From: Eledone cirrhosa
Taxonomy: Eukaryota
Length of the DNA: 64,000 bases
NCBI GenBank assembly: GCA_964016885.1
Contig: OZ024741.1
Location: 73,408,001-73,472,000 of the forward strand
Reading direction: 5' to 3'
In this document: one piece after another, positions 1 to 64,000 of the stretch
How the letters are laid out: the number at the start of each line of letters is the position of its first letter
Numbering within the stretch: the stretch's first letter is position 1
Program-made: the position numbers and the translations under genes
The notes under the pieces: generated by a model
The model's input: only the letters and a program-made list of their open reading frames with translations
Databases searched by the model: none
What the model was told of the DNA's origin: nothing

Positions 1-59
<59 letters not shown>

Positions 60-385
60 CCGTCCGTGCGTGTAAATGTGTGTATTGATACGCGTAAATT
101 CTAATCATCTTGTGAAATATAAAATGAATTATAAAAGAAAAGGATAAAACATTGAAATAAATAATAAATATTGAATATGTTGGTCTGTTTGAACTAATTA
201 ACTTGCTGTTATAAGGTAGAGGTGGTTGAGGTGTCGATATTAAATCATGATGTTGGGAGTGAGAATGTGCTACGAGAGTGAGATAGGGAAGATGTGGAGT
301 GTAGCTACTGGTATTGCTGTTGTTGTTTACCACCAGGTCAACCCTAGTCGAGCAGACTTATGATCAAAAGAATTCCACCCGTAAT

Positions 386-708
386 AATTGTTTCTACTTT
401 TGGCACAAGGCCAGCAATACCCAGTGCATTACTGGTACTTTATTTTATCAACCCCGTAAGGATGAAAGGCAAAGTTAACCTCGGCGGGATTTGAACTCAG
501 AATGGAAAGGGCCGTAACTCTATGCGTCAAAGCATGACCTCCGTCCCTCTACCGATACTGCCAATCCACCGACCGTAATAATGATTTCTAGTATAGGCAC
601 AAGGCCAGTAATTTGAGAAGAGGAGAAAGTTGATTAAATCGACCCCAGTACGTTACTGGTGCTTTATTTTATCGACCCCGCAAGGATGAAAGGCAAAGTT
701 AACCTCGG
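386..708 (-). mobile_element. Two tandem tRNA-derived (Meta-domain-like) SINE copies, one near full length (386-571) and one 5'-truncated (~580-708)
   Basis: Minus strand has an A box (TGGCAGTATCGG), a B box (GAGTTCAAATCC) and the body GCCTTTCATCCTTACGGGG-TCGATAAAATAAAGTACCAGT. The site CCGTAATAAT recurs at ~379, ~573 and ~718. Confidence 0.88.
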
Positions 709-974
709 TATAACCACCCGTAATAATCTCCTATGTGCAGAGAACTCTAGGCCACGATATTTAACATGCCCATTATTTAGATGGTAAAGATAGATCTGAG
801 GAAGATTTGGTTGCTGTTTCTTACAGATAGAGTGACCAGGAAGAGGCTATTTCATTTATCGTTGGTCTTGTTTTTCCTGATGGTTAGTACTGAGGAAGTT
901 GATGATTGGCGTGATGATGTTCTTAATGTTGGTGTTGTGTATATACATACTTTCACACAGACACACACCTAAAC

Positions 975-1247
975 TCAGTGCTGTACGAGAGCCTTCCAAG
1001 AGTCAGCTCAAAAGTGACACAGAGAAGACTGGGGTTAGCTGGGCATGCTCACCGACATCCAGAGTTGACACTACACTCAGTGCTCCTGTGGGAGCCCCTG
1101 CACTGGAAGAGGAAGACCAAGGTTAACATATGTTGATGCCCTAAGGACAGACACTGGTCTCTTGGAGACGCAGGACATGGCGGCGATGATGAGGGACAGA
1201 GACCGCTGGAGAGAACACGTCCATGGATGTCGGGAATTTTACCCGCC

Positions 1248-1250
<3 letters not shown>
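975..1250 (+). mobile_element. RTE-clade LINE, 3' end of ORF (frameshifted)
   Basis: Manual translation: VLYESLPRVSSKVTQRRLGLAGHAHRHPE...LLWEP / GRGRPRLTYVDALRTDTG...MMRDRDRWRE, which is a typical RTE C-terminus. Confidence 0.8.
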
Positions 1251-1298
<48 letters not shown>

Positions 1299-1486
1299 CA
1301 TTATCGGAGAAAGCTTTTAGCGATACTCCGGCCAAATTCCAACTCACTCAACAAACATTAGGAAATAAGTGAGTATATGCCTAATTAAACGTTCGGGGTG
1401 CTAACTAATTGTATTGTGTGGAAAATTGGCTGTATTATTTGATATGAGACATATCGAATATATCTCTTCCCAGATTATTATATATA

Positions 1487-1881
1487 TAATATATATTTGT
1501 GAAATGGGTGGTGGTTCAAATTCAGTTGTGCATGGTTAAATGGTAGTACACGTGGTCGGACGGACATGAATGAAAATTTACACACCTATGTAAAAAGTGC
1601 CAAGGAAGCAAATAAACGAGGTTTCAAATCTCTAACTTGAAAAATGTGGTTCCTGGGGCCCCAAAACGGTCTATTTACTATCGCGTTCGGTGAGATATTT
1701 CCCCCTCTTCTAATACTTGGATGAGTTATTTACAATTTTATACAAATAAGGCAGTAAATAAAGGATTATGAGTTCATGCAATTGACTTATGTTTCATCAC
1801 TATGTTCGTCCGACCACGTCTACTACCATTTAACCGTGCACAACTGAATTTCAACCACCACTCATTTCACAAATATATATT
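1487..1881. repeat. Inverted repeat with ~80-bp arms (MITE or fold-back relic)
   Basis: 1487-1568 (AATATATATTTGTGAAATGGGTGGTGGTT...GGTCGGACGGACAT) is the near reverse complement of 1801-1881. Confidence 0.75.
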
Positions 1882-2195
1882 AGACAGTGGCTTCCTTGTT
1901 CAATCATCTTACCAGAAGCCTGACATTATTTATGTAAGCCGGTACTTGATTTAGGAGCCGCAGAAACCCAAATACTGGATTTTACCAACCTTCCAGGGGT
2001 CCGGGTAAATTTTCAATACCCGAATTACTTGATCGTTTTTTTGGCTATGCGAATGATTGTTTAACCATCGTCTCAGTGTGTTTGGCCTTTAACGTTTGTT
2101 ATAGCTCTGGTTCATCTGAATCATTGAGCACTTGCCTCACATCTCGGAGGTTGTTTTTCGTTATTTCGTGGGCCGAAATACGAATCTCGATAATT

Positions 2196-2243
<48 letters not shown>

Positions 2244-2673
2244 GAAAACGCTTTAATAGAAAAAAATATCAACTGTAATGTATGTATGCATGTATTTATG
2301 TGTTTATATGAGCGGGGATATGCAAGTAAATCTTACTTTGTGGACAGCTTCCCCTTAGCATAATATTCATGCTAGAACAGCATATATTTGAAAGTTTTCA
2401 GGGAGTTGAATTACTGATTTTGTATCGGCAGCTTTAGCTTTGAAAAATGAAATGTGCAGTGTAAACATTTTTTTATTATTCCTCCGGGGATGAATCTTCT
2501 CTGCCTTTTTCCATCTCTTTCTTTCTCTCTGGAAGAAATCAGCCGTAGTAAGACCTAAAAAAATGGTTAGATACACCATGACGCACCGTGCATCACGGTG
2601 GAGTTGAAAAGCAGACTCAGAACATGGCGTTGTGTGGGGGTGACTCGCAGCCCAATGTTCTAGGGGGAGCAAA

Positions 2674-2791
2674 AGAAGAAGAAGAAGAAGAAGAAGAAGA
2701 AGAAGAAGAAGAAGAAGAAGAAGAAGAAGAAGAAGAAGAAGAAGAAGAAGAAGAAGAAGAAGAAGAAGAAGAAGAAGAAGAAGAAGAAGAA
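2674..2791. repeat. (GAA)n microsatellite
   Basis: Pure GAA run. A second run lies at ~32794-32911. Confidence 0.97.
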
Positions 2792-2909
2792 GGTGAAGGT
2801 GTGAGCTGGAGTCCTATCAAATATGTAGGTTGTCTTAAATTGAAGGTTTAGTAGAAACAATTCATGTATAGTTTTGTACTTTTCTTTTTGTCATTCATAT
2901 ATAAACAAA

Positions 2910-4045
2910 TCTACTATATAAATTGGAAGTGGTCGGACGTTGTATATGTAGGTGTAGTCGGATGAACGTCGAAACGGCTTGGTGGAATGCAGCGAAAATT
3001 TACACAGTTATGCAGAATGACCCGAGGAGGCGTTGGGTCGACTTTCAAGCTACAAGCTTCCATGGTTACGGAGAACATCGATGAAACAGAAATTTCCCAT
3101 TCAAATTGAACTGAGAGTAATCTGTGAACGCAGAAGTAAATATTTCGAGAAACGTTGCAACCGAACGGAAACAGAAAGACGATATTTTGGTTTGTGAAGA
3201 CGTTCCCTGGTAATGAACGGGAACAAAGCGAGGATAATACGTCGTTATGTGGAGCGTGAAGAACAATTTCATGCAAAGACAAGACCAAGTTTATGGTGTA
3301 AATGGAGTCGTTAGACTAATATTCTATTTAAAATAACAGAATGATTTCCAGCCCCGGAGTTTAAGAATGATGCAAATAAAATTGAAAACGAAAATGACAG
3401 AGGTTATTAAAATAGTAAAAGTAAATAGTGAAGATTTAGGCCAGTACATACGTATGCCCCGACGGACATACACATACATACGCACACACAAATACATACA
3501 CACCAACACACGCACGCACACATACACATACACAAACACACACACACATACAAACACACACACACGAACGCTACACGTATGTATAAACCTTGTGCATTTC
3601 TACAGTATTTTCACCAAACTTAAGACATAGGTTACTTATGTACTCCAGATGGTCATGGGCACTTTCATTTTTCCAGATACTGATTATAGCCCCCCACCCC
3701 ACCCCACCCCCACCCCGGCAGATAACCCCTTTAACCACTTTAACCACTTCATTGGAGTCGACTGAAGCACTGCAGTGCAATGCAAAAAAATGTCATAACT
3801 TCTGGAGTTCGCAACCGATTTTCACAAGACTTGACACATGGGCTACGTTTGTCTTACAGATGAATGTGAACTCTCAGAATTGGCACATATTGGGTAGGGG
3901 ACCCCTGGGGCAGGAACCCCCTTTTGGAAAAAGCCGATGATTTTGTAAAAGTATAGTTTCGAAGCAGCACTGACATAAATGTATTGACATAAATGGTATA
4001 CACAACTGCTATTTAATATCCGAGCAACGCCGGGTACCTCTGCTA

Positions 4046-4046
<1 letters not shown>
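2910..4046 (+). mobile_element. Non-autonomous Helitron-like element (possibly composite)
   Basis: Starts A|TCTACTATATAAA. Ends with a GC-rich subterminal hairpin CCGAGCAACGCCGGG followed by CTAG|T, which fits the Helitron TC...CTRR termini in an A|T site. Confidence 0.55.
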
Positions 4047-4114
<68 letters not shown>

Positions 4115-4243
4115 TATTTCCCGGTGCTTCGCCCTCGATGACGCACCCTAGTTTTGACAACAAAAAATTTGGAAAAAATTATAAACAACCATCGGCCTCT
4201 AGGACGCATGGTAGATTTTAAAAACTTATTTTAGGAAAAAACG

Positions 4244-4419
<176 letters not shown>

Positions 4420-5002
4420 AAAGCACTCGTCCCAGAGCACCAACATCCTTGCATTTTGTGGGTGTATTCTTATGATGTGTATATATGTATATGTATGTAT
4501 TTGTAAGTGTGTGTGTATATATATGCATATATGTATATATGCATGTGTATGTGTGAGGATGTGTGTATGTATATATTTGCATGTGCGTGTGTGTGTGTGT
4601 ATATATATATATATCTATGTACGATTTCTACGTGTGAGAGAGTGTGTGCATAAGTATGCACGTATGTGTGTGATCGTATCGTATATAATTGGATATATAT
4701 ATTTCTTGGTTTTGTTTTTGCTTTTGTTTATATTAATAACGTTTTTTTTCTTGTAATTCTCGGGAAAAGCGCGTCCATTGGATTCTAGGGCCGTGTTTGG
4801 TCATTCTATATGCTTGTTTGTGTCTGGCTGGTTCGTCTTCAGATTTGATGTGATTTTTGCTGTGTTAACACTAGTCTGAACATCAGGCAGACATAGAGTC
4901 TGGTCTGGGGTGCCAACCCAGATCACGAGCCAGCTGCTTGAGAAATCATTTGTAACCAGGATTGAGCAAGAAACCTTCTATGTAACAGCTCCACTTTTTT
5001 CT

Positions 5003-5069
<67 letters not shown>

Positions 5070-5726
5070 TAAAGTTAGTCCTTCATTAGTGATCTTCCAA
5101 CCTTCATTGGTATTTCATCGCTTTAAAGACCATATACCTCCGGTTGGTGCGGGCAACGGCTAAAGAAAGTCGTTGGGACACGTAAATAAGGGGAACGAGC
5201 GAGGCTGTAAACAATCAAAGATGGTAATGCAACGAAAAGTGAGGAAGAAGGAGTCAAGTCCCTGAAATCGATGAACATAAGTTCTGTGAAATCGTGGACG
5301 AGAGAGAATAAAGACCATCAAACCTGGTCGAAATGTGAGCAAGGAAGAAATTCCGCACAAGTCAAACGGGAGGAAGAAGGAGTCTAGTCCCTGAATTCAG
5401 TGAACATAAGTTCTGTGAAATCGTAGACAATAGAGAGAAAAAAGGAACAACCAAACCTGGTCAAGTGTGCGCGAGAAAAGAATTACGCACAGGTCAAACG
5501 GGAGGAAGTAGGAGATGGAGTAGTAGAGAGTGAGTGAGTGAAGGGTGAGGAAGAGGCTAACAGAGAGAGTGACTGTTAGAGAGGGTAAAGGGAGGTGAAA
5601 GATACAGAGAAAGAGGAAGCAGTAAGAATGAAATAGACGGGTCACAGCGGAGGAAAATATATGTGTGAATATGAAAACAAAACGTAATGCGTGGTTGCAA
5701 ATAGGTTACATATGAATAAAGTTAGA

Positions 5727-5974
5727 CCCTGACAAAGGCTAGGCGTCCTTCACTCCCAGTGGTTTATCTGCGCGATACATGTGTAATACATATTTACACT
5801 CTCATGAGTTCTTCCACCCTTTGTCAGGTTTTGTTTTTTGTCCTCCAGGGTGCCAATATCACCCTCCTCACCAAATAAACTTGGTGGGGTTGCCGGTTTA
5901 GTCGCCGACGACTCGACCATGCGACAGGTTGTACTGGGTTACATGTTACCAGTAGCACTCAAGAATGACCCGAG
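5727..5974 (-). mobile_element. Partial copy (5' part) of RTE-derived non-autonomous element
   Basis: Reverse complement matches the 22288 and 43825 copies (GCTACTGGTAACATGTAACCCAGTACAACCTGT...GGCGACTAAACCGGCAACC). Abuts (ATAC)n. Confidence 0.75.
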
Positions 5975-6060
5975 ATACATACATACATACATACATACAT
6001 ACATACATACATACATACATACATACATACATACATACATACATACATACATACATACAT

Positions 6061-6732
6061 AAACACATTAAAAGCTACAGCAATGTGGAAGACATCCATG
6101 TACATAATATGAAAGAGTACTGGTGGAATGTTCCAGTAAAAACACCAATAAAATGCAGGCATAACAGACCAGATATTATGATATGGGACAGGGAGAAGAA
6201 AGCATGCACAGTAGTGGAAATTAGCTGCCCAGCAGATGCCAATATAGTATCAAAGATTAGTGAAAAGGAGAATATTTATTCAGACCTGATGAGAAATCTG
6301 CAGATACTCCACCCTGATTACACCTTCAGATTTATGCCTGTGATTATTGGGACACTGGGGTATGTTAGTAACTGCCTCAATACAAATCTTGAGAAGCTAG
6401 GCTTCACAGGAACAGTAAGAACACAACTAGTTAGGAAATTACAAGTACAATCCATTAATGGAACAGTAAAAATATGTAAAGCATTCCAAAAATGTTGCAT
6501 CTAATAACTGCATATACACATGTACAGATAAAAAGCATATACATATGCACACATACAACTCAAAACATACACATCCACACATACAATAACATCCATATCT
6601 AGACATGCATGCATACATACATATCTACCTAGTTGATTTTGTGTAAATTCCAATGAGAGAGTCTTGTGTCTATGTTAGAAACCGACTCTCTCTATATTTG
6701 TAAAACTTTGTGAAATTATAAAACCAGAGGAA
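6061..6732 (+). mobile_element. R4/Dong-like non-LTR retrotransposon, family A, 5'-truncated (RLE domain plus 3' UTR)
   Basis: ORF to 6504: EYWWN...HNRPDIMIWD...VVEISCP...KENIY, a PD-(D/E)xK restriction-like endonuclease. Flanked by (CATA)n on both sides. Confidence 0.88.
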
Positions 6733-6747
6733 CATACATACATATAT

Positions 6748-8112
6748 ATGTGATAACAAGTGCAGACTCTGCAGAATTAACATCGAAGATGTCACCCATG
6801 TCATAATCAGCTGTCCAAAGATGTCATCGCGGTACTATCTAACTATGAGGCATGATGTAGTGACCAAAACACTGTACAATGCAATCCGTTAGATGAGAAC
6901 ATATCCTATAATGGTATCTATAATAAGGAACGCGTAACCAGGGAATACTACACCCGATTAAGAAAGATCTGGTCATCGGAACTCCCTGCGCAAAACAATA
7001 CAGAGGCTCACAATGTGTTTGCTGTGCCTGTCCTAACACCAACTTTTGGAATACTCAATTGGACGATAGACGAAATCTGAGCGATTGATGTAAGAACTCG
7101 AAAAATACTAAACAACACCGGAAACTTCCACATCAACATTTACATAGACTGCCTTAACTTGAAACGTAAGCAGGGAGGCAGAGGCCTAACATCAGTCCAG
7201 ACAGTATTTGAATGTCGCATCATATCCCTCCGACAACATCTACGAACCTCAAAGCGTAGGAGCCCGTCTCTCGAGCAAGTCTATCTGTATGAAACAGAAT
7301 TAACATCGAAGATGTCACCCATGTCATAAGCAGCTGTCCAAAGATGTCATCGCGGTATTATCTACCTATGAGGCATGATGTAGTGACCAAAACACTGTAC
7401 AATGCAATCCGTAGAAAAGATAGCCCCGATAATAAACGCATTAAAAGCTACAGCAATGTGGAAGACATACATATACATAATATGAAAGAGTACTGGTGGA
7501 ATTTTCTAATAAAAACACCAATAAAATGCAAGCATAACAGACCAGATATTATGATATGGAACAGGGAAAAGAAGGCATGCACAGTAGTGGAAGTTAGCTG
7601 TCCAGCACATGCCAATATAATATCGAAGATTAATGAAAAGAAGAATATTTATGCAGAACTGATGAGAAATCTGAAGATACTCCATCCTGATTATACCTTC
7701 AGATTTATGCCTGTGATTATTGGGGCACTGGGATATGTTAGTAACTGCCTCAATACAAATCTTGAGAAGCTAGGCTTCACAGGAACAGAAAGAACACAAC
7801 TAGTTAGGAAATTACAAGCACAATCCATTAATGGAACAGTAAAAATATGTAAACATTCCAAACATTTTGCATCTAATAACTGCATATACACATGTACAGA
7901 TACTAAGCATATACACATGCACACATACAACTCAAAACATACACATCCACACATACAATAACATCCATATCTACCCATGCATGCATGCAGACATGTATAC
8001 ATATCTACCTAGTTGATGCTGTGTAAATTCCAATGAGAGAGTCTTGTGTCTATGTTAGAAACCGACTCTCTCTATTGGCAAAAATTTATGAAATTATAAA
8101 ACCAGAAAAACT
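6748..8112 (+). mobile_element. R4/Dong-like family A copy, rearranged and decayed
   Basis: CCHC knuckle remnant (CRLCRINIEDVTHVI..C), post-RT fragments, RLE ORF 7344-7961, and the same 3' UTR as the 6061 copy. Ends in (CATA)n. Confidence 0.85.
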
Positions 8113-8134
8113 TACATACATACATACATACATA

Positions 8135-8386
8135 CATTCCAAAAATGTTGCATCTAATAACTGCATATACACATGTACAGATACAAAGCATATACACATG
8201 TACAGATACAACTCAAAACATACACATCCACACATACACTAACATCCATATCTACACATGCATTCATACATACATATCTACCTAGTTGATGTTGTATAAA
8301 TTCCCATGAGAGAGTCTTGTGTCTATGTTAGAAACCGACTCTCTCTATATTGGTAAAACTTTGTGAAATTATAAAACCAGAAGAAC
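8135..8386 (+). mobile_element. R4/Dong-like family A, 3' UTR-only copy
   Basis: Near-identical to 6482-6732 and followed by a long (CATA)n. Confidence 0.85.
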
Positions 8387-8935
8387 ATACATACATACAT
8401 ACATACATACATACAAACATACATACATACATACATACATACATACATACATACATACATACATACATACATACATACATACATGCATACATACATACAT
8501 ACATACGGTTCCGGGGGTTACAACTGACTGTTGGAATATACACGTATTAACGTAATTGTTACTAAGTCTGGCTTTTGGTGAAACTGGCGCTAATTTTGGT
8601 AATTATAAACATTTTTCGGGGGTGTTTTTTACTGACTGACCCAATTATCAATTGTTTAATGTTAGCTGTATTAATTTTTGTTGATGACCATAATTAATTT
8701 GTAGGTTATATCGATGATTTTGACGTCGTTATTGGATGATTTGATGATCATTAAGTCACTGGTCATATTGAACAATTGATTATCTTGACGAATTTTTTTC
8801 ATTTTTTGCCACCACACTACCGGATTCAGTAGAGATATACTCCGAAGTGTTTAACACCAGTTAGTAATAATTATGACCCTGTGTGGCACCAATATCAGTG
8901 GGATTTCGTCTACCGATTATTAATTTTATATATAT

Positions 8936-9031
<96 letters not shown>

Positions 9032-9139
9032 CCATCCAGGGTTCAGTCGGGGCTAACCACAGTAAGTAAGGTACTCAATACATAGCAGAGTATAATTGTT
9101 TAATATAGAAATTAAAAGATGGTTAAAAAAGTTCCATAT

Positions 9140-9204
9140 ATTTTATTATGCGCATTTCGAAAACATCATCCTGGGACAAAAATTGTGTTCTCATCAGATA
9201 AAAT
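9140..9204 (-). ncRNA. Minimal type I hammerhead ribozyme (pLTR copy)
   Basis: Reverse complement reads ATTTTAT-CTGATGA-gaac...tttc-GAAA-TGCGCA-TA-ATAAAAT. Confidence 0.75.
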
Positions 9205-9817
9205 AAGGTAACATGATATGAGACCTAAAAACACTTGTGAACAAGAAAGTGTCCAGTCAACATATGACAAACGTATAAGAGAAGAGAAAAAAATAGGAAA
9301 AATTAATAAAAAGAAAGAAGACGGAAAAAGGAAAAAGAAATAGAAGAGAGGAAAAAAGAAAGAAAGAAGGAGGAGAGATACATTTTATCGGGAACGCTGT
9401 CAAAACTGAAAAAGCAACTGTGAATAACGGCTAAAAAAATAATAAAAAAATAATAAAAATAAATAAATAAATAAATAAATTGATGAAGTGAATATTCTAA
9501 TATTACAAATATTAGTGGTCTAGAATATAGAAACTGGGTATATTATTTAATATTGAGTTTGAATACTAACATTTGGATTAAGAAGTGTAAAAATGTATTA
9601 TAAAATAAAATAAAATAAAATAAAATAAAAATTAAATTAAAAATAATTATAAAAAGGTGGTTTTTTTAAATAAAATAAAATAAAATAAAATAAAATAAGA
9701 TAGACTAGAATAAAAAATTAAAATAAGAATAGTCTATCTATGTCAAAATTAAAAATTACTATTAAAAATTTATATATGTGGGGTATAGTATTTGATTATT
9801 ATTTTATATCAACAATA

Positions 9818-9933
9818 TCCCGCCGAGGTTAACTTTGCCTTTCATCCTTACGGGGTCGATAAAATAAAGTACCAGTAATGTACTAGTAAATTACTGGCCA
9901 AAAGTAGAAACTGTGCCAAAAGTAGAAACAATT
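9818..9933 (+). mobile_element. 5'-truncated Meta-type SINE nested in the Penelope 3' UTR
   Basis: SINE body flanked by the duplication TTTTATATCAACAA. Confidence 0.8.
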
Positions 9934-11426
9934 GTTTTATATCAACAAGTAAATAAAGGAAATAGAAAGGTTTATAAACGTAGAAAGACATATGACGTCA
10001 TAGATTGTTTACAAAATCTACGAAGGTTTGAACGAAAAAATGATGTCAATAGAGAAAGAAGGTGAAAGGCTTAATAATACAGAGAAAAGGGGATTAATAC
10101 ATTGTAGAATATAATGAAATATGTGAGAAAAAATGTGTGAAAAGATATATGTGTAAAAAATTAACCGTTATTCGTAGAATAAGTTATAGGACATAAGCTG
10201 TATACTTTGTGAAAGGTCTTAAAAGATTTATGAATACAGAGACCAAATAAGTCCGTACGTCTATTTATTAAAGAGTTGAAACTCGAGATAATGGTAAATT
10301 TTTCAGCTAGACATAAATTACAAACCCTAGATATGGAAGCATGGGAGTAAGGTAAAGCGTTGCAAATTTTACGCCAAGAGATTTCGTAATTAATGTTTTT
10401 GTCTTTTAAGGACCAAATAAGTTCTGAAAGTGTGGTGCTGGTCCTTTTAAGTGGATATTTAAATGTAGAAGAATGGTTATAGAGTCTAGCTTTAAAAGAA
10501 GTAGAAGTAGAGCCAATGTAGGTATAGGTATTGGTACTAGTTACCACTTTACATTCGTATATTAGGTTTTTATCGAGACAGAAATTACTAAGAGGACAAT
10601 TAGTTCTAATAGGGCAGTTGCATTTGCGATTAAAATTATTTATCGAGACAGAAATTACTAAGAGGACAATTAGTTCTAATAGGGCAGTTGCATTTACGAT
10701 TAAGATTATTAACAGAGCTATTTACCAATGACCCAGGATTATTTATAATAGGGACTGGAGTGGTGGAATTAGCTAAAGGAGGTGCTAAAGTTTCCTGATT
10801 TACATTACTATTTGAAGCATTCATCAAAGTTACATTTGACGTCGTATTTATACTTGTGTTATTTTGCCTAGAGTTTACATTGAGGTCGGGCCTTATAGTG
10901 TTATTGTTTTGACTCTCATGGTTGGATGCATATGAGTTATTATTTAATATTTTAGAATTATCTCTTGAGATAATTTTTAAAATGTTGGAAGTATTGGAAT
11001 ACGAGAATTTAATGGTATGCTTATTTAAAATCTTGCTATAAATATGTGAAGCGGGGAAGTTGTTATCTAAAGCCCTAAAAAATAATTTAGGGATATTACT
11101 AATAAGTAAAAGAGAGAAGGGAGCGTTATACCAAAGGATATTTTTATATCTAGGTCTCCTCTTTATGTTACTGGTATGCTTATAACTAGCTACATTACTA
11201 TAAGTTCTGCCAAGATTAGTTTCCTTAGTGTATTTAATTTTGTCTGGATATCCAAGCCCTAGATGACGCATTATTATAATAGTTGGCATTAGCATCGAAG
11301 ATATGTTTATTGGAGGATAAATTATGCATCCAACCATATTTTTTCTCTTCTCTTATTTTTTTGTCATATGTTGACTGAACACTTTCTTGTTCACAAGTGT
11401 TTTTAGGCATCTTATCATGTTACCTT

Positions 11427-11493
11427 ATTTTATCTGATGAGAACACAATTTTGTCCCAGGATGATGTTGTTTCCGAAATGCGCATAATAAAAT
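11427..11493 (+). ncRNA. Minimal type I hammerhead ribozyme
   Basis: ATTTTAT / CTGATGA / stem II gaac...ttcc / GAAA TGCGCA TA / ATAAAAT. Stem I is 7 bp and stem III is palindromic (ATGCGCAT). Confidence 0.8.
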
Positions 11494-11616
11494 GTATGGA
11501 ACTTTTTTAACCATCTTTTAATTTCTTCTTTATATATACTCCAGTTCTACCAACTGTCGAGTGCTACTTATCTGATATATGCATAGTTTTATTGTTCTAC
11601 AATATTACTCACCTCC

Positions 11617-11717
<101 letters not shown>

Positions 11718-11777
11718 GACGTGAGTAATATTGTAGAACAATAAAACTATGCATATATATATATATATGCATATATA

Positions 11778-11886
<109 letters not shown>

Positions 11887-12018
11887 TTATCTTGAATCTG
11901 TTTTCCTGTTATTTTCATCGAAAACATTTTTGAATACATTTTATCTTTCCATGATATTTGGATTACATTGAGTTCTTCATACGGATTGGACACTACGGTA
12001 TATTTTGGTAGATTTATC

Positions 12019-12121
<103 letters not shown>

Positions 12122-12476
12122 TTATTACCATTAATTTAATTAAGTAATTAGTTCTGGGATCAATGGTGATATTTGGCGAATAAATTATTGTGGTACTTAG
12201 TTAGGCCGTTTTACGTTCGTGTTCAAATTTTGCCGGTGTCGCCCGAACTATATAATAAAAGAACTGAACTAGAAAAATTAGTATTTTTATCATTATTGTT
12301 GTTGTGTGTGTCTCTCTGTGTATGGCATCCAAATAACAAAATGAAGATTGTTAAAAAATGTATTGGTTTATTTACATCTCTGGAGAAACAAACAAATTCT
12401 TACAATTTCATATAATGCACACACTCACATACACATAAATACATAAAGATATATATAATTTGTACATATATATATA

Positions 12477-12533
<57 letters not shown>

Positions 12534-12937
12534 CTTTGATGAAAATATTCGAAAAAATCCACCACCCCAAAGAAAACTAGTGTGTGACTTCATGTGACAG
12601 AGCGGGACAAAGATAAGATGGTGTTTAGATATATTTGTGAAGATGTCGTTTTAGGAGATCTTGTTGGTGCAGAAATCAAATGTGTTTAAACGGTGTATAG
12701 AAATTTCAAACGTTAAATGTTTATCTCGTGTAAACATTTAAGATCTCTATTTAGTATATCATTACATATAACTTAGATATGATGTTTTGGCTGGTTGCTG
12801 TCTTTCTTTTTGAAAGTTTCTCTGTAAATTATATATCTGTTCTCACGTGTTTGTCTATCTTTCCGAATGTTTTTATCTATCTAGTTCTTTCTCATTCTAA
12901 CTTCCCCTCTCATTCTCTCTTCTTACACACACACACA

Positions 12938-12991
<54 letters not shown>

Positions 12992-13000
12992 CACACACAC

Positions 13001-13038
<38 letters not shown>

Positions 13039-13059
13039 GCACACGCACACACACGCACG

Positions 13060-13094
<35 letters not shown>

Positions 13095-13314
13095 TAGTAT
13101 TGGTGCTCTGAAATAGCGATGTATACATGAATATATGTATAGTATATTTGGCTATATACTGTATGTTTAATTAAAAACATTCTGAAGACCATTCTCCATG
13201 AGTTTTGCCGAAAATAAGTAAGTGACATAGTCACTACTTTAAAACTCATAGCGAATGGTCTTCAACATTTTTTTAATTTAACATACAGTATATTGCCAAA
13301 TATGTATACATACA

Positions 13315-13389
<75 letters not shown>

Positions 13390-13574
13390 AAAAACGCTTG
13401 TATATGTATAATCAAGCCAAAACAAAGCAGGTATGGACATAGAATAAAGAATGCAAATGCAAAAGATATTGTTGACAATTAGTATGTCCATACCTGCATT
13501 GTTTTGGCTTTATTATAAAATATACAAACGTTTATACCTCATTACACAATGCTTCAAGTGAACTATAACTTCCT

Positions 13575-13614
<40 letters not shown>

Positions 13615-13621
<7 letters not shown>

Positions 13622-15872
13622 ATATATTAATAAATGGAAACTATATTTATAAAACCATATTTATTTTATTATATATATTTCAAGGGCAACCAAGGCAAAT
13701 TATGGTGCGCTTTCATCAGATAAAATACAGATTTGTTTTATAAATAAATATTGACATACCCGGAAAAAAAGACAACCTTAACGGTTGGAGCTTCCTGGAT
13801 AGTGGAGATAATATTTTATCGAGGGTAATACAAAGTTATGAGTGAGTATGCAAATGAGTGTCCGAAAAGTTGAAAAGATAACGGTTTATTTAAATGAAAC
13901 TGTTGGAAGAAGATGATATGTAAGGGAGTGAGAAAAAAGAAAAGGAAGGAGAAAGAGAGAAGAGGAAAGAAAGAACGATTATACATATTGATAGTGGAGA
14001 TAGACAGAGTGAACGATTATACATAGGGATAGTGGAGATAGACAGAGTGAATGAAGAAATAAGTTTTAATGGAAAAATATACATAGCGTAAATACATCTA
14101 AGTGAAAGAAGAAGTGAAAAAAGAAATAAGATTAACGTGGAAGAATAATATTTAGAATGTAGGGTTCAATTACGTTGTGATTATAATATTTATAATGATA
14201 GGTTGAAAAATTAGATTAAAATTAAAAATTAAAAAACAAAATTAAAGATTAAAATTTGCCTTAATATTAAAGATTTAATTTAATATTAATATTAAAAATT
14301 AAAAAAATTAAAAATTAAAATTAAAACAGAAGTATTTATATTATATTAAGATGTATTAGTAATAATATATTGGTTTAGATGTGTATGTTATGGATTATAA
14401 ATTATTTAAATAAATATATAGTATTTTACATTAGAGAAAATCTAGTATAGTTTATTTTATTAAAGTAAGTTTGGCAAAGTTAAAGTTATATTTATTAATA
14501 GTTGTAAGTCAAAACTTAAACATCCAAATAATTCTAAATTTATGAAAATTTACGAGAGTTTACAAAGGAATAACTACTTAATTATATTATAAAAACAGTA
14601 AGGAAGTATAAAGGAAGTTAGAAGTGATTTTTTAAGAACTCAAATGACTCCAAGGATACATAAAAAACTTTTCGAAAAAAAAAAATTTTTTTATTTTATT
14701 TTTAAAAAATCTTTTATTCGAAGTCATAGATGTTATAAAGTTAAAAAATGTTATCTTAAGAATATAATTAAAACATAAACCATATGTTATTTTATAAGAA
14801 GTCATAAATTTATCTTAAGAATATAATTAAAACATAAACCATAGGTTATTTTATAAAAAGTCATACTTGTTATAAAGTTTTAAAAAATTTATCTTAAGAA
14901 TATGGTTAAAACATAAACCATAGGTTATTCCACATATATATAAAAAAACCTATATATAAAAACCATATGTTATTCCACATATATATAAATATTTGAATAC
15001 ATATATTAAAAATGTTTGAATATATAAAATATTGGAATATATGAAAATAATGGTTTTTCTATATCTTTCAAAGGAACTTTCAAAGAATTTTCTAAAACCT
15101 TCAGAAAGTTTTTCAAGGAAAATTTTCCTTAAAAGAATTTCAAGTAGTCATATAAAAAAAAGGTTATAATCTATTGATAAGTGTAATAATATAAAGTATC
15201 TTTACAAGGTAGAGATAATAGAAAGTAAATTAAATATATATTAATCATATATAGATATAATCTGAGGGATGAGGTTGTAGGAGGTTGGATATAGAAAACA
15301 TTATGTAAAGGAGATTAACCATATATTATATTTTATATATATATCTAAAAGTTGAGTTTAAACGATGTTTACAAGAACTAAATAAATTATTTCGCAAATT
15401 AATAGAGTTCTTACTTTTTAGTATAAAGAATATTTCTTCAATGCAAAGGGAGCAATTTTTGGATAGAGCCGTGTAGGAAGGAGTTTGGAGATAATTTCCC
15501 AAGATAATGAATAGTTAATATTCTTGGATTTTAAGTTCCATAATAAGTTGGATAGAGAAGTTGAAGATTTTTTACCAATATTCTTAAAGGAACATTTATG
15601 TTCCTTCATACACAGCTCTATCCAAAAATTGCATATCCAGATATGTCAATATTTATTTATAAAACAAATCTGTATTTTATCTGATGAAAGCGCACCATAA
15701 TTTGCCTTGGTTGCCCTTGAAATATATATAATAAAATAAATATGGTTTTATAAATATAGTTTCCATTTATTAATATATTGTGTATTTATTCCACTGACCT
15801 GTTGAGTGCTTTATATCAGTTATAAAAAATTTTAAGCTTGTTGAATCCCAACAAATTAAATATAACCTCTGC
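13615..15872. mobile_element. Penelope-like insertion: short plus-strand 3' end (15635-15872) preceded by a ~2-kb inverted segment
   Basis: Minus GIY-YIG C-terminus at 15418-15609 (EHKCSFKN..KKSSTSLSNLLWNLK..YSLSWEII). 13620-13758 is inverted relative to 15642-15783. The end sequence resembles that of the 50891 element. Inserted in (TA)n. Confidence 0.85.
15673..15738 (+). ncRNA. Minimal type I hammerhead ribozyme (inverted copy at ~13660-13727 on minus)
   Basis: TATTTTAT-CTGATGA-aag...ctt-GAAA-TATATA-TA-ATAAAATA, with a perfect 8-bp stem I. Confidence 0.82.
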
Positions 15873-16194
<322 letters not shown>

Positions 16195-16203
16195 ATATAT
16201 ATA

Positions 16204-16560
16204 TTGTTATACTTTGGGAGAGTCATGTTGCCAATAAGAAACACACGCACCAGTTGCTTTCACTCCAATTTATTATAAATTAAATTTATAAATTTAAGAA
16301 TTTATAAATTTCCGGTTGGTTGGTTGGAATGTGTGACGAAAGAACTTTGACAATATATGAACAACCGTCCGGTTATGGAACCAACCAACCAACCGGAAAT
16401 TTATAAATTCTTGAATTTATAAATTTAATTTATAATAAATTGGAGTGAAAGCAACTGGTGCGTGTGTTTCTTATTGGCAACATGACCATCCCAAAGTATA
16501 ACAATATCGGTTTCAACACACGTTTTCAGATAAAGAATCTTGCTAAAGAACTTCAGAAAC

Positions 16561-16563
<3 letters not shown>
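16204..16563 (+). mobile_element. Penelope-type 3' end with inverted 5' arm (family of the 26620 copy)
   Basis: 16204-16326 is inverted relative to ~16378-16504. The direct part matches 27027-27262. Confidence 0.8.
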
Positions 16564-16627
<64 letters not shown>

Positions 16628-16944
16628 CACACACACATAATTTCTTCATTTCATCTCAGCAGCGATCGTCCAATCGAACCAGTAAAACACCTCTTGCCAG
16701 ATGTTTCGCTTCAGCATCACTGTTCGTATTTCCGATGAATCTTTCAATCCGATTTCTTAATGACGTATATAAATGAAGTTAGTGTGTTATTGCCGTAGTT
16801 AATAGATCTTTGTGTTGGCTGCCATGATACTTGATTTCAGAATATTTCTTCAGGATGTCTCGCACTGAGAGCTGAAAAGAAAACCACCAATCATTCTACC
16901 CGGATTTCTAACGATTCTGCTAATTCTCCGTCTCGAGGAAGCTA

Positions 16945-17290
16945 TGTATGTATGAACCTATAACTCTTGAGAGTGTCGTAGGTGTACCGTATTGACATAC
17001 GGCGTTTCTAGAGCTATTTGTTTTAAAACCAGGTGGAGCCCATCTCCTCTCCAGGTTTGAATATAGCAGATTTCTTCAAGAGAAGGATAGGGAGTGAGAG
17101 AATGAAAGTGCGAAAGATATATGGAGGAAGAATCAACTCCAGTACTAGACTGGTACTTTTTTTATCGACTTTGAATGGATGAAAGGCAATGTTGACCTCG
17201 GTGGAATTTGAACTCAGAGAGCAAATAGTCGAAACAAATACCGCAAAGCATTTTAACCAACGTTCTAACGAGTCTGCCGATTTGCCGCCT
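16945..17290 (-). mobile_element. Meta-type SINE variant with an alternative long 3' tail ending in (CATA)n
   Basis: SINE head and body at 17140-17290. The tail is shared with 46250-46400 (GTCGTAGG...GTATTGACATAC...GAGCCCAT.CCTCTCCAG). Confidence 0.72.
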
Positions 17291-17556
17291 CTCACATAAC
17301 CCATCTGATACACCAGCGCTGGTAGCAGTTCCCTGTTGTTTTCTTAACTTAATGATAGAAGTTTCCATACAGTTGATAGATGTGCTATAAATAGTAATCA
17401 TGTCTCATTCAAATTATGCTCTCTTTTTTTTCGACCTTTGACTACCGTAGTATGTTTGACATACACCATATCTGAAACAAAATGTGGGATGGTTATGGCT
17501 GAAATTCTTTTCACGATGGGGCTACGGGATCAGAGCTGACCTCCTTCAGTTAAACA

Positions 17557-17746
17557 TAATTGTTTCTACTTTTGACACAAGGCCAGCAATTACCCAATAC
17601 ATTACTGGTACTTTATTTTATCGACCCCGTAAGGATGAAAGGCAAAGTTAACCTTGGCGGGATTTGAACTCAGATCATAAAGGGACGCAACTCTATGCTT
17701 CAAAGAATGGCGTCCGACTCTCTACCAATACTACCAATCCACCGCC
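17557..17746 (-). mobile_element. Meta-type SINE, full length
   Basis: A and B boxes plus body. 12-bp TSD GTTAAACATAAT. Confidence 0.9.
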
Positions 17747-18884
17747 TGTTAAACATAATGAAAGACCGTTTGTGCAGGCGTTTGACCTGTAAGAAGTAGA
17801 AATCTCCCTCAAATCACTTCTTATTGTTAAAGTAAAAAAAACATAGTCGTGTCCGGGATGCTTTTAATCGTTTGTCAGATTGATCATGGCTGACACAGGG
17901 GTTAAACATTACCACAAAATTCCAATAAAATTTAATCGTTTATCGACAATTAGTAGCTGATGTCTGATGTTTCACTGCTTCTATCTGCTCTTCTCTCTTT
18001 CTCTTCATAAAAGCATCTTTCTTCCGAATTATTCATTCGTATCGAGATACAACGATGAGAACAATAATAACAATAGCAATAACAATACCAACAGCAATAG
18101 TAACAATAAAAACACAAGCAATAAAACCCGTTGAATATTGTGAGAATGACGATCTATTATAATTCTGACAACTAATCTTTTATTATCTCGTCTTCAAAAT
18201 TATTCCTTTACAAAGGAAAATTGAAAATGTCGAAGTGAAGCCAGCTTGTACGAACTGACATTGTTGAAAGTGCTAATTAAAAGCTAAAGATAGGTAAGTA
18301 ATTAATTATCTTAAAACTCGGTAGCTTAAGACATATTTGGTCTTTCAACAACACTCGGTTTAACTAACTTGATTTATTTCATAAGTAGATGCTGAAGCAA
18401 TAAACACCGTCAAATAGATTCTCGGCAACTGAATATATAATGACCGACGTTTCTTCGTTATGGTATAAAATTTCCTTAAATAGCAATAATCCTGTAGCGA
18501 TTGAATCGTTAAGACTGCTGTAGACATTTGTTGTAAGTTTTATGTTTCTTTTCTACAGCGAGTTGGTTAGGGCAGAAACGTGTTCGGTCGGTAAACAGGA
18601 CACACTCTACAAGGACACTCACAATGCTCCCACCCCACTCCTATAATTCATTAGCATCAAATAAATGTCATGAAAAAATCGTGTTGCTAATAATTTTGCC
18701 GTGTGTATTCTCATCAGGAATGGTATCATGACGTCTGAGCAAACTAGGATCGTCCAGCGTTGTCAGTGCATTAACAGGGACTTTCGACTAAGTTTGTCCA
18801 AATTATAGTAGGATATTTCGATTACAGAGTTGGTGTCATGTATATCATACTATCAATGAACAAATAAGATATAGGTTCCTTATC

Positions 18885-20030
18885 TAATAATTGTTTCTAC
18901 TTTAGGCACAAGGCCAGCAATTACTGGTACTTTATTTAAGGATGTCCGATGGGTAAATTGATGACAATTAAATGACTAAATTGAAAATAAAAACAAAATT
19001 AGTTTCACTCTAGCATAGCGGATACGCAAAGGCATTCGTGAGTTTTATATCGAATAATAATTGTTTCTAGTTTTGGCACAAGGCCAGCAATTACCCAGTA
19101 CATTACTGGTACTTTATTTTATCGAACCCCGTAAGGATGAGAGGCAAAGTTAACCTCGACGGGTTTTGAACTCAGACCGTAATAGGACGTAACTATGCTA
19201 AAAAGCATGGCGTCCAACCCTCTACCGATACTGCCAATTCGCCGCCCTTTATATCGAATAATAATTGTTTCTACTTTTGGCACAAGACCAACAATTACCC
19301 AATCCATTACTGGTACTTTATTCTATCGACCCCGTAAGGATGAAAGGCAAAGTTGACCTCGGCAGGATTTGAACTCAGATCATAAAGGGACGTAACTCTA
19401 TGCTTCAAAGCATGGTGTACGACTCTCTACCGATACTGAATGATATTCGATTCGTTTGCAAGCAAACAGCCTCATGTTTTAGACGACTATCGTCATCCTT
19501 TTGTTCTAGCGGTGGCGCTAGAATCGAATATCATTATTATTTAAGGGCGGTGAATTGGCAGCATCGGTAGAGGGTCGGACATGCTTTCCAGCATAGTTAC
19601 GCCCCTTTACGATCTGAGTTCAAATCCGGCCGAGGTTAACTTTGCCTTTCATCCTTACGGGGTCGATAAAATAAAGTACCAGTAATTCACTGGTTTAATT
19701 GCTGGCTTTGTGCCAAAAGTAGAAACAATTATTTAATATAAAAGTATGGTCATCCTTTTGTTCTAGCGCCACCGCTAGAACAAAAGGATGACGATAGCCG
19801 TCTAAAACACATGGCGTAACGAGATTGATTGCTTGCAAACGAATTGAATATTATTACGAATAAAGGGTCGGACACCATGCTTTCCAGCATAGTTACCTCC
19901 CTTTACGGTCTGAGTTCAAATCCCGTCGAGGTTAACATTGCCTTTCATCCTTACGGGGTCGATAAAATAAAGTACCAGTAATGCACTGGGATAATTGCAG
20001 GTCTTGTGCCAAAAGTAGAAAGAATTATTA
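18885..20030. mobile_element. SINE cluster: three minus copies (18885, 19057, 19260) and two plus copies (19545, 19865) interleaved with an inverted-repeat element
   Basis: Recognisable SINE bodies. TTTATATCGAATAATAAT is duplicated around the 19057 copy. 19441-19520 is inverted relative to 19775-19852. Confidence 0.85.
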
Positions 20031-20473
20031 TTCAATATAAAACTCAGGAAGTAAACAACTTCCTTACGTATACTGTGCTGAGAGAGAGATCTTCGCTAAC
20101 AGCCATTGTTGTTTAGCTGGGGGTAAAACTTATTGAAACAACATATGATCAAAAGTATTCAACTAAATGTGTCTTTCCTGTTTTAAGACTGTGAAAATTG
20201 ATTTGAATGAGATTCGGTATCTATTTCTAGAAAGACGAAAGATTTCGTAGGATTTCCACTGTTTATTTGAGACAGGCATAGAAATTGTTGTTTAGCTCCA
20301 AGTAAGCCTTGATTGAGAAGAATCTAATATGTATTAGAGCCATCAATCTCCCATCAGTGTAGCTAGGAATCATTACTCTAGCTTAACACACTAGGAATTC
20401 ATTGGAAGCATATTCAAACGATATTTTTAGCATGTCATATATATGTATATATGTATGTATTTATGTATGTATG

Positions 20474-20985
20474 CAGTGGCGGACTGGCCCGGTTGGCAGG
20501 TTTCCCAATGGCAAGTGGGCACCGAGGGGACCCACGGTAGCATTGCAAGGGCCCACAGTAGCATTGCAGGGCCCACTGTAGTATTATATATATACTGAGT
20601 GAGTGTAAAAGACCAAAGGTCATTATTGAAAGTCTCTAGGGCGGTGAATTGGCAGTATCGGTAGAGGGTCGGGCGCCATGCTTTGCAGCACAGTTACGTC
20701 CCTTTACGGACTGAGTTCAAATCCCGCCGAGGTTAACTTTGCCTTTCATCCTTACGGGGTGGATAAAATAAAGTACCAGTAACACACTGGGATAATTGCT
20801 GGCCTTGCGCCAAAAGTAGAAACAATTATTGAAAGTCTCTAGATTTCGCAAAATACATAATATTTTTTATTGGAGAAGGTAAGATATTTTCCCGCAAAAA
20901 TTTGATTGCGCTGTTTTGTTTCCATTTATGTATTTTTTGGGCCCTCTTCATCTGGCAACCAATATTTTTAGACCTATTCCGCCAC

Positions 20986-20987
<2 letters not shown>
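20474..20987. mobile_element. hAT-like MITE carrying a nested SINE (20640-20824)
   Basis: TIRs CAGTGGCGGA...TCCGCCACTG. The nested SINE has an 18-bp TSD, ATTATTGAAAGTCTCTAG. A second right half of the MITE lies at 21795-22015. Confidence 0.75.
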
Positions 20988-21027
<40 letters not shown>

Positions 21028-21073
21028 TAACCCATGCTAGCGTGGAAGAACGGACGTAAAACGGTGATTATGA

Positions 21074-21109
<36 letters not shown>

Positions 21110-21338
21110 CTCCAATCATGTTAAGTTTGAATCTAACTGACATGCAAAAACATATATATAGGAATAAGGTAAGCCCAAATCACAGTAGATTCAAATATCA
21201 CAGAGAGAAAGAGAGAGAGGGGGGGGGGGGGGAGAAATGAGATGGAACAGAAATGAAACATGGATTACAGGTTAAACTGTAGTCTAGATAGATGAGAAAC
21301 ATAACGAGGATGTAGTTTATGGAACAACCAAATGATTT

Positions 21339-21791
21339 AGAAGTCGACCTTAAGTGGGAGCAATAACATTAAGAAAGGCATGAACGACACCACAACACTT
21401 GGTGGGAAAATTTTGAAAGTAGGTTTATAAGTATGAAATTTCACAAGATTGTTTTAGTTGTCTCTGTGGCCTGTCGGTAGGTACTAGGGAAGGTGGAGGT
21501 CCTGGCCTTGGGTTCAATCCTGGTCAAGAGGTATATGTAACCTTTTTTTTAGTTTTTATTTTACAACCAATAGATAAAACAGAAAAGGTTAACTGGGAAC
21601 CCTACTCTCGACCAGGATCGAACTTCAGACCAGACCACCGTCTATGATTCCTCCAACTAGGCCACCGAGACAACCACAAAAGTATAATGAAAATTGATAA
21701 CTATAAACCTACTTTCAAAATCAAAGTTAAATAGATGTGGTGTCGTTCATGGCTTTCCTAGAGTTATTAGTAATATTTAGGGTCGACTTCT
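21339..21791. mobile_element. Fold-back/MITE with ~200-bp imperfect arms, each containing a tRNA-like Pol III cassette
   Basis: Arms AGAAGTCGACC...GGTCGACTTCT, with internal inverted matches (CATGAACGACACCACA; TTTTGAAAGTAGGTTTATA). A and B boxes at 21465-21520 (+) and 21613-21666 (-). Confidence 0.7.
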
Positions 21792-22051
21792 GGTCACTAT
21801 TGAAAGTCTCTGGATTTCGCAAAATACATAATATTTTTTATTGGAAAAGGTAAGATATTTTTCCGCAAAAATTTGATTGTACTGCTTTGTTTCCACTTAT
21901 GTATTTTTCGAAGATGTTATTTATTCATTATAAAAATGAAATTATAGCATTCTATATGTAGGTGGGCCCCTTTCATTTCCTGGCAACCAATATTTTTAGA
22001 CCCAGTCCACCACTGTATGTATGTATGTATTTGTGTAATGGATGGATGGTA

Positions 22052-22267
22052 CGAGGGATGCTGAAATTTTCCTGGCTTGATCACTGCTACAGAGGCCTGA
22101 TTGGAGGCCGAACCTTCTAAGTTCTGTACATTGGACTTCGAATATTTGAAGCGCCGCTGCAATAAATGTGTAAATCTGAGAGGGGAAAAGGTTGAATGAA
22201 ACCATAACTAACTGATCCACCTCTATATTCTTTTACCCAACGTCAGGAACTTTTCAGCACCCCCTCG
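22052..22267. mobile_element. Tc1/mariner-type MITE
   Basis: TA|CGAGGGATGCTGAAATTTTCCTG ... CAGGAACTTTTCAGCACCCCTCG|TA, giving mariner-like TIRs with a TA duplication. Confidence 0.8.
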
Positions 22268-22287
22268 TAAGTATGTATGTATGTATG

Positions 22288-23137
22288 TCAAGTCGCTCTC
22301 GAATGCTACTGGTAACATGTAACCCTGTACAACCTGTCTCATGGTCGGGTCGTCGGCGACTAAGCCGGCAACCCCAATAAGCTTGCTTGGTGAGGAGGGT
22401 GATATTTGGACACCCTGCGGGATGAAATACAAGACATGTAAAAATGCGTAGGAACGCAGCAGAGTCAACGGCCATCCAAGTAGTACTTTTTTTTCACCTG
22501 GGAGTGAAAGGCCCCCAGTTGTTTTCACAACACTTTTCTTGGAGAGGGAGACTCTGAAAAAAACCCTGCGTCTTCGGAAGCATCCGATGATGTTGACAAG
22601 TTCTCCTTTTCGGGTATTGTTTTCGATGCTCAGAGAGTCGGATTGGTCTAGTGCAAGGCCTTTCTCTACTTAAAAAAAATGCAAAGCACAGGCCTTTCTT
22701 GTTCAGGATCTGTTACAGGTTCGTGTAAAGGATTTTGGACTCCCAGCGGAATGAAAAACAAATCCCGTCAAAGGCGAAGGAACACAGGAGAGTCAACGGC
22801 CATCCAATAAAGTTTTTTTTTTGTGAGACTCATAGTCTTCATTAAGACATCTCTCTAGGAGAAAGTACTCTGATATAAAACCTGCGACTTCGTTTGCATC
22901 CAATGATCTTTTAGGGGAAATGCATTCGATGTTCAGAGAGTGGGGTTGGTCCTATACAAAGCCTTTCCTCACTTAAAAAAGTTTTAAGCAGAAGCATCGC
23001 TTGATATGTGACATTTTTTGCGATTCAAGGTATTACTAGCCATAAGCAAGACCTAGCAGAACTAAAATCCCATGTCCGTGATGCTCATGCTTAAGTATGA
23101 AGTAATAGCATTACTCGAAATCGAGTTGCAGCCACCA
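22288..23137 (+). mobile_element. RTE-derived non-autonomous retroelement (internally duplicated), in (TATG)n
   Basis: Structured 5' head, the RTE-5'UTR-like motif GGAGAGGGAGACTCTGAAAAAAACC (twice), and a 3' hairpin ACTCG-AAAT-CGAGT followed by GCAGCCACCA(TGTA)n. Confidence 0.72.
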
Positions 23138-23263
23138 TGTATGTATGTATGAATGCATGTATGTATGTATGTATGTATGTATGTATATATGTATGTATGT
23201 ATGAATGCTTGTATGTATGTATGTATGTATGTATGTATGTATGTATGTATGTATGTATGTATG

Positions 23264-23294
<31 letters not shown>

Positions 23295-23591
23295 ATATGT
23301 ATGTATGTATGAATGCTTGTATGTATGTATGTATGTATGTATGTATGTATGTATGTATGTATGTATGTATGTATGTATGTATAAAAATCTATCCTTAGAC
23401 ACGGAGGCAAACAATCTATCTAATAACTAAAGGCATTTTTGAAAATAACAAAAAGAAATATAATATAAGAATATATAAATACAATTAACCAAAATGTGCT
23501 GACTTAACTTTCTCCCCTTTTCGCATTGTCTTTTTCTCTCTCTATCTTAATCTCAAATTCACTTCAAATATGCGTATACACATACATAACA

Positions 23592-23662
<71 letters not shown>

Positions 23663-23684
23663 CTGCCAATTCAGCTCTATTCAA

Positions 23685-23763
<79 letters not shown>

Positions 23764-23895
23764 GTATATATATATATGTATATATATGGACGGTGGGGCG
23801 GCTGGTTCTCAATGTAGATTGAATGTTTTCAACATTGACAAACATATCAATGAAATTTCAAAGTTTGTAAAATAATAATTCCATGTGTGAATATC

Positions 23896-23992
<97 letters not shown>

Positions 23993-24092
23993 CATATATG
24001 TTTATATGCATGTATTTATAATATTTATATATATATTACACATATACACATATATATGCAAATATATACATATCTATATACATACGCACATT

Positions 24093-24153
<61 letters not shown>

Positions 24154-24499
24154 GTGTGTAGGCATGTGTGCATGTTTGTATGCATGTATGTGTATATTTG
24201 TGTTGTGCTGATTTGTCTTGGTTTGAAGTCTAAATGAAGTTTAAGGTCATTTGTTATTCATTTTTAAGCTTTCTATTCTATGTCTACGATAGAGTTGAAG
24301 GAGGGGTGTTGAAAAAGTTTCAATTGTACCTGATTAACACGCAACAACAGCACCAGTGCTGTGGTATTTGTGGTTTATGTGACTAGCACTGATTTAGAAC
24401 GTACGGTTGAGGATATGTTTGTCAAGACATCGTTGCTTGATGCTTCATACATAACATAGCGTAGCAAAACAACGTGACACTATATACTAGCTATACATG

Positions 24500-24582
<83 letters not shown>

Positions 24583-24774
24583 ATATGTATGTGTATGTAT
24601 GTATATATATATGTATGTGTATGTATATATATATATATATATGTACATACATATACGCACACACACACACACACATATATATATATGTGTGTGTGTGTGC
24701 ATATGTATATATGTATATATATATGTATATATGTATATATGTATATATATGTATAAATGTATATATACATATGT

Positions 24775-24819
<45 letters not shown>

Positions 24820-25630
24820 TATGTGTGTGTTTGTGTGTATGTTTGTAAAATTATATGTGCTTGTCTGTATACAAATATGCGTGTATATATATATATTTGT
24901 ATTCGTATAGAAATATATTTTGTGCAAGCTTATTTCTTTTCTACTTTACTATATGACCGTCTGTATGTATGTGCGCATATGACAGTGTGGATGTATATGC
25001 CAGTACTTGTACGTATGTATGTGGTTATGTACGTCGGTAGTGTTTGTGTAGCAGATCTACGGGAACCTTAATGAATCCAATTATACTGAAGAGAGAAAAA
25101 AAACCTCAAAGAAGGGCAGAAGCAGCGAAGTTTCAACCCAACATCAACAACTGTATTAACAAACTGTTTCAGTTGATTCACAAAACAATCTCTATGAAGT
25201 TGTACATACATACATACATACGTACGTACGTATATACATACATACGTACGTATATACATACATACGTACGTACGTTCGTACGTACGTACATACATACATA
25301 TATACATACATACATACGCACATGCGTATATACATATATACATACATATATATATATATATACATACATACGTACGTACGCACATACATACATGCATACA
25401 TACGTACATACATATATACATACATACATACATACATACATACATACATACATACATACTCACATTTATACATATATACATATATACATACGTATATACA
25501 TATATATATACACACACACATACATACATACATACATACATACATACATACATACATACATACATACATACATACATACATACATACATACATTCATTCA
25601 TACATACATAAATGTATGTATATATTTATG

Positions 25631-25679
<49 letters not shown>

Positions 25680-26092
25680 TACATGCAAAGATAGATAGAT
25701 CGAAAGGCAGAAAATATATAGAAACTGAATAAAATCGGTAAATATTTATATACGCATAATATATATGTTTGTGTGTGTGTGTATGTGTGTATGAACGTGT
25801 GTGTGTGTATGTACGTGTGTGTGTGTGTGATGAAAACTTATGCACAACACAACACAACGTATATTAGAAAATCTGAGATGAACTTAATGAAGTAACTATG
25901 AAAACCTAATTAGCTGTGAAACATGGAAACAATATTGTCTTGTGATTTTCGGTATACGAAGGGAATAACAGAATGTTTTTTACATTTGTTTACATTTGCA
26001 CAGCGAGGTTTATGAACAACTGTATTTATACATACGCTAAATTTATCTTATATGTTTATTCTTTTAATATTTTCTCATCTCAGTCATATATA

Positions 26093-26195
<103 letters not shown>

Positions 26196-26590
26196 AAGTA
26201 ATATTAATTTCAAATTAAGTAATGCCGATTACCATATTTATAACGTTTCTTCAGGATCCATTTACTTTGTTATCCAAGCAAAGATGTGAATTCGAATTCC
26301 ACCAGATCTATCATGCGAACGTATAAAAAGACTTGAAATAACTTTACTTCAAACATAATATACAGAATGACGGGCTTATGCACCAAGATGCGATAAAATA
26401 GCTTATAAAGTAAGGTGAAGACCCTAAAAGATTTTGCTTCATGTATTAGGGACGGTTTGCGATGCGAATTGAATTTGAATTTCGTTGAGGTCGAATCTAT
26501 ATTTCTGATGAAGCAAGCTTTAAACTTTTCTTCACACATTTAGTCTTATAAATAATTGTCGTCATTTATTATGTATATATATATTTATTA

Positions 26591-27644
<1,054 letters not shown>

Positions 27645-27658
27645 TCTATATATATATA

Positions 27659-28385
27659 CTAGCTAAACTACGATGTAGATCATTAAACTAAACAAAGTAA
27701 ATTTGAATACATAGAAGAAAAACGTACTTTATGTAAACATGAAAACCTTAGGCACTATTCCAGCGAAATAATTAATATGTGAGCTCGGTGTTATCCGTTA
27801 TACCATGTAACAACCGAAATCCTGTCTAGGTATAAATTTTTTTGACAACAGTAAAAGCGCATCATGAAATAGAGAAGTGAAGTGAATAATAGACACTATT
27901 ATGTACAAAGCATAATATTGTAAAAGTTATGACATCACTTAATGTATGAACATCAAGCTTGAAGCGATAAATTATACAATGTCAAATCTATAACTGAACT
28001 TAGTAATCTGTTAGAAATTGCTCGTTGTGAAATATACAAAATGATATTGTTAGTCTCAAGGAAGCGTACCTTTTGTTTCAAGTACAAAGAGTAAATTAAA
28101 ATCCGATGAGCCGAATTACGAAAGATAACTCTTGTTTTACTTAAAGATAACTCTTGTCTTACTTAATCACGAAAATTGACACAAATAACCGAAACTTTTT
28201 TAATGTCTCCAAAGGCACCGATATCGATTTTTGAAAGCCTTTGTAGATCATGTACAGGTTTTGTGCAAGGAGAAGCTCTGTAAAAATTTTCAAAGAAATC
28301 GCATGAATGGTTTAGAATATATGAGCCCTCATTAAAAATTGTCCACACACACATACAGAAAACTTGGTCTTTATATATATACAGA
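27659..28385 (-). mobile_element. Non-autonomous Helitron-like element
   Basis: Minus strand begins A|TCTGTATATATATAAAG and ends TTAGCTAG|T. The subterminal hairpin is weak. Confidence 0.55.
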
Positions 28386-28440
28386 TATATAATAGAAATA
28401 GGATTTAGCTTCAGGCATAGCTGTATACAGATATGTATAG

Positions 28441-28490
<50 letters not shown>

Positions 28491-28717
28491 AGTATGTATA
28501 TATATATTGACAGTCGATCGACTTTCGTCAAATCGGACCTAGGAAACAATGTTTTTATTGGTCTTTCCAATTGCTAATACTATCTACCGGTCGCGATTCC
28601 AGGTAGAAGGAACGACGTGAAATAAAGTGTCTTGCCCAAGGACATAAATCGTGGGTGAGTGGTTAGAGAATTGAATTCGCAATCGTGCTATTGTGGGTTC
28701 GACTCCCGGACCAAGCG

Positions 28718-28748
<31 letters not shown>

Positions 28749-28780
28749 TATTTATATACACAACACACACACATACACAA

Positions 28781-28814
<34 letters not shown>

Positions 28815-28895
28815 GGGTAACTTACAGATGTGCGTTCTCTCCCCAAAATAGTTTTCCTTTTATCCTCTTCTCATATGTGTGTGTGTGTGTCTGTC

Positions 28896-28929
<34 letters not shown>

Positions 28930-29778
28930 CGTGTGTGTGTATTATGTACTTATATAGACACACATTTACATACATATAATATTTGTTTACTATAGTTATG
29001 TAGCGTAATATTTGTTTGAAGTTGAGTGTGAGGATGTCTCTAGTCGAGCCTAGATGAGGATGAAAGTGTGATGAATAGAGATTGGTGGAAAGAGGTGGGT
29101 AGAGTGGTAGAAAGTTTAAGTATGAATGAGGGAAATGGTGGAAAAAAGTAGAGGAGTAGACACACATGAATATTTTTGTTTCTCAACAATAGAGTGGATA
29201 TCATGAAAGTGAACTATATATGGCTTCTGAAAGATTTCAATGTGGACTAAAATAATGAAATTGTGAAATATAACAAGACCTGCATATGATAAATAATACT
29301 ACGCATGAAATCTAAAGCTGGAAAAGTATAACTATTTATACATATTGCATACATTATATGTATGTATACACACACACACACAAACACATTAATATATATA
29401 TATATATATATATATTTACGTAGACAACGAAGCGTATGTGCATAAACGCATCTGCACTGTGTCGTATTTGTGACAGTAATTGTATGAGTATGTAGGCGTT
29501 CTTTGATTTCTTTTACATATATATATATATCAGGATTAAACCAGTATTAGACTATTTCTGATAAATACATATATATTCACATGTTCACACATATATCTAA
29601 TATATGTGTACATATATGTGTTTGTGTATGTATCTATATATTTATATGTCTGTATGTGTCTACACAAGTACAAAACTTTATTTACTTCTTTATACATGCA
29701 AATATAAACACATACATAGATATACACAGAAAAAGACAAACTTGTGTATACAAATATATATATATGTGTTTGTGTATG

Positions 29779-29809
<31 letters not shown>

Positions 29810-30283
29810 GTGTGTATATATATATATATATATACACACACGTGTGTACACATGTATATTAGAAAGGTAAACATTATAAGTCAGAGACAAAATAAGAGTA
29901 AAAAAATTGGATCAAAGAAGATTTCAAAGATCTTCATATACTTATAAATACCAGACTGTTCTGTGAGAAGGGGCGGTTTGGGAAAACCTACTGATTCTAC
30001 TCCAGCACTTTGCAGATACACACATACACATACGCGCATACAAACTAGCAAGCAAACATACATTTATATATAACTAAATACACATTTATGAATACGTACA
30101 TATATATATACACGTCTATATATATATCCAAATAAATACAAACACGAACTCTTATTTATACAATATTTTTTCTTCATATCCAACTGAAAAGTTTCATCTA
30201 TTAAAAAATTATTCAGACGAACCTTCCGATAACAAACGAAATCAACGCATATATATATATATATACATGTGTGTGTATGTATG

Positions 30284-30333
<50 letters not shown>

Positions 30334-30373
30334 TGTGTGTGTATGTATATATACATGTGTGTGTATATATATG

Positions 30374-30480
<107 letters not shown>

Positions 30481-30503
30481 GTGTGTGTGTGTATATATGT
30501 ATA

Positions 30504-30538
<35 letters not shown>

Positions 30539-30595
30539 TTATATACATGTGTGTGTATGTATGTATAAATATATATATCTATATATATATATATA

Positions 30596-30772
30596 TAGGA
30601 ACCAGTAAGACCCCGACAGCTGAGCTCAAGCCGTTTCTGAATTAGCCGTCGAAACGGCTTGAGCTCAGCTGTCGGGGTCTTACTGGTTCCTATTACCCAC
30701 TCTACTACCTCAAGTATTGAGTACTTTGGTGCGTTATGGTCCACCTGGTTCCTTACCACATTTCCTTCGTTA
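30596..30772 (+). mobile_element. Short hairpin-ended Penelope-type terminus
   Basis: Perfect ~42-bp inverted arms plus a ~77-nt tail, in (TA)n. Homologous to the 16010 and 57327 copies. Confidence 0.72.
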
Positions 30773-30775
30773 TAT

Positions 30776-30806
<31 letters not shown>

Positions 30807-30813
30807 CATATAC

Positions 30814-30848
<35 letters not shown>

Positions 30849-30969
30849 CATGTGTGTGTATGTATGTATAAATATATATATCTATATATATATATATACT
30901 GATGAGGGACTCATTTTATAACATGTTATCCATGTGCAACCAGCAGTATTCTTCTCCCCATTTTTTCAC

Positions 30970-31000
<31 letters not shown>

Positions 31001-31056
31001 CATATACAGATACATATGTGTGTGTGTGTGTGTGTATACATGTGTGTGTATGTATG

Positions 31057-31165
<109 letters not shown>

Positions 31166-31612
31166 ATTCAGAGATACATTGTGAGAGGAGAATGTTAATA
31201 ACTAATAGAGATGTACCAAACTGACTTAACCGCACCCCTGCCCTGCCTAACGTGGAGAAAAAAACAATATGAGATAAACTGTGGAATAAATAAAGGCTAA
31301 ACATCAAACAATAAGCCGCCCCGACCGCTACAAATATGTTACCTTGCTAAATACAGCGTTGTTTTGATGTTAGACAACCTTATATTATACAGTTGTTTAC
31401 TGTGTGTGAAGAGATAGAGGTAGAGAGGAGAGAGAGGTGGGAGAGAGAGGTAGGGAGGAGAAAGGGGTGGGAGGGAGAGATATGGGAGAGAAAGAGATGG
31501 GAGAGAGAAATGGGACAGAGATGGGAGATGGGAGGTAGAGATGTGAGAGAGAGAGATAGGAGATAGAGAGAGATGCGAAAGAGAGAGATGAGAGAGAGAT
31601 GGGAGAGAGAGG

Positions 31613-31649
<37 letters not shown>

Positions 31650-31663
31650 GATGGGAGAGAGCG

Positions 31664-31742
<79 letters not shown>

Positions 31743-31826
31743 GATGTGTTTGTTTGTGAGAGAAAGTGAAAAAAAGATAGTCGAAGAGAGAGTCGAAGAG
31801 AATGATGCAGACAGAAAGAGCGAGAC

Positions 31827-31898
<72 letters not shown>

Positions 31899-32600
31899 CA
31901 GACAAACAGATAGAGAGAGTGTGTGAGAGAGAGTAACACTCAAACAGAGAAAGACAGTGACAGAGATAAATGGTGAGTTTTGTATGTATGGTTTACTATA
32001 AATAGGGTTAAGTGTTGTAATATGGTGTGATGTGTTGATGTGGGAATGTGGTAATATTCCAATATAGTGTTGTGGGAACGTGGTAATGTAAAGATGTGTG
32101 ATGCGGGATTGTGGGATTGTGATAGAGGATGAATCGTTAGTATGAGGATAGAATGTGGAGGAAACAAAAGAATTGATTGTGGACAGATTAGAAGAGGATG
32201 AGTAGTTGGAAAATAGTAATTAGCGTGATGAGGAGAGAACAAATGGGATGGAGGAGTAGAGTATGGTTGACAGGGGGAGTTGAAAGGTGGAAAAGGGCAG
32301 AGAAAGGGAGACAAAGTAAGAATGAAAGAAGGAGAGAAGGGAAAAGAGGGAAAGGCGGAGTAAGAATGAAAGAAATATAAAAGGGAAGAAAGAGTTGAAG
32401 TGAGAATAAGGCGGTGAGGACAGAGATACAGAATGAGGGAGATGGAATGAGAATGACAGGGGGGCGGAGCAGAGAGGGAGAGGAAGGTGAGATGTGAGGT
32501 AAGGGTGAAAGAAAAATAGGGGAAGAGAGATAAATGGAGTGAGAATGCAAGGGGTGACGGAAAGAGAGAGATAGAGTGAAAATGGAAGGGGAGAGGAGGG

Positions 32601-32631
<31 letters not shown>

Positions 32632-32649
32632 AATGGAAGGGGAGAGGAG

Positions 32650-32691
<42 letters not shown>

Positions 32692-32911
32692 GAGAGAGAG
32701 AGAACGAGAGAGTGGAAATGAAATAGTTGAGGATGACAGAAGTGAAGAAAAAAATTTTATTGTTGGAGGGTAGAGAATGAACTGTAGAGAGAGGAAGAAG
32801 AAGAAGAAGAAGAAGAAGAAGAAGAAGAAGAAGAAGGAGAAGAAGAAGAAGAAGAAGAAGAAGAAGAAGAAGAAGAAGAAGAAGAAGAAGAAGAAGAAGA
32901 AGAAGAAGAAG

Positions 32912-33672
32912 ACTGCAATTTGTGGAAAGGGGAAAGTCGGTTGAATGGCCCCAGTACTGATACTTTATTTCATCGATCCCGGAAGGATGACAGGCAAAGT
33001 TGACATGGAGAGATTTGATCTCAGAATGTAAGGTGTCTGAATAAATACCACAGAGCATTTCGTGAGACGCTCAAAGTATTCTGCTAATCCAGCGCTTTCA
33101 AACGACAAATAATGGTTTCTGATTTAGGCACAAGGCCAGCAATTTTGGGGGAGAGGAAAGTCGATTGAATCGACCCCAGTGCGAGACTAGTACTTTATTT
33201 CATCGACCCCCGTAAGGATGAAAGGCAAAGGTAACCTCGGCTGGATTTGAACTCAGAACATAAAGGGCCGTAACTCTATGTCACGAAGCATGGTGCCAAT
33301 GCCCTATTATTATTTGTCAGTGGATTGGCAGTATCGGTAGAGGGTCGGGTGCCATGCTTTGACGCATAGAGTTACCTCCCTTTATGATCTGAGTTCAAAT
33401 CCCGCCGAGGTTAACTTTGCCTTTCATCCTTACGGGGTCGATAAAATAAAGTACCAGTAATGCACTGGGATAATTGCTGGCCTTGTGCCAAAAGTAGAAA
33501 CAATTATTTGTCAAACGACAAATAATGTTTTCTGATTTAGACACAAGGCCAACAATCTTTTATGGGGTAAAGTCGATTAAAACGACCCCAGTGCATAACT
33601 GGTGCTTTATCTTATCGACCCCCGTAATGATGAAATGTAAAGCTAATCTCGGCGAGATTTGAACTCAGAACG
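32912..33672. mobile_element. Cluster of four Meta-type SINEs (three minus, one plus at 33318-33508)
   Basis: SINE bodies and B boxes are visible. TCAAACGACAAATAATG is duplicated at ~33098 and ~33511. Confidence 0.85.
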
Positions 33673-34917
33673 TTTGTTTTCTTTTACACAACTCAGTAAA
33701 AAGCAATAGTAATAGAAACTTGCTCAAGATTCCATGTCATGAGATCGAAGCCGGTATCTCATGACTGCAAATTCAGCTTCTTAACTTCCTGATCTTACCT
33801 GCGTTCACAAGAGAAAGAATATAAGAAGCATGCGGCGAGAATATGTGATGGCGGAAGATATGAAAATAGCAACGATTTTGGAAAGATAAAACGCCAAGAT
33901 ACGATAATAGAAGGGACGAAATTAAACGAGATTAAAGAGAATAAGAGAAAACACTAAAAATATTGAGAAGAAAACTGAGATGAAATATATATAAAAATTA
34001 TGAAAACCATGATTTTGAAAGGAGACGTATGCAATGACTGAATGGAGCAGTAGACAAAGAAAGAGAAAAGGACATAAAAATTAAAATAAATAAATAATGG
34101 ATATTAATAAACTAAAATAGAAGAAAAGAGATAAATGATGCAAAATGTTTCAGTTTAAATCTGAAATATTTCCAAAATTGCTAATTGATGAAGGTTGGAC
34201 TCTGTTCTAACTAACAACCTAGTTTTCAAAGACACTATCGAAATTACAAGGCAGAATTTTAACCAAAATCTTGCAATTTTTCTCTTGATATATATATATA
34301 TTTTTAATACAATTTTCCTTACTCTTTAATATTGTCATGTACCCTTCCCATCTCCCCTCTTCCTTCACGACCCTCCTCCTAACCGTCATCACCATTATCT
34401 AATACTCCTCCCTTCACCTCTTTTTAAACACTATCACTACTTTATACTTCTCATCCTTCACGACAACATTCTCCATAACACCACCACCACTACCACCGCC
34501 GCCACCGCTGTCGCCGCCGCCGCCAACACCACCACCATCACCACCACCGCCGTCGCCGCCGCCACCACCACCAACACCACCACCATCGCCTCCCGCATTC
34601 ACCACAACCACCACCATCGCCGCCGCCACCACCACAATCACAACCACCACCAACACCAGCTCCCTTACCCCTCCCCCATCACAAAAATCTCTCCCTCCTC
34701 TTCCTCCGTCACGACCAACATCACAGCCAACTCCCTCCTCGCTTCCATCGCTCCTCCTTCTCCCCCTCCTCATCATCATCATCATCATTATCGTCATCTC
34801 TACTTTCCTTTCCTCACCTTTATTATTCCCTGTCTGGAACTATTTCTAATATTTATTCTTTCTTTCTTGCCGCGCGCGCGCACGTGTGTGTGTCTGTGTG
34901 TGTGTGTGCGTCTGTGT

Positions 34918-34967
<50 letters not shown>

Positions 34968-35067
34968 GTAAATATATGTATATAGGAGCGTGTGTGCGTT
35001 TGTAATTGTGAAGAAACAGGTAATTGTCCGAAAATTGGCATCTAGAAACCATGAGTAATAATATATA

Positions 35068-35138
<71 letters not shown>

Positions 35139-35161
35139 GTATGTATATGTATATATATATG

Positions 35162-35196
<35 letters not shown>

Positions 35197-35228
35197 GTAT
35201 ATATAAGTATACATACATATATATGTGG

Positions 35229-35282
<54 letters not shown>

Positions 35283-35301
35283 CTGTGTGTATATATATAT
35301 A

Positions 35302-35435
<134 letters not shown>

Positions 35436-35607
35436 CAGACACACTAAATATTGGTGCTCCAACATACCGTTAAATACATATATGTACGTGTTGTATATGG
35501 GATGTTTATGAAAAACATTTGACAGCATTTCGTTATGATTTTTTTATTGTTGGGACCACAGTCACACATCCTTAGTCTCAACAAAACCAGGGGAAGCAAC
35601 CGACAAC

Positions 35608-35708
<101 letters not shown>

Positions 35709-36089
35709 TCAGAAGTTATTGATTAAAAATAAAAATAACCAGAGTTAATTATGTACTCAATATAGAATCTCCTCTAAAGTTAATATATTGTACGAGAACG
35801 AGAGATTCCAAACACTCCGTTCAGTATCGAGTATCCTCTTTTCCCTTTATATTTATATTTAAGTGTTTACAAACGCGCGCACACACACACACAAACGTGT
35901 GCACAGACACACGCACACACGTGTGTTTGTGTGTGTGTGGATATGCAACCATATGCGTATTTACGCATATGTGTTTGTATGTAAATACAAAAATACTGTG
36001 AACAAGATAGAGTATAGTAAGTATACAACTGGGTGATTTAAAATTCTTAATAAAAACTCATCTTCCACGTTCTAACGACCAAGTAAAAT

Positions 36090-36605
36090 ATATCCAGTTA
36101 TGAATACAGAGCATGATGTGCACACCAGGATAGGCAAGGCATGGGTGGTGCTCTCAATTTCCAATAAAATGTGTAGGTGTCTCCAACCGAGAAAACTACG
36201 AAAATGAGGCTATTCAAAGCAACAGTTGAGGCCATTCTTCTCTTCGGTTGTGAGTTATGGATACTAATAAAAATCCTTACAAAGAGGATTAATGGCACAT
36301 TCATATGAATGCCGAGAAAGGTCCAGAGTATATTCTAGAGAACACACGTAGCAAATAAATCGCTCTACGGCTCACATCTTCACCTTTGCGGCGACATCAT
36401 AAGGCGTAGGAGGCTCGCATTAACCGGATATGTGAAACATCACAATGAACCTACTGATAGAGTTATTTCTGGAAACCTGATGTGTGCAGACGAATTGGGA
36501 AACCAACCACCATGCTGAAGGTTGTTCTTGAAGATGATACCGAGCTGGAAGCAAGGAAAATTCAGACAGCAATGCTAGACAAGGTGAGCTGGAGGAGGAA
36601 CCAGT
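36090..36605 (+). mobile_element. Decayed RTE-clade LINE fragment
   Basis: KMRLFKATVEAILLFGCELW...IIRRRRLALTGYV...IQTAMLDKVSWR, with stops and frameshifts. Confidence 0.78.
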
Positions 36606-36656
36606 AACGGATGTATAGAAGAAAATATAACCATAAATATTTTCTTCAGCGAATCA

Positions 36657-36942
36657 TTTTATGTTCTCTCTTTCCTTTAATTTTGAGATTAGTTTTAACC
36701 ACAAAAAACAATTGGGCCTCATTACCCAATTTTCTTCAGATATTGGAATGAAATTTGGTAAGTTCAAATGTCTATTTTTGACAATAAGACGTGGAAAAGT
36801 TGTGTCCCCCTCTGAAAACCTGAAAATGAACGACTTTACGATATAACTTCTACATTCAGGTGACGATATTTGGCGCATAAAATTTCAGGCCATCGACAAA
36901 GAATAGATGAGAGATACTTCTGAATCCGTTTCTATGGCCACT
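36657..36942 (-). mobile_element. Rearranged relative of R4 family B (3' end, inverted internal piece, RT piece)
   Basis: 36660-36690 matches the 3' end at 36967-36995. 36700-36864 (+) encodes KKQLGLITQFSSDIGMKFG. 36865-36942 (-) encodes RSISHLFFVDGLK. Confidence 0.75.
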
Positions 36943-36969
36943 ATGTATGTATGTATGTATGTATGTATG

Positions 36970-38846
36970 TTTTCTCTTTCTCTTAATTTCGAGTATATTT
37001 TTTTGACCGGCCACCTTCCTGGTGGCAAGGTTGTAAAAGAAAAGAAATTGTCATCCCTTGAATCGCAAGAATGTTTTGCATATTTTGAAGGTGCCAGCTA
37101 TCGCAGCCATTTGTAGACTATGAATTAGGGAGCTGCGCTTTTTGTCCGCAAATCCAAGTTCGGTCATACTTTGGTCCAAGCGGGTTGGTATATAACCCGT
37201 AACACCAATAATGATGGGTATGAAGCTAAAGGTGTATCTTGGATACTGGATGTGTAAGCTCCTCATCAATGGTCCGTAGATGTCCTCCTTCTCCTGTATT
37301 TTTCTGACAACGTTTACATCAAGTGGGCAGCTGATCTCCACAACAGAACACGTTTTCAATGTGTGGTCCCAAACTACAATATCAGGCCGGTTGTGCTTTA
37401 ATTTGGTGGCAGTTTTTATTTTCAGGTTCCACCAGTATTCCTTAGTGCCATCTGTCTCAATATATTCTTCCTCGTTTGTTGTTAATTTTGTTTTCCGAAG
37501 TGCGTTCCAGATAGTTCTAGCTATCCCATCGTGTCTCATGGGGAGGTAGTAGCGAGATGACATTCTTTCGCAGCTGGCAACAATGTGGCTTACATCCTCG
37601 ATCTTTGTTTTACATAGCCTACATTTATTGTCAGCTGCTGGCCCTCCTCTTTTGTGCAGCAGATATTTGGTAGGGAGTTCTTGTTCCTGTATTGCATAGA
37701 GATATCCCTCAAGGTGTGATGTCATAAACTTGTCGGAACTCCATGCCAGGCTTTTTGAGTGGTTTATCCCCTCTATGGTCTGTGTTTTACGCCTCAAGTA
37801 TCCATGCACAACTTTCTCTGTAAATTGGTCAATTTTTTTTTCTTGTTTGAACATTGAATAGGATCTTCCGATTTCTCTGGGTGAGAGATTTATATCAGGC
37901 TTTATTCCATATCTCTCCTCCAGATCAGTCGCTATTCTAATGATATTTCTTTTTTCATGCTCATAAACCTGAGCAAGATGGTCGCCAACCTTTTTCCTCT
38001 GTTGAAGGTGTTGCTTCAGTGTTACTATCCGGGTCTCATATGTTGTTAATATTGATTTTAGACCCCGGCCACCTTCCTTGCGTGAGAAGTATAGCCTATC
38101 CACATCACCATTGATGTTAAAGTTCCCAGTAACACTGAGAAGTTTTCGAGTTCTAACATCCATCTCACTTAGTTCTTGCAATGACCAGTTCAGTAGGCCA
38201 AATGTTGGCGTTAGAATTGGCACAGCATAGGTATTGTGGGCAATGTATTTGTTGTATGCTGACAGTTCTGATGACCATATTTTTTTTACTCTTCTGAGGT
38301 ATTCAGTTCTGGTTCTCTCCTTATTTATGGGTCCATCATATCTGACATTCTCATCCTGTCCAAGATATCTGTAGTTGTCACCTGACTGCAGAGGTTGTAT
38401 TGTCAGGCCGTTCATATCTAGATTTCTAGAGGAGGGCACAGCTCTTCCACGTTTTACTGCCAAATATGCACACTTGGACTCACCAAATTTCATTTTGATG
38501 TCGGTTGAAAATTGTGTAATGAGGTCCAATTGTTTCTTGATGTCATTGATATTTGGCCCATACAACTTCAGGTCATCAACAAAGAAAAGATGGGAGATAC
38601 TTCTGGGCCCACTTCTTTGTCCACCTTGTTTCCTGAGTAGGTAAGATAGTGGATTCAGTGAGAGAACGAAGAGTAGTACTGACAAGCTATCACCCTGAAA
38701 GATGCCCTTCTGGTAATGTATCCTATCAGTCTTAACCTGCTCCTTCTCACCTCTAAGGATCAAATTGGTGTACCAGTTCTTGGTCAGGCGTTCAACAGCA
38801 GCTACTAATGGTTGTGGGACTTTAGCTAACTGTAAAGCCTTAATAA
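36970..38846 (-). mobile_element. R4/Dong-like retrotransposon, family B, 5'-truncated, ORF uninterrupted
   Basis: Flanked on both sides by (CATA)n on the sense strand. Short 3' UTR. Confidence 0.92.
37051..38846 (-). CDS. Reverse transcriptase, CCHC zinc knuckle and restriction-like endonuclease (partial, no native start)
   Basis: GIFQGDSLS, HLFFVDDLKLY, YRYLG, GGRGL, CRLC..EDVSHIVASC, RHD, RPDIVV..VVEISCP..K. The frame stays open upstream of 38763 to the microsatellite. Confidence 0.92.
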
Positions 38847-38922
38847 TGTATGTATGTATGTATGTATGTATGTATGTATGTATGTATGTATGTATGTATG
38901 TATGTATGTATGTATGTATGTA

Positions 38923-39116
38923 TAGTTATCCATGCTAGGTACTCTTTATTCTTCCATTGGGGATTCAATCTGAACGAAAGAATCCGATCCAATGTCAATA
39001 TGGTGTCGTGCAGTCTATTTGTACTAGATGATTTAAATAATATAAGCACTAAATCCAACTGCGGTGTATATAGAGATGACGGATTAGCTATTAAAATACA
39101 TACTGCTAGGCATTAA
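38923..39116 (+). pseudogene. Penelope/Naiad-type RT fragment
   Basis: IHARYSLFF...LFVLDDL...CGVYRDDGLAI parallels ILSARKTLI...GLYRDDM in the intact ORF. Confidence 0.7.
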
Positions 39117-40124
39117 ATAGATTTACGTATAACCTCATCAACACATTGAACATCTTGACCTATATATATATATAAAGAGAAAGTGAGAGATAGATTGAAG
39201 TATGCGTGCCTATGTGTGTATATGTATATATGTACGTGTGTGCGTGATTAAATTATTTCTAAAACACTTTCTAAAATCTCGGTGTAATGCAACACTGAAC
39301 ACGTTTTCCTTGTGAGAACAGAAAATATAGCATTTAGTTAATGAATGAGAGAGAAAGAGGAAAACAGAGAGAGGGCAGAGAGGAAAAGAAGGAAAGGAAA
39401 AGGCAGAGCAATAGGGGATTAGAAAGCCATATGTTGCTGGCCAGGAAATTTATTATATTTATGATTTATGTGTCCACGTCACTATGTGAGTTATATTTGA
39501 ATACACACACACATATATACCCCACCACACACGCACATATACCCCACCACACACACACACACATATGCAGTTGAAGCCGCTTATTAGAATCGAGGATAAT
39601 GCTCTCAACCGACTATTGAGATCAATATATATGTGTGTGTGCGTGCGTGTGGGTGTATGGGTGTGTGGGTGTATGTGGGTGTCTGTGTGTGTGTGTATGT
39701 GTGAGAGAGAAAGAGAGAGAGAAAGCGGAAGGGAGAGATATACGTATGTAAGTATAAATTTGTATATATGTATGTATTTAAGCCATCCACTTGGTGATAT
39801 TTCGAAGTGCAGGAAACTGTTTCCTACTCAATCGTTCAAGAAGTCTGTCTTGGTATCTGAGATTAAATTCAGCTAATCCATTTATTTATTATTTTTTATA
39901 TCGCTGATTCATTTAGAATACTAGTCAAACCAGTTCACTATTTAGAAGGGTCCGTTTTACTTGAAACACTCTCATATACGTATTGGATATTATTAAATTG
40001 AAGTAGCTTTGTACGTCTGAGTCCTTTCAATTGTATCGCCATTGACTCAATACAAAAATGTTGATGTGACTATGGTAACTGTGAAGAGACTGCTGAGGTT
40101 TTGTTTCGGCCACAATGGTAATGG

Positions 40125-40760
40125 AAATGATTTCCAATTTATGCACAACATTTTAGAAGGAGAGGGTAAATCGATTAAATCGACACGTGCATTATTCTAT
40201 TGACCCCGGAAGATTAAAAGTTAACTTCGGCGGAATTTGAACTCAGAACGTAAATGGCCATGACTGAATGCTACATAGCATTCTCTCTGACGCCTTTAGG
40301 ATCCTGCCTATCAACCACCGGCCGTAATCTTAAGGGTTTCTGATTTAGGCACAAGGCTAAGAATTTTGCGGGCGAGGAAAGTCGATTAAATCGACGCAAG
40401 TGCGTTATTGGTACAATTGTATCGATCCCATAAGAATGAAAGGCAAAGCTAACCTCAGCGGTATTTGTACTCAGAACGTAAAGGGCTGTAACTCTATGCT
40501 GCAAAGCATGATGTCCGATGCTCTACTGATACTGCGAATCCACCACTGTAAATGTTTTGTGACTTAAGGAGAAGGCCAACAATTTTGAGGAGGAGAAATT
40601 CAATTAAGTCGACCCCAGTGCATTACTGATACATTATTTTATCGTTGAAAGTCAAAGTTAACCTCGGCGGGACTTAAACTCCGAATGTAAAGAACCATGA
40701 CTAAATAGTGTATAGCATTCTTTTTAGCGCGTTTAACATTCTACCAATCGACCGCCGGCC
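40125..40760 (-). mobile_element. Three tandem diverged Meta-type SINEs
   Basis: Repeated AAAGTTAACCTCGGCGG.ATTTGAACTCAGAA bodies. Confidence 0.8.
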
Positions 40761-41189
40761 GTAATGACAATAAAGTCAGTAAGCTGTTATTGTTAGTCCT
40801 ATGTCATCGGGCTACGATCATCCTGTCATTGTATAGGAATATAGGACAACTTTATACTATAATGAGGCCTTTTGTTTTTCTTATGTAGGACTGCGTTCTC
40901 TAATATATCCGTCCCTGTTATTTGAGTCAGACTGAGCTGCCATCTACTATCTTTCACATGTCGAATGACTACAAGGCTTTGGTTGACCCGTACTATTGCA
41001 GAAGAAACGCGATTTAGTTAGCTACACAGTGTAATTGTACGTCGTTGTGATCGTTGTGAAGTGGAATCCTTATCCACAGAATCACAGTCAATTTCCATAT
41101 ATTTAACACTACTTTAAAGAATATTTTGAACGGTATATGTGTATATATATATATATATATTTGTGTGTGTGTACGTAAATATGTATGTA

Positions 41190-42645
41190 TGTTGTGGTTT
41201 CATAATTTTATATTTTACCAATAGAGAGTCGGTTTCTAACATAGACACAAGTCTCTTTCATTGGAATTTAGACAACATCAACTAGGTAGATAAGTATGCA
41301 TGCGTGCATATGTGTGCAGGTATGAATATTATTATATATGTGGATGTGGACGTGTTGAGTTATATGCGTGCATGTGCATATGTTTTGTATCTGTACATGT
41401 GTACATATTTTTACAGTTCCATTAATTGATTCCTAACTAGTTGGGTATTTCTGATTCTGTTAAACCCATTTTTTCAAGATTTGTACTGAGGCAGTTACTA
41501 ACATATACCAGAGCCCCAATAATCACACGTATAAATCTGAAGGTATAGTCAAGGTGGAGTATCTGCAGATTCCTCATTAGTTCTGCATAGATGTTCTCCT
41601 TTTCGCAAATCTATACTATTATATTGACATCTGCTGGGCAGCTAACTTCCAATACTGTGCATGCCTTATTTTCCCAGTCCCATATCATTATATCTGTCTG
41701 TTATGCTTGCATTTTGGGAGGTTTTGACCGGAACATTCCACCAGTACTCTTTCATATTATGTATGTCTTTTAATATGTTTATTGTTTGGGCTATCTTTTC
41801 TACGGATTGCATTGTATAGTGTTTTGGCTACTACATTATGACTCATATGTAAATAGTACCATGATGACATCTTTGGACAGTTGCTTATGACACGGGTGAC
41901 ATCTTCGATGTTAATTCTGCAATGTCTGCGTTTGTTGTCACATCTAGGTGTTTTGCCTGCATCCCAATCTCTTTTGTGAATCAAGTATTTTGTATTGATT
42001 TCCAGTTCTTGGAATGCAAAAGCATATCCTTCAAAGTGACAGCTAATATAGCAGCTGTCAGTCCAAGACAGACTGCTTTACTTATCTATATTACTCTCAC
42101 TCTGGAGCTTCCTGGCAACATATCCATGTATGATGTTTTTCAGATAAGCATGCAGTTTTTCATCCATTGATTCACTACGGTATTACTGAACAATTTCCCT
42201 GGGTGTGAGTTTTTTTTATTATCATGCAGGGAGTATATTTCAAGGAGTTCCTTCCCAACTCTCATCATCTTATCTGTCTCATGTAGACAGACTTGCTCAA
42301 TAGATAGGCTCCTATGCTTGGTGGTTCGTAGATGTTGTCGGAGGAGTACTGTCTGGACTGATGTTAAGCCTCTGCTTCCTTGTTTACGTTTCAAGTAGAG
42401 GTGGTCTATGTCACTGTTGATGTGGAAGTTCCCGGCGTTGTTTTTCGGGTTTTGTCTATCGTCCAATCGAGTATTCCAAACGTTGGTGTTAGGATATGCA
42501 CATCAAACACATCATGATCCACTGTTTTATTGTGCGCAGATATTTCAGATGACCATATTTTTCTTAATCGGGTGTAATATTCTCAGGTTGCGCGTTCTCT
42601 GTTACAGAAACCATCATAGGATATATTCTCATCTATCCCTAGGTA
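41190..42645 (-). mobile_element. Decayed R4/Dong-like family A copy
   Basis: GNFHINSDIDHLYLKRKQGSRGL, CRINIEDVTRVISNC and RLE remnants. 3' UTR matches 6505-6732. TATG-type repeats on both sides. Confidence 0.85.
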
Positions 42646-42711
42646 TATGTATGATGTATGTATGTATGTATGTATGTATGTATGTATGTATGTATGTATG
42701 TATGTATGTAT

Positions 42712-43117
42712 AGGGAGAGATGACCCCTTAGCCTTTGTCAAGGCAGAATTCTAGGAGAAGGAAAACTCTGATATAACACCTGCAACCCTGATGGTATCCA
42801 ATGATGTTGACTTGTTCTTCTTTTTGGTAAATATCATCTTGGTTAAGAGAGTGGGACTAGCTTTGTGCAGTGCCTTTGCTCACTATAAAAGCTTTACGAC
42901 ACAGGCATTGCTTTATATCTGTAGATCTCTCTGCACTTGTCGTCACTTGGTACCATGGGCCCAGCACTATGTGTCAATAATTGTCACAAGTATAGTGTTT
43001 GTACCAGAGTTTTCAAGTCGCTGGCTGGACTAAAAAGTCACACTCGTTCAGCGCATCGGTAGGGGTTCTCCTACATGGATATAAAATATTGGCCGTACTC
43101 GAAAACGAGTTGGCAGC

Positions 43118-43201
<84 letters not shown>

Positions 43202-44433
43202 GTGTGTGTGTGTGTACGTATGTGTATGTGTATGTATATGAATGTATGTGTATATGAATGTATGTGTATATGAATGTATATACAAATGTATATATGCATG
43301 CATGTATGTATGTATATGTGTATCTAAGTATGCATGGTCGGGTCGCCGGCGACTAAACCGGCAACTCCACCAAGCTTGCTTGGTGAGGAGGATGATATTT
43401 GGACATCCTGCGGGATGAAGTGCAGGACCCTGCAGGGGGCGGAGAGGCTCAGCGGGGTCAGCGGCCATCCAAATAGTACTTTTTTTTATCTAGGAGAGGG
43501 AAACTCTGAAAAAAAAACTCCAAACCCCCAAAACTGCGGCTTCGGAAGCGTCCGATGATGTTGACCAGTTTTCCTTTTCGGGTGGTGTTTTCGATGCTCA
43601 AAGAGTGGGACTGGTCATGTTCAGGGCCTTTCCCCACTTGAAGAACCTTCAAAGGGCAGGCATTGCTTGTTCGGGATCTGTTGCAGGTTTGTGTGGCTGG
43701 CCGTAGCATAGAAATGCACCATTTTCTGTAATCTGACAAGCGATTGCGATACTCTTGGCAGAGTTTGCAGCCACCATGTATGTGTATGTATGTATGTATG
43801 TATATATATATATATATATGTATGTCAGGTCACCAGTTGGTGCTACTGGTAACATGTATCCCAGTACAACCTGTCTCATGGTCGGGTCGTTGGCGACTAA
43901 ACTGGCAACCCCACCAAGGTTTCTTGGTGAGGAAGGTGACTTTGGACATCCTGCAGGACTAAAAACAAAACCTGTCAAAGGGCAAAGGACCTCTTAAGAG
44001 TCAATCGCCATCCAAAATCACCGGGAGAGATGACCCCTTAGCCTTTGTCAAGGCAGAATTCTAGGAGAAGGAAAACTCTGATATAACACCTGCAACCCTG
44101 ATGGTATCTAATGATGTTGACTTGTTCTTCTTTTTTGGTAAATATCATCTTGGTTAAGAGAGTGGGACTGGCTTTGTGCAGTGCCTTTGCTCACTATAAA
44201 AGCTTCACAACACAGGCATTGCTTTATATCTGTAGATCTCTCTGCACTTGTCGTCACATGGTACCATGGGTCCAGCACTATGTGTCAATAATTGTCACAA
44301 GTGTAGTGTTTGCACCAGAGTTTTCAAGTCGCTGGCTGGTCTAAAAAGTCACACTCGTTCAGCTCATCGGTAGGGGTTCTCCTACATGGATATAAAGTAG
44401 TGGCCGTACTCGAAAACGAGTTGGCAGTCACCA
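42712..44433 (+). mobile_element. Three RTE-derived non-autonomous copies (42712-43120, 43333-43776, 43825-44433) separated by microsatellite
   Basis: Motif CTAGGAGAAGGAAAACTCTGATATAAC. All end in a hairpin plus GCAG(C/T)CAC. The first two are 5'-truncated. Confidence 0.78.
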
Positions 44434-44623
44434 TGTATGTATGAATGTATGTATGTATGTATGTATGTATGTATGTATGTATGTATGTATGTATACATGC
44501 ATGTATGTATGTTTGTATGTATGTATGTATGTATGCATGTATGTATGCATGTATGTATGTATATATGCATGTATGTATGTTTGTATGCATGTATACATAT
44601 TTACACACATAAGCAGGAAGAAA

Positions 44624-44716
<93 letters not shown>

Positions 44717-45151
44717 AATATAGAGGAAAAGTTTCGAATTTCTTCAAATACATCAGTCCACTACCAGGTCTTAGGGTCAAATAATGGAGGTAGCAACGGA
44801 ATGGCTAGTGTGTACATACACATATTTACAAGCATATAATCACACAGACACACATATTATATATACACATTAAGCACCATATTTGATAAACTATTCATAT
44901 ACATACTCATACACATGTGTCCATATACAGCAGATCCCATGGTTTCGCCAACTGATGTCTCTAGAGTAAAGAAATTCAGATAAATTGGCAGTAAAGCGAC
45001 ATCAATTAAATTTCTAAAAACATTCTCTAAAAGATAGAATTATGTCTATGATCAAGGAGGACACGCAGTTTGATGGTGGAGGGAGCAATATATCGCCCCA
45101 CTCCACCATCCCCACACACATACACACACCAATAAATCCGGCCCTGGAAAA

Positions 45152-45380
45152 GAGTGGTGGATTGGCAGTATCGGTAGAGTGTAGGACAACATACTTTGCA
45201 GCATACAGTTACGTCCCTTTACGTTCCGAGTTCAAATCCTGTCGAGCGTAACTGTGCCTGTCATTTTTACGAGGTCGATAAAATATAAAATAAAGTCCGA
45301 GTACCGTACTGAGACCGATTTAATCGATTTTCCTGTTCCCCTTAAATACATAACCATGTGTTAAACGTAGAAATAATTAT
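45152..45380 (+). mobile_element. Meta-type SINE (diverged)
   Basis: TGGCAGTATCGG A box, GAGTTCAAATCC B box, and body. Confidence 0.8.
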
Positions 45381-45477
45381 TAGGCGATGGATTGGCAGTA
45401 ATTGTGCCGGCTCTTTACATTCTGATTTCAAATCCCACCGACTTTGCCTTTCATCCTTTCGGTGCCAATAAAATAAT

Positions 45478-45934
45478 ATACCACTTCTCCAGCCGCAACC
45501 TGGTGCAGTCTGCGACTAACCCAGGTTCTGTTGTATCGGGCTGAGGAAGCCAAACTCTTCAAATACCGGTCACTCTCCGACAGGTTTGCGGTTGTACCCT
45601 TGGCAGTGGAGACTTCTGGTGTACTCGGCCCTACGGCTACCTCCCTACTCACCACCATAGGCGCTGGGCTGGCCAGCCGCAGGTGTGAGCCTCGCGAGCT
45701 GGAATGGCTTTTCCAGCGCATCTCCCTTGCCGTCCTCCGGGGAAATGCCTTCACCATTCTGTCCGCCGGGGCTGTGGGGAGGCCACCGATATGATTGACT
45801 GACTTATCATTTTATCAGTCAGATACTGCTCAGAATATGGTGCGTATTAATTTTTTTTTTTTAATTGTGAGTCCGCTTGCTTGTATATGTGAATACACTA
45901 ACCGTGCTGTTAGGGAGATAACTCTGTTAGCTTC
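45478..45934 (+). mobile_element. CRE-clade non-LTR retrotransposon 3' fragment inserted within a SINE
   Basis: AEEAKLFKY..FAVVPLAVETSGVLG..LFQRISLAVLRGNA is a CRE-type RLE C-terminus. SINE halves at 45383-45477 and 45935-46020 rejoin as AATAAAATAA|TGTACCAGT. Confidence 0.8.
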
Positions 45935-46029
45935 ATGTACCAGTTAAGATCTGGGGTCGATATAAATGACTTCCCGTCTCCAAATGGCAGGCCTTGTGCC
46001 AATGTTAGAAATGATTATTATTACTATTT

Positions 46030-46061
<32 letters not shown>

Positions 46062-46249
46062 TGTAGTTGTTGTTGTTTTTGTTGTTGTAGAAGCAACAGC
46101 AAACAGCTGTCCTAAACCCTGATCAAACTTCATCTCTAATCTGATATGTACTCATTCGCGTGACCCTCAATACTAAGCGGATGTATATGTGCATGTGTGT
46201 GTCTATGTGTGTGTATATGTGTTTCTGTGTGTATGTATGTACGTATGTA

Positions 46250-46547
46250 CGACGGAGTCGTAGGGGCACTGTATTGACATACAGCATTTCTTGAGCATCT
46301 TAAGCCTGGCCGAGCCCATTCCTCTCCAGCCGATTTCTTCCAGAGTTAGATGATAGAAAGTGAGAGAGAGAAATGAGAAAGCGATCTAGAGGAAGAATCG
46401 ACCCCAGTACTAGACAAGTACGTCTTTTTATCGACCTCGAAAGGATGAAAGGCAAAGTTGACCTTGGCGGGATTTGAACTCCGAGAGCCGAAACGAATGC
46501 CATAAAGTATTCTACCTGATGTTCTAACGACTCTGCCAAGTCACCGT
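46250..46547 (-). mobile_element. Meta-type SINE variant with alternative tail
   Basis: Homologous to 16945-17290. Confidence 0.72.
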
Positions 46548-46682
46548 CTGTATGTGGGTATAAATACAGCAAAGACAATAACATCTATGTGCTGGGTGTC
46601 AGAAACAATGAGAGAGTACGCATTAAAACTTAGAGAAAAGACATAGACACACACACACGCATACACATGCACACACACACAC

Positions 46683-46783
46683 ACCACCACCACCACCACC
46701 ACCACCGCGCCACCCTAACCCATCACCATCACCACTACCACCACAACAACTAACAAATATTACTACTGCTGCTGATGCGCTGT

Positions 46784-46852
<69 letters not shown>

Positions 46853-46866
46853 ACTACCACCACCAC

Positions 46867-46915
<49 letters not shown>

Positions 46916-46919
46916 CACC

Positions 46920-46951
<32 letters not shown>

Positions 46952-46988
46952 CACCACCGCTACTACTACTACTACTACTACTACTACT

Positions 46989-47024
<36 letters not shown>

Positions 47025-47031
47025 CACTACC

Positions 47032-47075
<44 letters not shown>

Positions 47076-47085
47076 CACTACCACC

Positions 47086-47141
<56 letters not shown>

Positions 47142-47148
47142 CACTACC

Positions 47149-47188
<40 letters not shown>
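46683..47188. repeat. Compound (CAC)n/(TAC)n microsatellite
   Basis: Direct inspection. Confidence 0.95.
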
Positions 47189-47189
<1 letters not shown>

Positions 47190-47754
47190 CCAGTGTAACT
47201 GTTTACTGAAACAATGTCTGCCCGTCTGATGAACGTTGATGCTATTTTGCCATGCTTGAAATTAATTTCTTTCATTTTTTTTTTATATTCAACCACATCA
47301 CCGTCCTCATCCTTTCCATCTTCCGGAATATAAACAAAATATTAATTTATAACTTTGGTGAGAAAATAATTTTTTTTTTTTTTAAAGCAACAAATTTATC
47401 TAGTTTTATAAATATTTGTAAATATAATTAATCTTCAAAAGACAAACAAGAAAAACTATTCAAAACAAATTAGAATACACAGAGGTATATATTTTATGTT
47501 CGAACATATTCAGCACATTTAGAGATCATTTTCATCAAAAACAAAAAATAATAGTTAGCTCTTCTAAGGTTTCCTTCTGCCATGTGATATACACAGCTAT
47601 TTCTGTGTTTGTACTGTTGCTGTTGCTTAGCGCTAATCAAACAGACCAATGATCAAAGGTGCTCCAGCAGACTTGAATATCTCATTTTACACACACACAT
47701 ACACACACGCACGCGCATGTGCCGAGCAGATACACATCTTGAAAAGACAAGATG

Positions 47755-47985
47755 GTATAAATAAAGATCAGAACAAAGAGGAGGACACCAAGGAGCAGTG
47801 ATAGTCATTGAGAAGGTCACAGAATGTGACGAAAGAGCTTTGTCAGTTAATAATTAAACTATTTTACTCGGTTACTAAACTAACTGATGAATACTTACTC
47901 AACTAATAATAAACTGAAATGAAACTTGGTGGTGCTAATATTTTTATTGGTAGATGAACCCTCCAGAGGTATAGGAATGAATATA
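47755..47985 (+). mobile_element. Penelope-type 3' end related to the 26620 family
   Basis: CAGAACAAAG.GGAGG.CACCAA...GGTCACAGAATGTGACGAAAGAGCTTTG, with a decayed HHR core. Confidence 0.6.
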
Positions 47986-47992
47986 TATATAT

Positions 47993-48533
47993 ATAAGTAT
48001 GTATACGTACATACATATATGTATACAAACGTACAGTAGTATGTATATTACCGCTGAGTAGCCAATTTGCATATCGAGTGGGTTAATCGGCCGGGTGCAC
48101 CGAAAACGATAAACAGGAAAAAATGAAACGAAATTTCATTTCCCACTCTTAGTACGGCTGTTACTTAAATATTAGCCGTTAATATGCATAAGGTAAGTAT
48201 ATATGTTCTACAATCTGGCAGGAAGGTATACGTTGCTGACGATAGCTAATACGCTTGAAACTAGTACAGCGTTCTTTTGTCAGTGTTGAACAACGAGCAA
48301 CGATGGTTGCTGGACACTACGGCTTAATACGGGATGTTTGTTTACAAACACACGAGCATTATAATAAATGTTCGGTGAATCCATACGTACATATATATAT
48401 ATGTGTGCATGTATGTATATATATATACATACTACTGTACGTCTGTATACATATATGTATGTATGTGTACATACTTATATTTAAGTAACAGCCGTACTAA
48501 GAGTGGGAAATGAAATTTCGTTTATTTTTTTCC

Positions 48534-48584
<51 letters not shown>

Positions 48585-48635
48585 GTGTGGGTGTGTGTGT
48601 GTGTATGTATATGTATATGTGTGTGTATATATATA

Positions 48636-48686
<51 letters not shown>

Positions 48687-48860
48687 TATACATACACACA
48701 CACACCCACACACACCATATATATATATAAACGGAAAAAAATAAACGAAATTTCATTTCCCACTCTTAGTACGGCTGTTACTTAAATATAAGTATGTACA
48801 CGTACATACATATATGTATACAGACGTACAGTAGTATGTATATATATATACATACATGCA
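47993..48860. mobile_element. Cluster of rearranged copies of the ~425-nt HHR-bearing non-coding family
   Basis: Segments match 58445-58930 in both orientations. Terminal motif GAAATTTCATTTCCCACTCTTAGTACGGC occurs three times. Confidence 0.78.
48231..48271 (+). ncRNA. Type I hammerhead ribozyme
   Basis: CGTTG-CTGACGA-tAGCtaatacGCTt-GAAA-CTAG-TA-CAGCG, with a GUA cleavage triplet and palindromic ACTAGT stem III. Confidence 0.82.
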
Positions 48861-48862
48861 CT

Positions 48863-48911
48863 GATTCCTGATGATTTCTAATGAATGAAACAGTTCTAGT
48901 CCTGTAGAATC
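48863..48911 (+). ncRNA. Type I hammerhead ribozyme with a conventional stem III
   Basis: GATTC-CTGATGA-tTTCtaatGAAt-GAAA-CAG ttctagtc CTG-TA-GAATC. Confidence 0.72.
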
Positions 48912-48924
48912 TCATCTATATTAA

Positions 48925-48968
<44 letters not shown>

Positions 48969-48998
48969 TGTGGTTGTGTGTGTGTATGTATATGTATA

Positions 48999-49052
<54 letters not shown>

Positions 49053-49072
49053 GCTGTGTGTGTGTATGTATA

Positions 49073-49142
<70 letters not shown>

Positions 49143-49148
<6 letters not shown>

Positions 49149-49905
49149 GAGATAAGCGGAGCAAGTAAGATTCAAACAATATTTTAAAATAAATTAAAAA
49201 TTAAAAAATATAATTTAAATATTTACCTATTCCATTTGCTTTTACCGACGGTTTCACCTTACAAAAGACTGGAAACCCTAGGGACTTCCAATCGAAATGT
49301 TCGGATCATCAGAGAGCAATTTTCCTTACCTAGGACAAAATCCCGGGAACGGCATAATATATTGCCATCTGCCAGCTAGCACAGGATCGAATGAGGCCGT
49401 AAACTTGACCTGTGCATGAACCAGCCTTTAGTAGAAGCGAAAGTAAACATAGACGTGTTGTCTATCACGCCACTAAAAATAGCAGCTAACTAAAACAACG
49501 GATTTGTTCTCTACATAACGGAGATTATAAAAAGAGGTTAATATCCCCACAGGTACTAAGTACCCTGGAAATATATAGGGTGTCTATGAATCAGTGGTTG
49601 TTCTATGGTATTAATTTGACATACCAAAGGAAAATACTTTCTGATGATCCGAATATTTCCATTGGAAGTCCCTAGGGATCTCCAATCTCTTGTGAGGTGA
49701 AACCGTCGGTAAAAGCAAATGGAATAGGTAAATATTTAAATTACATTTTTCAATTTATTAAAAAAAAATTGTTTGAATCTTACTTGCTCCGCTTATCTCA
49801 ATTTTATAGTTCTGGTATGTCACATTAATACCATAGAACCACCACTGTATCATAGACACCCTATATATTTCCAGGGGTACTTAGTACCTGTGGGGATATT
49901 AACCT

Positions 49906-49908
<3 letters not shown>
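49143..49908. mobile_element. Non-coding HHR-bearing element (unit ~495 nt) present as an inverted pair in (TA)n
   Basis: Minus copy 49143-49626 and plus copy 49627-49908. Each has CTGATGA-tcc...ggt-GAAA-CCGTCGG-TA-AAAG(CAA). Confidence 0.75.
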
Positions 49909-49983
<75 letters not shown>

Positions 49984-49987
<4 letters not shown>

Positions 49988-50142
49988 GTAAACAGAAATA
50001 GCAACACAATTGTTACAGTATATGGAAGGAATATATTAGGTTAACGCTTGAAATCGCAGGAAGAGGGTATTAACGTTTTGGACGCTATTCCTTCATCAGA
50101 AGAAAGAATGAGAAATTAGAAAGATAAAGGGGACGGGCAGGG
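49984..50142 (-). mobile_element. Penelope-type terminus with degenerate minimal HHR (family of 57127-57288)
   Basis: Reverse complement CTGATGAAGGAATAGCGTCC(A)AAACGTTAA; the sister copy reads CT(A)ATGAAAGACTAGACTCCGAAACATCAA. The downstream ~90 nt align. Confidence 0.62.
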
Positions 50143-50654
50143 CCGAATCGGAAAAAATGTTTTTAGAGAAAAATAACAGGTCCATTCATATTGCCATATG
50201 GATATATATATATGAGACAAAGACAGACGCATAGAGAATTCCCGTTCATCAGCTGGCAAATGAGTGTCATCGTTTTTTCGGGTACTTCAAAAACATATTA
50301 CTCTTCCCAAACTATATATGAATATATAACCTTGGCTAAATTTTATCTGAATCTTCCCTTACGGACTCCCTGTGATAATGGGTGGTAAATCCGAAATATT
50401 TTGGAAATAATAAATTACTAAGGTAACTTTCAACCCACGCAGTCAGAGTAAAATTTGGTAGACGGCAATTATACAGAAATAAGTCGTATAAGTATATTTG
50501 TGTGTGTTTGTGTGTGTGTTGAGAGGGAAGTATGTGGCTATAACTGTTTCTTATGTTTTCTCTAACTTAATGATTGGTCAAACAGAGATCAATAAAATAA
50601 GCGACAGACTTGAAAGGCAATGCTCCATCATTGCTTCAGCCTAATGACAAAAAA

Positions 50655-50710
<56 letters not shown>

Positions 50711-50713
50711 ATG

Positions 50714-50823
<110 letters not shown>

Positions 50824-50826
50824 ATG

Positions 50827-50893
<67 letters not shown>

Positions 50894-51116
50894 GATATTA
50901 AATAAATGGAAACTATATTTATAAAACCATATTTATTTCATTATATATATTTCAGGGATATCATATTAACAATATGCTATGCCTTCCTCAGACAAAATAC
51001 AATATAAACAGTTTTATAGATAAATAGATTTGACATACCGTACAACATCGACTTGTATTTGAAAAGTTGAATTGGCAGTGAAAAAATTGTAAACAGAAAT
51101 AAAACTGTTTATATTG

Positions 51117-51182
51117 TATTTTGTCTGAGGAAGGCATAGCATATTGTTAATATGATATCCCTGAAATATATATAATGAAATA
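51117..51182 (+). ncRNA. Minimal type I hammerhead ribozyme in pLTR (copies at 54977-55042 on plus and ~50933-50998 on minus)
   Basis: TATTTTGT-CTGAGGA-AGG...CCT-GAAA-TATATA-TA-ATGAAATA. Stem I is 8 bp with two G-U pairs. Confidence 0.8.
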
Positions 51183-51360
51183 AATATGGTTTTATAAATA
51201 TAGTTTCCATTTATTTAATATCGTAAATATACTCCAAATACTTGTCGAGTGCTTTTATATCAGTTATTAATATTTACTAGTTGTAACCCAACAATTTAAA
51301 TATAACTTTCCATGTATCTTGCTCCAATACTGTTGAGCGCTTTATATTATAACTGAAAAA

Positions 51361-53583
51361 ATGGAATTCTTTAAGATTACTTCCTCTTTAAAAGACATAC
51401 CTCTACCTAGAAACAAAGACTTTATAAAACAATTAATAGATAAATCTGACTCTTTTATAAGGAGAATCAGGTGGCGAGCATTCCACTTTGATAAATCTAA
51501 TATAAATGAAAATGTCTCGGACTTAAACAAAGTTTTCAAATCTAAAAGAAATCCACCCCCTAACAAACTTTTATCTGACTTTGAAAACGATATAATTTCT
51601 ATCATACAAGGGGTCAAATTCAAGAGAAACTTCAAAGGCCAGGAATATCTGAAAGCCATTAAGGATAATATTGAGAGCTTAGAGAAAACTGAGAAGATCT
51701 TGGTGAAATCTGACAAGACCAACAACCTCTATGGAGTGCAGAAAGACATGTATAATGGCCTCATACTGAAGGAACTGAGGAAAAAGTACAAGGTAGCAGA
51801 TAAGGCCGAGCTTGAGAAAATGAATGTCAAAGCATCTTGTATAATGCACGAGTTGGAAATTGAGAACAGAACACAACCTTTCGTGCCCAGGAAACCGAAG
51901 ATCAATATGAAAGATCACAAGAGGTATTTTGAAAATGACTTGCCTGTTAGATTGATCGCACCATCAAAATCGGACCTGGGCAAATTAAGCAAAAACATTC
52001 TTGACAGGGTGATACAGCAAATTAAGAACTTGGATTGTTTATCTAACCTGAGCTTGTGGAAGGGAACTGGAGAGGTTGTTGAGTGGTTTAAGCAAATTAA
52101 ATATAACAATAATAATAAGTTTATTCAACTTGATATTGCTAACTATTATTCTTCTATTACCCCTAATCTACTAAATAAGGCACTAAATTACGCATTCAAA
52201 CATACAGACCTAACTAGCAATGAAATGCATATTATATTATCGGCTAGGAAAACATTGATAGAATTTAATGACCAACTATGGACCAGAGCAGATAGAGATA
52301 GCAATTTTGACATTACTATGGGATCATCCGACTCAGCTCAGGTAACTGACCTTGTTGGCTTATTTTTAATCAATTCGCTACATAGGAAAATACCTGGTAC
52401 TACCGGAGGTTTATATAGAGATGACATGCTTTTACTTATTGATAATAATAACTCTGAACTAAATAGAAAATGTAAACAAATTACACAATTTTTTAATTAC
52501 TTTAATCTTAAAATAGAAATTGAGAACAACCATAGAATAGTCAATTTCCTAGATATAACATTAAATCTCAACACATGTCTTCACTATCCTTTTCACAAGT
52601 TGAATGAAAACTTAAACTATGTCAGCTTTAACTCTAACCACCCCAGATCTGTCAAAAACACTATACTAAACTCTGTTCAAAAACGTATCTCTAGAATCTC
52701 GTCTAATAGAAAGATTTTCGACGAAAAAGCCCAGTACTACAATGAAGCGTTAGCTAGAGCAGGATATACTGATAAGATTATGTACATAGATAATGATAGA
52801 CAAACTAAACAAAATAACAACTATTTTAATTACGGCAACAACCTTAACAACTATAATAGAAAGCATTACAATAATTCCAAGGGCCAAAAAAGAAATAGAA
52901 CTAGGAACATAATTTGGTTTGCCCCCCCCCCCCCCCCTTTCTCACTAAACATTAAAACCCACATCGCTAAACTATTTTTTAAAGCTCTTGATAATCGCTT
53001 CCCTAGAACACATAGGTATCACTCAATTTTCAATAGACATACTATAAAATTAACCTACTCATCCACCAAAAATTTAGCACAAAATATTAATAGAATAAAT
53101 AATAGGAACTTAAAACCTAGTGATAATAGCATAAATAATATACAAGTTAACAAATGTAACTGTAGAGATAGATCTAAATGTCCGTTAAATAACAACTGCT
53201 TAGTTAAAAATATAGTATACAATTGTAATGTTAAAACTGATTCTAATTCTTTTAACTACGTCGGTTCCACATCGACGGAATTTAAACTTCGCTATAATAA
53301 CCACAAGAATTCTTTCACAGATCCAAGCAAAAAATCTTCAACGGCACTATCAGGCGTACTCTGGCAACTTAAGCTAGATAACGTTAGATATTCGACGGCT
53401 TGGAATATAGTCTCAAGAGGGATTCCTTTTAATTCATCCTCTGAGACATGTGACCTCTGCGCAGAGGAGATATTCTTTATACTAAAATCTAAAAATTCCC
53501 TTAATCTACGGACAAATTTATTCAGTTGCTGCAAACATAGATTAAACTCAACTTTTAAATATAAATTTAAATTTAAAATGTAG
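51361..53583 (+). CDS. Penelope-type reverse transcriptase plus GIY-YIG endonuclease (740 aa)
   Basis: KSDKT, PVRLI, QLDIANYYSSI, ITMGSSDSAQVTDL, GLYRDD, VNFLDITL, SNHP, CNCRDRSKCPLNNNC, IVY..NYVGST..FKLRYNNH, CDLCAEE, CKHR. Confidence 0.95.
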   Translation: MEFFKITSSLKDIPLPRNKDFIKQLIDKSDSFIRRIRWRAFHFDKSNINENVSDLNKVFKSKRNPPPNKLLSDFENDIISIIQGVKFKRNFKGQEYLKAIKDNIESLEKTEKILVKSDKTNNLYGVQKDMYNGLILKELRKKYKVADKAELEKMNVKASCIMHELEIENRTQPFVPRKPKINMKDHKRYFENDLPVRLIAPSKSDLGKLSKNILDRVIQQIKNLDCLSNLSLWKGTGEVVEWFKQIKYNNNNKFIQLDIANYYSSITPNLLNKALNYAFKHTDLTSNEMHIILSARKTLIEFNDQLWTRADRDSNFDITMGSSDSAQVTDLVGLFLINSLHRKIPGTTGGLYRDDMLLLIDNNNSELNRKCKQITQFFNYFNLKIEIENNHRIVNFLDITLNLNTCLHYPFHKLNENLNYVSFNSNHPRSVKNTILNSVQKRISRISSNRKIFDEKAQYYNEALARAGYTDKIMYIDNDRQTKQNNNYFNYGNNLNNYNRKHYNNSKGQKRNRTRNIIWFAPPPPPFSLNIKTHIAKLFFKALDNRFPRTHRYHSIFNRHTIKLTYSSTKNLAQNINRINNRNLKPSDNSINNIQVNKCNCRDRSKCPLNNNCLVKNIVYNCNVKTDSNSFNYVGSTSTEFKLRYNNHKNSFTDPSKKSSTALSGVLWQLKLDNVRYSTAWNIVSRGIPFNSSSETCDLCAEEIFFILKSKNSLNLRTNLFSCCKHRLNSTFKYKFKFKM

Positions 53584-55328
53584 TATATTTAGTTTGATTT
53601 ATAATTATTTGGGAAACTAGCCGATAAATCTTTCGATTTCTTCTTTTTATTCTTCTTTTTATTTTTATTTTTATTTTTATTTTTATTTTTATTTTTATTT
53701 TTATTTTTATTTTTATTTTTATTTAAACATTCTTTATTTAAACATTCTTCATGGAAAATTAAACTACCCTAAAAGTTGATGCTCCAAATATTTCGAATAA
53801 ACGTTACACTAGATAAACTTCTATATTAAATATAAGAACACATGTAGACCAAATGGGCATCCTAAAGTTTTTGAAATGATTTTTGCTAGATGCGATTTGA
53901 TAAATAATTTTTAGCTTTATCTGTTTTCGACTCTGATGCTTATAATGAACTTGGCAATATATTGTCAATTAATTTTGAAGGGTTGATCTTTGTGGTTTAT
54001 TTTTATTATTGTAGTATTTTCTAATATTTTTATTTTTAATATGTAATATTTTTAATATGTAATATTTTTTCGTAATATTTTTTAGTTTTCTATTTTATTA
54101 TTATTTATTTATTATTATTATTATTATTATTGTTGTTTTTTGGTTTTTGTTTCTGATATATTTTTTATTAATATATTGAAATCTGCTCTCTATTTCTGCT
54201 TGATAGATAATCTTGTAGAGTAAAGACAAGAATAGTAGTAATATAGACTCTATATATATATGTGTATATATATACACATATGTGTATACTTAAATTTTTA
54301 TAGCACAATGAGAATGTTTTCCGTGTGAACTTAGGGTTTGCAGAGTTGATCATGTAAATTCACATCGATGTTTGTAGTTATCATATAAACATATGATTTT
54401 TTTAAAACTAAACATAAGATCATTACTTTTCACACATTATGGATACGTGTCTCATTCAGGAATACTGATATTTTCAATATAGTGCCTGGTTTTTATACAT
54501 ATTAATACTTCTACATTAAAACATAGGGTTTTTATGCCTCGCCTATGTCTGGTTACTTTTCATTTTTCTCTCTATATAACAGCTGGTTTCTCTCCTAACC
54601 ACATATATCTCCCTTACATTAATACTAGAGCTAAATAAATAAATAAATAAATAAATGTATCATTGATACGTTTACTCAACGGATGTCCAACTACATATTT
54701 TTCTATATATATATCTATCTCTATCTATTTCCTCTCTCTATATATATCTCTCTCTGTTTCTTTACATGAAGTTCTTCTCTTTATCTATCTTTCCATCTCT
54801 CTATTTTGTTCCATGCATTTCTTCTTTTTCTTCTTTTTCTTCGTTTTCTGTCTTTCTTTTCTTTTTTCTCTCTTTCTTTCTGTTTACAATTTTTTCACTG
54901 CCAATTCAACTTTTCAAATACAAGTCGATGTTGTACGGTATGTCAAATCTATTTATCTATAAAACTGTTTATATTGTATTTTGTCTGAGGAAGGCATAGC
55001 ATATTGTTAATATGATATCCCTGAAATATATATAATGAAATAAATATGGTTTTATAAATATAGTTTCCATTTATTTAATATCGTAAATATACTCCAAATA
55101 CTTGTCGAGTGCTTTTATATCAGTTATTAATATTTACTAGTTGTAACCCAACAATTTAAATATAACTTTCCATATATATATATATATATATATGTATGTA
55201 TATGTATATGTATATGTATATACATATATTGCGAAGTACATCTACCTATCTTATTATTGATAAAGATTATTTTATCTGTGAGTATTACTATGGTAATACC
55301 TCAGTTAGTATTAAATCTGAAGTGAAAA

Positions 55329-55364
<36 letters not shown>

Positions 55365-55484
55365 TTCTGCAATTATACACATGAGATTACTTCTCTCTCT
55401 CTCTCTCTCTCTCTCTCAATCTCTACATTTCTCTCTACCCATTTCTTTCTTTCTCTACCTCTATCTACCTAATAAATTTATATA

Positions 55485-55574
<90 letters not shown>

Positions 55575-55785
55575 TGTACAAATGAAAAAGTAGCATTCAG
55601 TACATTAGTTAGAAGTTTTATCTATAGGTAAGTAGTTCATGATCCACTAGTACAGTACATTACTGAAAGTTTTACACACTCGAAACGCGTGTGATCTTTC
55701 AGGTACCTTTCATAAAAACCATCTGTTTTATTCACACACACACACACGTACATATATACATACATACATATATATATATCTGTGA

Positions 55786-56246
<461 letters not shown>

Positions 56247-56385
56247 CATACATTATTAATTTATTTATTTATATATGCGTGTCAGGTATGTTTTTACCTG
56301 TTTAGTATTAACAGACGCGAGAATGAGTACACAATACCATTGTAGAAATTAATAGTTCTATATGCCTTCATAAAGGTTTCTTGAG

Positions 56386-56443
<58 letters not shown>

Positions 56444-56866
56444 GTGTGGGGGGGGTGTATAAAGTTATAAAAGTGAATGGATATGTATCCTTTGATGTAT
56501 ATGCGAGTATTTCTATCTACTGAATCACCTACTGACTGAGTGATAGTATAATTGACTGATTTCATGTAAGTTTAATACACAAGCAGCATCAACGTAGCAC
56601 ATTGTTTAATAAAACTCGCTGTTTCAATTACTGTTGCAGTCCATCCGACGCTTTCCACATACATCCTAATTAAATATTACTCACAAGAAACAACGCAATG
56701 GGATCGAACCCGGAACAACCTCATGATTGTTGACCAGACTCTTTACCGCTCGACCATATATATATATATATATACACACATACATACACTCACACACACA
56801 CACACCCACGCACGCACATACATATATATATATATGTACATTATTTATATATATATATATATATAA

Positions 56867-57057
56867 GGGCGGGGGATTGGTAGTATCGGTAGAGGATCGG
56901 ACGCCATGCTTTTCAGCACAGTTACGTCCCTTTACGGACTGAGTTTAAATCCCGCCGAGGTTAACTTTGCTTTTCATCCTTACGGGGTCGATAAAATAAA
57001 GTACCAGTAATACACTGGGATAATTGCTGGCCTTGTGCCAAAAGTAGAAACAATTAT
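56867..57057 (+). mobile_element. Meta-type SINE, full length
   Basis: Close match to 20640-20824. Confidence 0.9.
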
Positions 57058-57287
57058 TTATATATATATAGATGTCAACATAAATGGACCTGTTATTTTT
57101 ATCTAAAGACTTTTTTTCCAATTCCAACCCGCCCGTTCCTTCAATCTATCTTATTTCTCACTCTTTCTTCTAATGAAAGACTAGACTCCGAAACATCAAG
57201 ACCCCTCTTCCTGCTATTTCAGGCATTAACCTAATATATTCCTTTCATATACTGTACCGTTTGTGTTGTTATTTCTGTTTACCTTTT

Positions 57288-57326
<39 letters not shown>

Positions 57327-57328
<2 letters not shown>

Positions 57329-57517
57329 GGAACCAGTAAGACCCCGACGGCTGAGCTCAAGCCGTCTCGACGGCTAATTCAGTCCAGAATTAGCCGTCGA
57401 AACGGCTTGAGCTCAGCCGTCGGGGTCTTACTGGTTCCTATTACCCACTCTACTACCCCAAGTATTAAGTACTTTGGTGCGTTATGGTCCACCTGGTTCC
57501 TTACCACATTTCCTTCG

Positions 57518-57520
<3 letters not shown>
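57327..57520 (+). mobile_element. Short hairpin-ended Penelope-type terminus
   Basis: About 55-bp inverted arms plus tail, in (TA)n. Homologous to the 30596 copy. Confidence 0.72.
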
Positions 57521-57591
<71 letters not shown>

Positions 57592-58177
57592 TGACAAACA
57601 CACACATACATATTAAATTTAAGCCACCAAGTATTTTTGTTTGTTTGTTTGCTTTTTTGTTTTGTTTTCTTCAAGAGAATAATGTATTCCACATTACAAT
57701 TTTTCAAGATAGGAAAGTGTTACTTGATTTATCTGCTATGTCTAGCATATCATGCGACATGTTTTCTTTACCTGATGGGTCAGCTTAGAAAATGGACAAC
57801 GTATGGTATCGATGATAAATAAAGAAGTGCCGAAAGTAATAAGTGAGAGTTTCGATTGACTAGAACCCTAGAGAACCAAGATAAATGTGCATGATCTGCT
57901 GATAAGAAGCCTAGAGGCTGCTAAAATGGCTACCAGATAGGCTACGAACGATTGATAACCACCATAAATAAATTTCGTTTGACATATAATGGCTACAGGT
58001 AGAATGGGATGTTTAGTTTACGTGTCTTTAAAGATGGGTGTGATGACAAGTTGTACTTCGTGATTTGCATCAGATTCTGGCCAGTTGGAGAGAGGAGACT
58101 AAATTGAGACATCAAGATATATATGTAAACATGGACGTGTGCATACACGCACAGAGAGAGAGAGTGTGTGTGTGTGT

Positions 58178-58209
<32 letters not shown>

Positions 58210-58244
58210 GTGTGTATGTGTGTTTGTGTGTGTGTGTGTGTGTA

Positions 58245-58356
<112 letters not shown>

Positions 58357-58399
58357 ATGAGGGAAAGAAAGCTAAATAGATAGATACAAAGATAGCTAG

Positions 58400-58444
<45 letters not shown>

Positions 58445-58448
<4 letters not shown>

Positions 58449-58930
58449 GGAATAGAATGAAACGAAATTTCATTTCTCAGTCTTAGTACGGCACTTACTT
58501 AAATGTAAGTATGTATGTATACGTACATACATATATGTATACAGACGTACAGTAGTATGTATATATATACATACATGCACACATAGATATATGCACGTAT
58601 CGGTTTACCGAACATTTATTATAATGTTGTAAACAAACAAACAGCCCGAATTACGCCGTACAGTGTTTAGGCAACCACGTCACCTTTTTTGTTCAACACT
58701 GACACAGGTACGATGTACTAGTTTCAAGCTTATTAGCTATCCTCAGCATCGTATACCTTCCTGCCAGATGGTTGAACGTCTGAAAGTATATACTTTCCTT
58801 ATGCATATTAACGGCTGAGCAGCCTAATTTGCATATTGAGTGAGTTCAGTAGGCCGGGCGCACCGAAACGATAAATGGAATAGAATGAAACGAAATTTAT
58901 TTCTCACTCTTAGTACGGCACTTACTTATA
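58445..58930 (-). mobile_element. Retrozyme-like non-coding element: ~425-nt unit with ~55-nt terminal direct repeat
   Basis: ATAAATGGAATAGAATGAAACGAAATTT...CTTAGTACGGCACTTACTTA occurs at both ends. Internal HHR. (TA)n on both sides. Confidence 0.8.
58709..58753 (-). ncRNA. Type I hammerhead ribozyme
   Basis: Reverse complement reads TACGATG-CTGAGGA-tAGCtaataaGCTt-GAAA-CTAG-TA-CATCGTA, with a perfect 7-bp stem I. Confidence 0.85.
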
Positions 58931-58933
58931 AAG

Positions 58934-59031
<98 letters not shown>

Positions 59032-59167
59032 CTTTTCACTATATATACACTCTACTTTCCCAAGACCGAGTACCGGTAACTCTCAATCTATATAAATATA
59101 AATATAAATCTCTTTATCCCCCCTCTCTCTTTCTCTCTCTCTCTCTTTCTCTGTATATATATATATA

Positions 59168-59236
<69 letters not shown>

Positions 59237-59354
59237 GAGAGAGAGAGAAGCGGAACATTTTGTAAACAAACTATTCTTAGTGAAAGCACTAATGCAGTAT
59301 CCTCCGGAATAAAAGCGTTTATATATCCATATAGAGTATATAACAACATATAAA

Positions 59355-59418
<64 letters not shown>

Positions 59419-59649
59419 AACATATTTAGCCCCATTGTATTTTCAACATCTGGGCGTAAGTAAACGAACATTGAAGGAGAGTAAGGAGAGTGAAATGCTC
59501 TTCAACACTGGTCACATCTTAAAATACACAGCTAGACAATTATATCTATTATAAGTAAACAAATTGTATACAGCTTTATAAATGCCTTGATGCTAAATGA
59601 CGGCATGTAAGTGTATCACTAGTTGATACGAGTCGGGAACTCTTACCAC

Positions 59650-59725
<76 letters not shown>

Positions 59726-60159
59726 GTGTGTGTTTCTATTTGTGTATGTGTGTGACCGTATGTATTTGACGACTGAAAGAAAAAAGTACAAAAAGTTTTA
59801 TTTTTAATAAAAAAAAAAAAAGACTGGCAAAAGAGACACTGAAAGACACTGAACTTCAAGATCTTCAGCCGTTGAGACTTAGACAGTCTGCACCCTACCA
59901 ACGGTACTGCTGGTCCAACCGTGTCACAGCGTCTGACAAACAAGACGTGGAGTAAAAGACAAGCAAAGCATTAGCTTACAGCAATTAAGTCATAACAGGT
60001 ACACATGGGATTTATGTGACAACTATAGCAAATATAGTCTCGTGAGACTGATAAAAGGGAGGTAAAAAAGAAGAGGAAAGTAAGAAATCTTGTTAAAAAA
60101 TGTAATCCATTGACATTATTGTGGGGAGAAAAATGAACACTTTCGTCAAAGATTAATAA

Positions 60160-60349
60160 TAATTGTTTCTACTTTTGGCACAAGGCCAGCAATTATTCTA
60201 GTGTATTACTGGTACTTTATTTTATCGACCCCGTAAGGATGAAAGGCAAAGTTAACCTTCGTGGGATTTGAACTCAGACCATAAAGGGCCGTAACTCTAT
60301 GCTGCAAGGCATGGTGTCTGACCCTCTATCGATACTGCCAATCCACCGT
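60160..60349 (-). mobile_element. Meta-type SINE, full length
   Basis: TSD CGTCAAAGATTAATAATAAT. Confidence 0.9.
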
Positions 60350-61425
60350 CAAAGATTAATAATAATAAAATTAGAATAATTGACAAACAGAAGACAAACA
60401 GAAGACAAACAGAAGACGAACGAAAAAAATATTTTTGAAATACACCCTCTAAGAATGATTATTTATTTTCTGCTGCACGAGCTGACATAAAAAATTGCGG
60501 GCTTCTCAATCAATTTGTGCGAAAACGTAAGCCAGATTGAGAGCAGACGAGGTCAGATGCGTCTGTGATTTTTTAATCGTTTATAACTTTAATCTCGACT
60601 CTTATCACCCTAATCTCCATTGTCTTCCTTTCTTTCTTTCTTCTTTACTTGTCACTTCTAAGTGTCAACACACTCCTCCACCAATCATCTCTATGTCTAA
60701 TCTACCTGTCACCCACCACACAATTTTAATTTTCTTTTTACCGACCACCGGCCACTGATTTCTGTCCCTAGGAGTATTTTTACCGAACTTACATGCTATT
60801 GTCATTGACGTCATTCGGCTGTTTTATCATGTTTCTTGCGTTGAAGTTTTCAAATTATTCCTATGAATTTCAAATTCCCTTACGCTTCGTCTCGATGTTT
60901 ATATATACATACATACATATATATGTATGCAAATATGCATACTGATATGATATATACATGTGAATGACACATCGAGTATTATAAACAATATATGCACGCA
61001 CGCACACACATACTCCCTCACAAAGCATTATACACGCTGTACATTCACTGAAACCATCCATAATTCAGTGTTCTTATTGGAAATTTAATAAACTGGTCGA
61101 TATAATGATGGCTTGGTTCCGTCTGCACCGTTTGTCATTAACTAAAGAGCATAATAACAGCTGCACACTGATGTTGCATGTGTGTATGAATATGTGTGTA
61201 CTGATATGCGTCTATATATGTTTATATATGCCTGTCTATGCATATGTGTGTATGGCAGTGTGTATGCATATATATGCATGTGAGAGTGTGTTTGTCTTTA
61301 TGTCAGTGAGTGTATAGCTTTAAACGTTCAAATGCATACACATGTTTATCTCATTCTCTCTCATATAAATGCATGCATATCCATATATATATATCTATCT
61401 ATATATATATATATATTTGTATATA

Positions 61426-61459
<34 letters not shown>

Positions 61460-61575
61460 CAAATATATATATATATATATATGCGTATACATACATATGT
61501 GTGTATGTGTGTAAACAAGTATATATATATATGCATATGCATATATATATACTTGTTTACACACATACACACATG

Positions 61576-61606
<31 letters not shown>

Positions 61607-61958
61607 GCATATCTATATATATATATATATACACGCATAAATATATATATATAAATATATATAAATGTATATATATAGTATGGTGAAATTTCGGTTTCAA
61701 CCTGATCGTTATGTATTCAAGTTTGTTTTCATAATCCACAATCCATCTGCCAGGTAAACACTTCAGGTCTGTTTTTCCTTCTATTTTTGATTATTATGGT
61801 TCTGTATTTATTATTGTAGTTCTTCAATTTATTATTGTTATTTGCTGTTTTCAAGAAATTTCCAGACATCAGCTGTAGAATTTCTACATTAGAATTGGCC
61901 ACATATTTAATATAAAAAAGCGTACTTAAATACACACACACTCACATAGAGATAGGGA

Positions 61959-62073
<115 letters not shown>

Positions 62074-62299
62074 ACAGTAAAGAAAGACGAACACAGATAT
62101 ATAACTATTTTCGTTCAAATCATAAGGGACGGAAAGCACATGGATCCGCGTGCCGGGCGGATCGAATAGAACGTAAGGCTACTAGAAAAATAGCAGCCAG
62201 AATCATCCGATATATTAAAAGCTCAACAAAAGCATAGGAGCTCAGTTTATCAAAAATATATATTGAGTTAAAAATTCACAATAGTCCATTATAATCAAA

Positions 62300-62368
<69 letters not shown>

Positions 62369-62369
62369 G

Positions 62370-63270
62370 TTATATTTGGGCGGGGGTGAGGGGGGGGCAT
62401 GTTGTCAAAATATTGCCAAAGCGTAGTAAAACACACTCAATTTGGTTTGGTTTTCGCTTCATTCCTTTTTTTTTTATTTTTATAAATAATTTAGCTGGCA
62501 ATCAATGTTTATCATTGATTGACCAACAGTTAAAAATATAAATATAAATATAGTTTCTCAAAATTCTTTCGTCACACATATTTGTGACATCTTCAATAAT
62601 TATTGCTGTGTTTCCTCCCGTTGTGTTTCTATAATGTTTTTCTTTTTTTGTCTGTTTGTGCATGCGTTTGTGTGCGTGTATTCTGTTTGGTGTATGCTCG
62701 TGCGTTCGTGTTTATGTGTTTATATTCTTTCTTTGGTCATGAGTATGTGCTTGTGTGTGGGTGTTGTTATTGCATCTGTGTATATTTATATTCAATCTTT
62801 GATCACTAGTTTGTGTTTGTAAAACTTACCCCTTTAAGAAAACCCGCTGTACAATAGGAAATGTGTAATATGTAGAGTAAGTCCACAAATAAATTGTAAA
62901 GCTAGAAACGTAGTGTATAGTAAAGATGTACAGAGGATGCCTGCAGAAACATAACAACGACGTACATAGGAGAGATAGCCCATAGCATAGGAGAGCGAAT
63001 AGATGAACACTGGAGTGAACTAAAAGGACAAAAATACAATTCAGTACTATATGAACACGCGAGAATAAACCATGATGGTAAAATAGACAACATAGAAGTT
63101 TTAAAAATATCTAAACATAGAAATGATTTCACAATTAGACAAATTAGGGAGGTTACAGAAATAGAATTAAGAATACCTAGGCTGAACAAAAATCATGAAT
63201 AGAATAACAACAACCATACACAAATAATAACTAGTGATCAAAGATAGAATATAAGTATAAACAAATCACA
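62370..63270 (+). mobile_element. Decayed Penelope-like (Neptune-like linker) GIY-YIG fragment with inverted pLTR
   Basis: Frameshifted CVICRVSPQINCKARNVVY / C...TYIGEIAHSIGERIDEH..SVLYEHARINH..RQIRE..IPRLNK at 62840-63202. 62770-62820 is inverted relative to 63210-63270. Decayed HHR on minus at ~62555-62600. Confidence 0.8.
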
Positions 63271-63505
63271 GTTCACCGTCAACAAATCAGGGACCCACAC
63301 ACTAGAAAGATCCTTCTAATACAACATTATAGAGGAATATGGAGGGCGAATTTTGCCAAATGTTGATGTCTTCCTATTCTACCAGTGTAGTCAAAATCTC
63401 ACTCAGTAAAAACGTATTAATAAGGAAAGATTGTTCATGAGTAAGTACCGACCAAAACTCAATTTTTTACACACTTAAAAAAAAATATTTTAATTAAAAA
63501 ACAAG

Positions 63506-64000
63506 CCTGAATTACATCCCTTGTAATGAACCATATTCTCATACAAGCGACAAAGCTAAAATCAATTCCGTCTCTTGTGTTCAAACATTTTCGAAAGACT
63601 GCGATGAAAATCTTTTTGAAAAGACTGTAAACACAGCTGGAAAAGGTAAGAGTGAACAAAAATATATGAATAATCATCAAATTGCTTAAAACGTGACTAT
63701 ACAAACATTCTAAATAACCAAGATGTTCATACAGAGCAGAGTATAATATCACATAATAAACGCAGAATCAGTGGTGCGACGAATAAGATTTATTAGATAT
63801 ATTTGTATAAAGCTATGCTTGAAGCGAAATCTTATTTCATTTCTATTATAAGTTGAGCCAACTTATACAACTTCATATGCAAATGAGATTAATCACCTCA
63901 TTTACACAGACGAGAAAACTATATATTCTCGACTGTTTTCAAGTCCAGCAGTCGTAAGCGGTGGGAGGGACCGTCCAGAAGAATGCCAGTCAAGCCAGTC
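63506..64000 (+). other. Possible pair of host exons (63506-63645 and 63910 to window end)
   Basis: Donor AAG|GTAAGA and acceptor TTTACACAG|AC join in phase to give an open frame (...EKTVNTAGK-DEKTIYSRLFSS...). No recognisable homology. Confidence 0.25.

Follow-up and report, generated by a model that had tools for sequence, protein, structure and literature searches.

Retrotransposon copies and CATA arrays in the window

The window, a stretch of 64,000 nucleotides from Eledone cirrhosa, contains six retrotransposon insertions that lie in two groups. Three copies of a family termed B are stacked between CATA arrays at 5975–8506, next to an end of element E.

5798–5974, minus strand: element E end, on the far side of the array from B1 and in the opposite orientation
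5975–6061, plus strand: (CATA)21 array, 5′ flank of copy B1
6062–6732, plus strand: family B copy B1, 5′-truncated, with the RLE part (aa 1032–1164, 53% to family A) and 3′ UTR
6733–6748, plus strand: short CATA run common to B1 (3′) and B2 (5′)
6749–8110, plus strand: family B copy B2, three ORF pieces in scrambled order and 3′ UTR
8111–8134, plus strand: CATA run common to B2 (3′) and B3 (5′)
8135–8385, plus strand: family B copy B3, 3′ UTR alone
8386–8506, plus strand: (CATA)30 array, 3′ flank of B3

The second group, at 36664–43415, comprises a copy of family A, an old piece related to it and a further family B-like copy.

36664–36941, minus strand: old family A-related piece, deleted and partly inverted, with a single CATA past its 3′ end
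36942–36969, minus strand: (CATA)7, 3′ flank of the family A copy
36970–38848, minus strand: family A copy, 5′-truncated at position 2347 of 4224
38849–38925, minus strand: (CATA)18+ array, 5′ flank of the family A copy
41178–41191, minus strand: (CATA)3, 3′ flank of B4
41192–42654, minus strand: family B-like copy B4, older, frameshifted and 5′-truncated
42657–42710, minus strand: (CATA)13 array, 5′ flank of B4
42713–43415, plus strand: element E copy, beyond the array from B4 and head-to-head with it

The ORF pieces of B2 run in the order aa 976–1022, 736–869 and 984–end. The family A copy is 99.8% identical to full-length copies and keeps an open frame with the RT end, a CCHC knuckle and the RLE. 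Element E is an interspersed, non-coding element of ~610 bp, which we take to be RTE-like.

All six insertions proposed in the preliminary description are present and share the polarity of their repeat. Its statement that CATA lies at every end holds for 11 of the 12 element ends, which touch sense-oriented (CATA)n; the 3′ end of the piece at 36664–36941 has one CATA only. The division into families A and B stands, but this internally deleted piece is an old relative of family A at 60–70% amino acid identity and thus a third subfamily. Tandem stacking was borne out: a single run flanks one copy at its 3′ end and the following copy at its 5′ end. Because stacked copies share runs, the window offers only three independent outer 5′ flanks (5975–6061, 38849–38925 and 42657–42710).

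An RLE-type protein and its relatives

Family A is intact and very young. The element is 4224 bp long, 10 of its 12 full-length copies retain a 1169-aa ORF, and copies are mutually 99–100% identical. Its 3′ UTR measures 81 nt, and one intact ORF is that of L037 (5752–9258). Families A and B share ~50% protein identity. The single ORF of family A matches RVT_1 in Pfam (E=4e-25) and contains in its C-terminal part a CCHC knuckle and a PD..(D/E)..K endonuclease; C980, C983, H992, C997, R1009-H1010, P1059-D1060, E1075 and K1091 are conserved in 67 homologue rows, and the match to R2, in profile as in fold, extends to the C terminus. Pfam gave no APE match in this protein. The element has a fixed 3′ end, variable 5′ truncation and no LTR. 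Judged by ORF and RT, by the CCHC and PD..(D/E)..K motifs and by the structure of their ends, families A and B are RLE non-LTR retrotransposons.

The predicted fold of the whole family A protein (pLDDT 88; a single-sequence prediction, at pLDDT 34, was rejected) is closest to R2 proteins, with Z 24 over 788 residues for 9dou_A. Three helices are predicted at residues 22–74, with conserved W20, G41 and W50, and a disordered linker spans 81–149. The N terminus has no Pfam match to Myb or to a zinc finger, and residues 1–100 hold no conserved Cys/His. An Rfam scan of two loci (L041 and L031) returned no ribozyme family, only sub-threshold, repeat-driven miRNA matches; a descriptor for an HDV-like ribozyme gave one weak match at the 5′ end, and in folding the family A 5′ end does not surpass shuffled sequences.

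In the same genome, a sister Dong-like family has TAA at 30/30 3′ ends and at all 8 visible 5′ junctions, and carries a shared variant tail of ~15 nt. Family A is ~31–33% identical in amino acids to the TAA-flanked elements, from which it is separated on a long-stemmed branch. The TAA-flanked Dong-like elements form other branches of the tree, and the CATA- and CTTA-flanked elements, metagenome relatives included, form one long-stemmed clade. A first metagenome scan gave no match; among the relatives found, L290 is flanked by (CATA)n at either end, and (CTTA)n borders L289, L291, L292 and L294 on one side or both. In the RT tree the grouping falls with TAA-flanked elements and with unnamed proteins of insects, in a set that included no named Dong, R4, HERO or NeSL; this tree and the other come from quick searches, with SH-aLRT as the only support measure, and their root is unsure. 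Membership in R4/Dong is suggested by the architecture and by this grouping, in a tree of unnamed members. Dong in the strict sense, with (TAA)n insertion, was ruled out: the flanks here are CATA, and the TAA-flanked family is a different branch.

Flanks and junctions across the genome

In a 600-kb background of evenly spaced genome stretches, CATA-class 20-mers make up 0.49%, TATG 0.66%, CA 0.9%, TG 0.5% and the TA class 5.5%. The 5′ junction is visible in 69 family A copies, and in 64 of these the 5′ flank is CATA-class, which settles the question of chance; one flank is TA, none is TATG, CA or TG, and none lies in the opposite orientation. The 3′ flanks are CATA-class in 75 of 80 distinct copies. 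In family B, CATA occupies 42 of 56 5′ flanks and 69 of 75 3′ flanks. The 5′ ends without a repeat (4/69 in family A, 13/56 in family B) belong to older copies, and deletions and later insertions are visible in some. These counts concern copies picked by best similarity, a non-random set, and leave out those whose 5′ end lies beyond the locus. At the first 30 loci, (CATA)n stood upstream of all 19 truncated copies, in two with short intervening extra sequence. The preliminary description had pointed to 5′ junctions genome-wide as the place where its reading could fail; the truncated copies there are (CATA)n-flanked in a strand-specific manner, and the (CATA)n targeting of these R4/Dong-like elements is supported. 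Many flanks are mixed CATA/TA/CA, and the specificity is therefore for CATA at the cut position within a run of alternating YA rather than for pure (CATA)n.

In 66 young copies (those below 99% set aside), the first two bases past the 3′ end are CA in every case and the first four are CATA in 63; the CA could be RNA-encoded instead of a cut preference, and the TAA family does have its shared variant tail. Among the young copies, the 43 truncated ones have 39 distinct break points, which argues that the repeat is a target and not only a tail. Flanks differ from copy to copy around bodies that are 99–100% identical and are thus mostly pre-existing DNA. Duplications that include non-repeat letters measure 8 nt (L033), about 10 (L057), 19 (L058, L060) and 27 (L020, L061), their lengths being unreadable in pure arrays. 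Junction overlap averages 2.0 nt over 31 junctions, compared with 0.8 in simulation. An asymmetry between the two sides is new here: the upstream repeat is at least 44 nt in 55/55 young copies (a set without L038, which has an internal deletion), whereas the downstream repeat, often 6–30 nt, is below 44 in 22/55 (Fisher p=3e-8). Among further full-length 5′ ends, 4 of 22 score below 44 nt upstream.

It is highly probable from these sequence patterns that the R4/Dong-like families A and B sit in (CATA)n, in one orientation, through repeat recognition and nicking by their own protein. The protein would recognise (CATA)n and nick the TATG strand opposite the CA step, and the element RNA would be reverse-transcribed from that nick. 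A second nick, presumably ~8–27 nt downstream, would yield the short, variable duplication, and 1–3 nt of microhomology would serve to join the 5′ end. Upstream of the site, the protein likely requires a CA/TA-alternating repeat of ~40 nt or longer, with only ~6 nt required downstream. The tandem stacks would be accounted for by the repeat that each insertion leaves at either side. The putative repeat reader may be the endonuclease domain, or instead the N-terminal helical domain or RT-side contacts.

Were the repeat a tail encoded by the element, and the 5′ flanks the tails that earlier copies left, joined on by template jumping, the stacks and the invariant CA past the 3′ end would be expected, and of 135 arrays bounded on the right by a Dong 5′ end, 42 indeed have a Dong 3′ end on the left. 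However, the left side of the other 93 is element E, unrecognised DNA or, in one case, an internal piece (this count was run with a repeat filter, as the 3′ UTR of family B resembles CATA). The 3′ flanks of near-identical copies diverge from base 5 on, duplications take in neighbouring non-repeat bases, and 5′ junctions in unique DNA largely refute this account, which we regard as extremely improbable. Loose insertion into AT-rich or YA repeats, with the CATA bias coming from survival or microhomology, would fit the many target arrays mixed with TA and CA and the use of TA-rich arrays by element E. Yet (TA)n, ~ten times commoner than CATA in the background, supplies a single family A 5′ flank, opposite-orientation cases are zero, and the copies (99–100%) are too young for selection to have sorted them; such loose direction is very unlikely.

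It is also possible, if somewhat doubtful, that the targeting is the same and integration itself makes part of the long upstream run, a cDNA end or top-strand overhang being recopied to add ~40–80 nt at the 5′ junction, so that the element lengthens its own landing pad. The asymmetry of the 55 young copies is consistent with this, as is that of the TAA family (39–100 nt upstream, 23–66 downstream, n=8). In the 600-kb sample, pure TAA runs reach 48 at most, and 0/31 CATA arrays without a Dong 5′ end hold a pure run of at least 44 nt. Single loci point the same way: a higher-order array in L050 is interrupted by a ~65-nt block with a different CA/TA pattern, a 20-nt unit occurs four times in L020, and an 83-nt pure run lies between duplicated 5′ pieces in L035. 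On the other hand, array-typical impurities reach the junction in L026, L057 and L058, and long pure runs without a Dong 5′ end occur in 4/20 arrays at element E ends and several times in the window. A need for upstream repeat also has a precedent in SART1Bm, which, of three repeats, used only the third for insertion (PMC7265360). Searches for an empty allele covered contigs of four public runs against 35720–43100 (no usable joint; the contigs skip repeats), flank pairs in 1.49 Mb of DNA (only other element junctions) and the genome with the L035 flank (besides itself, only 69–83% relatives). Tentatively, the four-letter-repeat branch (CTTA, CATA) may descend from TAA-targeting ancestors, with Dong-type elements extending their target by 40–80 nt at the 5′ junction and building long pure microsatellites for the next copy.

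Significance and comparison with known systems

The four-letter landing site CATA of an RLE-type element, compared with the TAA of described relatives, is a variation on known microsatellite targeting. TAA, CTTA and CATA make up a natural target-switch series in one enzyme family, and with young TAA and CATA versions in many intact copies in the same genome, domain swaps can locate the target reader of a zinc-finger-less RLE protein. The upstream-long asymmetry gives a direct way into the question of how a repeat is measured by such proteins, or of how the 5′ junction forms, and bears on the origin of long microsatellites in octopod-type genomes. The value as a gene-insertion tool is modest, since the target is a dispersed repeat and not one safe site.

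RLE clades are often site-specific. The literature searched yielded no CATA target for R4/Dong; Repbase and Fell 2025 (with its supplement) lie outside that scope. Dong of Bombyx mori, DongAg, DongBg, the ostracod Dong and the R4 clade have, like the families here, a single ORF with RT, CCHC and RLE and no N-terminal zinc finger, and Dong/R4 elements likewise have their microsatellite target on both sides. R4/Dong are reported to have a diverged N-terminal SANT/Myb-like domain (PMC7998251), which the predicted three-helix part of family A may resemble. The Dong target is (TAA)n (PMC3812793, PMC7998251) as opposed to (CATA)n, and B. mori Dong has an HDV-like ribozyme at its 5′ end (PMC3774820), whereas the searches above found none in family A. 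Octopus 'Dong-R4' LINEs are abundant in cephalopods: O. vulgaris has 5 recently active families with 1129 insertions (PMC13282606, whose main text lacks 'target' and 'CATA'), and a full-length Dong occurs in O. bimaculoides (PMC9115989). Family A may well be one of the families reported from O. vulgaris; its nearest named protein is from Argonauta hians (65%).

Waldo elements of the R1 clade (WaldoAg1, WaldoAg2 and WaldoFs1) target ACAY microsatellites (PMC3812793), which include (ACAT)n, equal to (CATA)n, the target found here. Unlike families A and B, Waldo has an APE-type endonuclease and belongs to an unrelated clade, and the common target would be convergence. Togen and some HERO families are RLE elements specific for microsatellites (PMC4640811); Togen, with a (TG)n target, is NeSL-related, unlike families A and B. 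R2 provides the best sequence and fold matches (structures of R2Tg, R2Bm and R2Pm), aligned from RT to RLE at 17–20% identity to family A, but differs in its N-terminal zinc fingers plus Myb and its unique rDNA site.

Insertions and other elements in the window

The window has 34% GC and is dense in microsatellites. The six RLE retrotransposon insertions claimed in the preliminary description are all present at the places assigned to them. (CATA)n in the element's sense orientation was said to adjoin every end and does adjoin 11 of the 12; the 3′ end of an old piece at 36664-36941, which has been deleted and partly inverted, is followed by only a single CATA. The window alone is weak evidence because three of its 5′ flanks double as the 3′ end of a neighbouring copy, and genome-wide flanks were surveyed in the 3.0 Gb assembly (G000). 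Also present in the window are:

5798-5974, element E, opposite-facing in the same arrays
22267-22726, element E, likewise
42713-43415, element E, likewise
43827-44436, element E, likewise
51337-53580 (+), open frame of 748 codons, with a start presumably like that of a Penelope-type element

Element E (also L269-L288) is non-coding, ∼610 bp long and represented by 1054 genome candidates. It is flanked by TATG-class repeats, the opposite orientation of CATA, at 18/23 5′ ends and 41/54 3′ ends, and also sits in TA-rich arrays. It is putatively RTE-like.

Family A and its target sites

The family A copy at 36970-38848 (-) gave 2942 first-look candidates genome-wide, of which 40 were scored (∼100% identity). 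Twenty stretches around long copies were fetched, 12 of them containing both ends, and the full-length element is 4224 bp (4218-4229; n=12, one with a duplicated 5′ part). Reconstruction of a full-length ORF, proposed in the preliminary description, yielded an intact 1169-aa frame in 10 of these 12 copies. The first 172 bases used as a query returned 588 genome candidates. The protein contains an RT domain, matches R2 proteins best and has an Argonauta hians protein as its nearest named match (65%), which points to a probable octopod host. Its CCHC knuckle and PD..E..K nuclease residues are kept across 67 aligned homologues, and its predicted fold, built with the homologue alignment, has a pLDDT of 88. 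Residues 22-74 are predicted to form three helices, after which comes a disordered linker; this layout would fit the SANT/Myb-like domain that PMC7998251 reports for R4/Dong. The 81-nt 3′ UTR (L037:9262-9342) folds better than 200/200 shuffles (z -3.3) and is a candidate protein-binding hairpin. Family A-like sequence matching 36970-38848 also occurs in contigs of three public sequencing runs labelled as other organisms (X1, X3, X8), with few differences in X1 and X8.

Targeting of (CATA)n by a distinct Dong-like branch is real and strand-specific, and one of the targeting families is young and intact. In the first 30 family A loci, (CATA)n lay upstream of every one of the 19 copies that showed a 5′ truncation. 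The 3′ flanks of 80 distinct copies were CATA-class in 75, TA in one, CA in one and without repeat in three; TATG was seen neither at these 3′ flanks nor at any visible 5′ junction. In copies of ≥99% identity, the 3′ end was followed by CA in 66/66 and by CATA in 63/66, and 43 truncated copies broke off at 39 different positions. Scoring of 5′ junctions tolerated ≤35 nt of extra sequence, and 50/55 young copies had none. Genome-wide enrichment at these junctions, on which the preliminary description had staked its claim, was found: 64 of 69 visible junctions were CATA (TA 1, none 4), against a background of 0.49% in 60 evenly spaced 10-kb stretches read with the same 20-nt classifier (TATG 0.66%, TA 5.5%, CA 0.9%, TG 0.5%).

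Family B (5345 genome candidates; 44-57% amino acid identity to family A) was counted in copies with 80-98% DNA identity to their references. CATA-class flanks were present at 69/75 3′ ends and 42/56 5′ ends; of the 13 5′ ends lacking a repeat, some of those checked had been rearranged or hit by a later insertion. The reading that the repeat is only an element-encoded tail fails because flanks differ between near-identical copies, 93 of the 135 arrays bordered downstream by a Dong 5′ end lack a Dong 3′ end at their opposite edge, and some duplications take in non-repeat neighbouring bases.

Probable insertion mechanism and repeat asymmetry

Insertion most likely occurs by standard target-primed reverse transcription, which is established for R2. 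The first nick would fall on the TATG strand opposite a CA step and the second 8-27 nt downstream of it (six informative cases), and the 5′ end would be joined through a short overlap. Junction overlap averaged 2.0 nt (31 junctions) versus 0.8 nt in simulation. Duplicated or out-of-order 5′ pieces lie upstream of the final junction in L035, L048, L207 and window 6749-8110, separated by a pure CATA run in two of them, which suggests template switching during 5′ joining.

The upstream run measured at least 44 nt in 55/55 young family A copies, whereas the downstream run was <44 nt in 22/55, with a minimum of 6 (p=3e-8). When another 22 full-length copies were scored, the upstream run reached ≥50 nt in 18; the shorter four comprise one of ∼40 nt and three situated in arrays that are degenerate or duplicated. 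The TAA-flanked family described below shows the same trend, and the older family B as a whole displays a weak asymmetry (medians 41.5 and 52.5). We somewhat favour a long upstream footprint as its source over extension of the repeat at the junction, which would also make a long upstream run and is the less probable, though still credible, explanation. Individual loci point both ways, and no empty allele was readable in contigs of public runs, a flank-pair search or a genome search with the locus flank.

Relatives and their targets

The 60 evenly spaced stretches contained further Dong-like copies (∼30% identity) flanked by TAA. One such family (L231-L260; L162:1473-3628) is young, with 784 candidates, and has TAA at 30/30 3′ ends and 8/8 visible 5′ junctions; its copies share an AAC-variant tail of ∼15 nt, and their 5′ junctions carry long runs of pure TAA. 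In a 128-row RT tree, families A and B fall inside a 70-row clade (SH-aLRT 100) separate from the TAA-flanked elements.

Metagenome flanks were read in the 29 of 80 loci that reach the C terminus. (CATA)n lies at both ends of L290 (45%), and (CTTA)n at both ends of L291, the 5′ end of L289 and L292 and the 3′ end of L294; most relatives at 27-38% have TAA ends. On TAA branches, (AATA)n or (CAA)n adjoins one end of L297, L298 and L326, possibly reflecting further target drift. In a 28-row tree, the elements flanked by CATA or CTTA group together with one whose flank is not legible (clade support 100, stem 1.04), and the CATA elements form a subclade of this group (97). Because the root of this tree is unsure, we only infer the target order TAA to CTTA to CATA.

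In a literature search confined to article texts and abstracts, outside Repbase, no R4/Dong element with a CATA/ATAC target came up; this family may already be recorded in the supplements of PMC13282606. The branch likely belongs to the wider R4 clade. It behaves as Dong does, except that it lacks Dong's TAA target.

What the first reader, a model, noticed from the sequence alone, without database searches (positions are those of the whole stretch)
49143..49908. Second HHR-bearing non-coding family (~495-nt unit) showing an end-to-start junction
Seen: on the minus strand (49626 to 49143) the element's terminal ~95 nt run directly into ~200 nt of body, then an HHR with an unusually long stem II insertion (~55 nt) and an ACC-GUC-GGU-A stem III. 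A plus copy (49627-49908) repeats the HHR and the terminus. Inference: the permuted order implies a head-to-tail or circular template of about 495 nt, and the inverted arrangement is the same signature as the Penelope insertions nearby.
Basis: partly seen in the sequence, partly recalled or inferred. Interest (0 to 1): 0.75.

Follow-up and report, generated by a model that had tools for sequence, protein, structure and literature searches.

The report
Penelope-copied hammerhead retrozyme, two-armed insertion
This is one old copy of a protein-free, roughly 487-base repeat with a predicted self-cutting RNA motif, found at hundreds of places in this animal genome; its copies end at two fixed sites, so they were likely pasted in by a Penelope-type jumping-gene enzyme, possibly from a circular RNA, making it a new member of a known kind of element.

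Summary
Observation confirmed. The locus is a head-to-head, two-armed insertion of a non-coding unit (491 nt here, family median 487) carrying a type I hammerhead. The family has 381 exact hammerhead-motif matches (control 0). In 137 sites, units repeat head-to-tail with no spacer, up to 2.5 units. 169 of 196 arms end in (TA)n-type ends at two fixed sites 106 nt apart, and 35 of 37 classifiable two-armed insertions use one site per arm. This is the known Penelope 'tail' footprint; two Hydra-clade Penelope families here show it too. The hammerhead core is conserved and stem II covaries (U·U versus G-C, C-G versus U-A). Arms cross the predicted cut site 209 times without extra stops, which fits a circle or an uncut multimer. 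One copy is fused to a Hydra Penelope at the predicted cut site (single, ambiguous event). Cleavage, expression and circles are untested. The end-to-start junction is general Penelope architecture, not proof of a circle. Verdict: new family of animal non-LTR retrozymes / non-autonomous Penelope elements. The scan reported this class in other families of this genome at least eight times; a sequence look-up did not find this family.

The parts
49143..49626 (-). Arm 1: one nearly full unit (family positions 1-481), 5' end at the centre of the insertion, 3' end at fixed site A in (TA)n
   Evidence: 17 differences from the family majority in 435 scored positions
49627..49908 (+). Arm 2: 5'-truncated, family positions ~302->485 then 1->~102, crossing the end-to-start junction; 3' end at fixed site B in (TA)n
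   Evidence: 8 differences from the majority in 239 scored positions
49237..49318 (-). Type I hammerhead motif, copy 1: stem I, CUGAUGA at 49312, 50-nt stem II closed by U.U, GAAA at 49255, palindromic stem III, predicted cut after GUA at 49243
   Evidence: activity not tested
49635..49717 (+). Type I hammerhead motif, copy 2: CUGAUGA at 49641, 51-nt stem II, GAAA at 49699, predicted cut after 49711
   Evidence: activity not tested
49803..49908 (+). Penelope-type 'tail': the ~106 nt between fixed 3' end A and fixed 3' end B, two predicted hairpins; likely the enzyme's start region
   Evidence: role inferred from PMC11167929
49525..49626 (-). Second copy of the tail segment, here running on into the body (the end-to-start junction)
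   Evidence: 49526-49626 vs 49914-49813, 94% identical
49114..49144 (.). (TA)n target tract at the 3' end of arm 1
49909..49984 (.). (TA)n target tract at the 3' end of arm 2

Best explanation
A non-coding ~487-nt repeat with a predicted self-cleaving hammerhead, present in hundreds of dispersed copies, that was likely inserted by the reverse transcriptase-endonuclease of a Hydra-clade Penelope-like element. Mechanism: the enzyme cuts a (TA)n tract (inferred from the flanks and from Hydra's known target); each of the two DNA ends primes reverse transcription inside the RNA, one at site A and one at site B, 106 nt apart (the two fixed ends and their one-per-arm use are shown; priming is inferred from PMC11167929); both cDNAs run 3'->5' through the hammerhead site and the end-to-start junction, stop at variable points and are joined head to head (shown as DNA structure). 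The template was continuous across the cut site: most likely a monomer circle made by dimeric hammerhead cleavage and ligation (about even odds), otherwise an uncut multimer or template jumping. This copy is an old, diverged insertion.
For: 3' ends: 110 at A, 59 at B, 27 elsewhere, of 196 arms at 137 sites; in the first 108 sites, 108 of 117 TA-flanked 3' ends lay in the 480-489 and 90-109 bins and 4 more at 470-479. 48 head-to-head sites: 35 A+B, 1 A+A, 1 B+B, 11 with one end elsewhere (binomial 35 of 37, p=5e-9); position-ordered subsample of 23 sites: 8 A+B, 1 A+A, 1 other. 5' ends are spread over the unit. Two autonomous Hydra-type families in the genome have the same two-end tail, 89 and 65 nt; their proteins show RWR, DKT and CxCX5C motifs listed for Hydra, which inserts in (TA)n. 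Units in one insertion share the subfamily haplotype: discordance at 38 segregating sites 65/759 (tandem) and 62/762 (between arms) against 41% between loci. 209 passes over the predicted cut site, with 4 stops within 3 nt against 3.7 expected. Core positions 2211/2245 conserved (98.5%) against 96.0% at other non-segregating sites; the free N7 position varies (U125/A43); stem II pairs: C-G 79 / U-A 67, and U.U 136 / G-C 16 at 10.1-11.1. Stem III is palindromic: intermolecular duplex -13.3 kcal/mol, hairpin -0.6. Circular fold -139.7 against -103.3 +/- 5.5 for 40 shuffles. One locus (L050/L220) joins an arm to the body of a Hydra element within 1 nt of the predicted cut site, while its other arm ends at site B.
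Against: No DNA homology between the unit and either Hydra family beyond short motifs (blastn word 7, E<=1, 63 loci), so the helper is not identified by descent. No excess of arm ends at the cut site: of 12 genome-wide matches to a pattern for broken continuation after GUA, 10 continue as the unit, 1 is the chimera and 1 ends in an A run and (TA)n; by my rough estimate under 1 is expected by chance, so 2 is not significant. The chimera has a 3-nt microhomology and could be a later deletion or a nested insertion. The main subfamily lacks G10.1-C11.1 and has a C.A mismatch in stem I in 87 of the scored copies (U-A in 64); the monomer's best fold is a non-hammerhead rod (-22.6 against -13.0 kcal/mol). 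Rfam finds no hammerhead here. PMC11167929 found hammerhead cleavage dispensable for insertion in vitro, and 10.64898/2026.07.22.740005 found cleavage in only 1 of 9 predicted retrozyme dimers. The within-insertion concordance does not tell a circle from a homogeneous linear array.
Confidence: 0.75

Rival explanations
1. Same Penelope-driven insertion, but from linear uncut multimeric transcripts (or RT jumping between linear RNAs); the hammerhead is weak or acts at another step and no circle is involved.
For: PMC11167929: uncut RNA is the dominant template in vitro and no reads end at the cut site. No excess of 5' or 3' ends at the cut site. U.U-closed stem II and an inactive monomer fold. 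Autonomous Penelope elements make the same partial tandems.
Against: No long source array seen: longest arm 1221 aligned nt, 3 of 196 arms over two units, and no run of three same-strand motifs at unit spacing among the first 100 of 381 listed matches (281 not seen). 5' truncation would shorten arrays each round unless something regenerates them. No consistent upstream/downstream allele bias as expected from a mixed linear source. Core and stem covariation point to selection on the ribozyme.
Confidence: 0.4
2. The copies are pLTR remnants of an autonomous Penelope family whose ORF-bearing copies I did not sample.
For: Hammerhead of Penelope type, sharing the U.U-closed UCC..GGU stem II base with a Hydra family; retrozyme-pLTR homology is reported in Xenopus.
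Against: The tail always cycles into the 210-nt body and back to the hammerhead; Penelope ORFs near copies are separated by (TA)n or are the one cut-site chimera. Longest sense stop-to-stop frame in the unit is 45 codons.
Confidence: 0.07
3. A satellite or DNA-level repeat spread by unequal crossing-over, rolling-circle DNA or inverted duplication, with the hammerhead a passive relic.
For: Tandem and inverted copies; satellite-type expansion is proposed in 10.64898/2026.07.22.740005; a 3.9-kb tandem duplication carries one fragment.
Against: Dispersed copies with strand-specific fixed 3' ends, variable 5' ends and the A+B rule are not produced by DNA recombination.
Confidence: 0.03

Closest known systems
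Animal non-LTR retrozymes (Cervera and de la Pena 2020, PMC7229834; Li, Clavereau and Pollet 2026, 10.64898/2026.07.22.740005)
   Same: Non-coding head-to-tail unit, one type I hammerhead per unit, GC under 45% (36.7%), strongly self-paired predicted fold, palindromic short helix III suited to dimer cleavage, co-occurs with Penelope elements.
   Different: Unit 487 nt, above the 170-400 nt of the 2020 paper but inside the 51-972 nt of the 2026 preprint; mostly 1-2.5 units, not long arrays; 50-nt stem II; expression, cleavage and circles untested; two fixed ends and two-armed structure were not described for retrozymes in the parts of these papers that I read.
Penelope-like elements, Hydra clade (Craig et al. 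2021, PMC8557442) and the PAc mechanism (Frangieh et al. 2024, PMC11167929)
   Same: 5' truncation, partial tandems, inverted 5'-truncated arm, a tail between two RT start sites, (TA)n target, hammerhead upstream of the tail.
   Different: No ORF; tail 106 nt against 30-40 nt in the papers (65 and 89 nt in the two local Hydra families); no extended DNA homology to the two Hydra families tested; in vitro PAc showed no difference in start site between strands, whereas here the two arms almost always use different sites.
Penelope minimal hammerheads (Cervera and de la Pena 2014, PMC4209133) and natural U10.1-U11.1 hammerheads (Perreault et al. 2011, PMC3088659)
   Same: Type I, palindromic helix III, larger helix II; U.U at the base of stem II is a described, tolerated variant.
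   Different: Helix II region is 50 nt with an apical hairpin; the conserved G10.1-C11.1 pair is present only in a diverged subfamily (16 copies at 12 sites).

Membership tests
Animal non-LTR retrozyme | Type I hammerhead motif in each unit | tested here: met
   136 of 168 copies covering the core have all 12 core positions intact; found by motif scan, not by Rfam
Animal non-LTR retrozyme | No protein coding | tested here: met
   longest stop-to-stop frame 45 codons sense, 63 antisense
Animal non-LTR retrozyme | Head-to-tail tandem units of fixed length, no LTR | tested here: met
   median spacing 487 nt, n=59; 81 of 196 arms over one unit, 3 over two; some arms hold two hammerheads in tandem
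Animal non-LTR retrozyme | Small, low-GC, highly self-paired monomer | tested here: met
   GC 36.7%; predicted circular fold z=-6.6 against 40 shuffles; size above the 2020 range, within the 2026 range
Animal non-LTR retrozyme | Self-cleavage of the RNA | not testable with these tools
   only indirect: covariation and one chimera at the cut site
Animal non-LTR retrozyme | Expressed as circular RNA | not testable with these tools
Non-autonomous Penelope-like element | Two fixed 3' ends bounding a tail | tested here: met
   169 of 196 arms end at A or B, 106 nt apart
Non-autonomous Penelope-like element | 5' truncation, partial tandems, inverted 5' arm | tested here: met
   48 of 137 sites are head-to-head
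Non-autonomous Penelope-like element | (TA)n target as for the Hydra clade | tested here: met
   117 of 151 3' ends in the first 108 sites are followed by (TA)n; Hydra target from PMC8557442 section 11
Non-autonomous Penelope-like element | Sequence homology to the pLTR of an autonomous partner | tested here: inconclusive
   none beyond short motifs in 63 loci of two Hydra families and related hammerhead loci; other Penelope families of the genome were not tested
Canonical type I hammerhead | G10.1-C11.1 pair closing stem II | tested here: not met
   U.U in 136 copies, G-C in 16; U.U is a described natural variant (PMC3088659)
Canonical type I hammerhead | Stable helix III as a monomer, loop 1-loop 2 tertiary contact | tested here: inconclusive
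   helix III marginal as hairpin, strong as dimer duplex; tertiary contact not tested

The most novel reading that the evidence does not exclude
A Hydra-clade Penelope enzyme dimer loads on one hammerhead-cut, ligated 487-nt RNA circle and primes from both ends of a (TA)n break, one end at each tail site, copying round the circle; the L050 chimera records that enzyme jumping from its own RNA onto the freshly cut 3' end of the retrozyme, naming the helper family and showing in-vivo cleavage by a U.U-closed hammerhead with a 50-nt stem II.
Probability: 0.25. Interest if true: 0.7.

Novelty: new member of a known kind. Interest (0 to 1): 0.42.

Why it matters
Penelope mobilisation of animal retrozymes and a circular template are proposed in the papers read but not shown there. 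This family gives genomic support for the first step (two fixed ends, one per arm, in 35 of 37 insertions) and a candidate helper family, so an in-vitro test can be set up directly. The one-site-per-arm rule also refines the two-start-site model of Penelope reverse transcription. Interest is limited because the class is known, this family is old and of modest copy number, and the scan has already described younger, longer examples in the same genome.

Tried and rejected
Rfam: whole-window scan was swamped by microsatellite matches (150 of 328 rows seen) and the local scan gave no hammerhead, only three sub-threshold matches taken as chance. The repeat finder was swamped by microsatellites. ARAGORN: no tRNA in 49220-49910. 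Pfam: no family for the nearby Penelope ORF; it was assigned by motifs instead. A-to-I editing: no A>G excess over T>C among rare variants (131/12769 against 186/17425, p=0.78). An apparent one-way allele bias between tandem units at two stem II sites vanished after consistent realignment and was an alignment artefact. The 493-nt unit held a 2-nt duplication from my join; the correct value is 491, so site A reads 487 in those calls and 481 in the majority numbering. Four motif matches spaced 3.9 kb apart were checked as a possible autonomous partner: a tandem duplication with a 101-nt fragment and no Penelope ORF match. L059 (copy next to a Penelope ORF) is separated from it by (TA)n and an inverted arm: a neighbour, not a pLTR. 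The young Hydra family in this window shares only GGTATGTCAAAT with the unit and is younger, so it is not favoured as helper. Rows dropped before counts: 150 loci reduced to 108 sites; 10 of 39 further loci dropped as duplicates or the tandem duplication; the AT-rich tract (majority 408-442) excluded from divergence counts.

Full report
Setting. The window is G000:C2:73408001-73472000 in a 3.0-Gb genome rich in (TA)n tracts. An earlier scan note calls a related element 'cephalopod'; I did not test the organism.

Observation. The finding is in the sequence as described. The minus arm (49626 to about 49143) reads tail, body, hammerhead, AT-rich segment, then (TA)n. The plus arm (49627 to about 49908) reads hammerhead, AT-rich segment, tail, then (TA)n. 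The arms meet head to head at 49626/49627. Hammerhead cores start at 49312(-) and 49641(+), stem II is 50 and 51 nt, and the predicted cuts follow GUA at 49243 and 49711. The unit rebuilt from the two arms is 491 nt. The arms differ from the family majority at 17 of 435 and 8 of 239 positions, so this is an old insertion.

Family. DNA searches gave 2,186-2,429 first-look candidates for the longer or tail-containing queries, which are not copy numbers. An 18-nt hammerhead motif has 381 exact matches against 0 for the control; 99 of 159 sampled copies carry it exactly, giving roughly 600 hammerhead-bearing copies (the sample leans to copies like this one, so this is a floor). I mapped 196 arms at 137 distinct sites. 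Most sites were chosen by similarity to my queries; 23 came from a position-ordered list. Units follow each other with no spacer at a median spacing of 487 nt (59 measurements). 81 arms exceed one unit and 3 exceed two; the longest is about 2.5 units. The unit is 36.7% GC, has no open frame over 63 codons, and folds far better than shuffles as a circle (-139.7 against -103.3 +/- 5.5 kcal/mol, 40 shuffles). Median nearest-neighbour identity between sites is 95.6%, maximum 99.0%.

Ends. 110 arms end at site A, 59 at site B and 27 elsewhere. Both sites read TTTTATA and merge into (TA)n; they are 106 nt apart. 5' ends are spread over the unit. Of 48 head-to-head sites, 35 have one A and one B end, 1 has A+A, 1 has B+B, and 11 have one end elsewhere (p=5e-9 for 35 of 37); the position-ordered subsample gives 8 A+B of 10. 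The locus in question is an A+B insertion. PMC8557442 (passages and section 11 read) describes partial tandems, an inverted 5'-truncated copy and a 30-40-bp tail as Penelope traits and (TA)n as the Hydra target. PMC11167929 (parts 1-2 of 4 read) shows in vitro that a Penelope protein cuts and extends both strands of AT-rich DNA and starts reverse transcription at two internal RNA sites that bound the tail. Two Hydra-type families in this genome show the same two ends, 89 and 65 nt apart: the intact element at 50885-55177 (740-aa ORF, at least 60 copies at 96-100% identity) and a second family, 'PLE-B'. Mobilisation by a Penelope-type enzyme is therefore well supported by inference.

Hammerhead. 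The 12 core positions are 98.5% conserved (2211 of 2245) against 96.0% at other non-segregating sites; the core is A-rich, so this margin alone is weak. More telling are the inherited variants: N7, the free position, is U or A (125/43); the third stem II pair is C-G or U-A (79/67); the closing pair is U.U in 136 copies and G-C in 16 copies at 12 sites of a diverged subfamily. These are few independent events on the family tree, not many. U10.1-U11.1 is a described natural variant (PMC3088659, passages), and short-stem hammerheads with the same U.U-closed UCC..GGU base have 4,821 exact matches in this genome (control 0), among them PLE-B. Stem III is palindromic and is predicted to pair between two molecules (-13.3 kcal/mol) far better than as a hairpin (-0.6); the monomer's best fold is a non-catalytic rod. 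This fits dimer-dependent cleavage as described in PMC4209133 (parts 1-2 of 4 read) and PMC7229834 (passages and section 14). Activity is not shown; in 10.64898/2026.07.22.740005 (parts 1-3 of 5 read) only 1 of 9 predicted dimers cleaved.

Circle or linear template. Units within an insertion share the subfamily haplotype (discordance 8.6% tandem, 8.1% between arms, 41% between loci), so each insertion came from one template variant. Sites A and B lie about 96 and 202 nt downstream of the predicted cut, so a cut linear monomer would give short arms; instead arms pass the cut site 209 times with 4 stops against 3.7 expected. The template was thus continuous there. A circle explains this, and explains how longer-than-unit copies persist although no long array was seen (281 of 381 motif matches not listed). 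An uncut multimer or template jumping explains it too, and PMC11167929 favours uncut RNA for PAc. I put the circle at about even odds.

The chimera. At L050/L220 one arm stops at GGTA(A), the predicted cut site, and runs straight into the ORF of PLE-B, whose own 3' end lies in (TA)n; the other arm ends at retrozyme site B. It is the only one of 27 non-standard 3' ends that joins a Penelope ORF. The retrozyme units there differ at 5 of 191 positions and the PLE-B part is 92-96% identical to 14 other copies, so the ages are compatible. A template switch onto a cut RNA end would make this structure, but so would a later deletion or nested insertion using the 3-nt microhomology. A genome-wide pattern found 12 matches: 10 continue as the unit, this one, and one ending in an A run and (TA)n. 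That is no significant excess. PLE-B is the best helper candidate (shared hammerhead type, similar age, one chimera), not a proven one; there is no extended DNA homology.

Known or new. It works like, and by all testable features is, an animal non-LTR retrozyme, i.e. a non-autonomous Penelope-dependent element; cleavage and circular RNA remain untested. Five literature searches listed no paper on this family or on cephalopod retrozymes, within the held library only; PMC2837043 (passages) added nothing. The scan's own notes describe the class, the two-armed form and the circle idea for at least eight other loci of this genome; look-ups by sequence, by place and by words for the chimera found nothing. 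Those notes are unchecked and are not counted as support. Verdict: new member of a known kind, interest 0.42.

Noticed in passing
window 50885-55177: Intact young Hydra-clade Penelope element: 740-aa ORF (51361-53580), 3860-nt unit, hammerheads at 50991(-), 51125(+), 54985(+), inverted arm, two 3' ends 89 nt apart; at least 60 near-identical copies. Pfam gives no match.
   Followed up: partly
L220:4985-7062 (G000:C2:171.303-171.306 Mb): Retrozyme arm fused at the predicted hammerhead cut site to the ORF of a second Hydra family (PLE-B, 845 first-look candidates).
   Followed up: yes
G000 genome-wide; L238-L257: Hammerheads with a U.U-closed short stem II have 4,821 exact matches (control 0), in PLE-B, its relatives and at least one further family with a different stem III.
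   Followed up: partly
   Followed up: no
window 9107-11526: Two-armed Penelope insertion with hammerheads at 9197(-) and 11434(+) and ORF pieces at 10161-11352(-).
   Followed up: no
L160, L162, L167, L171-L174, L178, L179, L183, L184, L187; L038, L051, L056, L059: Diverged subfamilies of this unit: one with canonical G10.1-C11.1, one with a perfect 10-nt stem III palindrome and compensatory changes in the apical hairpin.
   Followed up: partly
G000:C2:144.357-144.370 Mb (L181, L182): 3.9-kb tandem duplication, about 99% identical between copies, carrying a 101-nt fragment of the family.
   Followed up: yes
window 37051-38925(-), 5956-7961(+), 41166-42502(-): Reading frames that look like non-LTR retrotransposon reverse transcriptase with a restriction-like endonuclease end; label recalled, not tested.
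   Followed up: no
window 383-582, 17556-17742, 19056-20041, 20638-20830, 33305-33508, 56860-57066, 60158-60361: A ~200-nt interspersed repeat with many copies at 85-94% identity, SINE-like in size; not examined.
   Followed up: no
window 48040-48861 and 58406-59017: Two related two-armed, (TA)n-anchored elements with a hammerhead-like motif at 48236(+) and 58746(-).
   Followed up: no
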